Source of the DNA: a virus
Reading direction: 5' to 3' (one strand)
DNA length: 64,000 nucleotides
Virus record (IMG/VR): IMGVR_UViG_3300025674_000028
Coordinates: 1-64,000 of that record
Shown here: piece by piece, positions 1 to 64,000 of the stretch
Layout: each line of letters starts with the position of its first letter
Numbering within the stretch: the first letter of the stretch is position 1
Position numbers and translations under genes: made by a program
Notes under the pieces: generated by a model
What the model was told of the DNA's origin: nothing
What the model saw: the letters and a program-made list of their open reading frames with translations, nothing else
Databases searched by the model: none

Positions 1-1138
1 TCCCTGGCATAAATTTCATCACCATGTGACGAAACTCTTCTGGGCGAAGGACGATACCAAGGGAAGCCAGATTACTCAAACAGCCAATTTGACTGCTGCT
101 TGATTTCACGATGTCTTCGATTTTGTCAGGCGAGATGTTGTCTTCTGACTTTGACAGCGGCGTCAGCACCTCAGTGGCCATCGCCGGAATCTGCTTTATC
201 ATGTCGCTGACTTTAATCGGTTCAAGACCGCTGGCTTTCGTCAATTTACGTGATCTGCTGTCAACGCCATCGTGATACGCAGCAAGGTACGCAGAGGGCA
301 CAATGATGCGATGGCTGCGTTTCACGTCACGAAACGAAGCGCTTGATGCTTTTGTATGCCCGCTTGTCTTGCTCAAAGTTTTCAGAAACGCAATCAGTTC
401 AGGAAATATCCATCCTAAAGGAGTCGCTTCCGGAGCAGCGTTCGTGTCCACGGCAGACAGGTCAAAAAACAACGGAAAGGGATTCATAACGCGCATCTTG
501 CGACCGTCAGGAAAGATGGAGCCGAACCCAGGGTCGTGTACGTGGTCGCAGTAGTTTGCAGGTGTTTCTGCCTTGTTGTTGCAGATGGAGCAAACATCAT
601 AGGGCACTTTGCAGCCCATGCTGATTGGAAAGTCTTTCCCGCTTCGATAGGTGTCGATGGTGCGCTGCGCGCCAACAACTTTTGGCGCGTCGTCGTGAAT
701 CAAACGCCAAATGCCCTCGCACCTGTCCATGGCGTCGTTGAAAAACATGCAAGGGAAGTCACCGAACGAACGCATCGGGTCGGTGTTCCTGTGGTGCATG
801 TACGCTCGCCCGTGCGTTTCAAACGTTTTGTGGCCGAACTTCGGATTGACTGTCGCTAAGTGCTTACGCTCAAAAGCGTCACCGTTGATGGTCTGCTCCC
901 AGCTTTCGTCCGCGCCAAGCGGAGCTACAATCACGTAAGTGTACCGGTCGTGGTTGAAGCTGTGGTTTTGAATAAAGGAGACAATGCGTGGGTCAATGTT
1001 GCTTGTTGAAGACATCCAGTTGACTTGCTGCCCTCTCGTGTCGGCGTTTGGCTCCAACATCTGACTGATGGAACGACCGCCGTCTAAAGTAGCAAGGCCG
1101 CACGACATATCTCTACTGAGCTTTACCCACTTTTCCAT
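1..1138 (-). CDS. Prohead (capsid maturation) protease, 3' end runs off the window
   Basis: Absent from the ORF track because no stop lies in the window. Manual translation from ATG 1138: MEKWVKLSRD...NGDAF...AYMHH...FPISMGCKVPYDVCSICNN...YCDH...FFDLSAV...GIVLRPEEF. SMGC (putative catalytic Ser) followed by a CxxC/CxH Zn site is typical of large-phage head proteases. Confidence 0.75.
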   Translation of the reverse strand, partial: MEKWVKLSRDMSCGLATLDGGRSISQMLEPNADTRGQQVNWMSSTSNIDPRIVSFIQNHSFNHDRYTYVIVAPLGADESWEQTINGDAFERKHLATVNPKFGHKTFETHGRAYMHHRNTDPMRSFGDFPCMFFNDAMDRCEGIWRLIHDDAPKVVGAQRTIDTYRSGKDFPISMGCKVPYDVCSICNNKAETPANYCDHVHDPGFGSIFPDGRKMRVMNPFPLFFDLSAVDTNAAPEATPLGWIFPELIAFLKTLSKTSGHTKASSASFRDVKRSHRIIVPSAYLAAYHDGVDSRSRKLTKASGLEPIKVSDMIKQIPAMATEVLTPLSKSEDNISPDKIEDIVKSSSSQIGCLSNLASLGIVLRPEEFRHMVMKFMPG

Positions 1139-1142
1139 CGTA

Positions 1143-2417
1143 TCACTCCGGCTCAATCAAACGTCCAAGCATCGAGCCGACGTTGTCAAAAATGGTCTTG
1201 TCTTTACGACGTGACATGGCATTTTGCAGGTTGATGGCCTGCTCAGTGTGTTGCGCGTATTCGTGCGGCGTCATCGCCACGCCATACTCGTCTTTGCCTG
1301 CGACAATGGTCTGCAAGAAGTTGGCAGCAAGGTTGGGATCATCAGTCACGTCAGGCGCATACTTGTCGAGAACATTGAATGCGTTGCGAACGCTTGGCAA
1401 AGTAGATTTTCCAAGCTCGCCGTTTGGATCGATCAAGGGCAAGTAGTCCTGCTGAAAGTTAGGATCTTCACGCAACGCTGTCAGTGCATTCTCAAACCTC
1501 GCGTCAGCGCCTCGCATGCGTCGCTTGTTTACGACGTACTGAGCGCCTGCGTTAATCGCGTACAGCCCGCCGATGGCCAGGGGGATGCGAGCCAGGCGTC
1601 CTGGCATGCCAGGCAACAAGGTTCTTTTGCGTCCAATTGGCACGCCAGACGCGTTCACAATCAGCTCATCTTTTGTGATCAAATCTTTGATCTTTTCAAG
1701 ATTGCGCTGCCATCGTGGCTTCCCGCCAAGCATCTCTGGCCTGTTAGCCCATGCCTTCGCCAGCGCGCTCGGCCCTGCTAACCCAGGAGTCGTGTAGGGC
1801 TGTTTTCCCAACGTCTCATTAACAACTGCCTGAAAGTTTGCGCGCTTTTCAAGAGGACTTGAAATCACGATTTTCGTGCCAGACATCTTGACGTTGTCTG
1901 ATGGAATCAATTTGACAGCGCCTGCGTCAAACGCCTCACGAGTCGCAGCCGCCTCAAACAGCAGTTGAATCCCAAATGCTCTTTTGGCACTGATTTTTTC
2001 CATTGACGTCTTGGCGCGGACTTGCGCAAGCGGATGCCGAGGTGGTGCTGCCATGTGAACTCTCCTAGCGCTTTGTTTAGGTTGACGCCGAAACGAAGGC
2101 ATTCCTTCTAAGAGGTCGTTTGCGCGCGCTGCGCTGAGCCAGGAGGTGTCGACCTTTGTTTGAGCCGTGTTGCCCGCAGGATTCGTCAGCCAATCAGCAC
2201 CTCCAGTGATGGCCCCCATGCCGAGAAATCCTCCTATACCACCAAGCATTCTGCCTTTTGCGAGGCTGCTGATGCCTTCGTAAATGCCTGCGCCATACAA
2301 CGCTGTCTTGTACGGCTGACTGGCCTGCGCCACATCTTTGACGTTCGTCGGCCGGTTGCCGCTTAATCCAAGGCGAGGATCTGAGAACTGCTGCGCTTGC
2401 TGGGGATCAAGAAACAT
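1143..2417 (-). CDS. Putative virion/internal head protein with Gly-rich hydrophobic segments
   Basis: 424 aa, directly upstream of the protease; GGIGGFLGMGA and IPLAIGGLYA segments; MEKISA and LEKRA motifs. Confidence 0.5.
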   Translation of the reverse strand: MFLDPQQAQQFSDPRLGLSGNRPTNVKDVAQASQPYKTALYGAGIYEGISSLAKGRMLGGIGGFLGMGAITGGADWLTNPAGNTAQTKVDTSWLSAARANDLLEGMPSFRRQPKQSARRVHMAAPPRHPLAQVRAKTSMEKISAKRAFGIQLLFEAAATREAFDAGAVKLIPSDNVKMSGTKIVISSPLEKRANFQAVVNETLGKQPYTTPGLAGPSALAKAWANRPEMLGGKPRWQRNLEKIKDLITKDELIVNASGVPIGRKRTLLPGMPGRLARIPLAIGGLYAINAGAQYVVNKRRMRGADARFENALTALREDPNFQQDYLPLIDPNGELGKSTLPSVRNAFNVLDKYAPDVTDDPNLAANFLQTIVAGKDEYGVAMTPHEYAQHTEQAINLQNAMSRRKDKTIFDNVGSMLGRLIEPE

Positions 2418-2431
2418 GATGGACCATGCCC

Positions 2432-3394
2432 TCAGATATCAGAGACGGGTGAAAACAACACGTGGTGCGCGGACGATGACCAGTCTTCCACCATCTTCTC
2501 CAATTGCGCAGCAGTGCGCAAAGCAATCTCGTGCTCGTCTGCACACGCAGCGGCAGCGCGAGAAGCTTTAACCAGTGGGTGCCCAGGGTTGATGATGAGT
2601 TGCCCGGTCATGCCATCCGCGAGCGCATCGGTATTGACTCGCATCATGGCTCTGGACGCCTTTATTAATTCATCGTTCAGCTGACCATGTTCATCAATGC
2701 TGTGACCGAGCAGAGCATTTGGATCAACGTTCAACTCACGCATCCAATGGTCGGCGGCACGCACGACAGCGTTGTGATTGGTGCAACTTTGCTTCACGAT
2801 CGTCAGGACTTCGCCAAGAGACAATGCTTCATTTTCCAGCGCGTCCAGTCCGACCGCCTGCAAATAAGCGTCTGCCCCGTCGCGCGCCATCTCCGCTTCA
2901 GACAGCTTTTGCAGCGACAGCTTATAAGCTTCGCGGGCAGAGCTCACCATGTCTTGCAGTTGCAGAACCTTGTCAATGTCCTGACCGTACTGACCGGAGT
3001 GTTCCAAGGCGACTGGAGCGCTTTGCTTGGCGCGTACATTGATGGCAGGCGACGTGCGCGTTGGAATCAAGTCATTCCATGACTGCTCATGAGCCTGCGC
3101 GGCGCTTTGCTTGCGACGCAAGGGCGTATCAGGTGCGCTCATACCAATCATCTGTGCGACCACTTCGGGTTTGGCGGTTTCCCAACGCTGTGACCACAGC
3201 CTTCCGCCGCTCTCTTTTGTATATGCTTTACTTTTGTCTTTCTCTAGTAACGCGATGTTGACTTTCGTACACACGCGAGAAATCTTTTCAAAGTTCAAGC
3301 CGTGCCCGCGCACTGCGTCTGCCACTGCGGCTGAAGGCGACTTGTCTGTCCCTACGGCGCGCTGCGCTGATTTTGCAAGAGAGTCGATATTCAC
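2432..3394 (-). CDS. Putative head-associated protein (start revised to GTG 3394)
   Basis: GGGAGG SD precedes GTG 3394 and removes the overlap with the opposite gene; many KxS motifs (LAKSA, FEKIS, RKQSA, AKQSA, LIKAS, LVKAS). Confidence 0.55.
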   Translation of the reverse strand: MNIDSLAKSAQRAVGTDKSPSAAVADAVRGHGLNFEKISRVCTKVNIALLEKDKSKAYTKESGGRLWSQRWETAKPEVVAQMIGMSAPDTPLRRKQSAAQAHEQSWNDLIPTRTSPAINVRAKQSAPVALEHSGQYGQDIDKVLQLQDMVSSAREAYKLSLQKLSEAEMARDGADAYLQAVGLDALENEALSLGEVLTIVKQSCTNHNAVVRAADHWMRELNVDPNALLGHSIDEHGQLNDELIKASRAMMRVNTDALADGMTGQLIINPGHPLVKASRAAAACADEHEIALRTAAQLEKMVEDWSSSAHHVLFSPVSDI

Positions 3395-3406
3395 AAGGAG
3401 CCTCCC

Positions 3407-4345
3407 ATGGACCACATCAGGTTTCAACTTGCCACAGGCAGTGTATGGATCACAACCGCTCAGGCGTGTGAACACATTAACGTCTCGCGCCAGGCTCTCA
3501 AGCAGTTGATTGACAGAGGTGTCATGCGTGCTCGTCGCCAAGACGACCGTAAGAACTATATCTTCCGTGACGACGTGTTTTATGTCTACCAGCAGCGTCA
3601 GCAGGCTCACGATGATAACAACCAAAGGGCCAGTTATGAAACACTGGTAGAACGTGGGATTTTTCCTGAATCGTTAGAGACCGCAAATGGATTTGATCTG
3701 ACGACGTGGGCTCAAAACAATCAATCGGAACTGCTGCGCTCCCGACTTGCGATCCCACCGACGCTGCCATCTTTAAATGAAGCTGGCGAAAAGGTAGATG
3801 AGCCCGTCACGCTGGCATTGTTGGCGCGACGCCTGCTGCGCGCCGAACAAGCCCTTAATACAGTTCTTGCGGGGCAATCGATCAACCCCATTCTATCGAA
3901 ACTCTCTCCGACAGACATCGCGTCGATCATACGTCGCACTAAGGCAGCGCTTCGACTTGGGCTTCACAGCGCGCAGGACATCACAAGCCTGTGCCAGCTA
4001 TATCTTCGACTAGACGCACACCACATGACGCAAATCAGTCAGTTTCCTGTGACGCACCCTGACATGGCTGCGGAAGTGTTAGAGGGCGGCGAAGTGGCGT
4101 ATCAGAGTTTGTACCGCATTGGTGATTACCTTATTGCTGCGGCTAGCCAATTGCCCGGCGCGGGACTGAAGGGCTCTGTGCACAATCGCACTCTGGACAT
4201 CGCCAGACAGGTAAAAAAAATCTTGTCGAAGCTGTGCTCTAATCAAGCAGGGATTGACTTCTTACTGCGTCAGGACGCCGGCCACTACTTGCCGGTCCCC
4301 TTAACTGAAATTGACCGATACATTTTGAATCAGGTCACGGGGTAA
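3407..4345 (+). CDS. Helix-turn-helix (MerR/excisionase-like) DNA-binding protein
   Basis: N-terminal WITTAQACEHINVSRQALKQLIDRG fits an HTH_17/MerR-type pattern; AAGGAG SD upstream. Confidence 0.65.
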   Translation: MDHIRFQLATGSVWITTAQACEHINVSRQALKQLIDRGVMRARRQDDRKNYIFRDDVFYVYQQRQQAHDDNNQRASYETLVERGIFPESLETANGFDLTTWAQNNQSELLRSRLAIPPTLPSLNEAGEKVDEPVTLALLARRLLRAEQALNTVLAGQSINPILSKLSPTDIASIIRRTKAALRLGLHSAQDITSLCQLYLRLDAHHMTQISQFPVTHPDMAAEVLEGGEVAYQSLYRIGDYLIAAASQLPGAGLKGSVHNRTLDIARQVKKILSKLCSNQAGIDFLLRQDAGHYLPVPLTEIDRYILNQVTG

Positions 4346-4400
4346 AAAAAAACCTCAACCCCCAGGACGGGGGGAGGTGCCTCCAGGACGGAGGCCTTTG
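4344..4400. terminator. Double-hairpin, probably bidirectional intrinsic terminator (repeat copy T1)
   Basis: Minus strand: GCCTCC-GTCCT-GGAGGC then CCTC-CCCCC-GTCCT-GGGGG-TT-GAGG-T9; lies between convergent genes. Confidence 0.8.
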
Positions 4401-4403
4401 ATC

Positions 4404-4652
4404 CTACAAGAGGCTTTTAGCCTCCCTGTAGGAGTTTGACAGCGCGCCATACAGCGCGCTGTCAAACCCGGCGCGAGCCGGGCTGACGACGACGTCGTAC
4501 ACGTAGTTGGTGGCCATCAGCCACCAACTACCGGAAAGGAGGCCCCACTGGACCTCCTTTCCGTCGACGAGGAGGATGACTCCATCCTCCCCGTCAAGGA
4601 CAAATTCGAAAACCTGGTCTCGCCAAAATTTTTTCTCAATGACCTTGCGCAT
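4404..4652 (-). CDS. Small accessory hypothetical protein (cassette ORF 1)
   Basis: 82 aa, GAGGAG SD, flanked by leader repeat A and terminator T1. Confidence 0.7.
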   Translation of the reverse strand: MRKVIEKKFWRDQVFEFVLDGEDGVILLVDGKEVQWGLLSGSWWLMATNYVYDVVVSPARAGFDSALYGALSNSYREAKSLL

Positions 4653-4843
4653 ATCATCTCCTCATGCGCTATGCAGTGCCTTTGTGTCAGGCGCACTGCT
4701 TGTTCCTGTGAGTTGCCAGCACAACCATTGTGCTTTCAACAACTCGGCGCCTTCTCGGCATGGAGGATCTGCTTCCTCTGGGCTCACCACTTGCGGTAGG
4801 TGACACCGGCCTAGTGAATCCATGCAGGTCTTCGCATGGAATT
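4647..4843 (-). repeat. Structured leader repeat, copy A
   Basis: Ungapped 197-nt match to 7645-7841, about 85% identical by manual count; serial hairpins with compensatory changes. Confidence 0.9.
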
Positions 4844-4976
4844 GGTCTGACGCATTTGTGGTCTTTGCCGCAGCATTTCCACTCTAGGCCATGCGTGGCC
4901 ATCCCAGAGAGCATTGCACTCTTCTGAGTCCCCCTACATCCGGGGTCGGGTTTGTCCGTCTTCACCCTCGGACTCC

Positions 4977-5363
4977 CTAGGAAAGGGAGTGCTGGCGGCA
5001 CTCCGAGATCAGACGAACAACAGCCAGGGCGAACCCTGGGTAGTTGCCGATTGTCTCGTAGTGCACGCCATACGAGGGTGCGCCGGTTTTGAAACCGAGC
5101 GCGACGGCTTTCGGCGTGGTGTCGTAGACGCACACGTCCCAGACCCAACCTTTTTCACGTTGGATCCGGATGACCGTGGCGCATCCGCTCTCGCCGGCCT
5201 GCCCAATGAGCCACGTGTTTTTCACGTTTCTCACTGGTTTGCACTTCCATCCACTCATGAACGGAGCGCTGGCCCGGTTGTCGAGCGTCCACCCTCCGCC
5301 CCAGAGCAAGCTGGGACAAAGTCGGTTCGACACTTTCACGCCGCGCAACATAGGCTTGAACAT
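4977..5363 (-). CDS. Accessory hypothetical protein
   Basis: 128 aa, strong AGGAGG SD, downstream of the GGACATAAG motif at 5507-5515. Confidence 0.7.
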   Translation of the reverse strand: MFKPMLRGVKVSNRLCPSLLWGGGWTLDNRASAPFMSGWKCKPVRNVKNTWLIGQAGESGCATVIRIQREKGWVWDVCVYDTTPKAVALGFKTGAPSYGVHYETIGNYPGFALAVVRLISECRQHSLS

Positions 5364-5506
5364 AGTTCACCTCCTATTGTCACACTGTGTTACCCCACCG
5401 GGGACAGTCTCGGCTGGAGACTGACTCGACAGCACACACTTTGCCGAAGTGTGTGACACGGGACCTGCACTTCTTTTGGAGAATAAAGAAGTATGAGATC
5501 ATAATA

Positions 5507-5515
5507 CTTATGTCC
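5507..5515 (-). promoter_or_regulatory. Putative phage promoter motif GGACATAAG
   Basis: Intergenic; context AAAATCGGCTATTTAC-GGACATAAG closely matches the 7876 copy. Confidence 0.65.
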
Positions 5516-5596
5516 GTAAATAGCCGATTTTGTTAGGGTTTTTGAGGTCATAATGTATGGCCATTTGCCGTGGTTTTGAAGGGCTGACGAGGGGGT

Positions 5597-5655
5597 AAAA
5601 AAAACGCTCAACCCCAGGACGGGGGAGCGGCCCAGCAGGACGCAGGGGCTTTTTG
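5597..5655. terminator. Double-hairpin terminator (repeat copy T2)
   Basis: Minus strand CGCTC-CCCC-GTCCT-GGGG-TT-GAGCG-T8 preceded by a second GTCCT-loop hairpin; homologous to T1. Confidence 0.8.
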
Positions 5656-5661
5656 ACTCGA

Positions 5662-6462
5662 TCACGTCATCGGTCCGATGTCGTGATCATAGATTTCGGC
5701 GCCGTCGAGGTGAGCGCCGTCTAGGTCGGCACCTACGAGTAGAGCGCCGGTGAGGTCTGCACGGCGGAGGATGGCGCCTCTAAGGATTGCATAGGGAAGG
5801 AAAGAGTTCGACAAGTCGGCGCCCGTGAGGTCAGCGCCGGTGAGGTCGGCGCATGTGAGGTGGGCGCCGTCGAGGTCGGCGCAGCGCAGGTCAGCCCCCG
5901 TGAGGTTTGCGTTGGAGAGGTTTGCCCCCGCCCGCTTACCTTCTAGGGCGAGATCAGCGCCGCACAGGTCGGCGCAGCGCAGGTCGGCGCAGCGCAGGTC
6001 GGCGCCGGTGAGCTTTGCCTCGCGCAGGTCGGCGCAGCGCAGGTCGGCGCCGGTGAGGTCGGCGCCAGTGAGATTGGCGCCGTCGAGGATGGCGCTAGTG
6101 AGGTTGGCGCCGGTGAGGTTGGCGTCGGTGAAGTCGGCTTTGTCGAACACTTCGACCTCCGTGAGGATGGCGCCGGTGAGGTTGGCGCCCCTGAGGTCGA
6201 CCTCTGTGAAGATGGCGCCGGTGAGGTTGGCGCCGGTGAGGTTGGCGCACCGGAGATAAGAGCCGATGAGAACGGCGTTTGTAAGGTTGGCGCCGGTGAG
6301 GTTGGCGAGAGCGAGGTTGACGCCGGTGAGGATAGCGCTGGTGAGGTTGGCGCCCGTGAGGTCGGCGCCCGTGAGGTCGGCGCCGGTGAAGTCGGCGCCG
6401 GTAAAGTCGATGCCGGCCAGGTGCTGGCCGGCGCGGTCGACACCTTGAAAATTTGTGCGCAT
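5662..6462 (-). CDS. Pentapeptide repeat protein
   Basis: A(D/N)LTG and ADLRC repeats span almost the whole 266 aa; 15-nt DNA periodicity; AAGGAG SD. Confidence 0.95.
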
Positions 6463-6550
6463 ATCATCTCCTTATGCGCTATGCAACACCTTTGTGGCAG
6501 GCGTGTCGCTTACTCCCATGGGTTGCCAGCACAGCTATTGTGCGGGCAAC
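6457..6550 (-). repeat. Structured leader repeat, copy B (gene-proximal three hairpins only)
   Basis: Matches the gene-proximal ~94 nt of copies A and C. Confidence 0.85.
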
Positions 6551-6553
6551 GGC

Positions 6554-6578
6554 AAAAAAATATACGCAGCCGGCGTAT
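6554..6578 (-). terminator. Intrinsic terminator
   Basis: ATACGC-CGGCT-GCGTAT-A-T7 on the minus strand, downstream of ORF 6649-7650. Confidence 0.65.
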
Positions 6579-6648
6579 GCGGGTCACTCTCTTCCGGAGA
6601 ATGACAACGGGCGTATGTTTAACGACCTCGCCAGGTCGGGGCCGCGGC

Positions 6649-7650
6649 TCAATCCGTATGGATCACAACCGTGACCCGGTCGAGCCCGTGGACGCTCGAC
6701 CGGGTCGCGACAAGTTTCCCGTCGTGCAGCAGGCGCTGCACGCGGGAATCCCCGTCCACGCGGAAGGTTCCCCAGGCCCCGAGGCCCCAAACCTCAAGGG
6801 CCTCGAGGGTGTGTAGGGGGCTCCGGCGCATGATGCGCCAGAGGAGCGACGGAGTTGGAGAGGAGGCGAAATCCTCCATCTCCATCTCCGTCATCGGAGC
6901 GTCTTCTGGGAAATAGTAAGAGGGAGGGTTTTTTGCCCCCCATCCCCTCACGAGTTCCACTAACCGACGTTTTCTGTCGGCTCCGATCTCCTGCCCCTCT
7001 GCCCCCGCTAGGAGGAACGGCAGACGCTCACAGACTGCCTGCCGTTCGAGGCCCAAAGCGCGGGCCTCCTTTTCGGCAGAGAGCCGCTTTGTTTCCAAAG
7101 CGGCTCTCTGCCGAGCCTCCCTCTCGCGGCGCCTTAGACGAGGCCACACCTCGCCTAAGGAGAATTGAGCGCTGAAGACTCTCCCTTGGCGCTCTCGAAA
7201 CGCCCGCCACCACTCATGGTGGTATGGGTCACGCCGGAACGAGTCATCGTCATCGACCCATTCCCCGTAACTGCATGAGAGGTCGTCGGCCGCCTCCACT
7301 GCCTCAAAGAGGCAGTGGTACTCTTGCTCCAGCGTCTGCTGAAGCAAGAGTACGTAGGCGCTCCGCATGGAGCGCCAAGGGAAACCTGTCGGGCGGGCGG
7401 CGAGGTCTCCGTCCGCCCACTCGGCCAGGGCGCGATGCGCCTCGCACGTCTGCCGGCCCCACCCTGTGAGGCCGGAGATGTACGCGAGGGTGACCTCGCC
7501 AGCGCCGCCCGCTACGGCGCTGTTGTAGAGAGACTGCAACGCCTTGTCGCGCTCCAGCCCCTCCTCCCGACCCCCCGCGATGAAGCGGGCCTTTTCGATG
7601 AAGAGGTTGGTGTTGTTGGCGGCGTTGTTGGTGGGGTCCATCTTGCTCAT
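6649..7650 (-). CDS. Accessory hypothetical protein (start revised to ATG 7650)
   Basis: GGAG SD and the same position relative to the leader repeat as the starts at 4652 and 6462; GC-rich coding style. Confidence 0.7.
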   Translation of the reverse strand: MSKMDPTNNAANNTNLFIEKARFIAGGREEGLERDKALQSLYNSAVAGGAGEVTLAYISGLTGWGRQTCEAHRALAEWADGDLAARPTGFPWRSMRSAYVLLLQQTLEQEYHCLFEAVEAADDLSCSYGEWVDDDDSFRRDPYHHEWWRAFRERQGRVFSAQFSLGEVWPRLRRREREARQRAALETKRLSAEKEARALGLERQAVCERLPFLLAGAEGQEIGADRKRRLVELVRGWGAKNPPSYYFPEDAPMTEMEMEDFASSPTPSLLWRIMRRSPLHTLEALEVWGLGAWGTFRVDGDSRVQRLLHDGKLVATRSSVHGLDRVTVVIHTD

Positions 7651-7841
7651 GTCATCTCCATATGAGCAATGCAACACCTTTGTATCAGGCGTGTCGCTTG
7701 TACCTGTGAGTTGCCAGCACAACCATTGTGCTTCCAACAACTCGGTGCCTTCTCGGCATGGAGGATCTGCTCCCTCTAGGCTCACCACTTGAAGCAGGTG
7801 ACGCTTGCCCAGTGAATCCATGCAGGTCTTTGCGTGGAATT
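7645..7841 (-). repeat. Structured leader repeat, copy C
   Basis: 197-nt homologue of 4647-4843; begins about 35 nt downstream of the GGACATAAG at 7876-7884. Confidence 0.9.
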
Positions 7842-7875
7842 TGACCGTCACAATGGAGGTATGGCGGTCAACAGT

Positions 7876-7884
7876 CTTATGTCC
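7876..7884 (-). promoter_or_regulatory. Putative phage promoter motif GGACATAAG
   Basis: AT-rich intergenic region; followed by ACTG-TTGACCGC, like the plus-strand copies. Confidence 0.7.
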
Positions 7885-7941
7885 GTATATAGCTAATTTT
7901 ACACGGTTTTTTTCCTGTCTTTATAAGGCTTAAAAACGCTC

Positions 7942-7969
7942 TTTTGGACATAAGACCATTGACCGCACA
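7942..7969 (+). promoter_or_regulatory. Putative phage promoter (28-bp exact repeat of 35169-35196)
   Basis: TTTTGGACATAAGACCATTGACCGCACA, divergent from the 7876 copy. Confidence 0.75.
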
Positions 7970-8004
7970 TGTCGTGCTGTCCTACCAAAAACCAAGGAGA
8001 AGAT

Positions 8005-8766
8005 ATGAACAACGTGGAAGGTGTGACCGTGAGCGATGAGGTAGCCAGCGCAATCATGGGCGCTCAGCCAAGCCAGTCGATGGCGTTTCATGCCAGTCAG
8101 GTCTACCAGCTGATAACAGACCCTGTGAAAATCACAGTCAACAACGGTCCAGACCAGCCGGGCCATATAGAGACGGTGCCACAAATCTCCCTGCTCCAGG
8201 AGATTTACAAAAACAGCGATGAGGTCCTTGCCAGAGTGCGCGAAGGTGTGGGGATTGTCTGCGAGCGACAAGACAAAAACAGCGAGGCAATCTGCAAGGA
8301 AGTGAAGAAGTACTGTGACACTGTGACGCAGACGCTGGCGGCGAACCAAGAGAAGCTGCAGGAAAATCAGACGGCAGGACACAACATCGTCTGCGGGAAG
8401 ATCCACGCCGCAGAAGAGCGCGTGTCGCACTATGCTCGCATGGGCATGGTGGCAAGCTGCGCAGCGGCAGTGGCAGCGCTTGCGGGCATGTTCTTCAGTC
8501 AGCGGTCTCCGTCTGCTCACGCCCCGCATTTCGCGCCACAGATGCACGATCAGCAGATGCACGCACAGCGAGCAAGGGAGCGGGCGCTGGCAGACAAGGT
8601 GGACAAGCTCACTGAGACGGTCAACCAACTGTCACAGTACGCGCAGGCGCAGCAGCCTGTCTTTGCTGCGCTTCAGCATCAGATGATTCGCCCAACCACT
8701 GTGTCGGCGGTCAACATCCCAACGCCTGCCGCAGCACAGACGGGCGACGCACCTTTGTTTGGCTAA
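8005..8766 (+). CDS. Gln-rich coiled-coil protein with one hydrophobic segment (putative early protein)
   Basis: AAGGAG SD before ATG 8005; MGMVASCAAAVAALAGMFF segment. Confidence 0.7.
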   Translation: MNNVEGVTVSDEVASAIMGAQPSQSMAFHASQVYQLITDPVKITVNNGPDQPGHIETVPQISLLQEIYKNSDEVLARVREGVGIVCERQDKNSEAICKEVKKYCDTVTQTLAANQEKLQENQTAGHNIVCGKIHAAEERVSHYARMGMVASCAAAVAALAGMFFSQRSPSAHAPHFAPQMHDQQMHAQRARERALADKVDKLTETVNQLSQYAQAQQPVFAALQHQMIRPTTVSAVNIPTPAAAQTGDAPLFG

Positions 8767-10676
8767 CTGTTGGCAAACTCTGCCAGCTCCATGTTTCGCC
8801 ACATCTTGGCTGACATGAGGTAGAGCAGGCTGTGAAAGGCGTCGTCTGGGTCTGTGTGGTTGTACTGCATCTGACGCAGCTTTGGTGAGCGATCGGCGTA
8901 GATGGTGAGGATATCCTGGGCGAAGCCTCCATCTAAGCGTGGAGGCCCGTCCATGATTTCCCATGAGGGCAACACCACGCGTCGATTTTTTAGCTGATTA
9001 AAGATCTTGGCCATCCACCGAGTCTTGTTGCATTGAAACTGGTTGCTTGTTGGATCCCAACTCATGATGGCTGATTGATTGGTGTATCGCATAGGAATGA
9101 AGCGACGCATGCCGTCTCGAATTCTTTCGCGCACGCCATCGATCATGCCCCAGCCAAAACCTGCATCGCAAAAGCAGATGTCAACGTGATTGGCTTCCAT
9201 GAGGTACGAAATCTCATCCCACAGGAACCGGGGGTCCGCTTCAACGCCCATGTACCTGCGCATAAAGAACACTTGGAGGACACTGCCCACCTCGGGGACG
9301 TGGTTGACGTACCCCATGCTCACGACAGTAAACGCGCCGTCGCCTGTACCCTCACCCCAGTCAATCCCCATGAAGACATCCCACGCAGGGTCAGCAAGCA
9401 CCTCTTTTGGCGCAAGGCGCTCTAGGGACGTGATGCCTGGGTGGCACAGCCTGATCAGCTCCTCTCGGCTTAGCGGCTTCTTTCCGCTGTCCCACGACAC
9501 GCCAAAGATCTCATTCATCTTTGACGCTTCAGACGCTGTGGGGTCATTGACATCTTGGTAGAAAGCCAGCCAACGCTCAGCGAAGCGGTCCCTGTCATAA
9601 ATTGATGTGTATGGCATCAAGCAGCGGCTGAGATGAAATCCTTCAAAGTCGCTGTCTAAGGCTCCCGTCCGTACCCAGTTGCAATGCTTGGACAAGGGAT
9701 TGATGGCGCGTCCGCATTTGATGCACAGCAGCCCCTTACGGCCAATCATGCGATCTACTTCATTGGGATTTTGGGGCGGAAAGTTAGGGTGGTTGCATCG
9801 GTCGCAAGGAATCAGCCACAGGTTCTTAGTTGAGCGCTTAGACCAGATTTGCTCAATGGGATTGTCAAAGGTCAGTGGCGTGCCACTGAATAGCGTGATG
9901 GCACCAAAGGGCAACTCACTGTTGTTGAGCGTGGCGGTGATGACGGGAATGTTGGCCATGACGAAATCCTGAATCTCATCAATGGCGAGCACGTCGGCCG
10001 CGATGCCGCGAACACGGTTGGCGTTTAGGTGCGCCGAGCGCATGACGATGCGGCTGTTGTTGCGTTTGAGTCGTTTGAAGAAGCGGTTGTAGTTGACGAA
10101 CCCACCGACAAACTGCTTGAGCCTCGGTGAGATGCGCAGCGTGTTGTCGACGCGCTCATCAGCAAACTCCTGCATGTTAAGTCCTGCGCTTGTCACGTAC
10201 AGCGCGCAGATGTTTGAGAGCATGCTGATGAACGTCCACAGCTTATTGCCAAGGCCAGTGGATTTTTCGGTCTGACGTGCGGCCTTGACCAGCGTCTTCC
10301 TTGCCAGCCGCGTAGACGCCTCGTCACCTCCTAAAGCGACAATACGCTTCTTTGTGTATTCGCTGTCGTAGATGGCCTTTTGCCACGGTCGCAGGTGCAG
10401 GCTGATGCTCTTTCCCATCGGGTTGCTGCGATCTGGCGCGTCAAAGTTAATCCGGTACTGCACAAACTCGCTTGGCAGCTCCGGCTGCGTAAACGCTCCG
10501 GGTCTCAGGCGTTTGGATGCGCGCTCCTGTGCCCACTGTACAGCACGGACATAAGCCTCTTGCTCGTCCCGCACATCGCTGCCCCGATCAAAGGGTACGC
10601 CTGTGCGCGGATCTATCACTTTTGTCTCTACGCCTACGGGTATAGAGCTCTGTACATTAACCAATGGAGAAGTCAT
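8763..10676 (-). CDS. terL: Terminase large subunit (lambda GpA-like, with Zn-ribbon)
   Basis: LRPWQ adenine-binding motif, ARQTEKST Walker A, LAIDEIQD Walker B, SGTP coupling motif, CxxC pairs, GIDWG and PDDAFHS nuclease motifs. Confidence 0.92.
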   Translation of the reverse strand: MTSPLVNVQSSIPVGVETKVIDPRTGVPFDRGSDVRDEQEAYVRAVQWAQERASKRLRPGAFTQPELPSEFVQYRINFDAPDRSNPMGKSISLHLRPWQKAIYDSEYTKKRIVALGGDEASTRLARKTLVKAARQTEKSTGLGNKLWTFISMLSNICALYVTSAGLNMQEFADERVDNTLRISPRLKQFVGGFVNYNRFFKRLKRNNSRIVMRSAHLNANRVRGIAADVLAIDEIQDFVMANIPVITATLNNSELPFGAITLFSGTPLTFDNPIEQIWSKRSTKNLWLIPCDRCNHPNFPPQNPNEVDRMIGRKGLLCIKCGRAINPLSKHCNWVRTGALDSDFEGFHLSRCLMPYTSIYDRDRFAERWLAFYQDVNDPTASEASKMNEIFGVSWDSGKKPLSREELIRLCHPGITSLERLAPKEVLADPAWDVFMGIDWGEGTGDGAFTVVSMGYVNHVPEVGSVLQVFFMRRYMGVEADPRFLWDEISYLMEANHVDICFCDAGFGWGMIDGVRERIRDGMRRFIPMRYTNQSAIMSWDPTSNQFQCNKTRWMAKIFNQLKNRRVVLPSWEIMDGPPRLDGGFAQDILTIYADRSPKLRQMQYNHTDPDDAFHSLLYLMSAKMWRNMELAEFANS

Positions 10677-11214
10677 GACTCTGCTCGAAAAAGTCTTGCG
10701 TCGCTATGGACGCATCGGCGGAAAGCTGCCGCCAAACTGCGAACAAGGTGCCTTGCTTAATATACAATGCGACGCTGAGAGCGAACAAATCGTAGACGAC
10801 AATAACCTCTATCTGATCTGCGACAACCTGTCTGGTCAGTGGCAGTGTTTACGGCGTGCGACGTGCTGGACGTGCTCAAAGGGCCGTGAAATGGCGCGAG
10901 ACGAGCTAGACGAGGAGTACGACTACTTTGTCGCTGACGCCGTACTGTCGTTACTTGCGCCCTGGCTAGATCAAGCTCCTCAAGGACATACCAGAGCCTT
11001 TTGCATTCACTGCGATGAAGGCGTCACCTTGGCCCATACCCCTGCTGACCTAATCACAGCAGGACTCATCGACAGTCCGTGCCTGCAATACCAGTCCTGC
11101 GCTCAATGTCCTGAAAGCGCAGAATGGGTGCAAACAGCAGTCTTTGCATTGATTGAAGAGGGATGGGAGGGCTCAGTCGGGCAGTGGGTACGCAATAGCC
11201 TGGGAATGCTTTAG
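10675..11214 (+). CDS. Cys-rich hypothetical protein (start revised to ATG 10675)
   Basis: GGAG SD at 10666; CWTC, CIHC and CAQC motifs; GGACATAAG at 10547 upstream. Confidence 0.6.
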   Translation: MTLLEKVLRRYGRIGGKLPPNCEQGALLNIQCDAESEQIVDDNNLYLICDNLSGQWQCLRRATCWTCSKGREMARDELDEEYDYFVADAVLSLLAPWLDQAPQGHTRAFCIHCDEGVTLAHTPADLITAGLIDSPCLQYQSCAQCPESAEWVQTAVFALIEEGWEGSVGQWVRNSLGML

Positions 11215-11837
11215 AACTTGTACTCAAATGCGACGCCTGCCGCTCGCCCTTTAAACGGACCGCCTTTTTCTGGCGCAGGCAGGTTCTTTAGATTCACTGT
11301 GTCTGAAAGCGGCACGGCCTTGTTGTCGATGATCTTTTTCAAAAAAGGCTGCTTGTCAGCCTTTTTTTTTACGTCCTTTCCGGATGACTCTTTGTGATTG
11401 CGCGCAAACAGCGACGACGCCAATTTCTGTGACCTTATTGCGTCCAGTCCTTCAACCATTCGCGTCTCGTAATCGTCAAGACGCACTGATGCGCTCTTCA
11501 TCAGGCCTAAAGCTTTGAAGCCAGAGAAGGGATCCGCATACATTTGCGCTGCTTTTCTAGGCACAAACCACGGGTCTAAGTACCAGGGCACTATAGGTCC
11601 TAGCTTACCTTGCGGTGTCCCGTCAGCAATACGTTTGTTGAAGAAGTACGCGTTTGGGTCTTTAAAGGAAGTGCCTTCGGGCAATGATGAAGCATCAAAC
11701 TTACTGCGCGGCCGGAATGTGTCGTACAGGGCGAATCCGCCTGCTCCAACGCCGAGCGCTTTTGCGCCCCGCACAAGGCGTGACTGACGGCGTGCTTGCT
11801 CAGCAAACATATGAGGAATGACACCGCGGTAACTCAT
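11211..11837 (-). CDS. Putative virion protein
   Basis: 208 aa; ALGVGAGGFAL segment; MKSAS and QKLAS motifs. Confidence 0.5.
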   Translation of the reverse strand: MSYRGVIPHMFAEQARRQSRLVRGAKALGVGAGGFALYDTFRPRSKFDASSLPEGTSFKDPNAYFFNKRIADGTPQGKLGPIVPWYLDPWFVPRKAAQMYADPFSGFKALGLMKSASVRLDDYETRMVEGLDAIRSQKLASSLFARNHKESSGKDVKKKADKQPFLKKIIDNKAVPLSDTVNLKNLPAPEKGGPFKGRAAGVAFEYKF

Positions 11838-11877
11838 GATTCAGTTCCTCAAACTTTCGGAGATGAAACACGCCTGC

Positions 11878-12429
11878 TTACACTGCGCGACTTTCAGCCA
11901 CTCGTCTCATTTCCTTCTGACATTCCTTTAGAACGTCTACCATAAAGGTGTGCCACCCAAGATTCTTGTACAACTCAGCAAGGCGCAACTCCAGCAAGTC
12001 CATGCCTCTGCGCCTGCTGTCGTGTTTTAGGGTAACACGGTGAGGACGCTCCATGCCATAAGCGTAGTACTCTGCCTTCACGTTGCAGACCGCGTCGAAG
12101 ACGCGAGCAAAAGGCTTCTCTATGGCCTCCAGAAACACATCAAGGCTTGGAAACTGAGCGCGTCCTCGAGGAGGATACAGCTGCATCATGATGTCTCGGT
12201 CATCTTCCATCCAGATGTCCGCATCAAAGCCTTCAAATTCTGTAAAGACGCCAATCTTTTTGTCCTTGAGTTGAACGACAAGACCTTTGCGGCGATCCAA
12301 CGTAGAAGGATCGCGCAGTTCCTCATCGGTCATTCCAAAGACATCTTTGTTGACTGAAGAGATCAGTTTGTCGGCAAACTTTTGCTGCTCGACGCTTTGA
12401 CCCCATGCATCTAAAAGACCGTAGCCCAT
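11878..12429 (-). CDS. Hypothetical protein
   Basis: 183-aa ORF with normal globular composition in the minus-strand operon. Confidence 0.65.
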   Translation of the reverse strand: MGYGLLDAWGQSVEQQKFADKLISSVNKDVFGMTDEELRDPSTLDRRKGLVVQLKDKKIGVFTEFEGFDADIWMEDDRDIMMQLYPPRGRAQFPSLDVFLEAIEKPFARVFDAVCNVKAEYYAYGMERPHRVTLKHDSRRRGMDLLELRLAELYKNLGWHTFMVDVLKECQKEMRRVAESRAV

Positions 12430-12480
12430 TGTGTGCCTGGTTAGTAAAGATGTGCGAATGACGCTTGTGCCATCCGGCTT

Positions 12481-13188
12481 TTACCTAGTCAACATTTCAT
12501 AAGTTGACGTTAAAAAGTCGGGATATCCTCGGGTCAAGACATCTTGTGCTTCGTCCTGAAAGTAACCTTCTGGCAGGTTCATATATCTACCGAGAAGCGT
12601 GGGCTCAGGTGGCTTACGAGCATCGAAATAGCGTTGGCGATCATTACCTTTTAATGACCTGACAGAGTCTCGCTTGATCGTTGACGGGCGCGAATATCCG
12701 CCAGTCATGGGATCTGACACGTCAGGCGCTGGCGTTGACTCCGCCGGCATTTCACTTTCCGTCCTGGCGTCGAATGCCTCACGACCCTTCACGTCTGCAT
12801 ACTCGCTTCGGTATCGAGGAGTAGCCAGTCCAGGCTTTAACCCCAGTGCATTGCTCAGGCCGCCGGCCGCAGTATCAAACATGCGGCCGGTCGCTTCCGA
12901 AATGTCTTCGTCGCTCAAGCCGGCAGCGCGAGCACCGCCGTAAGCGGCAACTGGCGCGGCAAGTCCACCGTACAGAAGACCTCTCGCGACGCCTCTGCCT
13001 ACGTTTGTGGTTGGAGGTGGGGCTTGCAACCCTAAGCGCTGCAATACGGAGCTAATGGCACCCGTCGGACGACGAGACACCTTTTCGCGGACTTGCAAGA
13101 TATTGGCACCCCGCGCCACCAAAGACGGCATGGAGTGTTTTATAAAGTTGTATTGGCCCACGTTTGTCCTCCTCCAAATTTTGCTCAA
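12481..13188 (-). CDS. Putative internal virion protein, paralogue of 13204-13788
   Basis: Shares VARGLxYGxLAAPxAAYGGARAxGLSDE with its neighbour. Confidence 0.6.
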   Translation of the reverse strand: MSKIWRRTNVGQYNFIKHSMPSLVARGANILQVREKVSRRPTGAISSVLQRLGLQAPPPTTNVGRGVARGLLYGGLAAPVAAYGGARAAGLSDEDISEATGRMFDTAAGGLSNALGLKPGLATPRYRSEYADVKGREAFDARTESEMPAESTPAPDVSDPMTGGYSRPSTIKRDSVRSLKGNDRQRYFDARKPPEPTLLGRYMNLPEGYFQDEAQDVLTRGYPDFLTSTYEMLTR

Positions 13189-13203
13189 GCCACAAAGTCA
13201 CTT

Positions 13204-13788
13204 TCACTTAAACAACTTTTCGTTTGGGTAAAGGTTGGGGTCAATAGGCACGCCAGGCTGCATTGGGCCCTGCACACCACCGAACATCGTCGGATTGTTT
13301 TGGACACCGGGGTAGATATCGGTGGCACCTAACGCGTCGCGTCCGCCCCCAAAGTAAGCAGCGTCTTCACGTAACGCTTGAGCTGCACTGCCAACAGGCG
13401 CTTCCGCAGGACCCTGCACAGAAAGGGCACTGCCGGGCGTCCCGGTCTGACCAAAGTACGCTTCATCGCGGCCAAGTTTTGCACTAAGGCTCATGGATGG
13501 GTCGTCGGCTACACCAACGCCGCCCATCAGACCAAGCGCTGTGTCGCCAATGGCCGACCCGATCTGCTCGTCTGAAAGCCCATAAGCACGGGCCCCGCCA
13601 TATGCAGCCAGTGGAGCAGCTAAGGCGCCGTAGCCGAGGCCGCGCGCAACTGAAGCACCAATGTTTGGCCCGGCAGGAGCCGGAGTGCGCAGCCCGGCAC
13701 GCACAAGCAGGTCGTTCAGGAGGCCAGCGCGGCGCGCACGCATCCCGCGGCTAATCTTGATCATGTTTTTTACAGACGGAGTACGCAT
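13204..13788 (-). CDS. Putative internal virion protein, paralogue of 12481-13188
   Basis: GAGG SD; MIKIS motif; shared hydrophobic block. Confidence 0.6.
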   Translation of the reverse strand: MRTPSVKNMIKISRGMRARRAGLLNDLLVRAGLRTPAPAGPNIGASVARGLGYGALAAPLAAYGGARAYGLSDEQIGSAIGDTALGLMGGVGVADDPSMSLSAKLGRDEAYFGQTGTPGSALSVQGPAEAPVGSAAQALREDAAYFGGGRDALGATDIYPGVQNNPTMFGGVQGPMQPGVPIDPNLYPNEKLFK

Positions 13789-13813
13789 TGTGATGTCCTC
13801 AAGTATGTGCCTG

Positions 13814-15034
13814 CTAACTTAGCATGGCTGTCAAAGAGAGAGAATGAGCCACGTCCAGGTCTTCGTCAACCTCAGCGTCAACTTCTTCTACGTCAGATTC
13901 GTATTCTACCGCGACAGTCTCTGCCTGTGTACTGCCAAGCTCCGCACCAAAAAGCTCATCGTCTTTCTCTGGCGCAAGCCGGTCATCCAGCCAGTCTGAC
14001 AGCTCCATCCTAATTCCGTAGTCAAGCAGACGTCCACTGCTGACTTGGTTAAGGAGCTCTTGATACCTAGTGCTGTCAATGCCGCCGTACTTATTGACTT
14101 GTTCCAACAATTCGTGGTCGGAGCTGTAGTCAATTTCGCGCAGTATGTCGCCCAAGTTTTGGAAGTCTTCTGCTTCCCTCAACTTCATCTTGTCCAGTTC
14201 GTCTTCAGCCCCAGCAGACAATTCAGCTTGAATCTCTTGCACTTTAAGCACTGCGGCGTCCATCACCCCATACGCGCTAGTAAATTCGCGATGATCAAAC
14301 TTTTCAGGGCGAGCGCGCATCATGCGTATCTGCGTGTGGGCGACGTCACGTGCATCTTCGTAGCGTTGAAGGTCGGTGTATTTCAACGAGCCTCGACCAA
14401 GGCGCCACAGAAACTCTTCGGAGCCACCCGTGACTGCAGCGGCCTCTTGCATGTTTAAGCCCATGCCGCCGACGTACATCAGGCGATCCGCGACTCCCAT
14501 GCCTGACAAATCCCAGAACAACAGGCGCACTGCCTCGACATCGACAGGCCGAGGAGCCCTCTTGTTGCACAGGCGCAGCTTAGGGACTTGATCTTTTATG
14601 GTGTCTGCAATGGAGGTATCAGAGCAATCTGCGCTTATAAGGCCGCGCAACAGAGTGCGTACGAGGTCGTGCTGCCAAAGCATAATCGCATTTCGAAACT
14701 TTGCCGTACGCGCTGACGATCCGATAAATCCATCTAGACCGAAGTATTTGAGATATTCGGACTCACTGAGTTTTGTGACGTCCTGGACGTCTAACCAAGT
14801 CTGAGGCGCTTTGCTTGATGCTTTTTTTGACTTGCTAGACACCAACTTTACAGGTCGGTCTACCCTGCTCGTGTCTACGATGGCGCTGACCGCAGGCGTA
14901 AATTCGCCACGTTTAGAGCCTGCAACGCCTGGCAGACGCAGGTGAATGGACGCTTCTTCGTGCAACGCGACGTGATCAACGCCTTGCCAGATGCGCAACC
15001 GAATGTATCTTTCTGCGGGGTGACGCACGATCAC
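13814..15034 (-). CDS. Hypothetical protein with acidic C-terminus (start probably GTG 15034)
   Basis: GTGA overlap with the upstream stop; long open frame. Confidence 0.6.
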   Translation of the reverse strand: MIVRHPAERYIRLRIWQGVDHVALHEEASIHLRLPGVAGSKRGEFTPAVSAIVDTSRVDRPVKLVSSKSKKASSKAPQTWLDVQDVTKLSESEYLKYFGLDGFIGSSARTAKFRNAIMLWQHDLVRTLLRGLISADCSDTSIADTIKDQVPKLRLCNKRAPRPVDVEAVRLLFWDLSGMGVADRLMYVGGMGLNMQEAAAVTGGSEEFLWRLGRGSLKYTDLQRYEDARDVAHTQIRMMRARPEKFDHREFTSAYGVMDAAVLKVQEIQAELSAGAEDELDKMKLREAEDFQNLGDILREIDYSSDHELLEQVNKYGGIDSTRYQELLNQVSSGRLLDYGIRMELSDWLDDRLAPEKDDELFGAELGSTQAETVAVEYESDVEEVDAEVDEDLDVAHSLSLTAMLS

Positions 15035-17472
15035 ATGTCCTGCAAGCTGGTCTCTAAAAGTCGCAGACCCTGCAACGTCGGCTCCAATCCATGAATGCAC
15101 ATTGTCAGTGCACTTTCAGGTACTTCAGTCATACCGAGCCGAGACGCCATTAGCAACGCGCAAAGCTTAGACAAAGACTCTTCTAAGTCGGGCCGCATGT
15201 CGGCAAACTTAATCAATGTCTCAGGATTAAGGAAATTTAAGCTTAGAGCTGCATCGACCGACATGCCAAGAATTAAGCTGCTGACCTTCTCTCGTTCGAT
15301 GTGTGGTCGCAAGTGACTGTAAGCCACCTCAATGACCGATGGCATCTCATTGACGGGAATGGCGCTTGACACCTTGTTGAGCAGCTGCTTGACCCTGTTG
15401 GCTTTCTCCCTTGCTGACGACGCGATGTCACTGCCCATGCTGTGTGCAGGGGTGTCCACTGTAAAGGAGACGCTGTGACTAATCTTGACCTGCTCTAAGA
15501 CTTCATTTGCCTGCATGTCTGACAAGCCGCAGAAACGCAGACAGGCACTGGCTTGCTTTGTAAGCATCTTTTCTTGACTGCCAGGGATGCCAGACAGAAG
15601 TGGGTGACTGATGGCGTAACCATCTCCCATGCTCTGTACCGTCAAAGTCGCAGGATTTTTGATTTCGCCAGCCCAGCGATTTGAATACAGTGCTGCACTT
15701 TCTTTCGCGAGGGGCGCTGATTCTTCAATTGGCTCAAGCGCCGTCTCTTGGAACAGTTTGTCTTCATCCTGCTGCTTATCACCAAACACAGACGTTCGGC
15801 TCGCTTGAGAAGGCACATGCAAGATGACTCGGTCTTTACGCGGCTCGGTCACCATACGAGCGAAATCTTGACTGAAGTGCGCATAGATTGACCTGTCATT
15901 GTCCATCATGCGCGCACAGCCAGTCTCTGGATCAATGGTCTTGTAGAATAGCTCTCCGTCAATAGAGGTCGTGTTCGAAGACACAAGCAGGCCCAGCAGG
16001 GCACCGTCTTGCTTCCACATTGCAAACTCTGATGGCTGGAAGTCCATACTGGATGCCATGCGGGCACTGACGTATTTGCGTACTTTCTTGATCGCCGGGA
16101 TGTTGTCAGTAGAGCTGTCCCCTAACCACAGAACTTTGATGTCTTCGAGGTCGCTCCACTGATCGGACGGAATACACAAACACCCGTCCATGCTTAGAAT
16201 GGCTTGCCTGCCAGACGCAAAGCCAGCTTCCCCGTGCGCCGAGTTGACGATGTATCCATCAAACAACTCAGGCATGCCCAGCTTCTTTTTTGGATTGAGG
16301 AACCGCAGCTTGTAGGCAGGGACCGGGCCTGTCTTCAGTGAACTGTGCTTCGCCTTCCATGGGTAGAAATATCCAGGCTCATGCATCTCTTCAAGCTGCT
16401 CAAACGCTTCGCTTTGAGCAAGCTGCTGGGCTACTGCAGGAAAACTTCCTGTGACGCCGTGCGACTCTTTGGTATGCAACGCGACGTATCCGTCACTAAG
16501 CAGCTGTTGAGTCATGTCCTGGCCTAACGCCTGACTGACTTTGTGGTAGGGCACTGACGACCACTTGCTTCGAGACACTTTGCCGCTGGTAGGATCGCTA
16601 AGCCACCAATCACGCGCCTGAATGTCTGCGCTCGTCTTTTTAAACTCAATCAGACTGAGGCTCGCTTCATTTTCAAGCATAGATGAGATGACGGCGTCCA
16701 AGTCGTCTTCCGAGCTACTACTTGAACTCGCCTTAACAACAGTGCCACCCTTTGTCACGTGGCTTAAAGCTGCTTGCAGCGCCAGACGGCCTTCAGATTG
16801 TTTTTGCAGATGAGCGACGTTGTCTGACGTCAAAAACTCTTCTGCATGACGACGCATGCGAGCGGTGACGGAGGGCAACGCGGCGACCAAAGCATCGGCA
16901 GTCAAGTTGCGCAGCTGATCCAAGTCCGACACTGCGCTGGAAAACTTGACACCAGGGAGGCTGTTGCTCGCTGTTGTCCAATCAAAGTCCTGAAGCCCTT
17001 TCGGGTGCATCCCTTCACGCACATTCTGCTCAAGAGAGTGCGGTGACCGATCAGTCTCAATATACAGATCAGGCAAGCGCATCAAACGCATGATGCGTTC
17101 TTCATTCAACGGGTAGAATTGATCTTTGTGAAGAAAGATGTCGAAGGGGTAGAGCTTGAAGTCTGAGATGATGATCGGGATCGACACTACGTTAATGCGG
17201 TCAGGCCCTGTGGCGCTTGCGGGTATATTCTGTGGCGTGACATGGAAAAACCCGACAGCATAACCGTCTTCGCTTTTTGCAGTGATGTGCGTGTTGATCG
17301 TTGTACGCGCAAGCCAAGGATGCGTGCCGATCAAAGCGTCATAGGATTGCTGATCCCACGCATCGCAGTTTTCGCCCACGTCAATACGCGGAGCAGAACT
17401 TTTTAAAACAGAGCGTCGTCCGACATGAATGTGTTCTTTTAAATCTTGATGTCGGTAAAATGCTGCGGTCAT
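15031..17472 (-). CDS. Large putative head morphogenesis/core protein
   Basis: 813 aa; GAGG SD; many KxS/KxAS motifs (LKSSA, VKFSS, QKQS, VKASS, KKTSA, AKESA, TKQAS, EKVSS). Confidence 0.55.
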   Translation of the reverse strand: MTAAFYRHQDLKEHIHVGRRSVLKSSAPRIDVGENCDAWDQQSYDALIGTHPWLARTTINTHITAKSEDGYAVGFFHVTPQNIPASATGPDRINVVSIPIIISDFKLYPFDIFLHKDQFYPLNEERIMRLMRLPDLYIETDRSPHSLEQNVREGMHPKGLQDFDWTTASNSLPGVKFSSAVSDLDQLRNLTADALVAALPSVTARMRRHAEEFLTSDNVAHLQKQSEGRLALQAALSHVTKGGTVVKASSSSSSEDDLDAVISSMLENEASLSLIEFKKTSADIQARDWWLSDPTSGKVSRSKWSSVPYHKVSQALGQDMTQQLLSDGYVALHTKESHGVTGSFPAVAQQLAQSEAFEQLEEMHEPGYFYPWKAKHSSLKTGPVPAYKLRFLNPKKKLGMPELFDGYIVNSAHGEAGFASGRQAILSMDGCLCIPSDQWSDLEDIKVLWLGDSSTDNIPAIKKVRKYVSARMASSMDFQPSEFAMWKQDGALLGLLVSSNTTSIDGELFYKTIDPETGCARMMDNDRSIYAHFSQDFARMVTEPRKDRVILHVPSQASRTSVFGDKQQDEDKLFQETALEPIEESAPLAKESAALYSNRWAGEIKNPATLTVQSMGDGYAISHPLLSGIPGSQEKMLTKQASACLRFCGLSDMQANEVLEQVKISHSVSFTVDTPAHSMGSDIASSAREKANRVKQLLNKVSSAIPVNEMPSVIEVAYSHLRPHIEREKVSSLILGMSVDAALSLNFLNPETLIKFADMRPDLEESLSKLCALLMASRLGMTEVPESALTMCIHGLEPTLQGLRLLETSLQDM

Positions 17473-17500
17473 GTTCTACCTCGCTTCGCGTACAGCAGAG

Positions 17501-20500
17501 CTATCGATACAAATCCAAAAGTTGATCAGGCTCGTCTACTGACAGAGCTTTATAGATCAAACCAATGTACCCACATGCAGGTACGCTTGCCAACTGCCCA
17601 TCTGCGCCGTCCCACGGCAACCGGACGTCTTGCGTTAACACACTATCACGCCAACTTGGTTTTCCGATACGCCAAGCGCCTCCCGCCTCCTTTAAGCCCT
17701 CGAGGGTGCGGACCGTGGGATTGGCGTCACCGCTATCTATTGTGACAGTAGAGAGAGCTTGCTGTGACCAGACGTCTGCTTGTTTTGTACTAAGCATCAA
17801 CGACAAACGATTTTGCGCGGGTACGACATCTACGACAATGCCGACATGAACTCCGGACTCGCTATGGTTTGCGCTGATGGTTGTGCGCTCGTACCAAGTG
17901 CCCGTCAATATATCCTTTTCCTCTAACGCAAACTGCTGTTGAGTACTCGTCAATGTGAGCACTACCCTGTGGCTGCCGCCCAAAAGCATCACATAGGTGC
18001 CGTGCTTAAACTCGTATGTCGGGCGCGCTGTGATGTATTCTAAGGCCACCCCGCCGCCCCTCAAGTCCGCACTTGGGCGCAGTGATATGCGGCTTGTCTT
18101 AGGCAATGTTTCATACCAAATAGAGCCTGAGTCAACAGGGTCACAACCACCAAAGACAGACATGCCTGCACTGCCTATGCCTGCCCTAGCCCACGGCCTC
18201 CCGCTCAGAATAAGATGATCGCCGTCTTCCCAGATATCTTCGTCACCCAAACTTGTACGGATGAAAGGATTGAACTGCGCATAGGGGCGGTGCCTGTCGT
18301 AGCTGACTTCGTCTGAGACGTAGGACGAAAATTGACTGTTGATGACAAGGTACGCGTCTAGTCCGCCGTAAGAAGAATCTGTGGCACTGTCCACGACGAC
18401 TTGCCAGGACTTGTTGGGCAAAAGCCCTGTCTCTCCTAACACATCGTCTGGCAATCCACCGTCCAGCACGCTCAAGTCAAGCTGTGTCATCGAGCCGTCA
18501 GCATTACGAACTAACAAGTGGCGCCAGCTTGAAGGCCGTGCATAGACTGTGACAGGCGATGTACTGACGGATCCAATACCGATACGGACAAGAGAGGGAG
18601 CAACGCACGACAACACACGCCACAAGTTGTTGATTGGCGTAGGCTCCGTTGGGGGCGTGTAAACTGCGCCATCTCTCTCCATACTGTAAAGCGTCGCTGA
18701 GCCATTCGCATTGATGGTCTGACCCAACTCCGTCAAAGACTGGACATCTTTTGCAAGTGCCGTATTTCCGCTGCTTAAAACGCCCTCTATCCTTAAATCC
18801 AGATTAGGAAACTCCTGCATCTGACTAACATCCCGAACCTGACTGTCTCCGCTGATGGAACCACTTGTGATGTCAAGCTCGCGGGCGTTTGTCCCTGTCA
18901 CCACGTCAATGCTCTGGTACGAGCCCCATTCGTCGTTGTTGACGTCAATGACATGCCCTGCGGAGATGGCTTGCAAGCCACAGGGCATGGCGGCATCTAT
19001 GGTAGACACACGGGGCGTGGCGTTTTTCTTCCACGATGCGGCCAAGTCAAACGACACGCCGGGACACGATTGCGCAATGACACTGGTCTCTGGCGCAGGG
19101 CTGCTCGGTTGAATCGTCAGACATGGCTCTTCGTCCACAAACACTGCGCCAGTCACAATTCCGCCAAGTGTGACGAGTGGAGCTGAGGGCAATGCAGGAT
19201 AGACGTACACCGTGGAGCCCGGACTTGGATCAATCATGGTTGGCGACGTCCTGATGTACCGTAAACTGCCGTCGAACCACGGAACCCCGACGTCGATGTA
19301 ATATTTCTCATTCAGGAGCACAGCGGGGAAGCCAAGGCCATCAAGAATTGTCCACAGTGACAAGCTGTCGATGGCGCAGCCCCCCGGAAGAATCGTACCT
19401 CCCACAAAAGTGTCTGTCGGCTGAGACGGAGATCCAGACGCCTCGATTTTGTAGTTTTCCGTAGGCAGTTCGGAGTATAGCGCTGTCTGCCTTGAAATCT
19501 GGACGTCACTGTGGGGGATATTGGAACGCACGCCTGACGCAACCATTCGCGTCGTTGTCCATGTGCTGGCATCGTCTCCAAGAGGTAAGGTAGCACCACC
19601 AAGGAGTGGATACTTTTCAGTGATCCACGCATTGCGTGCCTGCGCGGGAGGCACTGAGACAATGGCCCTGTAATCAGGTTCAATAGAACGACTGCTACCA
19701 TATCGGTCTAAACGACGCAGCAATCTTTCAGGGGGGGCAATGGCATCGATGATGACATTTGCGTCCGCTGGAGTGCCAAGATCCAGGCCTGCGTTAACGG
19801 AGGTATCACTGTCAACGTTATCAACGGGCGTATCGACGCCAGTCTCTCCAACTGTGCCGTCTCTATCGATTGCGTTATCGGGCGGTAACGACGCAAAGTC
19901 AGAGACTCCTTCAGTGACAGCGTCAATCGGGACTTTTGCCTCCGGACCGTCACACAGGTACTCCTGCCAATCCTCCTCCGTAGGTGCAAAGAGGTTGGCA
20001 AACAGCCGAGACAGCGCGCCTTCGACAAAGAAGATGCCTACGCCGTAAATCAGCAGGTTTCCGGGAGGGCCAAAGCTAAGGGACGGAAACACTGCTTGAA
20101 TTCCTTCGGCGTAGCTTTTCCGTATGGTCTCGCCTGCTCGGTATACTCTTGGATCTGAGTAGTTGAACCCGTCTCTGCCAGCGGCAGTAAATTCATCATC
20201 CAACTGCAAAAGCTCGCTGCGCTTCATCCAGTCGTTAACTTGCTGACCTGAATATGACGGTATCCCTGTAGTGTCCGTCGGCAGCGCGGTAATCCTTCCA
20301 TACCTGTACTCTGTCAACGATGGCGACCCGTCGTCGTTGACGCCTGCGTGAATGGTCCCCCAGGTGATTCGTACAGTGTCATCCCGCTTCGCGGTCTCAA
20401 TGCGGTTTACGAGATGATCGAGACCTCCAGCCTCAGGCTCAATATGTAACCGCCACACCTGCGCCAGATCCATGATGTCTGCCACACGGGTCAGAAAATC

Positions 20501-21577
20501 GACGGTACGGTCAAACATCTCCAGATATTTTCGGATCTTCTCAGCTAAGCGCTCGGCGATGGTCAACAGAGAGAAGTTTTCTGGATACGGCAACCCTGCA
20601 AACTCAACGAGGTTCTTCATGTCCAGCAGAAAATTGCCCAGGAAAGGTAAAACTTCTGCTGATGACAACCGCTCAAAGTCCGGACTTGATGAATAGCGCG
20701 GCATGATAAAGGGCCGCAGCGGAGAATTGACACCATTCCACTGTAAGCTGTCTTGAAGGTTCCAGTGCTCAATGGTGTCGAGGCCGAGATTCTTGTCCAA
20801 GTCTTCTACAATGTCTGAGAAGTCCAAATGCTCAGTGGTCACCTCTTCAAAGACTGTCTTAAGACGCAGGAACGAATCGTACACTTCTAGAGGATCTTCA
20901 CCTTGGATGGCGAAGAGAAAACCTCCGATTTTGTCCTGGTCAAAGACGACAGGCTTATTTGGATCACCTGGATCGTAGAATGCTGCCAGTATTGGCGCGA
21001 GCCAATCGTTGAATGCGTTGAACTCTGTATCTTGAAATGCGTCTAGTGCGCTGCGCACAGCTTCTCTTCGCCGCGCATCCAGTTGACCTTGGATGATTTC
21101 AGGATAGCGGCGATACGACTGAAAAGCACCCTGCTGCGGGTCTGCTTCAGGTCCAAACTGCACAAAGCTCGAGAGCTCCCCTTCGCGAGCGGCCAAGCCT
21201 TGCAGGTCGGCTTCTCGGATGTAGTTCTCCATCCCTTCTATAAACTGAGCCGTCCCGGTCCTCTCAAACAACTCTCGCGTATTGCCATGCTGAATGAAGT
21301 AGACGCCATCAGTAAGGTACTGCTTCAGAAACTCCATTAGGAGTTCAGACAACACGAGGCCCAAAGCTCGCGGCGTACTCAAGATCTGGAAGATTTCAGT
21401 CAGGCGTATCTCGATCTCAGCGACCGTTGACAATCCCTGGGCGATGGGATCGAGCACCTGTAAGAAATCTCTCGCCTGCCGTAAGATGTCTAACAGGTCT
21501 CGCAAAGATTCCGGACTGCCTATCCGGGCAGACCGTATCCAAGTCAATTCGTCTGGCGCGCAGCTATGCTCAGTCAT
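17501..21577 (-). CDS. Large putative baseplate/tail structural protein
   Basis: 1358 aa, acidic, helical N-half and beta-rich C-half; translationally coupled downstream of the spike gene pair. Confidence 0.55.
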   Translation of the reverse strand: MTEHSCAPDELTWIRSARIGSPESLRDLLDILRQARDFLQVLDPIAQGLSTVAEIEIRLTEIFQILSTPRALGLVLSELLMEFLKQYLTDGVYFIQHGNTRELFERTGTAQFIEGMENYIREADLQGLAAREGELSSFVQFGPEADPQQGAFQSYRRYPEIIQGQLDARRREAVRSALDAFQDTEFNAFNDWLAPILAAFYDPGDPNKPVVFDQDKIGGFLFAIQGEDPLEVYDSFLRLKTVFEEVTTEHLDFSDIVEDLDKNLGLDTIEHWNLQDSLQWNGVNSPLRPFIMPRYSSSPDFERLSSAEVLPFLGNFLLDMKNLVEFAGLPYPENFSLLTIAERLAEKIRKYLEMFDRTVDFLTRVADIMDLAQVWRLHIEPEAGGLDHLVNRIETAKRDDTVRITWGTIHAGVNDDGSPSLTEYRYGRITALPTDTTGIPSYSGQQVNDWMKRSELLQLDDEFTAAGRDGFNYSDPRVYRAGETIRKSYAEGIQAVFPSLSFGPPGNLLIYGVGIFFVEGALSRLFANLFAPTEEDWQEYLCDGPEAKVPIDAVTEGVSDFASLPPDNAIDRDGTVGETGVDTPVDNVDSDTSVNAGLDLGTPADANVIIDAIAPPERLLRRLDRYGSSRSIEPDYRAIVSVPPAQARNAWITEKYPLLGGATLPLGDDASTWTTTRMVASGVRSNIPHSDVQISRQTALYSELPTENYKIEASGSPSQPTDTFVGGTILPGGCAIDSLSLWTILDGLGFPAVLLNEKYYIDVGVPWFDGSLRYIRTSPTMIDPSPGSTVYVYPALPSAPLVTLGGIVTGAVFVDEEPCLTIQPSSPAPETSVIAQSCPGVSFDLAASWKKNATPRVSTIDAAMPCGLQAISAGHVIDVNNDEWGSYQSIDVVTGTNARELDITSGSISGDSQVRDVSQMQEFPNLDLRIEGVLSSGNTALAKDVQSLTELGQTINANGSATLYSMERDGAVYTPPTEPTPINNLWRVLSCVAPSLVRIGIGSVSTSPVTVYARPSSWRHLLVRNADGSMTQLDLSVLDGGLPDDVLGETGLLPNKSWQVVVDSATDSSYGGLDAYLVINSQFSSYVSDEVSYDRHRPYAQFNPFIRTSLGDEDIWEDGDHLILSGRPWARAGIGSAGMSVFGGCDPVDSGSIWYETLPKTSRISLRPSADLRGGGVALEYITARPTYEFKHGTYVMLLGGSHRVVLTLTSTQQQFALEEKDILTGTWYERTTISANHSESGVHVGIVVDVVPAQNRLSLMLSTKQADVWSQQALSTVTIDSGDANPTVRTLEGLKEAGGAWRIGKPSWRDSVLTQDVRLPWDGADGQLASVPACGYIGLIYKALSVDEPDQLLDLYR

Positions 21578-22284
21578 GTAAATACCAATGGTAAGCCAGG
21601 ATAAGGCACGCCTGGCACAGCCGGCGTCGTTGCGGGCGGTGATGGATTTACGATTCCGCAGCCCAGCTGTATTGAATTTACCGCATCCACTACGGCACCA
21701 ACCATAGCATTTGCCATCAAAAACCTGTCAGTGCTCACGCCAAGGTCTGGGTCTGCGTTCCATGCAGCGAGGACTTGCGGGACAAACTGCTGGGCAGTCA
21801 ACGGCGCTCTTTGTAACTCTACAAATCCGGAGATGAGGTTAAGAAAGACGGGATCGGCAGGCGTCGCTGCGATTGAAAACGGACTGCTGTTTAAGGCCAT
21901 CAGCACTCCCATGGCGACCCCTGTCGGCAACGCAGCGGCAAAAGGCCCTGACCATGTGTTTTGAGCGGCAATGGACTGAGCATTGACCGGAACAATTGGA
22001 AGCCGTATTGCGATGTCTGCCTGCATCTGAGTAAGGCTGACAAAAGGCATTGGAGCTGGCGGTGACACGACCGCACTGGGCCCGCCTACGCTGCCAACAA
22101 AGATCCCAGCCTGGAAACCCGCGAGCACCTGCGGCCACATCACGTCCAGCATAATGTCTGCCATGCGATGTAAAGGGTTGAAGGGCACCTGCGTTGCACC
22201 GACAGCAATAGCGCCAGGGGCGCCAGCAGCGGTCAACTGCGCTTTCATCAAAGTGCCGACATATGGTGCTTGCGGTAAAGGCAT
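21574..22284 (-). CDS. Ala/Pro/Gly-rich baseplate-associated protein (start revised to ATG 22284)
   Basis: TGATG overlap with the spike gene stop. Confidence 0.55.
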   Translation of the reverse strand: MPLPQAPYVGTLMKAQLTAAGAPGAIAVGATQVPFNPLHRMADIMLDVMWPQVLAGFQAGIFVGSVGGPSAVVSPPAPMPFVSLTQMQADIAIRLPIVPVNAQSIAAQNTWSGPFAAALPTGVAMGVLMALNSSPFSIAATPADPVFLNLISGFVELQRAPLTAQQFVPQVLAAWNADPDLGVSTDRFLMANAMVGAVVDAVNSIQLGCGIVNPSPPATTPAVPGVPYPGLPLVFT

Positions 22285-24023
22285 CAGGTTGCAGCAATGG
22301 CTTCGGGCAATGAAGGCGTCGGTAATGGCGCGACAGCGGGAACGGCAACACCTGCGGTACCAATTGTCGGAGGACCTAACGACGATACAGTCAATGCCGC
22401 CGTTCCTAGAGGAGGCAAGCCAGTCACGTAGCATTTGTGACTTAAAGTCGTCACGGCATAACCAGCAGGGGTGGCAGGATTGGCAGAGCCGATGTGAATT
22501 TTACCAGTCACGTCACTGTGGACAGAGCCTCTAGAGCCGCCCAGTCCTGCCAACTGCCACGCGCCGTCCTGTTGCAAGACCAAGCGGCCGCCTACCTTCG
22601 TTCCCAACTCGACACGCCCAACAAATGCAGCCAAGCGTACCGGGTCGTTTATCATGCGCATATACCCCAGCGCTTGCCCCGCAGGTCCAATGTTTAACTC
22701 TAAGCTACCAGTCTCTACTTGCAGCAGACTCTTACCCCTCTTAACGATCGTCCTGTGACTGACAATGTCACGACCTGCGTTTTCCAGGGCATCGCCGCCC
22801 ATGACCCTCAGCGAGTATCGACCGCCGACTGCCGTCGACAAGGACTCACCGATTGAGCGCGTCATTGCACCGTCGGTGGCCGTAAGCGCGTGACCTCCAA
22901 TGATCGTGTTAAAATTCCCTTGAGTCTTCCAATCGCAACCCCCGTCAAAACTAAACGTGCCGTTGCTTGCGCGGTGAAAGTAATCTTTGGACTGGACGCG
23001 CATTTTTCCTGAAGCCAGGAACGACATTGCTCGCTTTGACTTCAATGACAGCTGTCCGGCGCTGGTGACCTCATACGCGCCTGCCGTCGTTTCATGCTTG
23101 ATCGAGTTTGCATTGACCACTTCACGGCCGTACACAGCGCTGGTCCTGTCTCTCGCCTCCATAAAGACGTGGCCCTTAGACCGTATCTGAATGTCGCCGC
23201 TCGCATACATGCGCACCAAGACCCTTGCTTGTCGAGGGTCAGGGGGATTTAAGCCTGCGCTGGCCTGGTTCTGAGCAAATGCCTGCTCAAAAATCATGAT
23301 GCGGACGCACGACCCAAATCCAAAGGCCTTCTGCGACACTGACGGATACCCAGCCGGCGGCAGGCTTTCATCTTCAAGGACTGCCCCTGCGTCTACAAAG
23401 ATATGAGGTGCCTGTTGCGCCAAGCTTTTAAGCTGAAGGCTCATGCCTGTAGGCGTCTCATCCTGCTCATCGCGCCCATCTTCGCGCAACGTCCAGTACC
23501 GTTGAGAGCCGAAAATGCCTTCAAGTACGAAGTTTTGACAGACCGTCTTAATGGTCTTTTCATCACGGAAAAAGGCTTGAGTACACAGTGGGTCAGCCTT
23601 TATTTCCATGTTGCCGTTGCGCCGAATCAGCATTTCGCCACCAGCCGGACCCATCATCCCCAATTCACCCGGCTGGAGAATCGGACGATCACCCCTGTAA
23701 TCATTTCGCGGCGTCGTTTCTGTGCCGTCCTCAGTGCCGTCAGTTGCTTTACGGTTTGGATAGGGGACGTAGTTGATGAGGATGTAATCCTCACTCATCT
23801 CAGGCTTAGCAAGCAAAGCAAGGTCGCCGACTTCAGGCAGAGCCCCCATCCAGCCGGGGCCTCTCAGCGAGACGTAGGAACCTCCAAGGATGACCTCCTC
23901 GACAGGAATCTCACTGTTCACCAACTGGGCAGAAACCGTATAGGTGTCTGGATTGACTGCGACGACAATCGCCATCCGCAACAACACGCGAAAATCAGAG
24001 TCGATTGCGCCGCGACTGACCAT
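22284..24023 (-). CDS. Baseplate central spike protein, gp5/VgrG/GpV-like
   Basis: N-terminal OB-fold pattern (IVVAVNPDTYTV...ALPEVGDLALL), Gly/Ser/Thr beta-helix-like repeats, C-terminal HKCYVTG tip motif. Confidence 0.7.
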   Translation of the reverse strand: MVSRGAIDSDFRVLLRMAIVVAVNPDTYTVSAQLVNSEIPVEEVILGGSYVSLRGPGWMGALPEVGDLALLAKPEMSEDYILINYVPYPNRKATDGTEDGTETTPRNDYRGDRPILQPGELGMMGPAGGEMLIRRNGNMEIKADPLCTQAFFRDEKTIKTVCQNFVLEGIFGSQRYWTLREDGRDEQDETPTGMSLQLKSLAQQAPHIFVDAGAVLEDESLPPAGYPSVSQKAFGFGSCVRIMIFEQAFAQNQASAGLNPPDPRQARVLVRMYASGDIQIRSKGHVFMEARDRTSAVYGREVVNANSIKHETTAGAYEVTSAGQLSLKSKRAMSFLASGKMRVQSKDYFHRASNGTFSFDGGCDWKTQGNFNTIIGGHALTATDGAMTRSIGESLSTAVGGRYSLRVMGGDALENAGRDIVSHRTIVKRGKSLLQVETGSLELNIGPAGQALGYMRMINDPVRLAAFVGRVELGTKVGGRLVLQQDGAWQLAGLGGSRGSVHSDVTGKIHIGSANPATPAGYAVTTLSHKCYVTGLPPLGTAALTVSSLGPPTIGTAGVAVPAVAPLPTPSLPEAIAAT

Positions 24024-24025
24024 GG

Positions 24026-27000
24026 CTAGTAGTCCCCTTGCTTGTTACGCGCCCCTCCTGCCTTTGATGCTCTGTTAAACTCAGCCGCATACGTCAACGC
24101 AGGGATTGGGTGCGTACTATGATAATTTGAAGTAGCGCCTGTTTGCGCTGCGTCTGTCAAGACTTGGCGGAGGTTGTTGTAGTTAAAGCGCGCTAAGAAG
24201 TCCTCCCGATACTCTCTCGGCGCGACGTCCACACCTCGCAGCAACGGCCGCACTGTCAGGTTTTTAAATGTCTTGTGAAGTTTCTTTGCTTGTGCTTCGG
24301 GAATCTTTTGACCGGGCAGCAGGTCTGCACCGCCAGGATCTGCAACCTCGACAGTGCCAGTCATGGCACGAACCACCCCTTCAACATTTCGCCGCAGCAC
24401 GCCCTTTTCCGCAAACAAGTTGCCAAGACGATTTGTCAGGTAGCCGCGAACCTTCTCCATGTCACCCGTGGCGTCTAAGATTTCCTTTGGGTTTGCCAGG
24501 CCGTCAGTCAAAACGTCGCCCTTCCCTATGCGTCTCCCCTTTTTGTAAAACCTCGGCGCATCGTACCCATCAGGAGCGTTGCGATTGCCGGGTAAAAAGA
24601 TGGTAGGGTTGGGGGCGTTGCCGGCTGTCTGTATCTTCAAATCCCAGCCGCCTTTTTCGCGATTTCTCTTTATGGTGTCGACCTTACCTGCGACTGGAGA
24701 CACCACTGCTTTTTGACCGCCCATGGTTCCTGGCATACGAAGCAACGCGCTTGCTTCTTGGAACAGGTTTTTCGCAGTGCTCGTGTCCCCTGGCTCGTAA
24801 ACGCCGCCAGCGTGGAAGGTAGACAGCGTAAGCTGAGTGGATCTTTCACCGATGGCCTGCGAAGCCAAGATGCCGAAGTTGTTGCCGATAGGCAGCGTCT
24901 TGCCGTTGGGTAATGCACCGACGCACTTCTGACACACACCTTCTTCAGCTTCACAGGTGGCAGGCGAGCGTACCTTAATCTTGCCTTGCCCCTTTTGGCG
25001 CATGAAAGACAGCACATTGCCGTCTACCAGTCTGTTGCGGTTCCAGCTTTTGTTGCCACTCTTCACGGAGGACGCCAAAAAACGTCCTTCTAAGTCGTCT
25101 TCCGGACGGTTGATGTCCACGTCAACGCCAGATTTGGTTCCACAATCTTCGACGGTGACTGTCATGTCCATCGCTGTGTTAATCAGCTGCTTTGTAAGAT
25201 AGCCAGGATCTTGAACCTCAATAACTTTTGACACTGTACCCATTCGAGCGCCGTGCAAAGTACCCCAGTAGCCCGTAGCGTCCAGTCCCTCGGTGTAGCT
25301 CTTCATAATCGGAGTGCCGACAACATCTCCCCGGCCATCCAGCACAGCGCCGGCGCCCATCATGACCTGTTGAAGCTGGACGGGCTTGACGCGAGCACCT
25401 GAAAAGGTCAACTCCGCGTTGACGTTGCTTCGCTGAGTTGGCTGACTTGTGATTCGACCCTTGAGGACATTCATGCCTCGTTTGTTGAGCTTACCTAGGA
25501 CGTCGTCAAAAATGCCGCGGATTGCACGCTGGTGCTCGTTCTGAGTGCGACTTGTTGCCTTTGCAATCTGCAACTTCTTCAGCAACGTCTTTTCAGCCGC
25601 CTCACGTTCTTTTTTTAGAACTGGCTTGAAGTCTTCCATTAAAAGAGTCGTGCCCGTCAACGTTGCTTGCTCAGCTCCAAGCGTACGAAGCCTGTTGGCG
25701 GCTCCACCGAAGGCCTCTGGCGTCTTTACCGCAATGTGAGTCGTCAGCTTTTTAATGTCCTTCTTTGACAGTCCGATGTCGCCATAATTCTGTGAAACGA
25801 TGCCGGCTGATTGGAGAGAATCAAGCGTCATGCCCGCAGGCAGCGCCTGGTTTACGAGCGATCGTCCAAGAGTTGTTCTCTGGCCGCCTACAGTAATCAA
25901 GTCATTGACGTCGATCTTGTCTTCAATAAACGCTTTGCGAGCGTCACCAACCTTCGAAAAACTGCCGACAGGCTTCTTTTGCACGGGATTCCGAGTGATC
26001 CTGTTCAATCCAAGAATCGCCTCGTGACTCAACGTGTATGCCAGGTCTCCTGACGCTAGGCTAAAGAGGTTTGCTTGCGGTCTGAGCTTTTCCTTTAACT
26101 CTCTGTTAGCTGCTTTTGAGACTGGAGCGAACACCGCCATCGTGTCGCCGTCATTGTCAGCACCAAACCCTCCGTATACCAACGGGTTCAATTGTATGGT
26201 CTTCTCATCCGTCAGGCGAGTACGAAAGCCCTGGAAGCCGTACTTGTGCAACACGGGATCTCGCTTAAGAGCGACCCAATTAGTTTTGACAGTTCGTTCA
26301 AGAATGCGGTCAACTTCCTTGTCTTTCTTGCCGTCTGATGCGTATTCGCCAAGTGCTTTATTGAATCGTCTGAGCTTGTCCCTACCTACAGTTGTCTTCC
26401 ATTGCGGGTGGCTTTTCTTGTATTCGGCTTCAAGCATTGGCCGATAGACTTTGACTGCCAGATTTCTCGGCAGTGCAATCTCGTCGATGTCCAAATCGCC
26501 ATTTGGCCCAATGACAGTGCGGCCGCTGAGAACTTGACGTCGCTGCACCAGCGTCTTTTTCAACAGAGATTGCTTGAGATCTCCGACCTCCCTGCCGTTT
26601 GTGACGGGGCGACGCCCTGTGATTGTGCCGACGATGCCTTGATACTCAGCGCCGCTTAAAGGAGCACTACCTTCGGTCTGCATAAGCTGCAGCATGCCAG
26701 CGTACAAACCCGACTCAAGCTCTGAAATGACCTTCTGCGGCAGTTTGCGCTTCTTTGCGTCCTTTAACTGCTCATCAATCATGGCAAGGTCACGATACAG
26801 GTAGTTCACGTCCCCAACGACAAAATCTCCGGAGTCCTTGTCGATTTTGAAGTCACGCATATTGGCAGGCAGTACAAGCACCTGCTTACGCATAAATGCT
26901 TCAGCTGGAGACAGTTTGTTGCGCTCAAGCATGTCTATAGTTTTGATTGTCCGGTAAGCGCTCGAACGCTTTGAGGCCTTCTTGTCATTCTTGGCGACGT

Positions 27001-30000
27001 CGTAGGCTTGCTTACGCACGCTTTTGAGGTCGACATTTTTGAGCATGTACTCTACGGCAGCAGCACCATATATCTCCTTGTCGCCGTCTTTGACTCCCTC
27101 AATGCCGGCCATAATGTTTTCGAACTGCTTCTTTTTCAGACCAAGTACGTCCCGGATTCCATTCTCGTACACTGGATTTGGGATGTTTTGTGAGAGCTCA
27201 AATCGAGACCAACGCTGACCTCCGCGACCTCCTGTCGCTTTGGGATCAAACAATCCACCCTTGTCTGGAGACATCGTACGTGCCGAAACAGTCCGAGTAG
27301 GACGCGCGATGACATTGTCCTGACCGTTGGTCTTGGACATAATCAGGACGTCACGGTCTGTTAAGGGCTTCATTCGAAGCTCGCTATGTTTAGCACTTCG
27401 CTCTACATCAATGCCCGCAGCTTTAAGGTAATTTTGGAACCGCACAAAAGCTCCGGGTACTCTACCTGGAGGCAAAGGCCGGCCGGCTGCCAGCGCATCC
27501 CACACTTCCGGGCGGTCTTCAGAACTGTAGAGCTGGGCAGAACGTAAAAACTCGCGTGCGTCCTGGGCAAGAAGACCGTAGGTTCCCAACTCACCGAGGC
27601 TTTGTGCGCCGTCTTTACCCTTACTGGCCAGTCCGGACTCTTGGAATGTGCCAACTCCGCGACCTTTGCTTTTGTGGTCAACTTGATGCTTAGCCTTGAG
27701 TATGTACTGATTCCCGACCCCGATGCTTTTAAGAGTCTTGCCTGATCGAGGGTCATACAAGTCCTCCCCGTCAGCGACGCCGGCCTCTTTCAGCTTTTGA
27801 GCAACAAAGTCCCAGTTCGACTCGTATTTGTAGTTCTCAACAATTTCAGGTGCGCCTGCTTTCTTTGCGATCTTACCTAAAAACGTCTCAAAGTTCTGGC
27901 TGGGGTTGATGCGTCCAGTCACCGCCGCAGGGTTATACAGAATCTCCAGGTGCTCGCCTGCACTGTTACGCGGCATTTCATCGTCAGGGACAATCTCAGC
28001 GATGGTTGCTTTGTTGGCGTGTCGGCCATAAACCTTGTCGCCGACTTCCATAGGCTCGACAGTCTTTACGTAGACTTTAGCGCCGATGACGTTGCCATCG
28101 CGGTCACGTTCTTTTGCAACGTCTACAACCTCGCCTCCATGACTGTGATCCCATCGTTTTTCAAAAAAACGACGCGCCCTCTTTGCGCCTCTACGGTCTT
28201 GAGTCTTGTAAAGCCCAACCTGCTTAGTCCGCTCCAACATCTCTTTGCCAGCAAGAGCGTCTGACTGATGTCCTACGAGGTAAAGGTCTCCAGGCTCTAT
28301 GATCGTACCGACTTTGATGACTCCGTCGTCATCCAGCTTCGTATCGATGTCCGTTGGAAGTGGCGTACTGACTGTCTTGCGCCAAAACTTCTTACCAAGA
28401 CGCATCGTATCGCTGGCGGCGCCTTCCTCATACATATGAAGGCTTGCCATTTTGTCAGCGGCTGATTGGCTGACGGTGATTGAATCCTCAAAGGTGGATG
28501 TATGGTAAGGCAAATATGCCGTTTTCAGGTTCACGCCCATTGCCAGTACGCCGTCCTTTGTAAACGTACTGTCTGCCAACAGGTCACCCTTTTTGATTTC
28601 ATCGCCGACCTTGACGGTCGGGGTAGAGTCGAGGGGGGCGCCACCGCCAAGCATCAGGTTTTTCGGCAGAGCAATTTGAACTGTCTTCCGCTTACCCTTT
28701 GGTAAAATCTCGATGTATCTCTCGCCCTTATCCTTATCCACAATGCGCTTGACGACACCGTCGTAAGCGGAGCGTACAGCGCCTGCCTCTTCAGCAAGTA
28801 ACGTCTCTGTGGAGTGAGTGACGCCGTCAAATTTGGTTTGCACTAACGGGGCTTCGCGGCGCAGCAGAGGCACAGATTGAGTCGTTTGCTTGTCGCTGTA
28901 GCCGATACGGCCGCCCTGAATGCTGTTTACAAAGGGAATGAGCGCACTGTTGGTGTCGAAGAGGCTTGCACTGTCTTTGAGGTAGTATGCGACCTCTGAC
29001 GGCTTTACACGAACAATCTCGCCATCTCTCCAACCCTTGACCATGCCTTGAGCATCGACTTTAGGCTTAAACTTGCCTCCGTCCTTGGTCCACTGATCAA
29101 ATGCTCCAATGACTTTGCCGACCAGCTTATCTGGACTGACGTCAACGCTGCGCCCTGATGGTGACAACATGTCGGCCATCAGCTTGCTGTGGCCGATATT
29201 TCGATCCGTCACGGATGAAGTATCTTTTACGATCCTCGTGCGAATTGGCACATTTAGGATGACGCCGGCCCGACCCGACTCCGGCGTGTGGACAGGATCA
29301 AGAAATCCAACACTGCCAGGATTAAGTAACTTGGCGTCTTTTGGAATGGCCATCTCCGCGCCAATTGCGCCCTCGCCCATGATGGTCGTCGAGGTGGCTT
29401 GTCCAAACGCGTCTAAAGGCGTCGTACTTGTATCTGTACGTTGCACCATGGACGTTGACGCTCGTCCTTTGATGTTTTTCTCAAAAGGACTGCCAATCAA
29501 CTGATCAACTTTGATGGGAGTTTTGTTGTCAGTATATCGACGCAGACGTGATTCGATGCCCCTGACATACTTTCTAACAGTGGACTCACGTCCCACTGAC
29601 TCCGCGAGCAAGTCAGCCGGACTGTAAATTTTCTTCAGTGCAATCGACTCACGGTCATCCTCGGGTTCGCCGTTTGCGACTTGTTGAAGTCTGGAAAAAC
29701 TGGCAAGCAACGTCTTTGCGCTTATGCGGTCTGACTTAGTGCCAAGTGTGACTGCCGTGATGGATGGGTCGACGCGGCTTGTGTTGAACTGATCTTTGAG
29801 TTGAGTAATGACTGCATCAAACTCGATGTCGTCTTTTTGCCTTTTGTACCGGGGGAAGACCTGACCGTACAGGTTTCGCATGGACTTCTCAAAACGCTCA
29901 TCTGTACTCTGACTTATGATTGCCTTAGCGGTCTTTTTGCCTACGGCCTTTTCTAAGTCTTCGTTTTTAGCGCCGAGCAGCTTAGCGATGTCCCAGACCG

Positions 30001-30664
30001 GGATTGATTTGCTGCTCTTGTACAGCAGCTTAAAGTCAGGATCGTCACCCGTGCGGTCAAACAAGACTTTAAAGCTGCGCACGTTGCTTGATGTCGCCGG
30101 GTCAACGTTAAACTCAGTGACGATGTCGCCTGACTCGTTCGTGCGCGTAAATACACCAGGCTTACGACGCCACTGATGCATCATGAAGCGTTTTTTCCCG
30201 TCGACAATAAACGATCGGTCAAAGACCGGCGTCGGAATCTGACCAAGCTGCACTCTCTTGCTGCTGACCACCTTGCCTGTCTTGGTATCAACCACTTCAA
30301 AGTCACCAAAGGCGCGGACGCCATATGTCGACTTCACGCGGCCCTTTGGCTCTCGCAGCGTTTGATAGATTTTTTTGTAGTCTCTAGGGTCTGGGATGTC
30401 TGTGTGTTGGATGTCGCCCTTTAGTCTAAGACTGTACCTCCCGCCTTCAATCGGTTGATCGTAGGTCCGCTGCATCGCTTGCACGACCTCTTTCACCACA
30501 GTCTCTGCGGTCTCTGCGGGGTCAGGCAAGCTGCGAAAGGTTTCTAGAAATTCTTGACGCTGAGGGCTGACCGCTGTCGCTTCTGACAGCTTCTCTACAA
30601 ATGACTGCTCTTCCGCATCCCACAATACTACGTCGCTCTCAGGCGTATCTGGAAAGTCAGTCAT
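24026..30664 (-). CDS. rpoBC: DNA-directed RNA polymerase, beta-beta' single-chain fusion (start revised to ATG 30664)
   Basis: Beta motifs: FIVDG..RRKPGVF, PVHTPESG, LIPF..QSVPL, FEDSITVS, GDKVYGRHANK, YILKAKH, GAQSLGE. Beta' motifs follow in frame: GGLFD, RDPVLH, GADNDGD, HGAR..GYLT, RSPATC..CQKC, QAIGERSTQLTLSTFHAGG. GAGG SD before 30664. Confidence 0.96.
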   Translation of the reverse strand: MTDFPDTPESDVVLWDAEEQSFVEKLSEATAVSPQRQEFLETFRSLPDPAETAETVVKEVVQAMQRTYDQPIEGGRYSLRLKGDIQHTDIPDPRDYKKIYQTLREPKGRVKSTYGVRAFGDFEVVDTKTGKVVSSKRVQLGQIPTPVFDRSFIVDGKKRFMMHQWRRKPGVFTRTNESGDIVTEFNVDPATSSNVRSFKVLFDRTGDDPDFKLLYKSSKSIPVWDIAKLLGAKNEDLEKAVGKKTAKAIISQSTDERFEKSMRNLYGQVFPRYKRQKDDIEFDAVITQLKDQFNTSRVDPSITAVTLGTKSDRISAKTLLASFSRLQQVANGEPEDDRESIALKKIYSPADLLAESVGRESTVRKYVRGIESRLRRYTDNKTPIKVDQLIGSPFEKNIKGRASTSMVQRTDTSTTPLDAFGQATSTTIMGEGAIGAEMAIPKDAKLLNPGSVGFLDPVHTPESGRAGVILNVPIRTRIVKDTSSVTDRNIGHSKLMADMLSPSGRSVDVSPDKLVGKVIGAFDQWTKDGGKFKPKVDAQGMVKGWRDGEIVRVKPSEVAYYLKDSASLFDTNSALIPFVNSIQGGRIGYSDKQTTQSVPLLRREAPLVQTKFDGVTHSTETLLAEEAGAVRSAYDGVVKRIVDKDKGERYIEILPKGKRKTVQIALPKNLMLGGGAPLDSTPTVKVGDEIKKGDLLADSTFTKDGVLAMGVNLKTAYLPYHTSTFEDSITVSQSAADKMASLHMYEEGAASDTMRLGKKFWRKTVSTPLPTDIDTKLDDDGVIKVGTIIEPGDLYLVGHQSDALAGKEMLERTKQVGLYKTQDRRGAKRARRFFEKRWDHSHGGEVVDVAKERDRDGNVIGAKVYVKTVEPMEVGDKVYGRHANKATIAEIVPDDEMPRNSAGEHLEILYNPAAVTGRINPSQNFETFLGKIAKKAGAPEIVENYKYESNWDFVAQKLKEAGVADGEDLYDPRSGKTLKSIGVGNQYILKAKHQVDHKSKGRGVGTFQESGLASKGKDGAQSLGELGTYGLLAQDAREFLRSAQLYSSEDRPEVWDALAAGRPLPPGRVPGAFVRFQNYLKAAGIDVERSAKHSELRMKPLTDRDVLIMSKTNGQDNVIARPTRTVSARTMSPDKGGLFDPKATGGRGGQRWSRFELSQNIPNPVYENGIRDVLGLKKKQFENIMAGIEGVKDGDKEIYGAAAVEYMLKNVDLKSVRKQAYDVAKNDKKASKRSSAYRTIKTIDMLERNKLSPAEAFMRKQVLVLPANMRDFKIDKDSGDFVVGDVNYLYRDLAMIDEQLKDAKKRKLPQKVISELESGLYAGMLQLMQTEGSAPLSGAEYQGIVGTITGRRPVTNGREVGDLKQSLLKKTLVQRRQVLSGRTVIGPNGDLDIDEIALPRNLAVKVYRPMLEAEYKKSHPQWKTTVGRDKLRRFNKALGEYASDGKKDKEVDRILERTVKTNWVALKRDPVLHKYGFQGFRTRLTDEKTIQLNPLVYGGFGADNDGDTMAVFAPVSKAANRELKEKLRPQANLFSLASGDLAYTLSHEAILGLNRITRNPVQKKPVGSFSKVGDARKAFIEDKIDVNDLITVGGQRTTLGRSLVNQALPAGMTLDSLQSAGIVSQNYGDIGLSKKDIKKLTTHIAVKTPEAFGGAANRLRTLGAEQATLTGTTLLMEDFKPVLKKEREAAEKTLLKKLQIAKATSRTQNEHQRAIRGIFDDVLGKLNKRGMNVLKGRITSQPTQRSNVNAELTFSGARVKPVQLQQVMMGAGAVLDGRGDVVGTPIMKSYTEGLDATGYWGTLHGARMGTVSKVIEVQDPGYLTKQLINTAMDMTVTVEDCGTKSGVDVDINRPEDDLEGRFLASSVKSGNKSWNRNRLVDGNVLSFMRQKGQGKIKVRSPATCEAEEGVCQKCVGALPNGKTLPIGNNFGILASQAIGERSTQLTLSTFHAGGVYEPGDTSTAKNLFQEASALLRMPGTMGGQKAVVSPVAGKVDTIKRNREKGGWDLKIQTAGNAPNPTIFLPGNRNAPDGYDAPRFYKKGRRIGKGDVLTDGLANPKEILDATGDMEKVRGYLTNRLGNLFAEKGVLRRNVEGVVRAMTGTVEVADPGGADLLPGQKIPEAQAKKLHKTFKNLTVRPLLRGVDVAPREYREDFLARFNYNNLRQVLTDAAQTGATSNYHSTHPIPALTYAAEFNRASKAGGARNKQGDY

Positions 30665-30677
30665 GTTGTCCTCTTTG

Positions 30678-32948
30678 TTAGAAATTTGAGCCGTAGTCTC
30701 GAGTCTCTGCTCGGTTATGGCCCTTAGCGTAAACAGACCTTTCGCCCATGTATGCCTGGCCCATGTAAAGCTGAGATTGGACAGCAGTGGCGATATCCAT
30801 GCCCATGTCATCCTGAATCTGCTGAATCATACCAGGCCAGTGCATAGGGTCTACATTGCCAAACATTCTGACAAGCCGGGCAACATAATCACTGTCATCA
30901 TCGTTAGAAGACGGTGAAGGCTCTGGAGTTGCGTTTGGGTCGTTTACAAAATCCCCCAGCAACATTTTCACAGCTTGTGGATCTACAGCATCCAGAGTCA
31001 TCTGCGCACTTTGATCTGCTGCTGCTTGAGGAGCGACCATTTGAGGGATAGGCGTCTGCGGCGTCTCTGACTGTATTGCCCTGTTAGACAGTTGAGACAC
31101 TTCCGCGCTGTTGGGTCCAAAGATAGACGCAGCGAGCTCAGGACTGGCCATGACATGCTGGTACATCTGCGGATCTGACCGAACGCGCTCAGCCAACTTC
31201 TTCGCCTCTTCCAGCATCGTCTCCTGGCCTTTAACTTGACCTTCGGCTTGCCCCATCGTCTGACGCAACATGATCTCCTGCTGCGTTCTGGCGTCAAGCT
31301 TCATGCGGTTGCGCTGCAACTCCATCTCAAACATGACATCTTCACGGATGTCTTGACGCTCAGATTCTGTGTCAATACGAAGCAAACGGTGAAGACGTCG
31401 TGTACCGACGGCATACTGGCCTTTGAGTGATGCGATCATCTGAATAAAGGGCAAGTCCTGACCGAGTCGGAATTCGTCAAATTCAACAATGACGTCTGGC
31501 CACCCCATCACTTCACAAATCCTACGCACGACCCACTTATTCATCGCCAATAGGTCTGCTCGATAGTCCTCCAGCTTTTTAATCATCTGCTGGATGCTGA
31601 CGTCGCTTCCACTGTAAGACAAGCCGCCGAAGATAAACTCAATAGGACATTCAAGCGCTGCACACAGAATCTCCATGTACACTCTGATTTCAGACGACAA
31701 CAGCAGCGCTTTACCATCCCCGCCTACCCTGGTCGAGGCTACAGGAAATGGCATGACGGGGCGGTAGTTTGGATCTTGCCTGTGCTGGGCCAACTCGCCT
31801 CGGATGACGTCCATGTAGTTTGCGACGTTGATCATCTCAAACAAGTTGCCACTTCGCGCCGAAGACTCTGGATAGACAATGTCTAGGGGGTAGATGTGCA
31901 GGTTACTGATCGATTCGCTGGCACGCTGAAGCTGCCGCATTTGCCAGTAGTCTTTGAGACTCGACAGGAATGCGGGCATGGGCAGGCCGTGCTTCGCAAA
32001 CTCCAAGTGGACATTGCGCATCAGGTAAAACTGGTCATCGCGCAACTTGACAAAGGGCTTGTCAGACATCCACCCGCCATATCGACGCAATCCCAGTGCT
32101 GCTTCAATGTATGCCTGAGGCTGGCGCAAGATAAACGCCCGATCCCCGTACTCCTTCGAGCGCAGCCGCTCAATGGTATGCGAGTCGATCTTTAAGTAGA
32201 CATCGACATCGTCGCCAGCACCACTTTTGAGCGTATGGACCATGCTCATGTCTGGGACGCTCAGCTTCACGTCGTGCGGGGAACGGATGTAGCGATCCGT
32301 CACCATTTTTGGGCCTTTGCTACTGCAATGTATGCAGCACGCCTCAAATCGTCCGTCTTCCTTCAATTCCCAGTCCGATTGATCAGCCCTAAAGGTCTTC
32401 GTGCAATCTGGACAGGTCAGCATCTTAATGAAGGGGAAATGTATTTGGACGACACTGCTGCTGTACGTCCAAAACTGAACCCCCACGCGCTGATTAAACT
32501 TCTTAAGGCGCAAGTGATCGTCTAAGAGGGCCCGCACTCGATCAGTCAACGCATCCTCTGGCATTGCAAAGGAGTCAGTGCGTTCCTCACGGACCTTTTG
32601 ACCTCTACGGGGTGTGTGCCGCTTACTCTTTATGACTGGATCAGTGGCGGGCAGGCACGCCATGTTTCGCACAAACGCTTTGTGGACAGGTGACCATATT
32701 GCCAGAAATTTACACAGCTTAAACATCTCCTGAGGGTCTTCAGGGATGGATAAGTTAGACAGGTCTGTAAAGGGCGAACTGCTGGGCACAAACCCGCCAA
32801 CGGAAGCGGCACCAGACCCTACTGTCGGCGAAGCGTTGTAGCCATTGCTTACATACTCAGAAAGGCTATCATTCATGCCTCGAGGAGACAGTCCAGTGCG
32901 AGGCAGCCTGGGCTTGTTTAATGCGGGCGGTCCTACGATGTTTGCCAC
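30678..32948 (-). CDS. Portal protein with Zn-ribbon insertion
   Basis: 756 aa; portal-like layout (GLP-like motif, CPIEFIFGGLSYSGS, VEFDEF, coiled-coil C-terminus); CPDC...CIHC insert; GAGGTG SD before GTG. Confidence 0.75.
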   Translation of the reverse strand: MANIVGPPALNKPRLPRTGLSPRGMNDSLSEYVSNGYNASPTVGSGAASVGGFVPSSSPFTDLSNLSIPEDPQEMFKLCKFLAIWSPVHKAFVRNMACLPATDPVIKSKRHTPRRGQKVREERTDSFAMPEDALTDRVRALLDDHLRLKKFNQRVGVQFWTYSSSVVQIHFPFIKMLTCPDCTKTFRADQSDWELKEDGRFEACCIHCSSKGPKMVTDRYIRSPHDVKLSVPDMSMVHTLKSGAGDDVDVYLKIDSHTIERLRSKEYGDRAFILRQPQAYIEAALGLRRYGGWMSDKPFVKLRDDQFYLMRNVHLEFAKHGLPMPAFLSSLKDYWQMRQLQRASESISNLHIYPLDIVYPESSARSGNLFEMINVANYMDVIRGELAQHRQDPNYRPVMPFPVASTRVGGDGKALLLSSEIRVYMEILCAALECPIEFIFGGLSYSGSDVSIQQMIKKLEDYRADLLAMNKWVVRRICEVMGWPDVIVEFDEFRLGQDLPFIQMIASLKGQYAVGTRRLHRLLRIDTESERQDIREDVMFEMELQRNRMKLDARTQQEIMLRQTMGQAEGQVKGQETMLEEAKKLAERVRSDPQMYQHVMASPELAASIFGPNSAEVSQLSNRAIQSETPQTPIPQMVAPQAAADQSAQMTLDAVDPQAVKMLLGDFVNDPNATPEPSPSSNDDDSDYVARLVRMFGNVDPMHWPGMIQQIQDDMGMDIATAVQSQLYMGQAYMGERSVYAKGHNRAETRDYGSNF

Positions 32949-32952
32949 AATA

Positions 32953-33840
32953 TCACCTCATAGCCTCGGCAATCTGCTCTGATAGCTTTTCAAGCACCAA
33001 CTCACGAGCAACTTCTCCTCGATGGTACAACTGATTAAAGCGCCCATGGAAGTCGAGTACTCGAATAACTTGTATTCTCGTAATCAGCTCTCGCTCTGAA
33101 ATACCTTCTTCATCAGGGTCAGCTGCATCGTCACTGCCTTTTTGATCTATCAACAAGCCAATGACGCGCTTTTGGACGGCATCAACGTCTGCTCTACCGA
33201 CTGGTATGCGCAAATACTGGAGGTTTTGATATACAGCGTCTTGCGCCATTGCCAAGATCTCTGGCAGGCACCACGTCCCGTGGTATAGACAACATGAAGC
33301 AATGGCGCCCATCACCTGATCGGAGAAGCCGTGCGGTCTAAACTCCAAGGCAATGTGGGCGGCAATAGCTATCTCAACGGGCGTCGGCACACACATCTCG
33401 CCCCACTTCACAGGGCGCCCCATAAGCGCACACGTCATGAACAAAAAGCTGTTCCAGTCGCGGTAAAAGGGGTTGTTGTGAAGAGGGGCGCGCAAGAGGC
33501 ACCAGAGCGCCATCAACTTACTGTGTCCCGGTCCGTCGAAAAAGTAATTGTCTTTTGCAAGCTCTTCGACAAGGACTTCCCATTCGTGCATCCACCACTG
33601 TTTGCCCAGCTTCGCGACAAGCAAGTAATACAGAGCCTCGCATGGAATGCGACCGACCCTGCGCCGAGACTCGTCGTCAGTCAGCTGTTCTAGCGCAATC
33701 TCTTCTTCGGAGTCGTCACGAGACAGGTCTACTTCCCAATCAAAGTGCACTACTTCGACGGGCGCAACACCAGTAAAAGGGTCTTCACCGTGCTTCTGGC
33801 GCACGCGCTCCAAAGCATCCTGAGGAGTAATTTCAACCAT
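32953..33840 (-). CDS. Hypothetical protein (head gene cluster)
   Basis: 295 aa; AAGGAG SD; directly upstream of the portal. Confidence 0.7.
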   Translation of the reverse strand: MVEITPQDALERVRQKHGEDPFTGVAPVEVVHFDWEVDLSRDDSEEEIALEQLTDDESRRRVGRIPCEALYYLLVAKLGKQWWMHEWEVLVEELAKDNYFFDGPGHSKLMALWCLLRAPLHNNPFYRDWNSFLFMTCALMGRPVKWGEMCVPTPVEIAIAAHIALEFRPHGFSDQVMGAIASCCLYHGTWCLPEILAMAQDAVYQNLQYLRIPVGRADVDAVQKRVIGLLIDQKGSDDAADPDEEGISERELITRIQVIRVLDFHGRFNQLYHRGEVARELVLEKLSEQIAEAMR

Positions 33841-33853
33841 GTTTTAGCGCTCC

Positions 33854-35092
33854 TTACGGACGCGCAGTGGGGCTTGGATACAAACGACCGCCACGGATAC
33901 GTTCGTTCATAAAGTTTGCCATCCAACGCTTCCCAGCTGCCGACAATTTTTCAAATGTGGCGATAGGGTCGGTGCGCAAGCCTTGTACGACATCGCTGCT
34001 GAAGATTTCTTTGACGTGCCTCAGGGGCATCAGCTCCAGCTGGTCAAAATCGCATTCTCGGAGAATGATTGCGCCTTCAGAGTAAACAACTGGACTGGCA
34101 GGCTTAGCCGACTGTTTTTCCATTGCGGTTGGAAAAAACACACTGAACGCAGGAGTGACTTTATCCTGGATGCCTAATGCTTCGTCTAAGCCAGACATCT
34201 GCATCGCAACGGATATGCCCTCTTCAATCGTCCACGGCGCGCTTCGCTTTTCCACTGTTGAAAGCAATCCTTCATACGCCGCAATGAGCCTATCGCCATT
34301 AGTCACAGTGTCAGCTGACAATTTGACTTGATCCAGCGCCTCTCTTCGCTCATCAACCATGTACGCGGCGTCCTGCCTGACACTCGTCAGGTCATGGGCG
34401 TGCTTCATCAGGCTGCGATGATATGTTTTTCCCACGCGGCTACGAATAGGATCTATTCCAAAATGCAGGTACCCGTCTATGAGTCCTACAGCCATAGTGT
34501 GCCGGGCGTAAGACGACAATTTGTGGGCGTTGCGATCAAGCCATAGGTGCGCGTCCTTTAAGTCAGATACTTTACGCACGGGCACAGAAACGTCCTGGCT
34601 GTCACGCAGCAGAGGATTTGCCGAGACTTTAATGAAGAACTCGACAGGGCCCTTGCCCTTTGTGCTCTTTTTTTGAAGAGAACGTGCAATGTTGAAGTCA
34701 GCATCCCATTCACTGTTCCACGCCCAATAACGACGTGCAGTGCCAGAGCAAACCATTTTTAGTTCGCGGGGAGCTTCAACCTGCATTTCACTCAGCCTGT
34801 TTACAAGCAATTTTGCTGCAGCTCCTGCCATGTCTGATGGGATGGCATCGTGAAGTCCCACTACGACCCCTGCACTGTGCTTTGCTAACGCGGCGGTGGC
34901 CATAGGTAACAGCCTGTGGACAGTGCCAGTTGGGCCGTGGCAAATCAGCGCAAACTCAGAGTCTGGCAAAGTTTCAAGTAAATCCTGAACCTCAGCGCTG
35001 CTGATCTTCAACATCGCGCTGTCTACTTCCCAGGGTAAGTTACAGAAACCATCATATGAGACATTTGCCCGTGGTGCGTCTGGTTGCTTCAT
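33854..35092 (-). CDS. Putative head-associated protein
   Basis: 412 aa with dense KxS motifs (LKISS, AKHSA, IKVSA, VKLSA, EKRSA, EKQSA, EKLSA). Confidence 0.6.
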   Translation of the reverse strand: MKQPDAPRANVSYDGFCNLPWEVDSAMLKISSAEVQDLLETLPDSEFALICHGPTGTVHRLLPMATAALAKHSAGVVVGLHDAIPSDMAGAAAKLLVNRLSEMQVEAPRELKMVCSGTARRYWAWNSEWDADFNIARSLQKKSTKGKGPVEFFIKVSANPLLRDSQDVSVPVRKVSDLKDAHLWLDRNAHKLSSYARHTMAVGLIDGYLHFGIDPIRSRVGKTYHRSLMKHAHDLTSVRQDAAYMVDERREALDQVKLSADTVTNGDRLIAAYEGLLSTVEKRSAPWTIEEGISVAMQMSGLDEALGIQDKVTPAFSVFFPTAMEKQSAKPASPVVYSEGAIILRECDFDQLELMPLRHVKEIFSSDVVQGLRTDPIATFEKLSAAGKRWMANFMNERIRGGRLYPSPTARP

Positions 35093-35168
35093 CGTTTTTT
35101 GGCTCCGAATTAGACGTCGTGCGGCAGCCCATCGCAGGCTTACAGATCAGTAGAGTACACGAAACTGT

Positions 35169-35196
35169 TTTTGGACATAAGACCATTGACCGCACA
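35169..35196 (+). promoter_or_regulatory. Putative phage promoter heading the replication block
   Basis: 28-bp exact repeat of 7942-7969, located at the strand switch. Confidence 0.75.
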
Positions 35197-35240
35197 CGCC
35201 GACCTGCGTGTGCACTTTGTAAACCACAGAGGAGAAGACA

Positions 35241-36011
35241 ATGGCAAACATTACTAATCTCAGCAACCGAGGGCTGAGTGAGGGCACGGGAAGCCAAGTG
35301 GGTACGTTTATCCCAAAGGAAAAGTTGTTTAACCTTTACACACAGACGCTGGCCGAGGCTCACCAGATCCGAGACCAGATGAAGTCTGTACCGCCCTCAG
35401 AGCCTCAATTCAAGGCACTGAAGACGAGATACGACTCGGCGCAGCAACGCCTTGTCGGACTCCAAGTGCTCGTTGACAAGCACGGATGGGCCAACGACTT
35501 GAAGAAGTACGCGGGCATCCAGCTGGCGCACGTCTACAACGTCGGCAGCCGGCAGCCGACAAGCCTCACAAGGTCAACGTCGGCGACCATGGACAGCCTT
35601 CGCCAGAAGTATGTCAACGACCCCGTCCGATGGACGACTGCCTTGCAGGAGGGGGAGCAAGCGATAAGTGAGGGGACTCAGTCTAATCAGCAGACGCTGC
35701 CAACCATCAGCCCGCAACTCCAAGGCACGGTGCAACTGAACAACTCAGGCGCGCAGATGGTCAGCGGCATGAACGCCGACTTTGCGCGACTGGCAAACAG
35801 CCAGCCTGCGCGACTGAACCTGATGCCTCCTGGCGCGGGTCGCGACAGCGTTGACTTCCTGAACATCTTCGTCGTCAATGGTCTTGCAGCAGGCATGACG
35901 TGGGCGGTGAACAAGATGGCGCAGGGTCACAACTTCTTTGCACCGACCACGCCGGCCCACGAGATGCACTTCCAGCAGCACTACTTCAAAACCGTCACCG
36001 GCAACGAGTGA
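35241..36011 (+). CDS. Gln-rich putative early protein
   Basis: GAGGAG SD; first gene after the promoter repeat. Confidence 0.75.
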   Translation: MANITNLSNRGLSEGTGSQVGTFIPKEKLFNLYTQTLAEAHQIRDQMKSVPPSEPQFKALKTRYDSAQQRLVGLQVLVDKHGWANDLKKYAGIQLAHVYNVGSRQPTSLTRSTSATMDSLRQKYVNDPVRWTTALQEGEQAISEGTQSNQQTLPTISPQLQGTVQLNNSGAQMVSGMNADFARLANSQPARLNLMPPGAGRDSVDFLNIFVVNGLAAGMTWAVNKMAQGHNFFAPTTPAHEMHFQQHYFKTVTGNE

Positions 36012-36022
36012 CATTCCTGACA

Positions 36023-36060
36023 TGCACCCCCCTTCGTCCTGTTGGGGCGAAGGGGGTGCA
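36023..36060 (+). other. Strong intergenic stem-loop (processing, stability or termination)
   Basis: TGCACCCCCCTTCGTCCT-GTT-GGGGCGAAGGGGGTGCA; no U-tract. Confidence 0.6.
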
Positions 36061-36083
36061 CAAGCATCTCCATGAGGTTTTAC

Positions 36084-36248
36084 ATGTCAAACCCTTTCAG
36101 TCCCTTCTTTACGGATGCGACACGCCAGATTTCCCAGCAGCAGTTGATGGCAATGCTGATGCGCATTGAGCAGAGACTTGCTGCGATCGAAAAAAGACTG
36201 GAGCAAATCCAGGCACAGCAAAACTCAAAACCGCAGGAGACAAAATGA
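36084..36248 (+). CDS. Small coiled-coil protein
   Basis: GAGGT SD before ATG 36084; LMRIEQRLAAIEKRLEQI heptads. Confidence 0.6.
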   Translation: MSNPFSPFFTDATRQISQQQLMAMLMRIEQRLAAIEKRLEQIQAQQNSKPQETK

Positions 36249-37360
36249 CAACCGACGATGGCCGTGCTGATGCATGGAAAGGACATTACAAAGCCTGGCG
36301 CCACTGCCTCCGCTGTAAAAACGCTGATTGGCGCTGTCACCATGACCCCGACATCAACAAGCGCGCTACACCAACTCCAATGGCGGGATCACTGAAGACA
36401 TATACGAACTGGCGCAAGCCAAAAATTGTCAATCAGTTTCCGATCGTCTTGCTTCTACCTTTCCCGGACAGCGTTCAATCTTACTACGCCAGTCCTGTCG
36501 GCAACGTCAAAGACAATAAGGAAGAGTGGTCTCCTCAACTCCACGCACTTGTCAGCGTATGGGGTGATTTGGAAGGCAAGCTGCCTTACGACCTCGCAGA
36601 AATCCCCATCGTCTTTGCGTTAGGGTGTCGTCCCGTCAATTGGCGCCGGACGCGCGACGTTGTAGGTCCAAGTCAAACCATCCTGTCGTCGTGTCGGCGC
36701 AGATGGCAGGAGCAACTGCTGATGATTGACCCTGCGCTCGTGATTTCGTTTGGCCACTGGGGGCACGCGACTCTCTTTCCAAACGAAATGAAGAAAGGCG
36801 ACTACAGCGATTCTTTGGGCGAAGTCAAGACATTCTCAATTCCCTCTCCAAAGGGCAGTGTCAGTTACCCTGCCTATATTGCATATGATCCATATGTCGT
36901 TGCCGACAGAGCTCGAAATGACCAGTGGACGCGGCCCTTTAGTGCCCTCCCCACGTCATCGTCTGCCAAGCACCCCGTCGAGGCTTTACGCTGGGATATT
37001 TGGAGAGCCTGTTGGCTAGGCAAGGTTTTGGAGTTGTCTTCGCATGGGGAGTTTACCTTGCCGGGCGTTGATGAGGGACTGGATGAGTGGGTATCTATGG
37101 TCACTGCGCTAAACGACTTTTATGACGGACGAGACCATGTGACGGATGCAGTCAGTCAAGTTGAAGGGTATGTTGACTATCTGACAAAGGTTGAGACATC
37201 GCCCCAGAATGTGCGCCTAGCACAGTTGGGTGAGATACCTGCCGAACGGCCTAAGACACACATCTTTAACAAGATCGGCGCGCACCGTAAAAGAAGCATG
37301 AACGCAGATATGGAGGACTTCGACGATGGAGATTCCACAAGCCCTTCGACGCAAAGTTAA
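36245..37360 (+). CDS. Uracil-DNA glycosylase family 4-like protein, degenerate active site
   Basis: CLRC...CRP...C cluster ligands and QLLMIDPALVISFG motif; GE(A/G)PG and HP motifs absent. Confidence 0.7.
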   Translation: MTTDDGRADAWKGHYKAWRHCLRCKNADWRCHHDPDINKRATPTPMAGSLKTYTNWRKPKIVNQFPIVLLLPFPDSVQSYYASPVGNVKDNKEEWSPQLHALVSVWGDLEGKLPYDLAEIPIVFALGCRPVNWRRTRDVVGPSQTILSSCRRRWQEQLLMIDPALVISFGHWGHATLFPNEMKKGDYSDSLGEVKTFSIPSPKGSVSYPAYIAYDPYVVADRARNDQWTRPFSALPTSSSAKHPVEALRWDIWRACWLGKVLELSSHGEFTLPGVDEGLDEWVSMVTALNDFYDGRDHVTDAVSQVEGYVDYLTKVETSPQNVRLAQLGEIPAERPKTHIFNKIGAHRKRSMNADMEDFDDGDSTSPSTQS

Positions 37361-37649
37361 GCCTGCCCTTAAGCGCCTAGCCTTACTGGGCGTGATGGTG
37401 TGGAGACTTAAGAAAAGTCCACTGAGGCAAAAGCAACAACTTCGTAAGGATTTGCGTCAGGCTGGACACGACTTGCTCAACAACGTGCTCGCTGTTCTTG
37501 ACCCATTCTTAGATACTGTCGCTTCCTTTGAGTTTGATGAGTTGCAGGTACATCTTAAGAAAGAAGATGGTGACTCAATCAAAGTGTACGTCGAGATTTG
37601 CGGTGAACACCGCATACTGACGACGACCTGGCAGTTTGATGCCCTCTAA
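37326..37649 (+). CDS. Hypothetical protein
   Basis: GGAGG upstream; fills the operon gap. Confidence 0.55.
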   Translation: MEIPQALRRKVKPALKRLALLGVMVWRLKKSPLRQKQQLRKDLRQAGHDLLNNVLAVLDPFLDTVASFEFDELQVHLKKEDGDSIKVYVEICGEHRILTTTWQFDAL

Positions 37650-37663
37650 ATTTAGGAGTCCAA

Positions 37664-38443
37664 ATGTTCGACCTACACCGCAACTTTAAGTCGTCCATCT
37701 CCATCAACGACTTGGTCTTGCTGGGCGTCAAAAAACAGGGCCTGACAATCAGTGTGCGAAAACTTGATGTCTCATTGTGCAATGAGATGGCCCCGTTTGA
37801 AATGGACGTCGAAGTAGACACGCTCTTGAAGCATATGCTGATGGACGCCGAGGCAGAGAAGAGCACACTTTTGCCTTGGCCTGATGAGAGGGCGTGGGTC
37901 AATCTCCAGCGGCAGAAACTGGGCATACATGAGCAGCAAGCTACCTTCGTCTCGATGCTTGACGGCCTCTGGGGCCTTATCACGAAGTGGCTCGGACATA
38001 AGACGCCTGAATTCCTGCTCCAGCTGAGTGAGAAGAGCAAGACGGCGGGCAAGACATTTGGATATACGCTGGAGCCAGCGATCGTCGTTGTGAAGAAGCT
38101 TGACGTTGAACATTTTAAAGACAACGTGTTCGTCTTCCCTCACGTACTCGCCAGCCTCGACCGTATGACGCACGCATCGTCCGCCATCATGCACTCGCGC
38201 TTTATTGCGTCTCCGACTGAGCAAGAGAAGGCGGGCTCATTGCACGCCAACTTAGAACACGCCATTACTCTAGAAGCGTTTGACAATCTTCCAGAAGATC
38301 TTCAACACGACTTGAGGCAGGCGGTAGAACAGATGCAGACAATCATCTGCATGTACACGTCCATAGCCACAATGGCTGTGACCATGCGGCGCATTGAGCG
38401 TCACTTTACAAATGAAGACACCACGGAAAAGGCCATAAATTGA
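37664..38443 (+). CDS. Hypothetical protein
   Basis: AGGAG SD; 259 aa. Confidence 0.7.
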   Translation: MFDLHRNFKSSISINDLVLLGVKKQGLTISVRKLDVSLCNEMAPFEMDVEVDTLLKHMLMDAEAEKSTLLPWPDERAWVNLQRQKLGIHEQQATFVSMLDGLWGLITKWLGHKTPEFLLQLSEKSKTAGKTFGYTLEPAIVVVKKLDVEHFKDNVFVFPHVLASLDRMTHASSAIMHSRFIASPTEQEKAGSLHANLEHAITLEAFDNLPEDLQHDLRQAVEQMQTIICMYTSIATMAVTMRRIERHFTNEDTTEKAIN

Positions 38444-38461
38444 GCTTACCAGGGAGGGTAA

Positions 38462-40057
38462 ATGAACAGCCCGATACACGAGCTGTGCCGAAATAATGAG
38501 GACGCCGAAGTCCTGGCAGCGATGGCTGTCACGAAAGACTTCAAGGCTCTCTTAGATGGCACTGTCGATCCCAGATTTATGAGGGAGGAGCAAAGAAAGA
38601 TCGCCCAAGTGATCATAGACAGGTACTCCACTGACGTTGACTGGCCACCGAGTTTTGATGCGCTCTTGGCTGAGTTTGGAGCCAGGGCGTGTTTTCCCGT
38701 TGGATGGACAAAGAAGGACATGCAGGGCTTAAACCTGAACCACTACATTACGCGGTTCAATGCTCAGGCACGCGCATGGGCCATGCAGGACGTTGCCATT
38801 AAGTTGTTTCGCAGCGTCCATACGCTTATCGGGGAGCACGACAGCGCGCAAGAAGAGGCTATAAGGGAGTTTGCACGCGAAGCGCGCAACATCAGCGACA
38901 TCGGCAAGCCACGACAAGGCGCTTACGTCGTCGGTCAGAACCTTGAAGACATTCGGGCGGAAATTACAGGCAAGCGAACACGTACGAGCCTGTGTCGAAC
39001 ACACATCCCTATGCAAAATGCGCTGATTAGAGCGTATGAGCCTGGGGTGTATCTTTGGTTTTCAAGGATGAAGAACGGCAAGACTCACGAACTCAATCAG
39101 ATTGTGATTGAGAACGCCGTTGAGGCCGGACTTCGTGGCGTGTACGTCGATAGAGAGAACAACCGCAAAGACATCTTGACCAGGATGGCGTGTGCCATTG
39201 TCGGTGCGCCGTACCACCACTTCAAGTCTCTGGCCCTTAAAGTGCACCACTATGACCGTACTCACCAACGAGGAAAGTATCCTCTTGCAGACTTTGATAA
39301 GCATCTCTTTGAGCTTGTCATGGACTCGTTTGAGGAGCTTGCCGCCACAGGTGCGCTGGCAATCATTGACAAGACTGCGAACCAACAAAACCTGCGTGAC
39401 CCAAGCCGCACTTCGTCCTTTTTTACCATCAACGAGGTGTTGCGGGCCGCAGATAAACACGATGCGCAGTGGGTGGCATTTGACCAAATCCAACGCTACG
39501 AAATCGACAACCTGCGCAAAGGCGCTGCTGCAAATGAGCGAATGGAGAAGACGTTTGCGCTGCTCGACAGCTATGACGACCGCATCTTCTTTGGGACTTG
39601 TCAGGAAAACCGCGAAGGCGTGGATGAAGACACGCAAATGCACTTCCCAAAAACAGCACACATTTACGGAGGTGACACCGCCGCCCAGATGTGCAGCTAC
39701 CTGTGTCACGTCAGGACGGTACGCATGATCCACCCCGTCCTTTACAAGGACATCTATGGCATCGAACGCCAAGCCAAGTTTATGCGCTGCTTCACACCAC
39801 TGCTGAACAGGCCAGGTGAAGACGCAGGGACGCACGCTCGATGGTTCGGTCACTTGGACCACTACAGTTACAGTGAGTACCTGCCGGGGGACATCGGCTT
39901 TCCCATGTTCGAAGGGGTTATCGGAGATGCCCGAGAGGCTGCTGGGCTGCCTCGTGACTGGAAAGAAAAACCAGGAAAGAAATCCGCGAAAGCCGGCAAG
40001 TCCATGGGCAAGATGCCGTCATCGTTCACGTCGTTCTCATCCGACGACGACGAGTAG
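38462..40057 (+). CDS. dnaB: Replicative DnaB-like (SF4) helicase
   Basis: SRMKNGKT Walker A, VYVDRE, VAFDQIQ Walker B, CQENR motif; adjacent to the primase. Confidence 0.8.
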   Translation: MNSPIHELCRNNEDAEVLAAMAVTKDFKALLDGTVDPRFMREEQRKIAQVIIDRYSTDVDWPPSFDALLAEFGARACFPVGWTKKDMQGLNLNHYITRFNAQARAWAMQDVAIKLFRSVHTLIGEHDSAQEEAIREFAREARNISDIGKPRQGAYVVGQNLEDIRAEITGKRTRTSLCRTHIPMQNALIRAYEPGVYLWFSRMKNGKTHELNQIVIENAVEAGLRGVYVDRENNRKDILTRMACAIVGAPYHHFKSLALKVHHYDRTHQRGKYPLADFDKHLFELVMDSFEELAATGALAIIDKTANQQNLRDPSRTSSFFTINEVLRAADKHDAQWVAFDQIQRYEIDNLRKGAAANERMEKTFALLDSYDDRIFFGTCQENREGVDEDTQMHFPKTAHIYGGDTAAQMCSYLCHVRTVRMIHPVLYKDIYGIERQAKFMRCFTPLLNRPGEDAGTHARWFGHLDHYSYSEYLPGDIGFPMFEGVIGDAREAAGLPRDWKEKPGKKSAKAGKSMGKMPSSFTSFSSDDDE

Positions 40058-40072
40058 CTTTAGGGAGACAAT

Positions 40073-41254
40073 GTGGTGGCCGAAAAGAACGTGCTTGAAG
40101 ATATTCTGGCGCAAGCTCAGGCGTCGTATGAGATCTTTCTTGCAGACGGACTCGACCCTGTTGGTGAAGCACGCCGACAGGTGGAGGTCGCAATTAAGGA
40201 GGTGTCTGGACAACTGAAAAAAGTTCGTCCTGTGGAGTACCGAGGAAAGACAGAGCTGTGGTCTTTGTGCCCCTTCCACGACGATCGCAATGTCGGCAGC
40301 TTTTCAGTCGACAGCAGTACCGGCAATCACTTTTGCTGGGTCTGCGGGGCACAAGGTGGACTTGTCTCACTGCTAAAGCACTTCGGGCTGTGGACTCAGA
40401 AGATGCGCAGCGCTTTTAAGGATATAGATCTCACTGCCCTGCTTAAAGGCACGTCAGACCGCGGCAAAGTACAAAGCCTTACGCCTCTTCCAGAGGCGCT
40501 GTTGGCCCATATCAAGCAATACAGGCCTCGGCGCTATGTCTCAAAAGGGCACATGCGTCACATCCTCGACAACATGGAGGTCTGCTACGATGATCAGCAT
40601 CAGAGAATCTGCTTCCCAGTACGAAGCGCAACTCAGGACTTGGTGGGGATACAATCAAGGGTTGCGTTTGATACGTCTCAGCATCTGCGCTGGAAATGGT
40701 ACCGATTTGAGTTGGGTGACATGCAGAAGTATTTGCTGGAGCCTGAGTTCTTAGATGCCTACGAGCCGCCGCGCAGCACTGTCTTCTACAACGAGCATCA
40801 AGTGCTGATTCCGCTGGCTCAGGGCGCAATCGACTGCGTCGTAATCGTTGAGGGCATGGGAGGTGCGCTGCGCGTCATGGCTGCGGGGTATCCTGTACTT
40901 GCCACATTTGGCACTCGTATGGGTGCAGGTCAGAAACAGCGCATGCTTAACGCACTGCGTCAAAGCGTCATTTCACGGCACGGACATAAGGTCCGTGTCG
41001 TACTGGCTCACGATGGTGACGCGCCTGGTCGTCAGGCAGCGCTTGAAGTGCTGTTCTACCTGGGCATGGAGGCTGACTGCGTTCTTGCTGAACTGCCGCA
41101 GGGGAAAGACCCTGAAGACCTGACTCCTGCCGCACTGCGTCATACCCTGAGCTCCGCTCAGAGCCTGGATAAAGTCACATCGGACGTTTGGAATGACGCA
41201 CTGTGTCAGTACTTGGCAACAACTACAAAGCACAAAAAAAGGGAGGCGCCCTAA
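40073..41254 (+). CDS. dnaG: DNA primase (CHC2 Zn finger + TOPRIM)
   Basis: CPFHDD...SFSV...CWVCG; VIVEG; HDGDAPG; GKDP. Confidence 0.92.
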   Translation: MVAEKNVLEDILAQAQASYEIFLADGLDPVGEARRQVEVAIKEVSGQLKKVRPVEYRGKTELWSLCPFHDDRNVGSFSVDSSTGNHFCWVCGAQGGLVSLLKHFGLWTQKMRSAFKDIDLTALLKGTSDRGKVQSLTPLPEALLAHIKQYRPRRYVSKGHMRHILDNMEVCYDDQHQRICFPVRSATQDLVGIQSRVAFDTSQHLRWKWYRFELGDMQKYLLEPEFLDAYEPPRSTVFYNEHQVLIPLAQGAIDCVVIVEGMGGALRVMAAGYPVLATFGTRMGAGQKQRMLNALRQSVISRHGHKVRVVLAHDGDAPGRQAALEVLFYLGMEADCVLAELPQGKDPEDLTPAALRHTLSSAQSLDKVTSDVWNDALCQYLATTTKHKKREAP

Positions 41255-41271
41255 ATATTAAGACGCCTCCC
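41234..41271 (-). terminator. Antisense-oriented intrinsic terminator-like hairpin
   Basis: GGGAGGCG...CGCCTCCC stem preceded by A7 on plus, giving a U7 tail on minus. Confidence 0.5.
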
Positions 41272-41288
41272 AACGGAGCTTCTATAGC

Positions 41289-42782
41289 ATGACCGAAACA
41301 CAACCCAACCCAACTGCGCAACCATTGCCATCGAACTTGCCGATGTTCCCCGCAATGGTGTCAGCCCCCAGGAGGATCACTCGCAGTATGAGAACCAATA
41401 AGCAGACTGTCAATGGTCAAAAGTCGATGCGGTGTCGCATCGGAGACTATGCGTTCTGGTCTCCTCGATTGTCCCCCATGTATTGGGTGGAACGACAGAA
41501 GACCGTGTTGATGCGCTTGATGCCCGTCCATCACTGTAAGCGACAAACACTCTACCAAGTCAGAACCCCTGCCGACGTCAGCGTGCTTCCAAAGTGGATG
41601 CGGCCCTACGCACACAACAAGTACTACCTCGGCCCACTTTCCAGCCCTTCGTTTCCGGTATTTGATGACAATTGGACTGCCGACAGGCGATGGGAGTCCA
41701 TGATGATCGATGACGCTTACAAAGGGATGCGACTTGAACGAGGGGCAATCACTGTCGAGATTCAGGAAAAAGCTGAAAATGTGTGGAGACTTTTGAGCGC
41801 CCCGGAGCACATCCCTCAATTTTCCGCAGTTAGCAGTGATTTGAGACTGCGTGAGCTGCAATTCAGGTGCGAGTGCATCATTCAAGAGTGTTTTCACAAC
41901 CCGCTGGGCATGCAGGCGACGACGGACGCACTGACTAAAGACTACAAGCAGAGACAGGTCGTAGAACGCGATGTTTACCTTGCGCCGGGGTATTGTATGG
42001 CTTGGTGTAAATACGTCGATGCCGGCTCAGACAAGCTTGGCAAGATGCAGCCGGATGGCGATTATCCGATGCGCAAACCGTTAGGGAATGGCATGCCATA
42101 CGCTCGGCTGGGTATGACTTGGCTGGAACTGTCCAATGACGCCTTGAGCCCTAAATACGCCAGCACGGTAAACTACCACAAACACGCACTTTCGGTTTTT
42201 CACATCTGCAAAACGTGCTCCGCCGACCAACGCTATCCGTCACTTGAGAAGTATCCCCGCATCCACTTCTCTGACCCCTTCGAATGTAAGCACTGCATTC
42301 GTGTGCTGAGCAAGGATGACATAGCTTACGACCGACGATTCTTTGCCGGTGCGACAACCGAAGAGTTGGCTATGCACGCACTCTCCCCATGTGAGTGTCC
42401 GTCGTGCGGTGCAGTGGATACGCCCAAGGTGAAGTTGACGTGCAGCAATCCTGACTGCAAGAACCCCCAACCGACTGCACTTGATGACGTCATCACTTAC
42501 GCAAAGAAAGACTCTGCGGGCGTCTGGCAGTTTGGCGTCTTTTACATTGACGCAATGCCGTCATTACTGCCACGATGGGAAGATGTCATTGCATCTTACC
42601 CTCAAAATATCGGCAGCCTGAACGTCCCTGCAAACGTCAAAGATGGGTACTACGATCAGTTCGATCCATGTAAAGCCGGGTACTACGTTTATCTCTCGGC
42701 ACCAGATCAAGTCCGCTTCTTGGGAAGTGACTTGTTTAATCCCAGCAGCGAGGCTGCTGAACAACGGAGGTTTGAAGAATGA
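41289..42782 (+). CDS. Multi-Zn-ribbon protein in the replication module
   Basis: CKTC, CKHC, CPSC and CSNPDC; GGAG SD. Confidence 0.65.
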   Translation: MTETQPNPTAQPLPSNLPMFPAMVSAPRRITRSMRTNKQTVNGQKSMRCRIGDYAFWSPRLSPMYWVERQKTVLMRLMPVHHCKRQTLYQVRTPADVSVLPKWMRPYAHNKYYLGPLSSPSFPVFDDNWTADRRWESMMIDDAYKGMRLERGAITVEIQEKAENVWRLLSAPEHIPQFSAVSSDLRLRELQFRCECIIQECFHNPLGMQATTDALTKDYKQRQVVERDVYLAPGYCMAWCKYVDAGSDKLGKMQPDGDYPMRKPLGNGMPYARLGMTWLELSNDALSPKYASTVNYHKHALSVFHICKTCSADQRYPSLEKYPRIHFSDPFECKHCIRVLSKDDIAYDRRFFAGATTEELAMHALSPCECPSCGAVDTPKVKLTCSNPDCKNPQPTALDDVITYAKKDSAGVWQFGVFYIDAMPSLLPRWEDVIASYPQNIGSLNVPANVKDGYYDQFDPCKAGYYVYLSAPDQVRFLGSDLFNPSSEAAEQRRFEE

Positions 42783-43441
42783 AGCCACAACTTGCGATGC
42801 CTAACGTCATGGGCAAAGAGATGAAAGAGCGCGTCCGTCTGGCGCAGTTTACCGCCGCGCTGTCCTTACCAGAAACGGCTGAAGACATGGGGTTAGAGTT
42901 TGAACGAGGTGCGGACGGAGCCCCATTGCCAGCAGACGTCAGTTCGGCAAACGCTGACGCCTCGTACTTTGCCACCGTGACGAGCGCCATGCTCACGATG
43001 GCGGCGTACAACATCTTCTTTGCGTCTCAGGACAAGCTTAGAAGAACCAACATTTTGCAGGTCGCAAAGGAAATCGAGCGTACATTCGAAGTCGCGTGGG
43101 TTCGACTTGACGCATTTAAGCTGCGTCCTGAAGGACAAGACCTCCCCCTGATTATTCGCAGGCACATCGCATCATACTTCGTCGCGGTCGGAACTGCCGT
43201 CGATCCTGATTTTCTAGAGGTTCTGCGAAAGGCGACAATCAACTGTCCAACCACACTGCCGCCTACAGACGAGAATTATCTCATCAGTAAGGTGTTCGCA
43301 TTGCTGATGGCAGACAGCGAAACACAGGCTCAGTGGCATCAAGCTCGACTCGCAGTTGAACGAGACGCAAAGAAAGCGAAGCAGGCGCTGATGCGCAAGC
43401 GCCTTAAGAACAAACGCAAGAGTAAAGAGGACAAAGCATGA
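42779..43441 (+). CDS. Hypothetical protein with basic C-terminus
   Basis: ATGA coupling on both sides. Confidence 0.7.
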   Translation: MKPQLAMPNVMGKEMKERVRLAQFTAALSLPETAEDMGLEFERGADGAPLPADVSSANADASYFATVTSAMLTMAAYNIFFASQDKLRRTNILQVAKEIERTFEVAWVRLDAFKLRPEGQDLPLIIRRHIASYFVAVGTAVDPDFLEVLRKATINCPTTLPPTDENYLISKVFALLMADSETQAQWHQARLAVERDAKKAKQALMRKRLKNKRKSKEDKA

Positions 43442-46059
43442 GATTTTCATCGAGGGGTCAGCTGCCAGACTCCCAGTGGATCTGCCACCCAAAAGACGTG
43501 GAGCGTGTCGCGCAAGCTCTTGTCGATTATCAAGGCATGTATGGCTTTGACACTGAGACAGATGGCCTTGGCTACACGATAGAAAAGGTCAAACGCAAAA
43601 GCACGGGGCAAAAGAGTGTTAGTGAAGACCATGCCGGAGATGGCCTCGGCGCTTATCTGGAGGTCGTTTGTCTCGCATTTGACAACCAGCGCTACGGCAT
43701 CGACGTTGGCCATGAGTTTAGAGACAACTTGAACATCTTGGCTCCCGCGATATGGGAGACGCAAGAGTACTCTTGCTGCTTCAATGCAATCTTTGACTGG
43801 AACGTGTGGGAGTACAACCTTCAAGGCAAATACTCCCTGACCACCTGCTACGCCGATGGGCTGACCTTATGGCAGCTGTGGGATGAGGACGCGGAGGACA
43901 CTCACGGCAAGCGCGGACTTAAAGCTCGCAGCAAGCACTATCTCGGCATCAACATGTCCAGCTTCGGCGATCTTATCTTGAAGCAAGGCGGAATCCGACA
44001 ATGTCTGCGAGACAGAAAGCTCGCAAAGCGCACCCGTAACTATTGCTCTAGAGACGCATGGGCGCACCTAGGCATCTGCGCACTGGGAGAGCGCCTGGCT
44101 CGAAACCTGACGTGGTGCATGCTGTGCCCAAAGTGCGACAACCCTGCATACCAGCGCAACCACATCACAAAACAGTGGGTTTGTGCGGACTGTGGCGATG
44201 TCAATGGCGGCAAGATGCTGTCTATGTGGGACTGGCACAAACAAAAAGACATTCCGTTTTTGCAGATTCTCAAGGAGATGGAGCAGGATGGCGTACCAGT
44301 CAGTGAACAGTACATGCGACAGTTCATTGAGCCGCTTGAACAGTCACTTCAAACATCGCTTAAGCAGTTCCAACGCGAAGCCAGCGATGCGCTGGTTAAA
44401 CTTGGTGGAGACCCTGTAGAAATCACGCCAAGCTCTCAACAGCTTTCAAAGTTCTACTTTCAAGACTTTGATGTGACAGGCAAGCGCGTGGGTCTTGGAC
44501 TGCCAGTCATTGAGCGTACAGATGCAGGAGGAGCGTCCACGACAGAAAAAGTGATGGACGAGCTGACGGTGCGATTCCAAGCGCCAGGCACGACCTCGTT
44601 GATGCGCTACAGAAAGATCGAAAAGATTCTGTCTACATACGCGGAAGGAGCGACGGCGTGCATCTGGGATGACACAAACAGGGTTCACCCAAAGATTCGA
44701 CCAGACACGGCCACAGGTCGGTGCAGTTGTCGCCGGCCAAACATGATGAACCTACCGCGAGACCCACTGCAATTCGAGGTCAGTGCAGTTCAGCCTCTGC
44801 CAGCAGAGACGGTCGAACAACTCGCGACTCTGTGGGGCATCGCTGAGTCTGAAGCTCAAGCAGAATTTGACAAGCCATGTTACCACCCATCGAAGTACGC
44901 CATTGAGGTGCGGCGCGCCGTGGTAGCACCGCCTGGCTACAGTCTTGTCGGGGCTGACTACGCTCAGCTTGAAGTCAGACTGACTGCTGCAGAGAGTCAG
45001 GACAGTAAGCTGATTGACATCATCAACACAGGCAAAGACATGCACAGCTACACGGCATCAATCGTGTACGCGGCGCAAGTCCCTGGCCTTTCCTACAACG
45101 ACATTGTGGAGGCAAAGAAATGGAAGGACGTTGAGGGTCCAGAAACCTACGCATCAAAGCCTGCGTTGTATCGATTCGCGACGCTGGGGAAGATGCTGCG
45201 CAGTAAGCGTGACTTCGATGAGGTATTGACCATGCGTTGCCAGCACATGTCTGGAGGCGAAAGGTCGCAGGTGAGGTCGAGTGTTGAAACCGCGGTGTCC
45301 AATATAACCAGCGCCCTGAGTGCGCGCGACATGCTTGGGGCAGCACAACACAAGATGATTGATGCGGTTGCGCTGGGAGCGTCTGATTCGTGCGTTGCTG
45401 AAGGCATCTCGACGATCGAAGCCTTAATGTCTGTGTGTACTGCTGAAGACATAGACGCTTGCTTCTCAGTGCTCGGCGCTAAAGACAAGGAGCTGCGCGA
45501 TTTCAGGCAGGCGGCCAAGAACGCCATCTTTGGCATCATCTACGGCATCGCAGGAGTCGGCTTAGCGGTGCAGATAACCAAGGCCACGGGCGTTGTTTGC
45601 GCCCCTGAAGACGCTCAGAAGATTATCGAGTCAATCAAGACCGAAGCCTACCCAGGCATAGGCATTATGATTGAGCGCCTGCATGAAACTGCAAAAAAAT
45701 ACGGATACGTCCGCACTCAGATGGGGAGATACCGGCACCCCGCAGGCGTCCACTCCGGTAACCATCGACATGTCGGGCGTGCGCTGAGGCAGGCAGGCAA
45801 TGCCCCTATTCAAGGCCTTGCGGCCAACATCATGCAAACCATCATGATTGCGCTTCGGCGCGATCCGAAATGGAATGGCATGAAGGCGCGCATGATTATG
45901 CAGGTCCATGACGAACTCCTGTCGCTGGTTCCTGAAGAGCACGCCGATGATGCGCTAGCCCTACAAATTCATCACATGGAGACAAGTCATCGCCTCGTTA
46001 CTCCATGCCATCTGGCGGCAGAGGGCGGAGTCGCTAAAGTCTGGTGTGATATTAAGTAG
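43438..46059 (+). CDS. polA: DNA polymerase family A with 3'-5' exonuclease
   Basis: FDTET (ExoI), FNAIFD (ExoII), YCSRDA (ExoIII), TATGR, ADYAQLEVR (motif A), RQAAKNAIFGIIYG (B), NAPIQG, QVHDEL (C). Confidence 0.96.
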   Translation: MRFSSRGQLPDSQWICHPKDVERVAQALVDYQGMYGFDTETDGLGYTIEKVKRKSTGQKSVSEDHAGDGLGAYLEVVCLAFDNQRYGIDVGHEFRDNLNILAPAIWETQEYSCCFNAIFDWNVWEYNLQGKYSLTTCYADGLTLWQLWDEDAEDTHGKRGLKARSKHYLGINMSSFGDLILKQGGIRQCLRDRKLAKRTRNYCSRDAWAHLGICALGERLARNLTWCMLCPKCDNPAYQRNHITKQWVCADCGDVNGGKMLSMWDWHKQKDIPFLQILKEMEQDGVPVSEQYMRQFIEPLEQSLQTSLKQFQREASDALVKLGGDPVEITPSSQQLSKFYFQDFDVTGKRVGLGLPVIERTDAGGASTTEKVMDELTVRFQAPGTTSLMRYRKIEKILSTYAEGATACIWDDTNRVHPKIRPDTATGRCSCRRPNMMNLPRDPLQFEVSAVQPLPAETVEQLATLWGIAESEAQAEFDKPCYHPSKYAIEVRRAVVAPPGYSLVGADYAQLEVRLTAAESQDSKLIDIINTGKDMHSYTASIVYAAQVPGLSYNDIVEAKKWKDVEGPETYASKPALYRFATLGKMLRSKRDFDEVLTMRCQHMSGGERSQVRSSVETAVSNITSALSARDMLGAAQHKMIDAVALGASDSCVAEGISTIEALMSVCTAEDIDACFSVLGAKDKELRDFRQAAKNAIFGIIYGIAGVGLAVQITKATGVVCAPEDAQKIIESIKTEAYPGIGIMIERLHETAKKYGYVRTQMGRYRHPAGVHSGNHRHVGRALRQAGNAPIQGLAANIMQTIMIALRRDPKWNGMKARMIMQVHDELLSLVPEEHADDALALQIHHMETSHRLVTPCHLAAEGGVAKVWCDIK

Positions 46060-46369
46060 GCTTTCGACCTGCACAAAGGGCGTGATCACAAACACTGGCA
46101 CCCTCTCTGAATGCTTAGCTTTAGAGTGTTGGAGGTACATCTAAAATAGTGGTGACCCGTGGCTGGTAAGCACAGATGTCTCTATCATGGTGGGGAGCAG
46201 AAGTGTGCGGCCTCGTGCCTGATAATACCGGGTACGAGGCCTTACATTTCGCAACCAAGATATCTGCTTGTCAGGTGTCTAAAAACTTGCCAGGGATCTC
46301 GGTCAGTCGGTACATTGACATGCTGAGACCTGTCAGCAACGGCAGCATGTGGGCTGCAGGAGGAACATC

Positions 46370-46537
46370 GTGGAAAAGAACAGCGTCGTGCAGAAGAACA
46401 AGCCGCAAGTATTGCGGCTTGGACATAAGACCAGCGCCAGACGCCCTGAGCCTCGCTGCCCTGTATGCGGTAAAGACGCAATGCAAGTAGGTCAGACTTT
46501 GAAATGTCCAGACCACGGCTCTAGGCCCTGGGAGTGA
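46370..46537 (+). CDS. Small Zn-finger protein
   Basis: AGGAGG SD before GTG 46370; CPVCG...CPDHG. Confidence 0.65.
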   Translation: MEKNSVVQKNKPQVLRLGHKTSARRPEPRCPVCGKDAMQVGQTLKCPDHGSRPWE

Positions 46538-46610
46538 ATTCCCCTCACTCCCACTGCTTAGTGTGACCCCGTAAGTCAGTATCTGCTGACACAACATGAG
46601 GAGATTTAGC

Positions 46611-47441
46611 ATGACCGACACCTCCGCCGAGGGGGGTGCGAACCTGTATGGTGCGCTCAGGTTTAAACCGCCCCCTAATGTCGCACGATCGTTCATGGAT
46701 TTTTGTGAATGGTCTGCGCAGCAGCCCCCAGCCTTACGGGGTGAGGTTCACGTCTCTGACGTGGTCAGTCCTCGCGGCTGGGATTGCGATCGTTACGTCC
46801 AGTTCATCCTTCAACAATCCATCACCAACCAGGTAGACAGTCTGAAGTTTATCTACAAGTCGTTGACCTACGGGACGGCGTTTCATCAGTGGATTTACAA
46901 CGACTTGGAAAACTCATTGACGTGGGCATACAAAGACCGGGACTACGTCATTCAAGACATCATCGTCGAGCAGTCAGGACGGGACGAGACCACTGACATC
47001 GTCATGACTCCAGACATTGTCGTTCGCTACTCCCATACTGACAATCCTGATGAGACTGCCCTGGCGGTCTATGACGTAAAAACTGTCACGGTGTCGAAGT
47101 GGAAGAGGCGTCAGAGTCGTTTGGGCTACAGCATTGAGCCCGAATATAAAAGGCAGCTTTCATTTTACGCCCAGTCACTCGATGCGACGCACGCCGCGTT
47201 TATTATCGGCGTCATAGACGATCGTCCGGGCAAAAATCGGGCAGACAACCATCGGCTGTTTCAGCTGGAGCACGATTTTTCAGGACGGCGTCTTTTGCCT
47301 TGGATTCGAGATCGACTTGATGGCCTCGAGCAGATGACTGCGCAAGGTGCCATCGCTGAAAAGACGACAAAGAAATCACGGTGCACAGCGTGCCACTTCA
47401 GCGCCATCTGTCAGAAGGCAGATGCTATGCAGAGGAAATAA
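46611..47441 (+). CDS. PD-(D/E)XK nuclease, Cas4/RecB-like exonuclease
   Basis: HVSD..C, GTAFH, TPD, YDVKT, QLSFYA and CTACHFSAIC; GAGGAG SD. Confidence 0.85.
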   Translation: MTDTSAEGGANLYGALRFKPPPNVARSFMDFCEWSAQQPPALRGEVHVSDVVSPRGWDCDRYVQFILQQSITNQVDSLKFIYKSLTYGTAFHQWIYNDLENSLTWAYKDRDYVIQDIIVEQSGRDETTDIVMTPDIVVRYSHTDNPDETALAVYDVKTVTVSKWKRRQSRLGYSIEPEYKRQLSFYAQSLDATHAAFIIGVIDDRPGKNRADNHRLFQLEHDFSGRRLLPWIRDRLDGLEQMTAQGAIAEKTTKKSRCTACHFSAICQKADAMQRK

Positions 47442-47443
47442 GC

Positions 47444-48259
47444 ATGACAGAACGCGACCAAACTCAGAATCCCCCTGAGACGGACGAAGAAGAAGGAGAC
47501 CAGCACGGAGGTTACTTCACGCAAGACCTGCTGGAACAAAGGCGGATGATCATCAAAGCTGCGAAGGCGACGGACTACGCAGCAGATTTGCAGCGCCGTG
47601 CCGCTCAGCAAAAGATTGTGATTCACCCGTTTCCACCAATCCCTCGATCTCTTGTGGGACTCATCAGAGTTTCAATCCCAGGGGTGCCTGACCATGAAGC
47701 GCAGCAGGGCGAGATCGAAGTTGAACGTATTACTGTCCCGTTGACACAAGCGGTGTACCAAAGCCACAGCGACACTGCGGTGCCCATTCTGAGCGTCGGA
47801 GACACCCAGAAGATGATGGGTGACGCGATGTTTGAGTACTGGAGTTATGGTAGAGCATACCAAGCGTATCTGCGCACGCAGGAGAGCTTGTACCGGGCTA
47901 AGGAAAAAAGCTTTAAGGTGCGAGCTCGAACGCTGAAGCTTGAACTGGCGTCGATGTACGAGCAAGCACGAGACGCAAAAGGCAACAAGATCCCTCAAGC
48001 GACCCGTAAAGCCAACACTGAGAATGATCCTGTGTTGAAGAAGTGGGAACGTGAGGAGGCGATGGCCAAGTTGATTGCCGAGCACCTTTCTCTTCAAGTC
48101 AAGACCGTCAATGACGTTGTTGAGCTTTGCAGTCGCATGTTGACCAGCAATCTCAAAATGATGGACTTGTACAATCAAGGCCGACAGTCCAACTCCCGTC
48201 AGAGTAGGCAAGACCAAGCGTTTAACGCGTTGAGTCACTTAGCCAATGGAGGCGACTGA
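47444..48259 (+). CDS. Helical protein, possibly a UvsY-like recombination mediator
   Basis: Coiled-coil C-half next to the exonuclease; resemblance judged by eye only. Confidence 0.4.
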   Translation: MTERDQTQNPPETDEEEGDQHGGYFTQDLLEQRRMIIKAAKATDYAADLQRRAAQQKIVIHPFPPIPRSLVGLIRVSIPGVPDHEAQQGEIEVERITVPLTQAVYQSHSDTAVPILSVGDTQKMMGDAMFEYWSYGRAYQAYLRTQESLYRAKEKSFKVRARTLKLELASMYEQARDAKGNKIPQATRKANTENDPVLKKWEREEAMAKLIAEHLSLQVKTVNDVVELCSRMLTSNLKMMDLYNQGRQSNSRQSRQDQAFNALSHLANGGD

Positions 48260-48819
48260 TGTCAGACATCGTATGGACCCGGCAGCGTCTCGTAGAGTGT
48301 CCTGTTGATGAGCTTCCTCCTCGCTTTCACCCATACCGCAAGAAGAAAAAGCAGACATGGGAGTCATGGCGTCAAGAGATCATCATGCGGATAGACAACG
48401 GTACCATTGACCTGTCCCCGCGGCAGAAGAAAAGCACGAAAAAGACAGAGTACGACAAGCGCCAAAAGGAAACGCTTGAAGCGCTGTCGAGCTTTGGCAT
48501 TAAAGACGAAGCAGCGCTTCGCTTTTGTGCTGACCCAAACTATGACGACGCATACATGCGCAATCTGAACGTCAAGTCCTGGCAACACCAAAATGACGTT
48601 GAGCCCTGCGGTCAAGGCGGCATGTGGCACCTCCGTATGGGCATGGAGCGCGCTGTGAGAGCTTCTATCGAGCTTAAGCTGGAAGAGGCAAACTGTGACT
48701 TGATGTGTGTCCACTGTCCGGCTGGGACAGTCCTAGGCTGCGTCACGCAGAACGTGACAAGCATTGAAACTGAAGGAATCAACCTGAAGCCAATACTTGG
48801 CCTTACACAGGAGAACTGA
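48259..48819 (+). CDS. Hypothetical protein
   Basis: TGATG coupling; Cys cluster near the C-terminus. Confidence 0.65.
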   Translation: MSDIVWTRQRLVECPVDELPPRFHPYRKKKKQTWESWRQEIIMRIDNGTIDLSPRQKKSTKKTEYDKRQKETLEALSSFGIKDEAALRFCADPNYDDAYMRNLNVKSWQHQNDVEPCGQGGMWHLRMGMERAVRASIELKLEEANCDLMCVHCPAGTVLGCVTQNVTSIETEGINLKPILGLTQEN

Positions 48820-49940
48820 TGACGATCTACCCAATTGACAAGCTAGAGCCTACCACGGCTTACGACAGGGCAACGTTGAAGCGCTTCCTTGAAGAGAATC
48901 CGCTGCAAAAGGTGCAAGAGTGGCTTCTTAACGCATATGGAGAAGACCACTTCGGCAAGCCTGTTGAGAGCGAGCATACGCCCATCTTGAAGACGGGACA
49001 TGAAGGCTGGCTGCCTCATCAAATCAAAGCCTTCGGACAGGGTCAGAAGTTTCGTGCGAAGCTGATGGACTCTGAGTTATTGGACTACATCGACCATGCT
49101 TACGCGGTCGCGCTTCAGGGGGGTACCAATGTCCGGTCTTACGATGAGATCTTTGGTGAAACGGCTGAACAAACCAAAGCTGCCGAAGCACCTAAGAAAA
49201 AGCCCGCAAAGAAGAGAAAGACAAAGAGCGCTGCCAAAGAGCAAACTTCGCTCATCGCTACGGACCACACTGCGAGTCCTCCAGATGCGACCATCGAAGT
49301 AAGTCAGCCTACGGCCCAGACTGACTTGATGAAAATGCTGGCGCAGCTTGGTCAGGAGGTCCAGACGGGTTTTAAGCGAATGGACTCTCGCTGTGACGTA
49401 CTGGAGTCGTCCATTGCTGAAAACAGGCAGGCCATCGAGCAGTGTGGGTCTGAGGTCAAGGCAGCACTGACATACCTAAGTGATCCTTTCAACATTCCAG
49501 GCATGTCCGCCTACAAAACACAGCTGACCAACTCGCTCGCATACTTGGGTGGCATTACGGGAGGTCAGTCTGCCGAAGACGTCGTGTTTGGCATTTGGGC
49601 AACCGAGCCTGCCACTCAAGACGTTGTTTCTGTTGAGCCTGCGACCGAGCCTGCAAGCCCCGATGACAATCAAGAGCCAGACGAAGTCCCCTTGTTTACT
49701 GAGGGGGATGAAGTCAGCTTGCCAATTGATGAGTTGTTGCAGGGAGATCGGTTGATTTTGAGTCGTCTGCTCAAAGGCTGCCAAGTCTCAACGGTCAAAG
49801 AGCTCTCGGAGCGATGTACTCAGCAACGAGCTTTTCGCAATCGGGCTTTGAAGATGCTGGCTGACAATGGCGTGGAAATCAAAAGCGCTGACAAAATTGG
49901 GGAGCTGCTTGCTTGGATCAGCGCCGCATCTGAGGGATGA
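48819..49940 (+). CDS. Hypothetical protein
   Basis: TGATG coupling; Lys-rich linker and coiled coil. Confidence 0.7.
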   Translation: MTIYPIDKLEPTTAYDRATLKRFLEENPLQKVQEWLLNAYGEDHFGKPVESEHTPILKTGHEGWLPHQIKAFGQGQKFRAKLMDSELLDYIDHAYAVALQGGTNVRSYDEIFGETAEQTKAAEAPKKKPAKKRKTKSAAKEQTSLIATDHTASPPDATIEVSQPTAQTDLMKMLAQLGQEVQTGFKRMDSRCDVLESSIAENRQAIEQCGSEVKAALTYLSDPFNIPGMSAYKTQLTNSLAYLGGITGGQSAEDVVFGIWATEPATQDVVSVEPATEPASPDDNQEPDEVPLFTEGDEVSLPIDELLQGDRLILSRLLKGCQVSTVKELSERCTQQRAFRNRALKMLADNGVEIKSADKIGELLAWISAASEG

Positions 49941-50253
49941 CTTGTTGGGGGCTAGGAGGGGAGGCGTTGGCATTGTAGAGCGCGCTGCCAGCCAGCAGTA
50001 CGCCAGGCAGTACGGCCCAACGAGGCATGCCAGCTAATGCTGCGGCGCCAAGCCCCAATCCTGTCCCAACAGCAGCCCCTCGCATCGTCTCTGTCTTCGG
50101 GTCTCGCCGAGGGTCACCGCTTAAGGACGCCGCCCCTCTGGAGGCTGTGCCTCCTATGACAGCACCGCCCAGCGCCATTGGAACCATACTGCTCTGCTTA
50201 ATTCCTAGGAGGCGCTGCCCCTTTGCATAAAGCCTTCTATTGAGCGAGTGCAT
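49918..50253 (-). CDS. Small glycine-zipper membrane protein
   Basis: ALGGAVIGG and GAAVGTGLGLGAAALAG segments. Confidence 0.55.
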   Translation of the reverse strand: MHSLNRRLYAKGQRLLGIKQSSMVPMALGGAVIGGTASRGAASLSGDPRRDPKTETMRGAAVGTGLGLGAAALAGMPRWAVLPGVLLAGSALYNANASPPSPQQVIPQMRR

Positions 50254-50710
50254 AAATCAAGCCTCCAATGACGGCAACCAGGACTCCTTCAATTATAAGA
50301 TGCGTCGGACTCCATAACGTCGTGTCAGGGCAAGCCGGCTCTAATACTACAGGGGTCCGACGCATCTCCAATTCATTCTCTAACAAAGCAACCGTTTCTG
50401 TCAGGGACTCAATCTGCTCGTCTTTTATTTTTAGCCTCTGGCCGAGCAATCCGTAGCGTCTTTTAAGGTCGCCGTGCTGTGCGTCAAATATCGCCAAGCG
50501 CTTGATCCCTTCAAGATCGTAAGCCATGTAAGACTTGCCATCGACTTCAATCAGAGTACCGCCGGGCACATGCTCAATGGCTATTTTTGCAGTATCTGCA
50601 CATGCAGCTTGAGGACAGATCGTACTAACGAGCAAAACGGCGGCGAGCGTCAGTGCGCAAACCTTAAAAAGAAAAGCAATCAGGAAACTGAAGTGACTGG
50701 CTTTACGCAT
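50237..50710 (-). CDS. Exported/membrane coiled-coil protein, possibly spanin-like
   Basis: N-terminal hydrophobic signal, central coiled coil, C-terminal TM segment. Confidence 0.5.
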   Translation of the reverse strand: MRKASHFSFLIAFLFKVCALTLAAVLLVSTICPQAACADTAKIAIEHVPGGTLIEVDGKSYMAYDLEGIKRLAIFDAQHGDLKRRYGLLGQRLKIKDEQIESLTETVALLENELEMRRTPVVLEPACPDTTLWSPTHLIIEGVLVAVIGGLIYALAQ

Positions 50711-50769
50711 TTCTGGAAACCCCTGACGTTGCCCTTTTTCAGCATAAGGATGTCTTGATCCTGGTAAGA

Positions 50770-51075
50770 TTACTTTCGGAAAATAAAATCTTCCAGATCG
50801 TTTGCAGTTTCTATGCTTCGGACCTTTTTTTCTAGCGCGGACTGATCAACTTCCTGGCTTTCAAGGTCGTTATCTTCGGCATCGAGAGACTTTTGCCGAC
50901 TCTTACGAGTTTCCAGTTTATCTCGTAATTCTGCCAGTCGCTCTTTCAAGCGGATCTCGTCGTGTTTGAATTTATCGATGTGACGCAGCGCGTGTTGATA
51001 CCTGCTGTAGGTCCATAGAAGCCCGACAGTTAAACAAAACCCCATGACAACCGTTAGAAAAAAGGTGTAGTCCAT
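50770..51075 (-). CDS. N-terminal TM + coiled-coil protein, possibly i-spanin-like
   Basis: FFLTVVMGFCLTVGLLW followed by charged heptads. Confidence 0.5.
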   Translation of the reverse strand: MDYTFFLTVVMGFCLTVGLLWTYSRYQHALRHIDKFKHDEIRLKERLAELRDKLETRKSRQKSLDAEDNDLESQEVDQSALEKKVRSIETANDLEDFIFRK

Positions 51076-51076
51076 G

Positions 51077-53512
51077 TCAGTACCACGTCGGATCATACCC
51101 GAATACGACGATTCGAAAAGTTAGGTTAACGTCAGTGGTCAAATTCGTAACATTGTTTGACATGGTATGCCGTAACAAAAAATCCATGCGATATCGTGGG
51201 TCGACTATACCATTTACTCGTTGGTGATTGTAAATCTCAACACTGTACTCATCCGTATCAGTTTTAAAAATAATCCACGCTTGCGCGAACTGTCTTAACT
51301 GATTGCTAACGCCAGTCACACCCGAAGCATCAGCGTTGAAAGAAAATGTGACATTGATGTCTTGGCTACCAAGCTGATTGTATCCAACAGCATCCACGTT
51401 GTTCTCAAAATCACCAGAGCCGTCATTCCATATTGTAATTGTCGGTGCTACACCTCCTGCATTTGTAAAAATGTTGATGATCGCCATTGCGCGGGGTGTG
51501 TTGTAGGCATATACGTGCCCCGACACATCTACGGTGTTGGCTGTCAACGTATCGCCGGACAAATCAGACGACACAGTAATCGCGCCGCCTGTTGTCGACT
51601 CAAGAAAATCAGTTTTTAGGGTGACGGTAGATGGAACAATAATGTCGGATGCAGTGAGGATGACGATGTCTTTCAATACATCGTTAGGGTTGTCCCATAC
51701 ACTGACGACGCCAGCCGTATCTCTATCATTTGATGCATTGGCATTTTCTGCACGAATCAACAACTGCGTAAACATCTCAGTGCCGTGAAATGCACGCAGA
51801 GCTAAGCCAGTCTTGCGGTATCCTGTAAGATATGACGTCCCTGCATCGTCGTCGGTGTTATCGATGGTCAGGGCAACCATCTCAGAGTTGCTGTTGATGC
51901 TCTCGCGCAGCGTCGTTCTGGGTGAACCATAGTCAAGGTTCGGCCCAGACAGGTCGTAATAGACAGGATCTACGTCGTCGGTGGACAGGATGGAGTTTGT
52001 GTCAATCAACACCGGCCGTCCTGTCAGTATGCTGATCTCGTCGCTGCGAATAATGAATCCAGGATTAAGTTGTAATGGATCTGACCCGTCATTGACCTCA
52101 ATTCGAAATTCACCGTCCGTAGTATCCGTCGCGTAGGGGTTCAGAAAGCTGATTTTGCCCACATCATGCAGCGTGCCGTCTTGCTTTTCGCCGCTCCCAA
52201 TAAGGCAAGTCTCTCTGCCAAGGGTTAAGTCTGTTGCATGAACGTCATGCAGGCGGATGCCAACGTAATCAATGTTGGCATCGTTGCCGTCATCCATGAC
52301 TGTCAGCGTAATGTCCGTAAAAGGCTTGTAGTCTACGCCATCCTTACGGTGGATCAATACGCCGTCTTCACTGCGAATTTGAATGGGAGAGCCAATATGT
52401 GACAGGTCGGTATTGTATGCCACAGTAGACTGAATTTTTACGGGGGCGTCTGTGACGTTCTGAGAAAAAGTCGCGTCGCCCCTGAACAAAAACGTCGATG
52501 TTCCGCTGTTTAGAATAAACGTTCCCGCCTGCGTCGTGCCTAACACCAAGTCGGCGTCATTGTTTGCCGTAATGCTGAGCGTGCCAGATGCGTCGTTCTC
52601 GTAGATAGTCAACCCAGCGACGCCAAACTCCAGACCGCGCTCGAACTGAAGCCCAGTAACCAAGCCAAAGTTCATCGTCGCGCCAAACTCAAATGACCCA
52701 TTGTCACCGCACGTAAAGCGGAAGTCGTCGCCGGCATTGAAGTTTGAACTGTTGCCTAAGAATAATGAACTGTTATGTGAAAATAGAAGTTGACTGTTGT
52801 CTTGACCTTGCAGCTCCATGGCTCCAATCGTGGCAGTCACAGAGATTGTTGAATCGCTGACTTGCACATACTGCGTATCACGATCAAGCAGCTTCCAAGT
52901 CATTCCGTCTCGGATCGTCCAACGACCTCCCACGACCGACAATGACGTACCCGCTATTTTAAATAATGGGACGTACTGCGATGCCTGCTCCGCGCTAGTG
53001 TAGCTTGCTGGCTGATTCGGGTCGCCTGCGTTAAAAATCGCAGATTGAGACGCAGCGAGGCTGTTTGACAAGATAATGCGGCCGTCATTATTGGGACTGT
53101 CCGAGATGCTTGCTAAGTCAGCGGTCACTACGACGTCAGATCCAGGCGTCAAACGCACCCAGACGTTGTTGCCGCCTCCGCCAAGGACGTGCGCCCCTTC
53201 ATTGATGACAATGCGCGTCGAGCCTGGTGATCCAGTAGATGGATCTACCCAGGCTGCTTCCAACGTAAAAGCACTGCCCGTAATCGTCAGTGTTTGAGTT
53301 GCGTAGTCCCATGCAAGAGACGGTTGATCTGCCGACACAGGCTCAAGGCTTTGCCACGCTCGTCCAGCAGCGGCCAGGAAGTCTGTGCTGGCAGCCATCA
53401 AACTGCTGCCCCTGTTGTCTGTCGCAGCAGCCACAGACTCAAAGGGATTGATCAACAACTTCTTACCCAGAGCATCCGGAAAGTTGAGCTCAGCGTCAGA
53501 CTTGTAACCCAT
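51077..53512 (-). CDS. Tail fibre/spike-like structural protein (start revised to ATG 53512)
   Basis: AAGGAG SD; Asp/Thr/Gly/Asn-rich beta-type composition. Confidence 0.6.
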   Translation of the reverse strand: MGYKSDAELNFPDALGKKLLINPFESVAAATDNRGSSLMAASTDFLAAAGRAWQSLEPVSADQPSLAWDYATQTLTITGSAFTLEAAWVDPSTGSPGSTRIVINEGAHVLGGGGNNVWVRLTPGSDVVVTADLASISDSPNNDGRIILSNSLAASQSAIFNAGDPNQPASYTSAEQASQYVPLFKIAGTSLSVVGGRWTIRDGMTWKLLDRDTQYVQVSDSTISVTATIGAMELQGQDNSQLLFSHNSSLFLGNSSNFNAGDDFRFTCGDNGSFEFGATMNFGLVTGLQFERGLEFGVAGLTIYENDASGTLSITANNDADLVLGTTQAGTFILNSGTSTFLFRGDATFSQNVTDAPVKIQSTVAYNTDLSHIGSPIQIRSEDGVLIHRKDGVDYKPFTDITLTVMDDGNDANIDYVGIRLHDVHATDLTLGRETCLIGSGEKQDGTLHDVGKISFLNPYATDTTDGEFRIEVNDGSDPLQLNPGFIIRSDEISILTGRPVLIDTNSILSTDDVDPVYYDLSGPNLDYGSPRTTLRESINSNSEMVALTIDNTDDDAGTSYLTGYRKTGLALRAFHGTEMFTQLLIRAENANASNDRDTAGVVSVWDNPNDVLKDIVILTASDIIVPSTVTLKTDFLESTTGGAITVSSDLSGDTLTANTVDVSGHVYAYNTPRAMAIINIFTNAGGVAPTITIWNDGSGDFENNVDAVGYNQLGSQDINVTFSFNADASGVTGVSNQLRQFAQAWIIFKTDTDEYSVEIYNHQRVNGIVDPRYRMDFLLRHTMSNNVTNLTTDVNLTFRIVVFGYDPTWY

Positions 53513-53552
53513 GGACTTGCGCTCCTTGCATGTCAAATTTTTTTTGGACAGT

Positions 53553-54008
53553 TCAGAGCCCAGAACCGTAATATTCTGGAGCGTCGTCAAACCGCCTGAT
53601 TTTGTGCTTTGTGTTGATTAAAGCATCATATGCACTAGGCACACCGCCCACTAGTAAGCCTACACCTGCCATCGTCGCAATCCGATGTGGGGCGCGCCTC
53701 GCTACTTCCCCAATAAGAAGGCCTTTCAATGCTCCGTAACCTGCTGCCTTTGATGCATAGTCGTAATCGACAGGAAGGTATGCAGGCACGAGCCCTTTAT
53801 CACGGTCACGGTGCTGTTGGTAAATATTCCGCAAACCTTCAGTCGTGCCAAATAACGCAGCGCCTCCAAGTGGATACGCAAAAGTCGCAGCGCCTCCAAG
53901 TGGAAACGCAAAATGTCTTGCTGAAATGCGCGCACTCATTTTATAGAAGGCATCATGTCGCTTGGCGCCAACTATCGACAAGCCTTTTTGGTAGAGCCCA
54001 TGAGCCAT
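53553..54008 (-). CDS. Small Gly-rich membrane/virion protein
   Basis: YKMSA motif; internal 10-aa duplication. Confidence 0.55.
   Translation of the reverse strand: MAHGLYQKGLSIVGAKRHDAFYKMSARISARHFAFPLGGAATFAYPLGGAALFGTTEGLRNIYQQHRDRDKGLVPAYLPVDYDYASKAAGYGALKGLLIGEVARRAPHRIATMAGVGLLVGGVPSAYDALINTKHKIRRFDDAPEYYGSGL
53856..53913. repeat. 30-bp tandem duplication
   Basis: CGCAGCGCCTCCAAGTGGA(T/A)ACGCAAAA twice, encoding FAFPLGGAAT and FAYPLGGAAL. Confidence 0.85.
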
Positions 54009-54028
54009 GATATTGCCTACTTACCAGT

Positions 54029-55498
54029 TTAGAAGGGGCCGTACTTTAAATACTCGGAGAGAAAAGCCGTAGGCACAGCAGGCACTAACCCGGCAGCCAT
54101 CCCTCCAAGCATGGCAGTGGACCCTACTGCATTAGGGACGATAAACGGGGCACCTGCACCGTATGCCCCTCCAAACGTCATGCCCATCGCAGCGCCTTCT
54201 AGCCCTTCTCCTGAAGGCGCTCCGATGCCCGCCCCAACAAGTCCGCCAGCGCCTATCCCCAGGGCCGTACGCTTTGCAAACCTGTTTAACATCCCTGGAC
54301 TGTACAGCTTCTTTTGGTCGTAGCTATATCGATTCGTGAGGTCGCGCAACGATTGCCGAAATGTCGGATTTCTGCGTATGAACGATGTTTTGCCTTGACC
54401 GCCTGAGTTATTCAGGAGAGAAGCCGCGAGCAGTGGATCTTCCGCAACAGCTTCGTCTAAATCAACGCCATAAGCGATCTCGGGAGCCGTCTCAGGATCT
54501 TCGAAGTGTTCTCTGGTCGCAACCGCGAAGTTGCCAGGCTGTTGACCGGGCGACAGTTGAGCAAAAACGTTTTGAGGAGCGCGCCCTGCGAAATAACCCA
54601 AGGCTTCACCGGTGCCAGTGTCATAGATCGTGTTGACTGACCTGTTGGACATGCCTCCGAGCAAGCCGCCGCCGAGCAAACCTAGCCCTGCACCAAGCAG
54701 ACCTGGCTTTCGGCCGGCACCCCGCATTTTTAGCGCAAAGTTTTGGAGTGCGGGGCTTGTCATGCGTGGAGCAAGAGCGGCAGCAGCGCGCTGAGCAGCC
54801 ACTCCTGCACCGCCGCCTAACAAGCCGCCGACACCACCAAGGACCGCAGCACGTTGTAGCCGGTCTTTGACGCCGGGTGCAGTTTCCTCCATGTAGTATT
54901 CCAGAAACGGAGCGTCGGCATTCTGCTGATACCCAACAAGGCCGGCGTTGCGCAATTGAGGGACGTCTTGACTGATTTTTTGAAGCATGCGACGTCGCAT
55001 GTGCAACTCACGCGCAGCGCTGGTCTTACCGCTTGTCATTGGAGTCTCCTCATTGTCGGGGTTGTCATATCCGCTGTCGTTTTGAGGGCTCCGTAAACCC
55101 ATGGCACGACGCACGTCCTGTTCTACCGCTTTGCTCTTGCGAACTTCACGATCAAGCTCACGTCCAAGTTGTTCTCCCAGCGCATTCTGCTCCCAGAGCG
55201 TCATGGCTTGATCTAACGCGAGGGCCTGCATGCCCTGTTTGGCTTCGTGTATTGCGTTCAGCGTTCGCTCTTTCTCAATCTTAGCGTAAGCTTCGGCGTG
55301 CCGCTGTTCCATTGCCATCTCATTGAGCTCGGCGATGGTCTTGACCTTTTCGGCGCCAGCAGAATCGGCCATTAAGCTCTTGGCCAGTGCGAGCGTAGGG
55401 TTGCTCTCAGGCAGCGGACCAATAGAACCAACGTTGCTTTTCTTGTATGTCATCTTCTTCGTGGCCTCGTCCAATTCTGTCGTTATCCTAACAGCCAA
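54029..55498 (-). CDS. Glycine-zipper putative internal/ejection protein
   Basis: Several GxxxG blocks; GKTSA, QKIS and GKTS motifs; start uncertain. Confidence 0.55.
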   Translation of the reverse strand: MAVRITTELDEATKKMTYKKSNVGSIGPLPESNPTLALAKSLMADSAGAEKVKTIAELNEMAMEQRHAEAYAKIEKERTLNAIHEAKQGMQALALDQAMTLWEQNALGEQLGRELDREVRKSKAVEQDVRRAMGLRSPQNDSGYDNPDNEETPMTSGKTSAARELHMRRRMLQKISQDVPQLRNAGLVGYQQNADAPFLEYYMEETAPGVKDRLQRAAVLGGVGGLLGGGAGVAAQRAAAALAPRMTSPALQNFALKMRGAGRKPGLLGAGLGLLGGGLLGGMSNRSVNTIYDTGTGEALGYFAGRAPQNVFAQLSPGQQPGNFAVATREHFEDPETAPEIAYGVDLDEAVAEDPLLAASLLNNSGGQGKTSFIRRNPTFRQSLRDLTNRYSYDQKKLYSPGMLNRFAKRTALGIGAGGLVGAGIGAPSGEGLEGAAMGMTFGGAYGAGAPFIVPNAVGSTAMLGGMAAGLVPAVPTAFLSEYLKYGPF

Positions 55499-55504
55499 GC
55501 GTGT

Positions 55505-56281
55505 CTACGTCCGAATCTCCCACCGTACCGTAAAGCTCATCTCGAAAAGCTTGACGACGTCGGCGACCTTGCGTGCTAAAAGCGTACTCGGGGACGCGGA
55601 AGGCACTTGAGGGTCACCTATGACCGCGGGGGCGCCTTCAATAGGATGATCGTCTCCGCCCGCGCTGTTAAACAACCCAAATTCGCGCAAGAGATAAGGT
55701 GTGGCCTCAGCATCGACCCCCTGACGCAAGGTTCCTGCGGGGATGTCAAACTCAAAGGCCACGTTAATAGATTCAAACAATGCGTCGTATTCCGACTTGG
55801 CGTCCTGGACAATCACCCTCGATAAGTCAAAGTAGACTGGCGCCGCATTCAATGTATCTGATTCTGTCAGGTAGTAATCCAACTGCGTGTCAGTTGGCGC
55901 AGAAGGTGTTGCGCCTGTGCCGACGTAAAGGCGCACTGGAAAAACGGGATCATTGTAGTCAAAGCCGTCTTTGCCATTGGGAAAAGACGATGTTCCTACG
56001 ACCGCTTGGACTTGCGCCTCCTTGCGTGCAAGGATTTTGGCAACAATGACTCGGAATGGATATGTCAGCGTGTTGCGCCCCAAGTCCTGAGTTTTAACGA
56101 CTTCATTCTTATGCTTGTGAAGCAAAAGTACGCGGCCCTCTCTCAAGATCTTGGAGCAATCGTTCAATTGCTTTTGCACGACCGCCTTGCGTACCAGACC
56201 CAAGGCATTGAGGTCATCGTCGCTCAGCAGCGCCAACTGTCGTTGAATGAATTGTTTTCGCACGACGAGTTTCCCCCTCAA
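55505..56281 (-). CDS. Tail-collar/fibre attachment-type baseplate protein
   Basis: YVGTG...PTDTQL and LREFGLF motifs typical of tail-collar fibre domains. Confidence 0.65.
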   Translation of the reverse strand: MRGKLVVRKQFIQRQLALLSDDDLNALGLVRKAVVQKQLNDCSKILREGRVLLLHKHKNEVVKTQDLGRNTLTYPFRVIVAKILARKEAQVQAVVGTSSFPNGKDGFDYNDPVFPVRLYVGTGATPSAPTDTQLDYYLTESDTLNAAPVYFDLSRVIVQDAKSEYDALFESINVAFEFDIPAGTLRQGVDAEATPYLLREFGLFNSAGGDDHPIEGAPAVIGDPQVPSASPSTLLARKVADVVKLFEMSFTVRWEIRT

Positions 56282-56643
56282 GAGCCGATGTATGAGTACA
56301 CGCCAGTGCCCGAGGTACTGACGACGTAAATGTTGGCGATGTCGTTGATTTCCAACTTAGGGCTGCTTTCGCCAGGTCGGACAGGGTAGCCTGTGGCATC
56401 TGTCACAGTTGCGTCGCCAACATACACCGTCTCGGGACTGGCAGAATCGCATGTTATTGTAATGCCGCTTAATACTGCCGTAGATGCACCCAAAGCAGCT
56501 GCAACAGCTCCAGCAGTGCCTTGACCAAACAGCAGCGCCGATCCCATTTCCTTAATATGGTGAGGAACGTGGTTGCCCGAGCCATTGACGGTACTTTCAA
56601 CGGCGATTTTAATGTGGTTTGCGTCAAAAACGTCAAAGGCCAT
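56278..56643 (-). CDS. Small virion structural protein
   Basis: GAGG SD; beta-sandwich-like VYVG...GYPVRPGES. Confidence 0.6.
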   Translation of the reverse strand: MAFDVFDANHIKIAVESTVNGSGNHVPHHIKEMGSALLFGQGTAGAVAAALGASTAVLSGITITCDSASPETVYVGDATVTDATGYPVRPGESSPKLEINDIANIYVVSTSGTGVYSYIGS

Positions 56644-56653
56644 GTGCGTGTCC

Positions 56654-59368
56654 TCAGATTATAGGCACATAGGGAGAATTGATCGCCCTGGAAAAATCAA
56701 GATTGACTTCAGAGCCCTCACACTCGTCCCAATAGTCCGGTTCGTTGAATGTGTGACTCTCACCAGCGCTCAGTGTCTTGTCTTCTTTATACACCCGGAG
56801 CACCTGAGGGCCATTGTCTACGCCAGTGTAGCTCGCAGTCAACGTGACCCGCGAGTCCATGACCCAGATTTCAGCTTGGTCGTACAAGGGCAGCGGTTGA
56901 GGGCATGCGTCTGGATCGGGAGGGTCATCCCCATAGACGTCGCTCCCCACATTGTAGCGCGGGTCATTATAGCCTGTCAGGGCTTCCCTGGCGGTCAATT
57001 GTGTCCGATCTCGAGGATAGGTTGTGCGGTCAAATTCAAGAGTCGTAAACACGAAATCGGACCCGCTGGCACCATCGACGTCAATCCCATTGTAAATCAG
57101 CATGTCACTTGGATTGTTGAATGTGTATGGCGCGATCAGCGGCTCAGTGGCGTGCAGCACGACCCTTAAATTCTCTGGAGGAACGCCCCCGACGTTTTCG
57201 ACCAGCAGTGACCATTGATAGCCGATCCAATTGACAATGTCTCCGTCTGCAACAGTCAAAGTCCCAGCCGTTAGTACGCCGCCACCCCCAGACACAATGT
57301 AGGCGTCTCCGAAACCAGGACTCAGTGCATTCAAGTTGGCGACTGTTTGTTGGCCGACCATGTATCGCGTTGCAGGCTTGTAGTCCTGGTACAACGACTC
57401 TACGACTCGAAGATTGACAAAGTCATCCGGCTGTTGATTATCCCAATCACTGGCAAGCTGAGGAGAGGGGGGCATGCTTACTATTCTAGCGACATAATGG
57501 TCCCTCCGGCCTGACAGTGACGCATAGTCGGTAAGCTCCAAGTCGTCGTGGATCTTCGACGTGATATTGATCAGGACGTCAGTCAAGCCGCACCACACTC
57601 CTATGGCGTTAAGAAGGTATCGCCTGATGCGTTCTGAAAATCTGCTGCTGAACAATCGAATGATGTTGCCTGTCAGTGGACGCGGCAGTGCACGAAACTC
57701 GGCCATCAGGTATTCGACTTGAACGTCTGTCAATACTCGGCTGTATTTCTGAACTTCGTGTGACACCGCTTCAGCCAGCCTCACAGGTGCGCTGACCCAA
57801 TCGTGACACACGGGCATTTCAACCAGCGGGTCAAAACGTTCAACGAGGTCGCCGATTTCTACTGTCGTTTGTAGTCCTGGCGGGTAAGGGTAAATGCGCT
57901 CCCTGTCGACCTCCTCCATGACAATAGCAGGTTGACCTCCCAATGACGTAAAAGACTTAACAACGCCAGGCCGCACTGCGATGGGCGCCCCAAGAAGACC
58001 CCCGATGGCCGAAGACAACGGACCAAGGTGTGGACCGCTGATCAATCCGTACAGTGCGCCGATGATTTGCGTTTTTAGCTTCAACGTATCAGACGATTCC
58101 AAAAGGTCTGCTATGCCAGTAAGGGGCGCAAACATCTTCTGCATCAGCTTGCCATCTAAAGCGACGGCCTCAGCCCACAACCTCGACGCTGGCTGATCTT
58201 CAAATTTTATGTACGCCCACAGGCCCTGCGGATGGCGCAGTAAGTCGTAATCAATGCTGGCGCGCAGAAACCCTTCGTCGTTTGAGACGTTTGGCTGGAG
58301 GATGGGCAGGTGACGAACGTTCGCGTCTACGGATGGGTCGACAAAGTTCACAGTCTCAGGCTTGACCTTGACTATGGAGTCATTGGATGCGAACGCGGGG
58401 ACAGCCTGAGCAACGGCAAGGCTTGGCGTCGTGATAACCCACGAATCCGCCCACCACGGATCAAGATACGTGTCATTTGTGCGTTCGGTGGTAAAGGACA
58501 GCCGGAGGGTTTTGCTTAAAGTAGCGCCGTTGTCCAGGTCATCAACTTGAACTGTGACTTCCGCTCCCTCCGTAGGGTTTAGGCCGTGGGTCGAGCCGTC
58601 ATACCACAACTGGACTTGCAGTCTGTTGCCAGACGTCGTTCCGAGAACTCCCAAAGATGTATATTCGATAGAGTCGCTGGTCAGTGTCGCTGCAAATCCA
58701 TCTTGTCCAGCTTTAATGACAAGCAGACTGACATCGCCTTTTGTGCTGATGCACACGTACAGTCCGCTATGCCTCGATGCGTGTGCCTGGTTACGATTCT
58801 TGTACCCCAGCATGACCCATGCCTTGTCCACCGTCGGCGACAGGACTGCTGTGAAGCTCAAGATCGTCGAAAATCTATACTCTGTGTCGTAGCTAGAAGC
58901 TGAGCGGAATGGCACACCGACAAAAACATCCGGGCCGGTCGTGTAAAGATCGTACTGCGTGCGAAAGTTGTCTTCGTCTACAGCGTACTGCGTGACTTTA
59001 CTTTGCGTGTTCCCAGTGGTGCCGTCTACGATGGACGTGACGTCAGTTTCTAACTCGACTGTGCGCAGTATGTCGTAGTAGAGCCACTTGCGAGGCAGGT
59101 GCAGGGGAAAGTCAATGAGACTGGCTGTTTGGTCGAGGTGAGCCGTCCTGACCATGATGTCAGAGGCGTATTGAATTAGCCCGCGCCACACGCATTCTAA
59201 GATGCGCTGGTCGTTTGCTGGCAACTCTTGCAGGTCGTCAGGAACAATGCCCCATAGAGGAGAGACATTGATGCCCTCAATAGTACCAAGCAAGGGCTCG
59301 TATGATTCTTTGCCTTGCGCCGTCGTGACAACTTCAAGACCGTCAGTGAGCAGCGTAACGAAACTCAT
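56654..59368 (-). CDS. Baseplate wedge/tail structural protein
   Basis: 904 aa; GALYGLISGP...IGGLLG pattern; position downstream of baseplate J. Confidence 0.55.
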   Translation of the reverse strand: MSFVTLLTDGLEVVTTAQGKESYEPLLGTIEGINVSPLWGIVPDDLQELPANDQRILECVWRGLIQYASDIMVRTAHLDQTASLIDFPLHLPRKWLYYDILRTVELETDVTSIVDGTTGNTQSKVTQYAVDEDNFRTQYDLYTTGPDVFVGVPFRSASSYDTEYRFSTILSFTAVLSPTVDKAWVMLGYKNRNQAHASRHSGLYVCISTKGDVSLLVIKAGQDGFAATLTSDSIEYTSLGVLGTTSGNRLQVQLWYDGSTHGLNPTEGAEVTVQVDDLDNGATLSKTLRLSFTTERTNDTYLDPWWADSWVITTPSLAVAQAVPAFASNDSIVKVKPETVNFVDPSVDANVRHLPILQPNVSNDEGFLRASIDYDLLRHPQGLWAYIKFEDQPASRLWAEAVALDGKLMQKMFAPLTGIADLLESSDTLKLKTQIIGALYGLISGPHLGPLSSAIGGLLGAPIAVRPGVVKSFTSLGGQPAIVMEEVDRERIYPYPPGLQTTVEIGDLVERFDPLVEMPVCHDWVSAPVRLAEAVSHEVQKYSRVLTDVQVEYLMAEFRALPRPLTGNIIRLFSSRFSERIRRYLLNAIGVWCGLTDVLINITSKIHDDLELTDYASLSGRRDHYVARIVSMPPSPQLASDWDNQQPDDFVNLRVVESLYQDYKPATRYMVGQQTVANLNALSPGFGDAYIVSGGGGVLTAGTLTVADGDIVNWIGYQWSLLVENVGGVPPENLRVVLHATEPLIAPYTFNNPSDMLIYNGIDVDGASGSDFVFTTLEFDRTTYPRDRTQLTAREALTGYNDPRYNVGSDVYGDDPPDPDACPQPLPLYDQAEIWVMDSRVTLTASYTGVDNGPQVLRVYKEDKTLSAGESHTFNEPDYWDECEGSEVNLDFSRAINSPYVPII

Positions 59369-60717
59369 ACAAAACCTCCAAGCACCTCGGTCCCGCTTGG
59401 ACCTTCACCTGCCGGGGGTGCCAAAGTTTTGCCAAGGTGAACGACAACAGACTGTGGATACAGCGTCTGGTTAATGCTGAGTTTGACTGGGGGCTCGTCG
59501 TAAGTCCGCTGCCACAGCACTTGCCTAAACTCCATGTCAAAGACATAAAGCACGCCGCCATCTTCTAAATCAGTATCCGGGTTAAAACGAACCAGAACAC
59601 CTGGATTTATGCCGTCAAACGCGACATCTAATATTTGACCGGGCGTCGGGATGCTGCTGCCCCGCACTTCCAGTCCAAGATCGTCACCATCAAAAGTCGC
59701 CCACAACTCATAGTTTTCCGGAGCACCTTTTGGGTCGCTGATTTTCAGGATTGCAGAGGCACAGAAGATGTAAGCGCTGCCGTCAGGATCAAATACGATG
59801 CGCGGGATTATTTGCGTGGTAGCGTCAGTTCCGATCTGACTCTCTGCGATAGAGTCAAAGACAAAGCTGGGCAACAATGTCGATGTCAGGGTCCATGAGG
59901 CAGTGCTCGCTCCGCCAGATGCAAAGGCAATGCTTGGTACTAAGGGGCCGTTGGATCTACCAAAAACAACTTCTCCTGCCTTGTAAGCTAAAAAGCACGC
60001 AAAGCCATCGGGACGTATTTTGAAGTCAAGAAATCGGTGCGCGAGATCTGTTGTAATCATCCCAGGCGCTAACTCCAAAGCTTGCCAGGGGCGCGTCCAC
60101 GCTGTAGTGTCGGGGAGACGGTACAGCACTTCCACGGCCTCTTCTCCGCCCACGACGATGACTTCACCATCACCAAAGATGGCGTGCTCTAAAATTGTGA
60201 GCGACATGCCAGGATAATTTGCACACAGTTCGCCGCCCTCAATGACATTGGGAATAGCTGCGTCTGGTAACCCTGGCGCCCTGTAAATTGTATACGTGTC
60301 TTCACCGTAGTCTGCGTTCCACAATGTGTCGCCTTCGCGCAGCACAAAGTACCCGCCGCGGTATAGGCGACTCTTGTGTTTTCGGCGATCTGAGACGCCT
60401 ACGGTGTAGTGGGAGATGAGCTCATCACGGGTGATGTACTCTATACCCTGTGTTTCAATTTCACTCCCATTGCACAAAAAGACATGATTTTCGCACAATA
60501 TGACAAGAGGGGACGGCGGCCACTGCTTCCCAATGTCTGTAAACCATTGCGCTGCATTGCTGTCAGAGTCCAGGCCAGTGACGCTGTAGGTAGACGCATC
60601 GATGAAAGACTCCATACGTCCGGGCGCGTCATAATCTAAGATGGCCGACGATGGGTCCATAATTTCGTCACCGCTGTCATCACTTCGTGACACGGCATCT
60701 GTCGACCGGATGCGCAT
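59365..60717 (-). CDS. Putative baseplate protein, beta-propeller-like (start revised to 60717)
   Basis: GAGG SD; repeated hydrophobic-strand/DG patterns. Confidence 0.5.
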   Translation of the reverse strand: MRIRSTDAVSRSDDSGDEIMDPSSAILDYDAPGRMESFIDASTYSVTGLDSDSNAAQWFTDIGKQWPPSPLVILCENHVFLCNGSEIETQGIEYITRDELISHYTVGVSDRRKHKSRLYRGGYFVLREGDTLWNADYGEDTYTIYRAPGLPDAAIPNVIEGGELCANYPGMSLTILEHAIFGDGEVIVVGGEEAVEVLYRLPDTTAWTRPWQALELAPGMITTDLAHRFLDFKIRPDGFACFLAYKAGEVVFGRSNGPLVPSIAFASGGASTASWTLTSTLLPSFVFDSIAESQIGTDATTQIIPRIVFDPDGSAYIFCASAILKISDPKGAPENYELWATFDGDDLGLEVRGSSIPTPGQILDVAFDGINPGVLVRFNPDTDLEDGGVLYVFDMEFRQVLWQRTYDEPPVKLSINQTLYPQSVVVHLGKTLAPPAGEGPSGTEVLGGFV

Positions 60718-60719
60718 TG

Positions 60720-63700
60720 CTAGTCCTCTTGGTAGTCCCCAAAGCGGTAGACAAACTCGCCAATCCAATTGCTGGGATTTTCGTCAACGAAATCTTGATT
60801 GTTTGCTTTAGCCTGAGCGCGAAGCGTCGTGTCGATCTGACGACACAAGATGGCATCAGGGATTAAGTCACCGATGTCATCAAGCTGAGTGGTGCCACGG
60901 CTGGCGTTGCGCCTAAAGTCACGCAAGTGATCCTGCACCATGACAAAGGCTCGCCCCGTACTGACATAGGTCGCCCCAGCGTCACGCAAAGCATCAACCA
61001 AATCTGACAAGTCTAATGCCTTGCTGACTTGCGCTTCAGCGAATGCGGCTACAACCACGCTGGCTGCCTGCTCCGCCTCTAAGTCCTCAGCTTCGTAATG
61101 AAATGCAATGACAACGCGCGCGGGCGGCATCTGCCGTACAAGTCCTGTGTTTGTCATAGGACGTACAGATGGATCATCCAGCGTCTCCTGAATGTCTGTC
61201 AGACGACTGCCTGTTGGCCCGTAGAGCTGCAGGGTTCTGCCGTCTACTTCTTCCCCGTCATTGAGGTATCCAGTTGGCAGCAAAAGGCTGACGTCGTCGT
61301 CTGCCGACATAAACGTGCCCGGCCGCGACGAGTACAGGAAAAAACCATGCGCGTACAGTTCAAGGGGATCAAACTGAGCGGGCGTATTGAACGGCGGGTG
61401 TTCTACGTCTTGCGGATCGCTGCTTGTGTGGTCAAGACGTGCACAGAAGACATCAAAATTATATGTGCCTTCCGCTGTACGTCCTTGAGCAATCTGCGCA
61501 GCCCGGCTCGTACCCTGCACTATAAAAAGCCGCCCGGTCTCGTTAGAAGGTATGTCTGGCGCAGCGACAATAATCGCGTCACCGCCTGCTTCTATGCTTT
61601 GAATTGGAAAAGCTCGAGCAACCTTGAACCACTCCTGCTCTGATAAATCAGTGTAGTTTGGAGCGTAGGGGTAGGGGTCTGGCCAACCTGCTGTGTCGGA
61701 GATGACTGCGTCAACAAAGGTGTCGGGGATCAAAAACGCCCAATCGCCTGCCCTCGGTGTTCTTGGGCCATCCTCATCGTAGACAATTTGACCAATAAAA
61801 TCCGTCAAATTGGATTCGGCGATGCCGGGCGTGCCCAGTACAAGACGGTCTGTCTCGGCCAGGGTTGCGTCAAGTGGAGTGGCCGCATACGTCGTGGAGC
61901 CCCAATAGAGGGGTCTGTATGGGCCATAGCGCTTCCACGAATCCTTTCCGACGACAGGATTTCCTGGCGACGCCGCCTCGTAACTGACGCCTGAACCTAC
62001 AGGCGTGTATCCGCTGGGGACTGACGGATCGACGTCAAAGTCAATCCCGTCGATACCTATACTGCAAGCAGGGCTTGGAGCCATGGCCTGCGGGCCCGTT
62101 AGGTGAAATCGAACACGCACAGGCGTCGACCCTGCGGTGGCGTCTGCGCTGTGACGCGCCTCCAAAAATTCTACAAATAGTGGGTGTGCAGGATAGGCGT
62201 AAGCCCGTTGCCCATTGGACTTTGGTTGTCCGTTGATGGCATCCATCAACTCAATACGCGACAACCACGCCAAGGGCAGCGGAGTCTCTTGCTCAATCAA
62301 GTTGCGAGTTCTGGGCACGTAGGCAAAGTTTACAAGCTCGGGCGTCTCAACGCCTGGCTTTGTCAACGCTGGATAATTGCCAACAGTGATGACATCTCCA
62401 TTTGCCCCAATTGCTCGTCGCCGTATTAAGGGCAACGCAAAACATGGAACGGATGTGTGTGGCAAGATGCTAGCAGCGTACTTTCCGCGGCTGGAATCCG
62501 TCCAGTCTGCGTTGCTGCGCACAGCTTGCCACCTGAAGCGATCGACATCAATGTTTATGGCAGTATCGGTTGTATCCCACTCAACAACCGTCTTTTGCCC
62601 GTTGGTCAAGATGCCGTTGCCGAGGGACCGCACAATGCCCCGTGACCGGATGCCCGTCAGAGTATCCACCCAAGACTCACGTTCGATAACGTCCCCTATT
62701 TCAATAGGGAAAGCAGACCAGGTGTGACGCACAAAAGGTTGACGATAGATGGAAGGATCGTTGACAACCAAGCCCAGGCTCAAAGCGCGTGTCACGAAGA
62801 CATACTCATTAGACGCAAGGGGTGCACTTGATGTTGGGTCTACTTGAACCGGTGTCGCCGGGTTTCCGTCGTGCTCAATATACCCAATGTCTCCGCTGAC
62901 AAGCAGCAGCCCTTCGTCTCGACAGTTGCTGACTCGTACCGTTGTCGTCTCTTGTTGTGTGCCTCCTTCAGACGTAATCCACAGATCGTAGGCCACGCCA
63001 AGCGACACAAACTCTCCTTGAGTCAAGCTGGTTGAGGAATTGCTGTAGTCCCGCTTGTAGCCTCCTAACACGCCGCTGATAAAGGACGGACCGTAAATGC
63101 GGTCGCGCAGCATAAGCTCATCGCCTGCTCGACTGAGGTAGTAGGCTGACAGTCCCAGCGTCCCAAGCAAATACTCCAGCCCGCCAAAGGAAGCGGCACT
63201 GCGATTGCGGTTGCTGTTTTGAATGCGCGCCAAATAACTTGTTGGATCGTCAGCGTCTGCCCCGCCTTCAATCCGAGTCAAGTTGGTGATGCTGCTTGCA
63301 CCGACTACGCCTGTTGCGCCTCTCGCCTGACCAACCTCCAAATCATAGATTGTCCCTGGCTCTGTCGCGACTACGGGAATGTCTACATAGTAGCGAGTCC
63401 CGTCAATTTGATTGCGCATAGAGGCAGCGGTAATCGTGACAAAAGAGCTTGGCCTGTAGATACGCTCCGGCGCGTCGCCGCTGCTTGCAATCGTGATGCG
63501 CGTCACACCATCGACAGTCAAATTGCGAGGTGTTGGGAAATATGCCCGCATGGTACCTGACGCAAATCGACCGTTTTCGGGGTCGACAAAGAAAGAACTG
63601 CGATGGTCTTCTAGGTCGCTGCCTGACAGCAGCCGGCGATCATTCAAAGACCTACGGCTTTTGGCCGCCTCGTTCTCCAAGTCAAGCGTTTGAAAAATCA

Positions 63701-63935
63701 ATGCCGCGATACGTCCGACGGCGTCACTCAGCGCGCTGTCTTCTATATCGGGAAACTCTTCAGACAGTCGCGCTCTGACAATCGCAAGGACGTCAGACTT
63801 TGGCTGCCCTATGCCAAAATAGGAAGACACCGGAGATGTAAACTCCGCTTGAAACGTGGTGCTGTTTTGATCTACTTCGGGAGCTACAGCGGCCAAGCGC
63901 TCAAGTAAAAACTCGAGTGTATTTTCAGAGGACAT
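60720..63935 (-). CDS. Baseplate J/gp6-like wedge protein
   Basis: FASGTMRAYF, VDIPVVATEPGTIYDL, ITNLTRIEGGADADD..YLARI are Baseplate_J-like motifs. Confidence 0.8.
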   Translation of the reverse strand: MSSENTLEFLLERLAAVAPEVDQNSTTFQAEFTSPVSSYFGIGQPKSDVLAIVRARLSEEFPDIEDSALSDAVGRIAALIFQTLDLENEAAKSRRSLNDRRLLSGSDLEDHRSSFFVDPENGRFASGTMRAYFPTPRNLTVDGVTRITIASSGDAPERIYRPSSFVTITAASMRNQIDGTRYYVDIPVVATEPGTIYDLEVGQARGATGVVGASSITNLTRIEGGADADDPTSYLARIQNSNRNRSAASFGGLEYLLGTLGLSAYYLSRAGDELMLRDRIYGPSFISGVLGGYKRDYSNSSTSLTQGEFVSLGVAYDLWITSEGGTQQETTTVRVSNCRDEGLLLVSGDIGYIEHDGNPATPVQVDPTSSAPLASNEYVFVTRALSLGLVVNDPSIYRQPFVRHTWSAFPIEIGDVIERESWVDTLTGIRSRGIVRSLGNGILTNGQKTVVEWDTTDTAINIDVDRFRWQAVRSNADWTDSSRGKYAASILPHTSVPCFALPLIRRRAIGANGDVITVGNYPALTKPGVETPELVNFAYVPRTRNLIEQETPLPLAWLSRIELMDAINGQPKSNGQRAYAYPAHPLFVEFLEARHSADATAGSTPVRVRFHLTGPQAMAPSPACSIGIDGIDFDVDPSVPSGYTPVGSGVSYEAASPGNPVVGKDSWKRYGPYRPLYWGSTTYAATPLDATLAETDRLVLGTPGIAESNLTDFIGQIVYDEDGPRTPRAGDWAFLIPDTFVDAVISDTAGWPDPYPYAPNYTDLSEQEWFKVARAFPIQSIEAGGDAIIVAAPDIPSNETGRLFIVQGTSRAAQIAQGRTAEGTYNFDVFCARLDHTSSDPQDVEHPPFNTPAQFDPLELYAHGFFLYSSRPGTFMSADDDVSLLLPTGYLNDGEEVDGRTLQLYGPTGSRLTDIQETLDDPSVRPMTNTGLVRQMPPARVVIAFHYEAEDLEAEQAASVVVAAFAEAQVSKALDLSDLVDALRDAGATYVSTGRAFVMVQDHLRDFRRNASRGTTQLDDIGDLIPDAILCRQIDTTLRAQAKANNQDFVDENPSNWIGEFVYRFGDYQED

Positions 63936-63943
63936 GATTGCTC

Positions 63944-64000
63944 CTAAATAGTCACTGCCGACGCTAACTCAACCACGTCATCGCCTTGCACGACTTGCAT
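63944..64000 (-). CDS. 3' end of an upstream gene (by position possibly gp25-like)
   Basis: Open frame ...MQVVQGDDVVELASAVTI* ending in the SD of the baseplate J gene. Confidence 0.4.
   Translation of the reverse strand: MQVVQGDDVVELASAVTI

Follow-up and report, generated by a model that had tools for sequence, protein, structure and literature searches.

Morons are stand-alone promoter-ORF-terminator units of atypical composition, are defined by their insertion relative to related phages and, to our knowledge, do not carry a common structured leader. Operator or insulator hairpins that contain a ribosome-binding site (RBS) include the MS2-type coat-protein operator and the RBS hairpins of T4 early transcripts, and in the coat-protein operators of RNA phages the start codon lies in the stem. 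The accessory-gene array considered here, which spans 4339-7912 on the minus strand of IMG/VR record IMGVR_UViG_3300025674_000028, has traits of both. As in morons, accessory ORFs that are atypical in GC3 and equipped with promoter-like and terminator signals of their own are located between packaging genes, but here one structured leader is common to the genes. As in the RBS hairpins, a short hairpin right at the translation start includes the start codon in its 3' arm and could thereby gate initiation. In contrast to these, the loop holds the Shine-Dalgarno sequence (SD), the hairpin, which is common to unrelated genes, forms the end of a much longer conserved leader, and no binding protein is known.

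In the accessible parts of Arbiol et al. 2010 (PMC2839356) and Comeau et al. 2014 (PMC4122927), the promoter/stem-loops (PeSLs) of T4-type phages are described as a short sigma70 early promoter plus stem-loop for the host RNAP, present about 50 times per genome (PMC2839356), and their recombination and mini-circles were demonstrated experimentally (PMC2839356, PMC4122927). Compared with PeSLs as described there, the array likewise lies in a variable region of a large lytic phage and has terminator stem-loops as well as repeats that end with the SD and start codon of orphan genes; indels may fall at module borders in both. The original prediction drew its analogy from PeSLs, but the repeat here is not a sigma70 promoter plus stem-loop. 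Instead, it is a transcribed multi-hairpin 5' UTR of 95-210 nt kept by compensatory changes, it occurs three times in 73 kb rather than about 50 times per genome, a phage-specific promoter-like motif is located outside the leader, and recombination is hinted at by contig joints only. The Bacillaceae-1 RNA motif (RF01690), listed in Table 1 of Weinberg et al. 2010 (PMC2864571), resembles the terminators of the array in its two adjacent hairpins with C-RUCCU-G loops, and both terminators align to the full-length Rfam model. By the accessible part of that account, they differ in lacking the outer stem of the first hairpin, in a second hairpin that is a predicted intrinsic terminator with a U-tract and in their phage rather than Bacillaceae source; their scores (terminator A, 25.2 bits; terminator B, 18.6) are both below the gathering score of 35. 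According to the available portion of another report (PMC11512511), sRNA005 of the giant phage 201phi2-1 is a 5'UTR-derived small RNA conserved upstream of a tail gene. It resembles our case in that a large phage with its own RNAP has a structured, conserved 5' UTR, but those UTRs are orthologous and belong to one conserved gene across phages, whereas here a paralogous UTR precedes unrelated genes of one phage.

The accessory-gene array

The phage is uncultivated and belongs to a jumbo lineage from freshwater and aquatic metagenomes. The whole record has 73,229 bp, and the window, meaning the stretch of DNA that was analysed, comprises its first 64,000 nt. A multisubunit-type RNAP is encoded by the phage itself, in agreement with the earlier proposal that the expression signals serve the phage's own polymerase. 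The array and its border contain the following features:

4339-4395, minus strand: putative twin-hairpin terminator A (hairpin 1 4395-4379, hairpin 2 4378-4352, U9 4351-4343)
4404-4652, minus strand: ORF A, 82 aa, orphan
4653-4862, minus strand: leader A, long form (hairpins Pa 4740-4712, Pb 4699-4673, Pc 4669-4647)
4977-5363, minus strand: ORF D, 128 aa, orphan, the fourth ORF of the array
5507-5543, minus strand: promoter-like module P_D, GGACATAAG (5515-5507) plus 28 nt upstream common to P_C
5597-5649, minus strand: putative twin-hairpin terminator B (hairpin 1 5649-5630, hairpin 2 5629-5605, U8 5604-5597)
5662-6462, minus strand: ORF B, 266 aa, pentapeptide-repeat protein
6463-6550, minus strand: leader B, short form, only the 3' part with Pa, Pb and Pc
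6552-6587, minus strand: putative terminator T1, a plain hairpin (6578-6562) plus U7 after ORF C, from consensus scan and fold
6649-7650, minus strand: ORF C, 333 aa, orphan
7651-7860, minus strand: leader C, long form, its SD/AUG hairpin with the compensatory change GCUCAU...AUGAGC
7876-7912, minus strand: promoter-like module P_C, GGACATAAG (7884-7876) plus the shared upstream 28 nt
7942-7979, plus strand: divergent promoter-like module heading the plus-strand gene that starts near 8005

The ORFs are mutually unrelated (best pairwise BLASTP E-value 1.4), and all four are compositionally foreign, with GC3 values of 0.75-0.82 compared to 0.57-0.67 in the five of six comparison genes that have known or core roles; in the remaining one, at 8005 and adjacent to the array, GC3 is 0.685. 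ORF B matches Pfam PF00805 (E 3.3e-74) and contains a 15-nt periodic repeat family. GC by codon position is coding-like in ORF A (0.59/0.36/0.75), for which a homologue search returned only ORF A itself and an AF2 single-sequence model had a pLDDT of 63.9. Its body is a string of six long hairpins, and the mRNA 4338-4652 folds at -182.5 kcal/mol versus -115.4 +/- 5.3 for shuffles (z -12.8). ORF C is hairpin-rich, with a perfect 19-bp stem at 7073-7114, and is a real protein though an orphan; homologues are limited to P0043 (81% identity) and, for the N-terminal part only, P0044, both with the N-terminus M-S that the AUGAGC arm of Pc requires. ORF D matches no Pfam or PHROG family, has its own, different 5' UTR instead of the shared leader and is not separated from leader A by a terminator.

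The four ORFs are likely organised in two transcription units. One would run from P_C through the long leader, ORF C, T1, the short leader and ORF B to a twin terminator, the other from P_D through ORF D, the long leader and ORF A to the second twin terminator, both having been assembled from duplicated regulatory modules. RNA-library contigs cover 4496-5211, and one of them bridges ORF D and leader A (4705-5076); this evidence is weak because DNA carry-over is not excluded. Here and below, we infer the functions of all modules, including promoter activity, termination and transcript ends, with promoters and terminators called by their motifs.

The phage-specific promoter-like motif at the head of the array, GGACATAAG, was found eight times versus 0.25 expected, five times in intergenic positions aimed at the downstream gene, the head of the replication module among them. 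P_D and P_C are 78% identical over 37 nt in the repeat search (5507-5543 vs 7876-7912), and in P_C the motif ends 16 nt before the start of leader homology. The divergent module shares 89% identity with 35169-35206, which heads replication genes. A sigma70-like consensus scan returned four promoter-like sites versus 1.8 expected; a weak sigma70-like GTGACC-17-TATATT (6587-6559), detected by consensus scan only, overlaps T1. The T1 hairpin, which precedes leader B, is present in the MFE structure, and the 49-nt stretch (-8.3 kcal/mol) is no more stable than shuffles (z +0.56). As had been predicted, ORFs A and B end in a homologous double-hairpin element: 4339-4394 and 5591-5646 are 73% identical in the repeat search, and each copy folds as two adjacent hairpins followed by U8-9. 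Both loops of each twin terminator are GUCCU, and all four hairpins carry the C-GUCCU-G loop on differing stems. Terminator A overlaps the stop codon of the convergent plus-strand gene 3407-4345.

Extent and structure of the leader

Leaders A and C have 219 nt in common at 84-86% identity (4644-4862 vs 7642-7860, 84% ungapped in the repeat search), whereas leader B shares only the 3' 95 nt at 80-83% identity (4646-4740 / 6456-6550 / 7644-7738, 80-81% in the repeat search). The three ATGs (4652, 6462 and 7650) occupy one alignment column, which upholds the original prediction that unrelated ORFs begin at the same leader position and are framed by real, reused expression signals. Homology does not stop exactly at the coding boundaries, as had been thought, but enters the CDS by 7 nt (ATGCGCA / ATGCGCA / ATGAGCA), because the 3' arm of a hairpin is made up of AUG and codon 2. 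When the whole 73,229-bp record was searched by BLAST with leader C, a comparison suggested with the prediction, exactly three places were returned (100, 86 and 83% identity) and no further copy, and model R1 found the same three and no other within the window. Upstream of leader A, a metagenome variant can be aligned as far as 4963. The leader was not found in 80 TerL-anchored IMG/VR loci, in eight further loci or in five whole relative records (three of them complete), nor elsewhere by pattern scans; TerL of the close relatives P0005-P0007 is 55-61% identical.

In the structure predicted from the same sequences on which it was tested, all 60 pairs of the long form are kept in both A and C, nine of them with compensatory changes on both sides, and none of 500 column shuffles reached this pair conservation. 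Slid controls had 30-43% of cells paired and 0-1 compensatory pairs. In the 3' core, 66/66 cells are paired across the three copies and 4 of 22 pairs are compensatory, a level reached by 11 of 500 shuffles; with only three copies from one genome, this covariation rests on very few independent events. The sense-strand consensus (-69.55 kcal/mol, nine compensatory pairs) is favoured over the other strand (-65.65 kcal/mol, five), a modest preference, and at 10 of the 60 pairs one or both copies have G-U. Folded as single sequences, leader A differs from shuffles (z -3.4), whereas leader C does no better than they do (z -1.0).

The core, comprising the last ~95 nt, consists of the three hairpins Pa, Pb and Pc. 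The stem of Pa is invariant, while that of Pb covaries beneath a conserved 13-nt loop, GCCUGNNACAAAG, of which 11 nt are invariant. In Pc, a 6-bp stem, its 3' arm formed by AUG and codon 2, encloses an 11-nt loop that contains the SD. A scan for this arrangement (6-bp stem, 3' arm starting at ATG, loop of 8-14 nt with an SD) found it only at these three starts in 73 kb (shuffles: mean 0.3, maximum 2). Searches against Rfam revealed no family, nor any riboswitch or RNA family even at E up to 10; the leader is a structured 5' RNA of no catalogued family. A coding signal was also absent in the comparison of A and C by codon position and synonymous change: their 35 differences over 210 nt are distributed 12/10/13 over the codon positions of the frame open in both, with 8 synonymous and 19 non-synonymous codon differences, and this frame carries a stop in B. 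By these sequence comparisons, the leader is a sense-strand RNA structure under selection, which points to a cis-regulatory function first and to a recombination substrate only second.

Competing explanations

We consider it probable, taking all parts together, that 4339-7912 is a small accessory-gene island in which duplicated modules, among them the structured leader, serve foreign accessory ORFs. The foremost alternative, which we regard as unlikely, is the active gene-capture or shuffling platform originally predicted: leader and terminator copies would act mainly as portable homology, and phage recombination between them would swap, delete or circularise cassettes like PeSLs in T4-type phages. 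Cassettes A and B are homologous at both sides, with the leader 5' and the twin terminator 3', their ORFs belong to a set of orphans with foreign GC3, and several metagenome contigs from other samples fit such exchange. The terminator core 5598-5651 occurs between unlike sequences in X3 and X4 contigs, a leader-A variant with at least 16 substitutions in X3, X4 and X5, and a further leader copy in X3 aligns in part to C and in part to A (7757|4765). In all three DNA runs, a joint 4963|6563 omits 1599 nt, which corresponds exactly to two cassettes (leader B with ORF B and its terminator, P_D with ORF D); in X3, the bins of leader A, terminator B and leader B show a module depth increased 2-3 fold. 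The T1 hairpin stands beside a long leader in X3, X4 and X5 contigs. The rearranged junctions that had been proposed as a check are hinted at by contig joints, but these come from single contigs with 21 letters on one side and 80% likeness, and such joints often arise from repeats or other organisms. The copies themselves are only 80-86% alike, with longest identical runs of 31, 17 and 15 nt, number three in 73 kb and are accompanied by no integrase or resolvase in the record. The mosaic look of copy B is real, in that B equals C at eight, A at seven and neither at one of the 16 sites where A and C differ, but the pattern fits a star tree with lineage-specific stem flips and, with three sequences only, is no demonstration of recombination. 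The leader copies are old paralogues that structural selection has preserved, rather than fresh substrates for recombination.

Slightly less credence is given to a switchable riboregulator, in which a trans-acting phage protein, small RNA or ligand would recognise the leader as its operator or aptamer and switch the translation of the three genes on or off. The conserved Pb loop on a covarying stem is typical of a recognition site, and the start codon is in a stem. In the long form, an anti-SD CCUCC (leader position ~105), engaged in a local GAGGA/UCCUC hairpin, could alternatively pair with the SD; forcing this conformer costs only 3.6 kcal/mol relative to the MFE in C but 9.2 kcal/mol in A, and the anti-SD half is wholly absent from B. 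The UCCU of the terminator loops is complementary to AGGA of the SD loop, but over a weak 3-4 bp, no candidate RNA-binding regulator was identified, and the lack of a match to known RNA families counts against this reading as well. It is improbable that the flanks are functionless, neutral leftovers of one or two segmental duplications that copied a gene with its flanks and were followed by replacement or decay of the coding parts. All copies lie within 3.6 kb, and terminator homology extends beyond the U-tract to take in the final codons of the convergent gene 3407-4345, which suggests block copying. Yet neutral decay would break stems, and none of the 60 pairs is broken while nine are compensated at 16-20% divergence; the same loop on different stems in all four terminator hairpins and the sharp end of leader homology at +7 of three unrelated ORFs also argue against it. 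Least of all do we expect the leader to act as DNA operator palindromes or to encode a leader peptide or N-terminal extension, which is very improbable. The invariant Pa stem is a palindrome of 6-3-6 type, and an in-phase frame stays open for 57 codons in A and across leader C, where it gives a 400-aa ORF starting with GTG at 7851. Compensatory substitutions in Pb and Pc, however, change the sequence and are unfit for a sequence-specific operator, G-U pairs are strand-specific, codon periodicity is lacking, B carries the stop, and the ORF C homologues begin at the same M-S.

Proposed role of the modules

In the favoured explanation, promoter motif, leader and terminator are most likely duplicated regulatory modules from which accessory genes obtain shared control and a fixed fold for ribosome binding. 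The leader would act in cis on translation initiation and mRNA stability as a portable module, locking the ribosome-binding site in one local fold whatever ORF follows; such an insulator function is proposed from its design. The ORFs downstream of leaders are GC-rich and hairpin-laden. Genes with the leader would be placed under one post-transcriptional regime, and the twin-hairpin GUCCU-loop element may be the matching 3' module, an intrinsic terminator with an extra 3' hairpin. The modules would have spread through local duplication and then diverged under selection for structure, with cassette gain or loss at module borders as a likely by-product. Leader and terminator thus look like a portable expression frame for foreign-looking genes, and it is plausible that this frame additionally drives gene shuffling.

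A framed gene island in an uncultivated jumbo-lineage phage

The minus-strand island at 4339-7912 is a real feature in which accessory genes are framed by regulatory modules, among them a structured leader of no catalogued family and a terminator of distinctive form. Its parts are:

4404-4652 (-): ORF A, with leader A
4977-5363 (-): ORF D, a fourth array member, without this leader
5662-6462 (-): ORF B, with leader B, encoding a pentapeptide-repeat protein (E 3e-74)
6649-7650 (-): ORF C, with leader C
4339-4394 and 5591-5646 (-): twin-hairpin terminators A and B
6578-6562 (-): T1, a plain hairpin-U7 terminator after ORF C and ahead of leader B
5507-5543 and 7876-7912 (-): the two copies of a duplicated 37-nt promoter-like module (P_D and P_C)

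As originally noted, three unrelated ORFs, here placed on the minus strand, start at the same position of a homologous leader. Their ATGs (4652, 6462 and 7650) share one alignment column, and a repeat search paired 4644-4862 with 7642-7860 (219 nt, 84%) and returned a three-member repeat of 95 nt at 4646-4740, 6456-6550 and 7644-7738 (80-81%), while the four ORF products are unrelated to each other (best pairwise E-value 1.4). Leader B consists of the 3' 95 nt only. Leader homology, described at first as stopping at the coding boundaries, ends 7 nt inside the coding sequence. BLAST of leader C against the whole 73,229-bp record returned these three places and no others, as did R1, the covariance model of the leader. 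Because the record is estimated to be 40% complete, the copy numbers in these 73,229 bp, three leaders and two twin terminators, are lower bounds, and the whole finding rests on a single genome.

The homology noted between the terminators of two ORFs was likewise recovered (4339-4394 and 5591-5646, 73% identical). Both terminators start at stop codons, lack a promoter and fold as two adjoining hairpins followed by U8-9, and on all four hairpins, whose stems differ, a C-G pair closes a GUCCU loop. Both align end to end with the Rfam family RF01690 (Bacillaceae-1), which has two RUCCU-loop hairpins, at 25.2 and 18.6 bits, below the gathering threshold of 35; the GUCCU twin hairpin connects to an Rfam motif of unknown function. 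A pattern scan of IMG/VR with the terminator core gave 0 matches. Next to the island, long ORFs on opposite strands at 3407-4345 (+) and 2432-3625 (-) overlap by 219 nt. The former has an N-terminal HTH_17 domain and weak PHROG matches to excisionase or small terminase; terminator A takes in its final codons and stop, a short stretch that is copied at terminator B too.

The phage is uncultivated and of a jumbo lineage. Its record is linear and 40% complete by CheckV estimate, the window being its first 64 kb, and PHROG and Pfam scans gave the following gene content:

8763-10676: large terminase (TerL; phrog_675, E 1e-33)
24026-30811 (-): fused multisubunit-type RNA polymerase (RNAP), a single 2261-aa ORF along which several PHROGs of jumbo-phage RNAP beta and beta' match
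Further genes (PHROG/Pfam): family-A-like DNA polymerase, primase, PD-(D/E)XK nuclease and baseplate wedge protein

The fused polymerase bears out the expectation that the phage has an RNAP of its own; identity to the RNAP of the nearest isolates (Vibrio phages D69, D181 and D148) is about 28-29%, at most 29%. TerL relatives in IMG/VR and in MAGs lie on records of about 170-190 kb, and some TerL homologues (P0014, P0025, P0029 and P0042) are about 1000 aa long, with intein or homing-endonuclease domains (PF14528, PF14890). Sequencing runs in which the phage occurs, with at least 26% of the sampled words, are labelled freshwater or aquatic metagenome. The HIP1 octamer, looked for as a hint of a cyanobacterial host, had 0 copies, and a search for tRNA genes found none. 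Window-wide, the 6-bp palindromes CCCGGG, ACTAGT and ATTAAT occur at 0.04, 0.07 and 0.09 of expectation, an avoidance that may reflect evasion of restriction by the phage, and TGCGCA and GACGTC are more than two-fold enriched.

Outside the leader, the motif GGACATAAG, with an extended consensus of GGACATAAGACcaTTGACCGC, has 8 copies in the window where 0.25 would be expected. Five of the eight sites are intergenic and point to downstream genes: two lie in the array, one is the divergent site at 7946, one (35173) heads replication genes and one (46421) precedes the nuclease gene. The + strand sites 7942-7979 and 35169-35206 (GGACATAAGACCATTGACCGCAC) are 89% identical, and 16 nt separate the end of the motif from the start of leader C homology. 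The position ahead of the replication module suggests a promoter class common to the island and early or middle genes, and we infer that the motif is a phage-specific promoter of early or middle class. A sigma70 consensus scan of 3000-9000 returned 4 sites versus 1.8 expected and none inside the leaders. The sole sigma70-like site near them (6587-6559, 9 of 12 consensus matches) overlaps T1, a single instance of a hairpin and U7 overlapping a weak site, with a promoter score at chance level.

Structure of the leader RNA

RNAalifold predicted 60 base pairs for leaders A and C, and with two or three paralogues as the covariation base, and structures derived from the same sequences tested, 60 of 60 pairs are kept in both copies, 9 of them by two-sided changes. 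These values were reached by 0 of 500 shuffles, and sliding the partners by 1-3 columns lowered pairing to 30-43%, with 0-1 compensatory pairs. For the 3' core present in all three copies, a conservative structure of hairpins Pa, Pb and Pc gave 66 of 66 paired cells, matched by 11 of 500 shuffles, and 4 of its 22 pairs are compensatory (three in Pb, one in Pc). G-U pairs occur in at least one copy at 10 of the 60 leader pairs. The consensus fold of the sense strand (-69.6 kcal/mol, 9 compensatory pairs) is better than that of the other strand (-65.7 kcal/mol, 5 compensatory pairs). Folded singly, leader A is more stable than its shuffles (z -3.4), whereas leader C is no better than its own (z -1.0).

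The ATG-phased reading frame runs unbroken through leader C and over 57 codons of leader A, and contains a stop in leader B. The 35 differences between leaders A and C are spread over the codon positions as 12/10/13 and change codons synonymously in 8 cases and non-synonymously in 19. Since there is no codon-position bias, non-synonymous differences prevail and B carries a stop, the leader is not coding; by the indications of the pairing comparisons above it is an RNA structure. With the covariance models of Rfam 15, the window gave no match to known riboswitch or cis-regulatory families at gathering score, and no Rfam family overlapped any leader at E up to 10.

Hairpin Pc, which holds the SD and AUG, reads GCGCAU-(11 nt with GGAG)-AUGCGC in both A and B and GCUCAU-...-AUGAGC in C, where the compensated pair takes in codon 2; both homologues of ORF C likewise begin M-S. 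A two-strand scan of the 73 kb with this design recovered only these three instances (shuffle mean 0.3). In Pb, the loop GCCUGNNACAAAG is nearly invariant and the stem flips three pairs. Copy B had been regarded as mosaic, and the pattern behind this proposal is present, with 8 sites C-like, 7 A-like and 1 neither; it fits a star tree in which the Pb stem changed in A and the Pc stem in C.

The best reading of these observations is that duplicated regulatory modules have been kept under selection, the frame consisting of the promoter motif, the structured leader with its RBS in a hairpin reaching codon 2, and the twin GUCCU-loop terminator. The leader would act in cis on translation and stability and present the RBS in a fixed, ORF-independent way, which would explain both its reach into codon 2 and its company of hairpin-laden, GC-rich ORFs. 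Alternatively, the leader could be a switch, with the Pb loop serving as operator for a trans factor or with an anti-SD CCUCC element acting in the long form; both versions are possible but speculative, and relative to the MFE the alternative anti-SD conformer costs an extra 3.6 kcal/mol in C and 9.2 kcal/mol in A.

Composition and hairpin load of the cargo genes

Among billions of proteins only two homologues of ORF C were found: P0043, encoded on a 1.2-kb contig, is 81% identical over 320 aa, and P0044 has only the N-terminal ~50 residues in common. No homologue of ORF A was found, ORFs A, C and D belong to no Pfam or PHROG family, and Atlas matches for ORF function all score below 0.8. AF2 models reached a pLDDT of 46 for ORF C, too low to search for similar folds, and 64 for ORF A. 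GC3 of the four ORFs is 0.75-0.82, compared with 0.57-0.67 for TerL, RNAP, DNA polymerase, the HTH gene and ORF 17501 and 0.685 for the adjacent 8005 gene.

An unexpected result is that no other part of the genome is as structured as the island. Seven of the ten perfect hairpins with stems of at least 9 bp lie within 4434-7318, and 20 of the 36 windows (1,463 in all) with a GC-corrected MFE z below -2 fall among the 70 island windows. The mRNA of ORF A folds at -182.5 kcal/mol versus -115 +/- 5 for shuffles (z -12.8), its body (4404-4600) forming six long, near-perfect hairpins in direct succession before the terminator, each stem 13-15 bp long, within 82 codons, while its GC content by codon position (0.59/0.36/0.75) is coding-like. 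ORF B, with the highest GC of the four, is no outlier in structure. The first two hairpins of ORF A seem to have arisen by tandem duplication, a resemblance that extends to the encoded peptides (DGEDGVILL / DGKEVQWGLL), and the region has the highest GGAGG/CCTCC density of the genome, 8 per 300 nt versus about 0.6 expected from the genome mean. A match of ORF A to gyrA RNA (28.5 bits, gathering score 45) was judged a generic-hairpin effect and rejected.

ORF C contains perfect hairpins of 13 bp (6673-6706), 19 bp (7073-7114) and 10 bp (7296-7318). Peptides under the first two, the latter AALETKRLSAE, are conserved in P0043, and the one under the third differs (CLFEAVEA versus RLFEPMEK in P0043). 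The ORF C hairpins may have an RNA function or may arise from a palindrome-perfecting mutation bias. The hairpin load of ORFs A and C could serve as an RNA decoy or sponge, as a processing array or as nuclease protection.

Relatives, population contigs and possible cassette exchange

The leader was absent from all loci and records searched with R1, that is, the TerL-anchored loci and five whole relative records. As a single protein, TerL retrieved no relatives from IMG/VR; its alignment retrieved 80 IMG/VR loci (best 43% identity, L123) and 10 MAG loci at about 30%, and the TerL homologues P0005-P0007, at 55-61% identity, are encoded on contigs of 72-113 kb. L123, the closest relative examined, has no comparable region or repeats. 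Patterns for three different leader parts gave 0, 1 and 1 matches in IMG/VR and a fourth pattern gave 0, an ORF C alignment found no locus there, and the phage collection held nothing like the region except pentapeptide repeats, and nothing like ORF C. The two loci matched by these patterns (L004 and L203) scored at most 12 bits with R1 and were dismissed as chance matches; at least 118 metagenome loci resemble the leader, by blastn, in nothing beyond the 22-nt pattern.

Contigs, not reads, of three DNA runs (X3, X4 and X5) and one RNA run were aligned at 80% likeness. In X3 and X4, the terminator-B core (5598-5651) is flanked on each side by more than 200 nt of unlike sequence, nearly alike between the two runs, which implies at least one further copy beside other sequence. 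Each of the three DNA runs has one contig with a variant of leader A that differs by at least 16 substitutions in 4812-4913 and is alignable to 4963, where it joins the T1 hairpin (6563-6583). This joint skips 1599 nt, which correspond exactly to leader B with ORF B and terminator B, followed by P_D with ORF D, with only 21 letters on the T1 side and in a class of contig joints prone to artefact. An X3 contig follows leader C to 7757 and, after 5 differing letters, leader A from 4765 onward; the best reading of it is a further paralogue. X3 depth is 2-3 fold higher over the module bins. Contigs of the RNA library cover 4496-5211 exactly, one running from ORF D into leader A, with DNA carry-over possible, and include a 92%-identical variant of the leader 3' part. 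Parts of the stretch had no contig cover in X4, X5 and X12. Several joints, 5892|6350 among them, fall within the pentapeptide repeats and were discounted as artefacts of repetition.

Gain and loss of cassettes at module borders is suggested by the two-cassette joint 4963|6563 together with the additional copies of terminator and leader, and a shuffling platform driven by recombination between module copies is a live rival to retention of duplicated modules under selection. The population contigs point toward it; the low copy number, the 80-86% identity of the leader copies, whose identical runs measure 31, 17 and 15 nt, and the absence of a recombinase from the record weigh against it. Integron gene cassettes move by a tyrosine integrase acting on folded attC-like sites, whereas PF00589 and PF00239 gave 0 matches in the incomplete 73-kb record, in which controls responded. 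Morons share with the island an atypical composition, seen here in GC3, and their autonomy also fits.

The array had been likened to the PeSL cassettes of T4-like phages. PeSLs are units of a sigma70 promoter and a stem-loop, about 50 per genome, whose recombination and mini-circles were shown by experiment (PMC2839356, PMC4122927). The likeness extends to ORFans framed with ready-made signals, an association also found here. It fails in two of the features that define PeSLs: the leader repeat has no sigma70 early promoter with -35/-10 and an AT-rich upstream region, and instead of dozens of copies in hyperplastic regions there are three leaders and two twin terminators in an incomplete record. 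Moreover, PeSLs use host sigma70 promoters, while the phage of the island has its own RNA polymerase. We consider it unlikely that all three parts of the broadest proposal hold jointly, namely that an uncatalogued frame domesticates foreign genes, that natural freshwater populations gain and lose whole cassettes at the borders of modules, and that the hairpin load of ORFs A and C is functional.

These findings bear on the uptake of orphan genes by large lytic phages and their immediate expression there. To our knowledge, the chief case worked out so far is that of the PeSLs in T4-type phages. The island would represent a different solution, which reuses a long, folded mRNA leader selected for structure, together with a distinctive terminator. 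The leader would add a new RNA motif to the catalogues, and if it is a context-independent RBS module, it would explain the translation of GC-rich, hairpin-laden foreign ORFs and provide a parallel in nature to the RBS insulators engineered in synthetic biology.

Follow-up and report, generated by a model that had tools for sequence, protein, structure and literature searches.

The window analysed here comprises the first 64,000 nucleotides of the 73,229-bp genome of an uncultured phage. Its large terminase gene (8763..10676, minus strand) is the final gene of a long leftward operon running from 35092 to 8763, and the opposite strand carries a rightward non-structural module (35241..49940) that encodes primase, DNA polymerase, a Cas4-like nuclease and proteins without known function. 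Within the leftward operon lies the gene of a fused beta-beta' multisubunit-type RNA polymerase (24026..30811, minus strand; an ORF of 2261 aa, or 2212 aa with the start at 30664 in the database call), which gives Pfam matches to Rpb2_6 (7e-39), Rpb1_2 (8e-21) and Rpb1_5 (6e-22) and whose residues D1503, D1505, G1506 and D1507, with the aspartate triad, are invariant across 13 homologues. By its sequence, the product of 24026-30811 is a two-barrel RNA polymerase, with beta catalytic, beta' active-site and bridge/trigger domains. The neighbouring 756-aa protein (30678..32948, minus strand) was considered as a transcription factor and rejected in this role, its fold being that of a portal protein (Foldseek E 2e-6, probability 1.0). 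Since the polymerase gene directly follows that of the portal, in an operon ending in the terminase, it is placed in a virion/packaging operon, and this gene position fits carriage of the polymerase in the virion. As to a specificity factor, no sigma-family domains were detected in about 48 predicted proteins compared with PHROGs and/or Pfam (about 10 genes, mostly beyond base 64000, fall outside this set). A conserved 295-aa helical protein encoded beside the portal gene gave no PDB sequence match, no useful Atlas match (best 0.79) and no Foldseek match at E <=0.001, the best VIA Z being 4.6; because none of these searches assigned it the fold of a sigma or initiation factor, no specificity factor was identified.

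The initial annotation had proposed the 9-base word GGACATAAG as a candidate promoter of the phage-encoded RNA polymerase and had listed eight exact copies, all of which we recovered with the same coordinates and strands. It had estimated about 0.5 copies by chance, and the expectation is indeed low: the mean in 100 dinucleotide-preserving shuffles was 0.25 and the maximum 2, so that none of the 100 reached eight. When 50,176 9-mers of the whole 73,229-bp genome were ranked under an order-3 Markov model, GGACATAAG came first (8 copies vs 0.34 expected, Poisson 3e-9), the final 9 kb beyond the window containing no further copies. Variants with one mismatch number just 5, approximately the chance level, and in a weight-matrix scan the eight sites score 17.8-24.7 and everything else 15.0 or less. 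The genome-wide bias in strand and position, which had been suggested as a check on the promoter reading, is present. All eight copies lie in or beside the non-structural part, which makes up about 27% of the genome, and all are co-oriented with the downstream gene; their orientation in the window flips once, between 7876 and 7946, and no sense-strand copies occur in the portal-polymerase-terminase operon or in the tail operons. In each of the eight copies a G stands seven bases past the word, the full signal thus being GGACATAAG-(6N)-G, about 16 nt long.

Copy 1 (5500..5515, minus strand) consists of the 9-mer at 5507-5515, six further bases and G5500, the predicted start, and precedes the gene 5363-4977; a terminator-like hairpin and the T8 run that goes with it (5591..5646, minus strand) close the unit upstream of this copy. 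A second copy of this hairpin, 73% identical, is found at 4339-4394. Copies 2 (7869..7884, minus strand, predicted start G7869) and 3 (7946..7961, plus strand, predicted start G7961) are the left and right halves of a divergent pair, back to back and separated by 61 nt. Downstream of the former come a 219-nt repeated leader and the gene 7650-6649, while the predicted start of the latter is 44 nt from the ATG at 8005, which has the SD sequence AAGGAG. Copy 4 (10547..10562, plus strand, predicted start G10562) is antisense within terminase codons 41-44, its predicted start being 113 nt from the ATG (10675) of a 179-aa gene without assigned function. Copy 5 (35173..35188, plus strand, predicted start G35188) occupies the divergent gap between the start of the structural operon (35092, minus strand) and the ATG of the replication module at 35241; four bases past its predicted start there is a hairpin with an 8-bp stem and a 6-nt loop (35192..35213, plus strand). 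Copies 5 to 8 would all serve the rightward module. Copies 6 (37994..38009, plus strand), within ORF 37664-38443 and 453 nt from the next gene (38462), and 7 (40982..40997, plus strand), within the primase gene and 292 nt from the gene 41289, are candidate internal promoters. Copy 8 (46421..46436, plus strand) lies in a small ORF, 46349-46537, between the DNA polymerase gene, which ends at 46059, and the gene 46596; it abuts a 10-bp hairpin (46399-46421) and has C, not T, at position 15. That all copies point into non-structural genes, as first noticed, therefore holds with one nuance, namely that 10547(+) is antisense in the first codons of the terminase and aimed at the 179-aa gene.

It had also been cautioned that three copies lie in frame as Gly-His-Lys codons. 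These are the copies at 37994 (ORF 37664-38443), 40982 (residues 304-306 of the primase, 40073-41254) and 46421 (the ORF 46349-46537, a zinc-ribbon one). The word has a TAA stop in its second frame, and therefore only two sense frames are open to it. A protein-coding cause of these copies was considered and rejected, the GHK of the primase not being conserved in the related phages L002 or G002.

The search for relatives by Megablast of 10 kb against named phages, by the exact 19-base extended pattern in IMG/VR and by a single-protein locus search gave no match. A family search, in turn, found at least 50 phage-sized metagenome contigs that carry fused beta-beta' homologues. In three relatives, L002, L015 and L016, the divergent gap orthologous to that of copy 5 contains the exact GGACATAAG together with T15 and G16. 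The word points away from the polymerase gene, at a distance of about 4.4 kb on its upstream side. Their polymerases are 63% (L002) and 43-44% (L015, L016) identical to that of the window, and the L002 proteins flanking the conserved gap are 27-36% identical to their counterparts. L002 has, in the same place as 35192-35213, a hairpin with the same 8-bp stem and 6-nt loop and a different sequence. Phages of 53% and of 60-63% G+C, which probably have different hosts, carry the word without any change. The relatives with the motif share many other genes too, and the motif is linked no more closely to the polymerase than to other conserved phage proteins.

In the 99-kb relative G001, whose polymerase is 48% identical to that of the window, a blind word count placed GGCCATAACA at the top (12 copies vs 0.07 expected, Poisson 1e-23), and the version of the signal in this phage is GGCCATAAC-(6N)-G, with 15 copies. 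Eleven of the 15 GGCCATAA[C/T/G] sites are within <=100 nt upstream of a co-oriented ORF; like those of the window, they include back-to-back pairs (two) and one site beside the terminase start. Motif orientation in G001 switches at least six times, each time matching the local gene direction. The motif does not simply track polymerase identity, as L015 (44%) keeps GGACATAAG and G001 (48%) has the variant. In G002 the motif class counts 3 vs 1 in the control, and in 31 loci of distant relatives (portals 24-31% identical) it counts 19 vs 28 for the reversed control, so that in the distant relatives it does not rise above the controls. The top word of G002, CAAGGGCAAG, differs from that of the window. 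One occurrence of GGCCATAAC in the window itself, at 30714(-), is found 50 nt upstream of the start of the polymerase. It was considered and set aside as probably due to chance, because A10 and Y15-G16 are missing and its score does not reach the cut-off of the scan.

The window copies and the sites of the relatives were combined into a profile of 25 sites, in which three columns outside the searched word are conserved: 20 of 25 sites have A at position 10, position 15 is always a pyrimidine (T in 20, C in 5), and position 16 is G in 24. The succession AC-NN-TTGACCGC, described initially after three copies, does follow 7876(-), 7946(+) and 35173(+). The upstream A-tract attributed to the intergenic copies fared less well: A-runs do occur 5' of 5507, 7876 and 7946, but their distances differ and no upstream column of the 25-site profile is well conserved. 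We rejected the A-tract as a component of the signal, since it varies in position and is lacking in G001.

The statement that the signal is not a sigma70 -35/-10 pair holds, because in a simple scan no sigma70-like match coincides with any copy and such matches are found at the level of shuffled sequence (4 vs 2.7 and 12 vs 9.7). A sigma70 promoter would have TTGACA-like and TATAAT-like hexamers 16-18 nt apart, the second with A as its base 2 and T as its base 6; the -10-like hexamer here ends in G or C. In the sigma54 consensus, GG at -24 and GC at -12 stand ten bases apart; here the distance from GG (positions 1-2) to YG (positions 15-16) is three bases wider, and the second element is TG rather than GC. 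Stem-loops of at least 6 bp beginning at positions 15-23 accompany 10 of the 25 sites, vs 14% of 4000 random places (binomial p 0.0015). In N4 virion RNAP promoters the recognition element is a conserved hairpin in the DNA 5' of the start site, whereas the hairpins observed here are downstream of the conserved G, variable in sequence and confined to those 10 sites. RNA data come from one metatranscriptome run, which carries 7% of the sampled words as assembled contigs, and these cannot show transcription starts. This applies both to the contig beginning at 35197, 9 nt past the predicted start of copy 5, and to that of 46360-46619, which runs across copy 8. A strain about 96% identical, found in run X8, spans four motif sites (775 rows in the table of differences).

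We consider it rather probable that the eight copies are promoters of the phage's own fused beta-beta' polymerase (24026-30811), acting alone or with a phage factor. The reading of the initial annotation is supported by the bias in strand and position, by the extended motif with a purine at start distance, by conservation in the orthologous gap and by the independent motif of the sister phage, and all its predictions that can be checked in sequence came out positive. That the reader would be the phage polymerase, and not the host polymerase with a phage factor, is suggested by parsimony and by analogy with the virion polymerases of jumbo phages. According to the proposed mechanism, GGACATAAG, at about -15 to -7, would act as a -10-like element, with no -35 element; it would be followed by a 6-nt spacer, usually with A first and a pyrimidine last, and then by G, the predicted first transcribed base. 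We infer that transcription starts at the motif copies, namely at 5500(-), 7869(-), 7961, 10562, 35188, 38009, 40997 and 46436, and at about 40% of the 25 sites the transcripts would run at once into a stem-loop. These promoters would serve the small genes at 4.4-8.8 kb, the gene that lies within the terminase gene on the other strand, and the replication module of 15 kb, the latter with three internal boosters; the three in-ORF sense copies and the antisense terminase copy are to be regarded as candidates. The two structural operons, including that of portal, polymerase and terminase, are devoid of the signal. As to timing, the sub-model that we prefer, with roughly even chances, is that of an early promoter class read by a virion-delivered polymerase. 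In G001 the polymerase gene is not adjacent to that of the portal. Moreover, the copy 31123+ heads the operon that contains this polymerase gene, and therefore the scheme in which the enzyme is made late, packaged and then reads early genes fails in G001 in its unchanged form. A stronger version, which we put forward as doubtful, holds that the 16-nt signal is the complete promoter, that a virion-delivered single-chain beta-beta' polymerase of the cellular type would find and open the -10-like word without sigma, and that GGACATAAG and GGCCATAAC would make a natural pair of orthogonal enzyme-promoter systems.

It is unlikely that the promoters are read instead by the host RNA polymerase core with a phage sigma-like factor, the phage polymerase serving other genes. 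T4 late promoters are an example of a -10-only element, read by gp55. Such a reading would agree with the likeness of the signal to an extended -10 promoter (G at about -14, A at about -11, a pyrimidine at -1, G at +1 and a start at the canonical distance). Besides, most of the phage proteins belong to no known family, and therefore a divergent sigma could be hidden among them. However, the scan of about 48 proteins returned no sigma-family domain, the phage has a full catalytic polymerase of its own, including the aspartate triad, and the word is the same in phages of 53% and 60-63% G+C, with probably different hosts. In addition, the base at the bacterial T-7 position, described in PMC7598289 as flipped out and sigma-bound, is here G or C.

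Still less probable, in our opinion, is that the word is a binding site travelling with promoters or leaders, either an operator for a phage regulator or, in a transcribed leader, an antiterminator-loading signal of the ops/nut kind. The strict orientation and the placement in 5' regions would suit a leader element, and palindromes follow several copies (35192-35213 and the one of the same form in L002). On the other hand, the word itself is asymmetric, with no palindrome of the dimer type, no other conserved promoter element is found upstream, sigma70-like matches stay at chance, and the constant 6N-G spacing is a feature of start sites. In G001 two back-to-back copies overlap (66538- and 66543+), and the end of another is 16 nt from a start codon, a ribosome site standing 6 nt past this copy, which leaves no room for a separate upstream promoter unless transcripts overlap. 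A DNA signal unrelated to transcription (Chi-like recombination, replication or packaging) is very improbable: the single orientation switch of the window, at 7876/7946, would also be expected of a replication-centred signal, but the orientation in G001 switches repeatedly with gene direction, most of the sites there lie shortly upstream of start codons, and the copies are absent from two thirds of the genome of the window's phage.

If the stronger version is true, the two bases that differ between GGACATAAG and GGCCATAAC would indicate the enzyme residues that read the promoter. With a 16-nt signal, a predicted start base and a variant from a sister phage, the question of how the polymerase finds its genes becomes addressable by a simple in vitro experiment, and with the help of the signal the genes of fused-polymerase phages could be assigned to temporal classes by their sequence alone. 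For orthogonal expression systems, a cellular-type enzyme that is compact, works without sigma and has a short exact promoter would be of interest. Phages with fused polymerases are common in water metagenomes, and we found no cultured member and no published description of a promoter of a fused single-chain phage polymerase; the text matches listed for the motif words were, by title and abstract, unrelated to phages.

Considering known systems, the signal resembles sigma70 extended -10 promoters in its G at about -14, A at about -11, start distance and Y-1/R+1 preference; unlike them, it has no -35 element, G or C at the T-7 position and C at the T-12 position, and its sites gave no scan match. 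T7-type promoters extend across the start site and have a greater length. The signal is similar to them in that one exact phage-specific word recurs over the non-structural genes, some copies being internal boosters, and diverges between sister phages together with the enzyme, though the enzyme families are unrelated (Rpb2_6, Rpb1_2 and Rpb1_5 here). The phage also resembles mReC, the RNAP-encoding Caudovirales of Weinheimer and Aylward (2020; PMC7481178), which are uncultured tailed phages encoding beta and beta' homologues; the words "promoter", "virion" and "early genes" do not occur in the main text of that paper. With the late promoters of AR9, read by the non-virion polymerase with its specificity subunit gp226 and given as AACA-(6N)-T-A/G+1 in PMC7598289 and PMC5312081, the signal shares the shortness of the element, the spacer of 6 nt and the succession of pyrimidine (-1) and purine (+1); the AR9 late element, however, is 4 nt long, is read in the template strand and needs uracil DNA, while the element here is a word of 9-10 nt.

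As for the early promoters of jumbo phages, their mapped geometry agrees with that predicted here: the same two papers describe that of AR9 as a 13-nt element-(6N)-G+1 (PMC5312081) and place the start site of those of phiKZ and phiR1-37 6 nt after the element (PMC5312081, PMC7598289). The jumbo-phage polymerases consist of four or five polypeptides, whereas here there is one beta-beta' chain of about 2200 aa, and the genomes exceed 200 kb, as compared with 73 kb in the present phage, for which virion carriage is suggested by gene position. The jumbo-phage elements are AT-rich, in contrast to the word found here, with G/C at four of nine positions (five of nine in G001). The resemblance includes a near-invariant word of about 10 nt near -10, over-represented upstream of early or non-structural operons and intolerant of single mismatches, a purine 6 nt past the word (the start being predicted here from sequence) and a phage-encoded two-barrel polymerase as the reader, which in our case is presumed. 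AR9, too, has internal and antisense copies of its element (PMC5312081, PMC7598289), as does the phage described here.

All eight exact copies of the 9-mer GGACATAAG reported in the initial annotation were found where it had placed them, at 5507(-), 7876(-), 7946(+), 10547(+), 35173(+), 37994(+), 40982(+) and 46421(+), and the part of the 73,229-bp genome outside the window contains no further exact copy. The word is the most over-represented among 50,176 9-mers, 0.25 copies being expected from shuffled sequences and 0.34 from an order-3 Markov model (Poisson 3e-9); its one-mismatch variants number five, which is the chance level. The signal extends beyond these nine bases. Our profile of 25 aligned sites (the eight window copies and sites from related phages) shows that the word is followed by a six-base spacer, positions 10-15, which begins with A in 20/25 sites and ends with a pyrimidine in all of them (T in 20/25, C in 5/25), and then by G at position 16 in 24/25 sites, including 8/8 in the window. 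Positions 10, 15 and 16 were never part of any search pattern, and by our own arithmetic G16 in all eight copies has a chance probability of ~3e-5 at ~27% G. The weight matrix built from all sites gives the eight copies scores of at least 17.8 and every other position 15.0 at most.

The virus record is a single contig, whose first 64 kb constitute the window. Its end (73019-73229) consists of 39-nt tandem repeats and its start (window 1-1156) is intragenic; the record probably represents a circular permutation or a sequence cut in a repeat-rich gene. Megablast retrieved no close named phage, the best tblastn identity was 28%, and few genes match known families. Family matches identified the large terminase (8763-10676), the primase, DNA polymerase and Cas4-like nuclease of the rightward block 35241-49940, and a baseplate wedge protein (60720-63935), while the 756-aa portal (30678-32948, minus strand) was identified by its fold (Foldseek E 2e-6, probability 1.0 to the portals of lambda, T4 and others). 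The portal gene is conserved beside the polymerase gene; its product has a CxxC...CxxC zinc ribbon, invariant in 19 homologues, and several homologues are split by inteins. These identifications define two long leftward structural operons. The first (35092 to 8763) encodes the portal, the polymerase, large unknown proteins and the terminase; the second is the tail block, which begins beyond 64000 and extends to 49918. They also define two non-structural regions, at about 4.3-8.8 kb and 35.1-49.9 kb.

As to the enzyme reading the signal, the phage polymerase is the natural candidate. The 2261-aa ORF at 24026-30811(-), with Pfam domains Rpb2_6, Rpb1_2 and Rpb1_5, combines beta and beta' in one chain (the database version, of 2212 aa, starts at 30664), and its catalytic aspartates show no variation across 13 homologues. 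Homologues with 42-65% identity are located on phage-sized metagenome contigs, and there are many more distant fused forms. This polymerase is the sole transcription component recognisable in the genome, and the word is common to phages that differ in base composition but share this enzyme. The main rival explanation is that the host polymerase is redirected to these sites by a hidden phage sigma; however, scanning of ~48 predicted proteins against PHROGs and/or Pfam revealed no sigma domain. The copies are not sigma70 pairs either, as had been noted initially: sigma70-like hits of a simple scan occur at the shuffle level, and none of them coincides with a copy. Returning to the phage polymerase, the position of its gene directly after the portal gene, in an operon ending with the terminase, suggests that the enzyme is synthesised late and packaged into the particle. 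Polymerases are carried in the particles of N4, phiKZ and crAss-like phages. An enzyme delivered in this way would read the promoters at once upon infection. In the relative G001, a motif copy heads the polymerase-containing operon and the portal is encoded elsewhere, which counts against a simple model of a late-made, packaged enzyme. A 295-aa all-helical protein (32953-33840, minus strand), whose gene keeps its place next to those of the portal and the polymerase in L002, L001, L015 and L016 (metagenome contigs of relatives), is a candidate polymerase partner; its structure was modelled confidently (pLDDT 83), and fold searches retrieved no match (best VIA Z 4.6). Genes 33854-35092 and 22284-24023 are likewise conserved in this neighbourhood.

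Neither structural operon contains a sense-strand copy of the word. Copy 5507(-) is preceded by a terminator-like hairpin carrying a T8 run, and downstream of it come a structured leader and then, at 5363, a gene whose ribosome site is strong. Copies 7876(-) and 7946(+) form a back-to-back pair, 61 nt apart, for gene 7650-6649 and gene 8005-8766, respectively. In the divergent gap of 148 nt that separates the structural operon from the replication module lies copy 35173(+); copies 37994(+), 40982(+) and 46421(+) follow along the 15 kb of this module at distances of 2.8 to 5.4 kb. Copy 10547(+) is antisense to terminase codons 41-44. The starts of the terminase gene and of the rightward 179-aa gene adjoin, with zero intergenic space between these divergent genes, hence the promoter of each has to sit inside the other; the junction of the two starts (10673-10680) is within the palindrome GTCATGAC. 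The fit to the extended pattern is equally good for intragenic and intergenic copies, which speaks against the former being coding accidents. Three copies do lie in frame as Gly-His-Lys codons, as the initial annotation had cautioned, but there is a simpler explanation than a coding cause: only two sense frames of the word are open, the third containing a TAA stop. The Gly-His-Lys of the primase also belongs to a stretch that lacks conservation in L002 and in the relative G002.

In the divergent gap of both the window (35140-35150, minus strand) and L002 (about 5520-5530), the hexamer TGTAAG precedes the first start codon of the structural operon by about 50-58 nt; it is absent from the gap of L015 and may represent a late-promoter element or a chance occurrence. 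A small ORF of 55-62 aa (46349-46537, plus strand), between the DNA polymerase and nuclease genes, encodes a CPxCG...CPDHG zinc-ribbon pattern.

In L002, the polymerase of which is 63% identical, the exact 9-mer together with T15 and G16 occupies the same divergent gap and is directed into the replication genes, although the gap-flanking orthologues are just 27-36% identical; this is its one copy within 28 kb. The exact word recurs in L015 and L016, near-identical contigs whose polymerase is 43-44% identical; here the equivalent divergent gap measures 132 nt and the word stands 45 nt ahead of a start codon. A given 9-mer would occur in such a gap in the right orientation in ~1/1500 trials by our own arithmetic. 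L001 (polymerase 49% identical), a contig spanning structural genes only, has no copy. G001, a 99-kb IMG/VR record with 63% G+C and a polymerase 48% identical, yielded in a blind word count GGCCATAACA as the first-ranking word (12 copies against 0.07 expected; Poisson 1e-23); compared with the window word it has other bases only at positions 3 and 9, and A10 and Y15-G16 are retained. Sites of this form number 15 in G001, and 11 of them precede a co-oriented ORF by at most 100 nt. The 15 include two back-to-back pairs; one pair is found just beyond the terminase gene and one site at the start of this gene, both as in the window. The orientation of the sites switches at least six times, always along with gene direction, which rules out replication- or packaging-linked signals. 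The G001-type word GGCCATAAC is also encountered in the window, at 30714-30722(-), within the end of the portal gene; the polymerase start codon (30664) follows 50 nt further on, and A10 and Y15-G16 are missing from this site. At greater distances the motif class falls to the control level: 3 against 1 reversed control in G002, likewise in other distant loci, and 19 against 28 in 31 loci with 24-31% identical portals. G002 (polymerase 31% identical), which lacks the window motif, has its own over-represented word CAAGGGCAAG (e.g., 9831+, 49809+, 51015+, 56155-, 58284-, 60026-), switching strand between the genome halves; it may be the promoter of G002.

The non-structural region at about 4.3-8.8 kb has several features of its own. 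A 95-nt leader occurs three times on the minus strand (4646-4745, 6456-6555, 7644-7743), and the genes at whose start codons the copies end are all different; in two cases the repeated stretch is longer, 219 nt (4644-4862 and 7642-7860), with 84% identity. The consensus fold of the leader has three hairpins, the last with the ribosome site in the loop and AUG in the 3' arm, and compensatory changes affect 4/28 pairs. The leader, matching no Rfam family, looks like a shared translational operator. Gene 5662-6462(-), one of the presumed early genes, is built of 15-nt periodic repeats (29 registers found) and has PHROG matches to families of unknown function; its product is probably a pentapeptide-repeat protein. 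At 4417-4489(-), in the 3' portion of a small ORF, the gyrA RNA family of Rfam is matched below threshold (28.5 bits vs a gathering cutoff of 45; E 3.5e-4), probably by chance.

Since the layout matches that of mapped multisubunit-polymerase promoters, transcripts are predicted to begin at the conserved G, i.e., at 35188, 7961, 7869(-), 5500(-), 10562, 38009, 40997 and 46436. Stem-loops of at least 6 bp beginning at positions 15-23 accompany 10/25 sites vs 14% of random places (p 0.0015); the hairpin 35192-35213 and its L002 counterpart both have an 8-bp stem and a 6-nt loop of differing sequences. Such 5' stem-loops might protect the transcripts. In one metatranscriptome run, represented by assembled contigs only, a contig of depth 5 begins at 35197, 9 nt past the predicted start, and the deepest RNA contig of the run (46360-46619, depth 6.4) crosses copy 46421 and covers ORF 46349-46537; the two contigs decide neither for nor against the predicted starts.

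The main text of the paper defining RNAP-encoding Caudovirales (PMC7481178), as far as it was accessible, does not contain the terms "promoter", "virion" or "early genes"; among the literature matches listed there is no follow-up on transcription in mReC phages, and none of those listed for the motif words concerns phages, judging by titles and abstracts. We found no description of a promoter signal of this type for this phage lineage or this enzyme architecture. Judged from the sequences compared, the signal is real, statistically strong, evolutionarily conserved and promoter-type, and its general kind is known. In two papers (PMC5312081, PMC7598289), the early promoters of AR9 are given as a 13-nt element-(6N)-G+1 and its late ones as AACA-(6N)-T-A/G+1, transcription from phiKZ and phiR1-37 early promoters starts 6 nt past the element, and the AR9 virion enzyme tolerates nearly no departure from consensus. 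According to the latter paper (PMC7598289), every jumbo phage with its own polymerases has a motif findable by over-representation upstream of early operons, which proved to be an early promoter in each case tested. The signal described here, as read from sequence, has a layout like that of these mapped promoters: a conserved word, six bases of which the last is a pyrimidine, and then G.

Follow-up and report, generated by a model that had tools for sequence, protein, structure and literature searches.

A repeated non-coding leader with compensatory base changes is fused to the start codons of three unrelated genes in an uncultivated giant phage

The replicase operator of phages MS2 and R17 is bound by the coat protein, and the T4 proteins RegA and gp32 have mRNA targets. 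REP, ERIC and Correia elements, which are repeated in intergenic DNA, are dispersed and numerous, and carry terminal inverted repeats or promoters of their own. The PeSL cassettes of T4-type phages combine, in the available part of the published description, a strong sigma-70-type promoter with a transcription-terminating stem-loop (Arbiol et al. 2010, PMC2839356). The locus analyzed here holds a repeated cassette that resembles the PeSL type: its 3' end bears the Shine-Dalgarno (SD) sequence and start codon of an unrelated open reading frame (ORF), and it lies in a variable region. Throughout, ‘the window’ is the whole stretch of DNA that was analyzed, 64,000 nucleotides in length.

The cassette belongs to an uncultivated giant phage of ~180 kb, in which the variable leader region adjoins the terminase gene; CheckV puts the completeness of the genome at ~40%. 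The phage encodes its own RNA polymerase, and its lineage is characterized by a fused beta-beta' RNA polymerase. Among cultured phages, the closest terminase is 24% identical, and the nearest relatives at the protein level, on contigs of up to 113.6 kb, have terminases that are 61%, 56% and 55% identical; this is a lineage of giant phages without a cultured relative. Small-share rows of the run table (oyster, seawater and others) were uninformative on habitat.

Three copies of one leader and their surroundings

A repeat search, together with BLAST against the whole 73,229-base record, gave three copies and no more of one leader repeat (A, B and C; Table 1). They share one orientation and are clustered within 3.5 kb of the one genome. 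Copies A and C align without gaps over 219 nt with 84% identity; over the shorter stretch for which ~85% identity had been predicted (4647-4843 and 7645-7841), 28 differences were counted in 197 nt, i.e., 86% identity. The aligned part of copy B (6456-6550, 95 nt) is 80-81% identical to A and to C. This 3' portion of ~95 nt is the sole part common to all three copies, and the 5' half has no counterpart in B. The original prediction had placed the end of the motif at 7871, which proved too far: the repeat stops at 7860, and beyond it is a hairpin (7841-7871) that is present in copy C only.

Table 1. Positions of the leader copies, their predicted hairpins, the genes behind them and the flanking repeats
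Feature	Position	Strand	Remarks
Leader copy A, full length	4644-4862	minus	Intercistronic between 128-aa gene (4977-5363) and 82-aa gene
Leader copy B, 3' half only	6454-6552	minus	Starts right after intrinsic-terminator-like hairpin; ends at codon 2 of pentapeptide-repeat gene
Leader copy C, full length	7642-7860	minus	Directly downstream of promoter-like repeat; ends at codon 2 of 333-aa gene
Gene after A	4404-4652	minus	82 aa; no Pfam, PHROG or PADLOC family
Gene after B	5662-6462	minus	266-aa pentapeptide-repeat protein (PF00805, 3e-74)
Gene after C	6649-7650	minus	333 aa; no Pfam, PHROG or PADLOC family
Start-codon hairpin of A	4647-4669	minus	GCGCAU/AUGCGC stem; GGAG in loop; AUG 4650-4652 paired
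Start-codon hairpin of B	6457-6479	minus	7-bp stem; AUG 6460-6462 paired
Start-codon hairpin of C	7643-7669	minus	8-bp stem; 11-nt loop with GGAG (7656-7659); AUG 7648-7650 in 3' arm
Hairpin P-b of A	4673-4699	minus	7-bp stem
Hairpin P-b of B	6483-6509	minus	Stem as in C; loop differs at two positions
Hairpin P-b of C	7671-7697	minus	7-bp stem covarying with A; 13-nt loop nearly invariant
Hairpin P3 of C	7710-7738	minus	Inner GCACA/UGUGC, outer GUUG/CAAC; equivalents at 4712-4740 (A) and 6522-6550 (B)
5' domain of C	7756-7823	minus	Closed by perfect 7-bp long-range helix, 7756-7762 with 7817-7823
Promoter- or operator-like repeat upstream of C	7862-7912	minus	Related copy at 5507-5543 (minus) heads second unit
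Terminator-like hairpin with U-run	6555-6578	minus	Between 333-aa gene and leader B
Twin-hairpin terminator-like repeat	5591-5646	minus	Closes unit 1; sister at 4339-4394 closes unit 2

The 3' end of every copy consists of the SD sequence, the AUG and the second codon of a minus-strand gene, a fusion that was absent from the original prediction. Its register is identical in A, B and C (GGAG, 5 nt, AUG and then three more paired bases). Conservation takes in the first 6 nt of each coding region and reaches precisely to where the last hairpin ends, and sequence similarity between the copies ends 1-3 nt past that hairpin. The proteins encoded behind the three copies are mutually unrelated (best BLASTP E = 1.4). 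PADLOC assigned none of seven neighboring proteins to a family, and an Atlas search with the 333-aa protein gave a best score of 0.87 and no usable match. The element had been proposed as a multi-hairpin RNA motif of ~200 nt. As the copies are fused to the SD, AUG and codon 2 of unrelated genes, they form an mRNA leader cassette and not a free-standing RNA, each copy being the 5' leader or an intercistronic part of a minus-strand mRNA.

The surrounding repeats suggest two transcription units, each of which would run from a promoter-like repeat through genes with leaders to a terminator-like repeat; A and B are intercistronic within these putative units. No sigma-70-type promoter was found within the leader copies: a consensus scan of 4200-8100, with a consensus that may not be that of the host, gave two promoter-like sites where 1.0 was expected, one of which overlaps the terminator just upstream of copy B. 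The scan is a weak test for this reason and because the phage has its own RNA polymerase. No U-run follows any of the hairpins within the copies on the minus strand, and the terminator-like hairpins all lie outside the copies.

In metatranscriptome run X9, four contigs (at least 99% identity) tile 4496-5211, a stretch that includes leader A together with the 82-aa gene and the 3' portion of the gene upstream, and a fifth, variant contig lies on 4654-4734. This is a hint that leader A is transcribed, given by assembled RNA-library contigs that carry neither strand nor 5' end and could include DNA carry-over. The rest of 4300-8100 was uncovered for this phage in X9, which is not evidence that B and C are silent; DNA runs covered 25-28 of 30 bins.

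That the leader matches no known riboswitch or non-coding RNA, as had been anticipated, was borne out by Rfam 15, which gave no match at gathering score over the whole 64-kb window. At E<=10, there were 11 weak matches in 4300-8100, none of them in any leader copy on the minus strand. No leader homologue was found among 50,697 phage records (blastn in distant mode), in IMG/VR contigs (patterns drawn from invariant parts of the promoter-like repeat and of both leader halves, 3' and 5'), in 185,579 prokaryote genomes (a stricter pattern scan), or by searches anchored on the 333-aa protein, the 82-aa protein or the terminase alone. A pattern scan of JGI metagenome contigs returned 21 stretches, all of them at chance likeness (44-79 of 212 positions identical to copy A). 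A covariance model of 101 positions and 22 pairs located no leader in 80 loci around terminase relatives (1.42 Mb) or in five whole related phage records; run with filters off over the whole 73-kb record, it recovered the three known copies only, and the next best score was 15.8 bits. The leader is known from one phage only, and since no homologue was found, nothing shows that its structure is kept over longer evolutionary distances. The part of the literature that was searched held no published description of such a leader.

Several known types of element were considered and rejected. A DGR template/variable repeat does not fit, as the differences between copies are of all kinds and are not confined to adenines, and the 40 larger ORFs scanned (of 57) included no RT family. 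Inspection of the differences and of how the GTT/AAC boxes are ordered ruled against an integron attC-like site, and an ssDNA promoter of the Frpo type was rejected because the phage is a terminase-packaged dsDNA phage.

Predicted hairpins and compensatory changes

The count of seven serial hairpins given in the original prediction is approximate. Three hairpins are common to A, B and C, namely P3, P-b and the start-codon hairpin. Hairpin 1, in the 5' half, is perfect in A only and is lost in C through one substitution that breaks its stem. The helix that closes the 5' domain of C is also found in A (4758-4764 with 4819-4825) and is absent from B. In A and C, the 7-nt segment GCAUGGA has two possible complements, one upstream, which is mismatched in C, and one 54 nt downstream. 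P3 can form 8+7 bp with a 3-nt bulge in A and C, i.e., a bulged helix of ~15 bp. Its pairing register differs in B, where the GTTGCC/GGCAAC extension described earlier is indeed present (arms 6522-6533 and 6539-6550), and the nine modeled P3 pairs are invariant. The 13-nt loop of P-b differs between copies at only one or two positions; in B, one of the variable positions (alignment column 59) matches A and the other is unique to B. Folding energy was unremarkable and not strand-specific (minus-strand z, -1.84 for C and -2.68 for A; plus-strand z, -2.76 for C).

The start-codon hairpin has a stem of 6-8 bp with the AUG paired in all copies, and its 5' arm is the reverse complement of the start codon and codon 2. 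A and B have the stem GCGCAU/AUGCGC, and C has GCUCAU/AUGAGC, a single both-sided change that turns codon 2 from Arg to Ser. A further A-to-U change in C adds one pair and brings the weakened stem to 8 bp. Ensemble folding of each copy left the last three GGAG bases unpaired with a probability of at least 0.9 and the AUG unpaired with a probability of at most 0.11. In a window-wide scan, this geometry (a 6-bp Watson-Crick stem with an 11-nt loop) was found at these three starts only; looser start-codon hairpins, with G-U pairs counted, gave 15 matches over 14 start codons.

The pair swaps predicted for the second hairpin, P-b, were recovered on the minus strand as a 7-bp stem, GCAGUGC/GCACUGC in A and GCGACAC/GUGUUGC in B and C. 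Three pairs are changed on both sides, and one A-U pair becomes G-U; as had been pointed out, this G-U pair works on the mRNA strand only and would be a C-A mismatch on the plus strand. When the 28 substitutions were placed at random on the minimum-energy fold of A, at least five compensated pairs were obtained in one of 20,000 trials; three pairs of this fold are broken in C. With the fold of C as the reference there are three compensated pairs (P = 0.016). In the three-copy alignment of the 3' part, all 66 cells (100%) are paired, and the observed covariation was reached in 4 of 500 shuffles.

Selection on RNA structure, as first proposed, is supported by these compensatory changes, which occur in two stems common to all copies and in one pair of the 5' half and point to a function in RNA. 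They amount to very few independent events, ~3 (the P-b stem, one start-hairpin pair and one 5'-half pair), among paralogues of one genome. A single templated (quasi-palindrome) mutation of the DNA, instead of stepwise compensation, could account for the 4+3 adjacent changes in P-b. The copies are mosaic: in the three-copy alignment, B is C-like in P-b and A-like almost everywhere else, and the state of the P-b stem is therefore not simply one recombination block.

Possible functions of the leader

The reading favored here, which is given an even chance, is that the repeat is a structured non-coding mRNA leader cassette, a translational operator common to three unrelated accessory genes of one phage. 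Its core would be the 3' ~95 nt, with P3, P-b (a conserved 13-nt loop on a freely covarying stem) and the terminal hairpin. The latter would expose the SD sequence GGAG in its loop and lock the AUG and codon 2 in its 3' arm, and could in this way gate the initiation of translation. The conserved upstream loops may be where a trans-acting factor docks, an RNA-binding protein of the phage or its host being the most likely kind, and with such a site in common the three genes would be switched together. No candidate for the factor was identified; a RegA-like Atlas row (score 0.86, 129 shared features) was at chance level. The cassette probably doubles as a homology patch for gene shuffling in the variable region, as PeSL cassettes do in T4-type phages. 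A bolder version, which is rather doubtful, is that the leader represents a new class of trans-regulated RNA operator, or of ligand sensor, of a deep-branching giant-phage lineage with a fused beta-beta' RNA polymerase. The P-b loop and start hairpin would then be the address tag of a small post-transcriptional regulon, one that could be grafted by recombination, start codon included.

It is exceedingly improbable that the leader is coding, either as an N-terminal extension common to the genes or as a small ORF. One frame is open both in A (a 53-codon ORF, 4662-4823) and in C (from GTG 7851, in frame with the 333-aa gene), but it holds 8 synonymous and 15 non-synonymous codon changes and peptide identity is below the 86% nucleotide identity. 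The differences between A and C are distributed over the codon positions as 10/7/11 (hand count), with no third-position excess. In A and B, the frame is ended by stop codons 9 nt short of the AUG, and all three copies have a good SD placed 5 nt ahead of the annotated AUG. With a peptide less conserved than the DNA and no excess of synonymous changes, a protein-coding leader was rejected. Copies that end exactly at ATG + 3 nt and the reverse-complementary 5' arm of the last hairpin would be accounted for by a miniature mobile element that inserts at start codons and reconstitutes them. Such an element is highly improbable too: terminal inverted repeats are lacking (every inverted repeat belongs either to a local hairpin or to the internal helix with arms 54 nt apart), a scan of the 40 larger ORFs (of 57) gave no transposase or nuclease family, and the only copies are three in one cluster and orientation, with none in the 80 related loci, the five phage records or the collection scans. 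The repeat might also be a recombination linker or expression cassette without an RNA-structure function, its hairpins being incidental or acting at the level of DNA or transcription. Consistent with this, it precedes unrelated genes in a variable region beside the terminase gene, is flanked by other repeated regulatory pieces and has mosaic copies. DNA runs from other samples also contain contigs that match A in one part and C in another (in one contig of run X3, C up to 7757 and A from 4765 with five other letters between) and, in three runs, a joint from 4963 to 6563; these joints have short sides (21-30 nt) at 80% likeness, are unreliable, and do not distinguish a recombinant from a further diverged copy. 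Diverged leader copies are present on contigs of runs X3, X4 and X5, among them a variant over 4769-4963. However, a linker leaves unexplained the both-sided changes that keep pairing, the G-U pairs possible on the mRNA strand only and the 6 nt of conservation into the coding regions, and the copies have no internal sigma-70-type promoter. It is considered unlikely.

Two further explanations accept a function in RNA. RNase III sites between phage T7 genes cut polycistronic transcripts, and the hairpins, above all P3, might similarly be cleavage sites or protective structures of a processing or stability module that separates polycistronic mRNAs. The intercistronic position of A and B and the long bulged helix that P3 can form in A and C fit such a module; however, it is P-b and the start hairpin that covary and not P3, whose register differs in B, and there is no sign of cleavage. 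This explanation is distinctly unlikely. The other is that a ligand-sensing riboswitch, or a polymerase-modifying antitermination RNA such as the put RNA of phage HK022, has been copied before several genes. The leader is long, conserved and structured, the alternative partners of GCAUGGA in A and C look switch-like, and C sits between the promoter-like repeat and a terminator that has to be read through to reach B. Both roles are opposed by the lack of an Rfam family in any copy even at E<=10, by an architecture of mostly serial hairpins without a conserved multi-helix junction, by the mismatch of the upstream partner in C and by the missing 5' half of B. The lack of a leader hairpin followed by a U-run on the mRNA strand also counts against them. 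Either role is very unlikely. The translational operator remains the favored reading, and it is this reading that the comparisons below concern.

Comparison with known elements

As it stands, the leader adds one candidate to the cis-regulatory RNA motifs and is confined to a single genome, and its practical weight is modest for now. Like the riboswitch and cis-regulatory families of Rfam, it is a structured 5' leader with conserved loops and what would be an expression platform at the ribosome-binding site, whereas no Rfam 15 family of these kinds was found at gathering score in the window or at E<=10 on the leader copies. REP, ERIC and Correia elements are likewise repeated, hairpin-forming units in transcribed intergenic DNA; unlike them, the leader has three clustered copies, is without terminal inverted repeats and is fused to a start codon.

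A closer likeness is to the operators of MS2/R17 and of T4 RegA and gp32, which are small hairpins at the ribosome-binding site that include the start codon and offer single-stranded bases a protein could read. As in the RegA regulon, several mRNAs carry one type of operator. In contrast to the phage operators, the SD sequence of the leader is in the loop and not upstream, there are two further conserved hairpins, two copies have a 5' domain of ~100 nt, no repressor has been identified, and there is no sequence or Rfam relation. If the proposed role is correct, this lineage would provide a compact, testable operator of ~95 nt.

The PeSL cassettes, which Comeau et al. reportedly also treated in 2014, offer the other parallel. 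As far as the available descriptions of them go, both are repeated intergenic cassettes (~100 bp in PeSL) that reach the SD and start codon of genes that are unrelated and have no known function, both are clustered in a variable region, and both have stem-loops and mosaic copies that suggest exchange between cassettes. On the same descriptions, the leader differs in having neither an internal promoter nor a U-run after any hairpin on the mRNA strand, in its length of up to 219 nt, in running 6 nt into the coding region and in its compensatory stems, and the two are unrelated in sequence. If the favored reading holds, newly acquired accessory genes would be wired into one control circuit by a portable RNA leader equipped with a ribosome-binding site, a start codon and regulatory hairpins of its own. 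The leader would then be a translational counterpart of the PeSL promoter-terminator cassettes, which are thought to drive gene shuffling in T4-type phages.

Leader copies and the genes behind them

A repeat search and BLAST against the whole 73,229-base IMG/VR record (about 40% complete; the window is its first 64 kb) found exactly three copies of the repeat, of which A and C are full-length and B comprises the 3' part only. The gapless A/C identity of about 85% noted in the original prediction was recovered, with 28 of the 197 positions then compared differing (86% identity). The covariance model that it had proposed was built for the shared 3' part and run with filters off over the 73 kb; it recovered these three copies, scoring 117-126 bits, with no further match above 15.8 bits.

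The repeat had been described as a candidate RNA motif of about 200 nt. A free-standing RNA of that length is not supported, as each copy runs into the Shine-Dalgarno sequence, ATG and codon 2 of a minus-strand gene, ending GGAG, five bases, ATG and three bases, and the terminal ATG of every copy opens an ORF. The three downstream proteins are mutually unrelated (best BLASTP E = 1.4), and copy-to-copy similarity ends one to three bases past codon 2. Because this shared end falls at the GGAG, ATG and second codon of unrelated ORFs, the repeat is no independent RNA gene but an mRNA leader that supplies the ribosome-binding site and start codon; it is a portable, non-coding module joined to the starts of three unrelated genes.

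The 82-aa and 333-aa proteins matched no Pfam, PHROG or PADLOC family. In every run examined, the pentapeptide-repeat gene attracted numerous partial matches that stem from other organisms; they inflate the depth over 5824-6458 and explain several of the small-share runs. Inside the 82-aa gene, at its 3' end, lies a long, near-perfect hairpin (4417-4489, minus strand; 16-bp stem) that matched the Rfam gyrA RNA below threshold (28.5 bits, gathering score 45, E = 3.5e-4) and is probably merely a strong hairpin.

Features of the leader neighbourhood and of the phage
Feature	Position	Strand	Details
Leader copy A	4644-4862	-	219 nt; 84% to C, gapless
Leader copy B	6454-6552	-	only 3' ~95 nt matched, 80-81%
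Leader copy C	7642-7860	-	219 nt; 84% to A, gapless
Long-range helix in A	4758-4764 with 4819-4825	-	perfect 7 bp
Long-range helix in C	7756-7762 with 7817-7823	-	perfect 7 bp
Gene after A	4404-4652	-	82 aa
Gene after B	5662-6462	-	266 aa; pentapeptide repeats, PF00805, 3e-74
Gene after C	6649-7650	-	333 aa
Unit 1 (inferred)		-	promoter-/operator-like repeat 7862-7912, leader C, 333-aa gene, terminator-like hairpin 6555-6578, leader B, pentapeptide gene, twin-hairpin terminator-like repeat 5591-5646
Unit 2 (inferred)		-	promoter-like repeat 5507-5543, 128-aa gene 4977-5363, leader A, 82-aa gene, twin-hairpin repeat 4339-4394
Promoter-/operator-like repeat	7942-7979; 35169-35206	+	built around GGACATAAG
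Promoter-/operator-like repeat	7862-7912; 5507-5543	-	built around GGACATAAG
Large terminase	8763-10676	-	PHROG 675, 1e-33
2261-aa ORF	24026-30811	-	RNA_pol_Rpb2_6 residues 729-1057, 7e-39; Rpb1_2 1425-1574, 8e-21; Rpb1_5 1842-2159, 6e-22 (Pfam)
DNA polymerase gene	43438-46059

Hairpins and compensatory change

RNAalifold on the three copies and the single-sequence folds recover the same three hairpins within the shared region, here called P3, P-b and the start-codon hairpin in 5' to 3' order. Of the roughly seven serial hairpins originally proposed, these three are common to all copies, and the first of the seven, in the 5' half, is perfect in A only. In P3 an inner GCACA/UGUGC lies within an outer GUUG/CAAC stem, and nine of nine modelled pairs are invariant; the hairpin is able to slip into an 8+7-bp bulged helix in A and C, and in B its outer stem is lengthened to GTTGCC/GGCAAC, as predicted. 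The 7-bp stem of P-b is GCAGUGC/GCACUGC in A (-10.9 kcal/mol) and GCGACAC/GUGUUGC in B and C (-8.4 kcal/mol), and it was here that the predicted three compensatory swaps and one G-U were located: three pairs are altered on both sides and an A-U becomes G-U. The 13-nt loop varies at one or two positions among the copies, so its sequence is kept while the stem is free to change.

The start-codon hairpin has the stem GCGCAU/AUGCGC in A and B (-7.6 kcal/mol) and GCUCAU/AUGAGC in C (-4.8 kcal/mol), a both-sided change that replaces Arg by Ser at codon 2; a further A-to-U change in C adds a pair, giving 8 bp. The folding ensembles of all three copies leave the final three bases of GGAG unpaired (p at least 0.9) and pair the AUG (probability of being unpaired at most 0.11). 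With this geometry, a Watson-Crick stem enclosing an 11-nt loop occurs at only these three starts in the window, where a scan of start codons gave 15 looser hairpin matches over 14 start codons. The 5' half is confined to A and C. Its best-kept feature is the long-range helix, which encloses a hairpin with a further pair changed on both sides, from G-C to A-U.

When the 28 A-to-C substitutions were placed randomly on A's own fold, at least five compensated pairs arose in 1 of 20,000 trials; five were observed, together with four pairs changed on one side yet still paired and three broken. With C's fold as the reference there were three compensated pairs (P = 0.016). Compensatory change thus exceeds random placement, in agreement with the predicted selection on RNA structure, and pairing is kept in this way in both P-b and the hairpin holding the AUG. 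Every one of the 66 cells in the three-copy alignment is paired and four pairs change on both sides, a result reached by 4 of 500 shuffles, and slid registers gave 0-1 such pairs. The covariation in the three paralogues perhaps represents three independent events, and a single templated mutation in a DNA palindrome could account for the 4+3 adjacent changes in P-b. Folding z-scores were ordinary and comparable between strands (-1.84 and -2.68 on the minus strand, -2.76 on the plus); as the plus strand folds equally well, the argument for the strand rests on the G-U pairs, gene orientation and start codons. The structural signal is real, and the function that we infer from it draws on three copies in one incomplete genome.

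Neighbourhood, phage and population contigs

The neighbourhood is assembled from repeated parts in two units, whose order places C at the 5' end of a unit and A and B between cistrons. In three copies of the promoter-/operator-like repeat GGACATAAG is followed by ACYRTTGACCGC, and its core 9-mer is found at 8 sites in the window, where 0.25 would be expected. Four of these sites are intergenic and lie just upstream of genes, two of them facing each other in the divergent region 7862-7979. The repeat could serve the phage's own polymerase as its promoter. Both twin-hairpin repeats have GUCCUG-type loops in each hairpin, followed by a run of 8-9 U, and matched Bacillaceae-1 RNA weakly (25.2 and 18.6 bits; gathering score 35). 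The 128-aa gene heading unit 2 has its own hairpin-rich leader of about 145 nt (5364-5506, minus strand), unrelated in sequence to A, B and C.

The 2261-aa ORF joins RNA-polymerase beta and beta' domains and is by these a multisubunit-type RNA polymerase with both subunits fused in a single phage polypeptide. Terminase identity to the nearest cultured phages is only 24%, related IMG/VR records span 185-197 kb, and the protein collection holds relatives with terminases 55-61% identical. Given the low cultured identity, the size of the relatives and the encoded proteins, the source is an uncultivated giant phage, of freshwater-type metagenomes among the runs examined.

Four contigs from the metatranscriptome run X9 (at least 99% identity) tile 4496-5211, and a fifth is a variant on 4654-4734 with six differences and one gap. 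Together they span leader A with the gene behind it (82 aa) and the 3' portion of the gene in front; a 372-nt contig connects the stop codon of that upstream gene to the leader's 5' edge. These are assembled contigs that carry neither strand nor ends and may include DNA carry-over, and they offer a hint, short of proof, of cotranscription of leader A and its neighbours. The sole other X9 piece, a 78-nt match with 15 mismatches inside the pentapeptide repeats, probably comes from another organism. The DNA runs X3-X5 cover 25-28 of 30 bins. They hold a variant about 89% identical over 4769-4963, and a contig with one side matching C and the other A (7757 joined to 4765 across five additional letters). 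Additional diverged copies, or recombinants, therefore occur in nature. A joint of 4963 to 6563, which would delete the 128-aa and pentapeptide genes along with leader B, was seen in contigs of three DNA runs from other samples, and a joint of 6128 to 7656 in one run; with short sides (21-26 nt) and 80% likeness, these are weak signs of strain-level variation in cassette content.

Possible roles and related systems

With the AUG paired and the Shine-Dalgarno sequence offered in the loop, the terminal hairpin would lower or gate initiation. A predicted trans-acting factor may read the conserved loops, making the three genes respond together. Translational operators of this kind are known from phages, in the MS2 replicase operator and the T4 RegA regulon, to which a joint response of genes sharing a leader is likened. 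The unit may double as a homology patch for cassette exchange, a role suggested by the mosaic copies and by a layout like that of PeSL, the promoter-early stem-loop cassette of T4-type phages (PMC2839356). B has the P-b stem of C and is otherwise A-like almost throughout; between the arms, too, one of the two variable loop positions agrees with A. The chances that this combination of translational gating, trans-acting factor and exchange patch is correct are about evenly balanced.

A pure recombination linker would leave such mosaics and is unlikely; the stems of the leader have been kept by compensation. A processing or stability module, built on the same hairpins, is rather doubtful. A riboswitch or put-like antiterminator is improbable: the expectation that the repeat was no known riboswitch or ncRNA was upheld, with no Rfam 15 family at gathering score in the 64 kb and all 11 weak matches at E<=10 across 4300-8100 outside the leaders, which belong to no Rfam family. 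Leader homologues were found neither among 50,697 phage records (blastn), nor by pattern scans of IMG/VR contigs, JGI metagenome contigs and 185,579 prokaryote genomes, nor by covariance model in 80 terminase-relative loci (1.42 Mb) and five whole related phage records, nor in searches anchored on the 333-aa and 82-aa proteins and the terminase. A mobile element rebuilding start codons is quite improbable, as terminal inverted repeats and dispersed copies are lacking.

That the leader is itself coding is the least credible reading. Both full copies share one open frame, which matches the phase of the genes behind them; however, A/C differences by codon position number 10, 7 and 11 (hand count), the encoded peptide is conserved less well than the DNA with its 86% identity (8 synonymous and 15 non-synonymous codon changes), and in A and B a stop codon ends the in-phase frame 9 nt ahead of the AUG. 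An upstream ORF of 24 codons, in a different frame, has exclusively non-synonymous A/C changes (read by hand) and is missing from B.

The reading that combines gating, a trans-acting factor and cassette exchange can be set against two known systems. The leader resembles PeSL in layout (PMC2839356) but lacks two of its defining features: no copy contains a terminator stem-loop or an internal sigma-70-type promoter, a consensus that may not be the host's and that a phage with its own polymerase may not use. With a translational operator the leader shares the hairpin at the start codon, to which a putative factor would bind.
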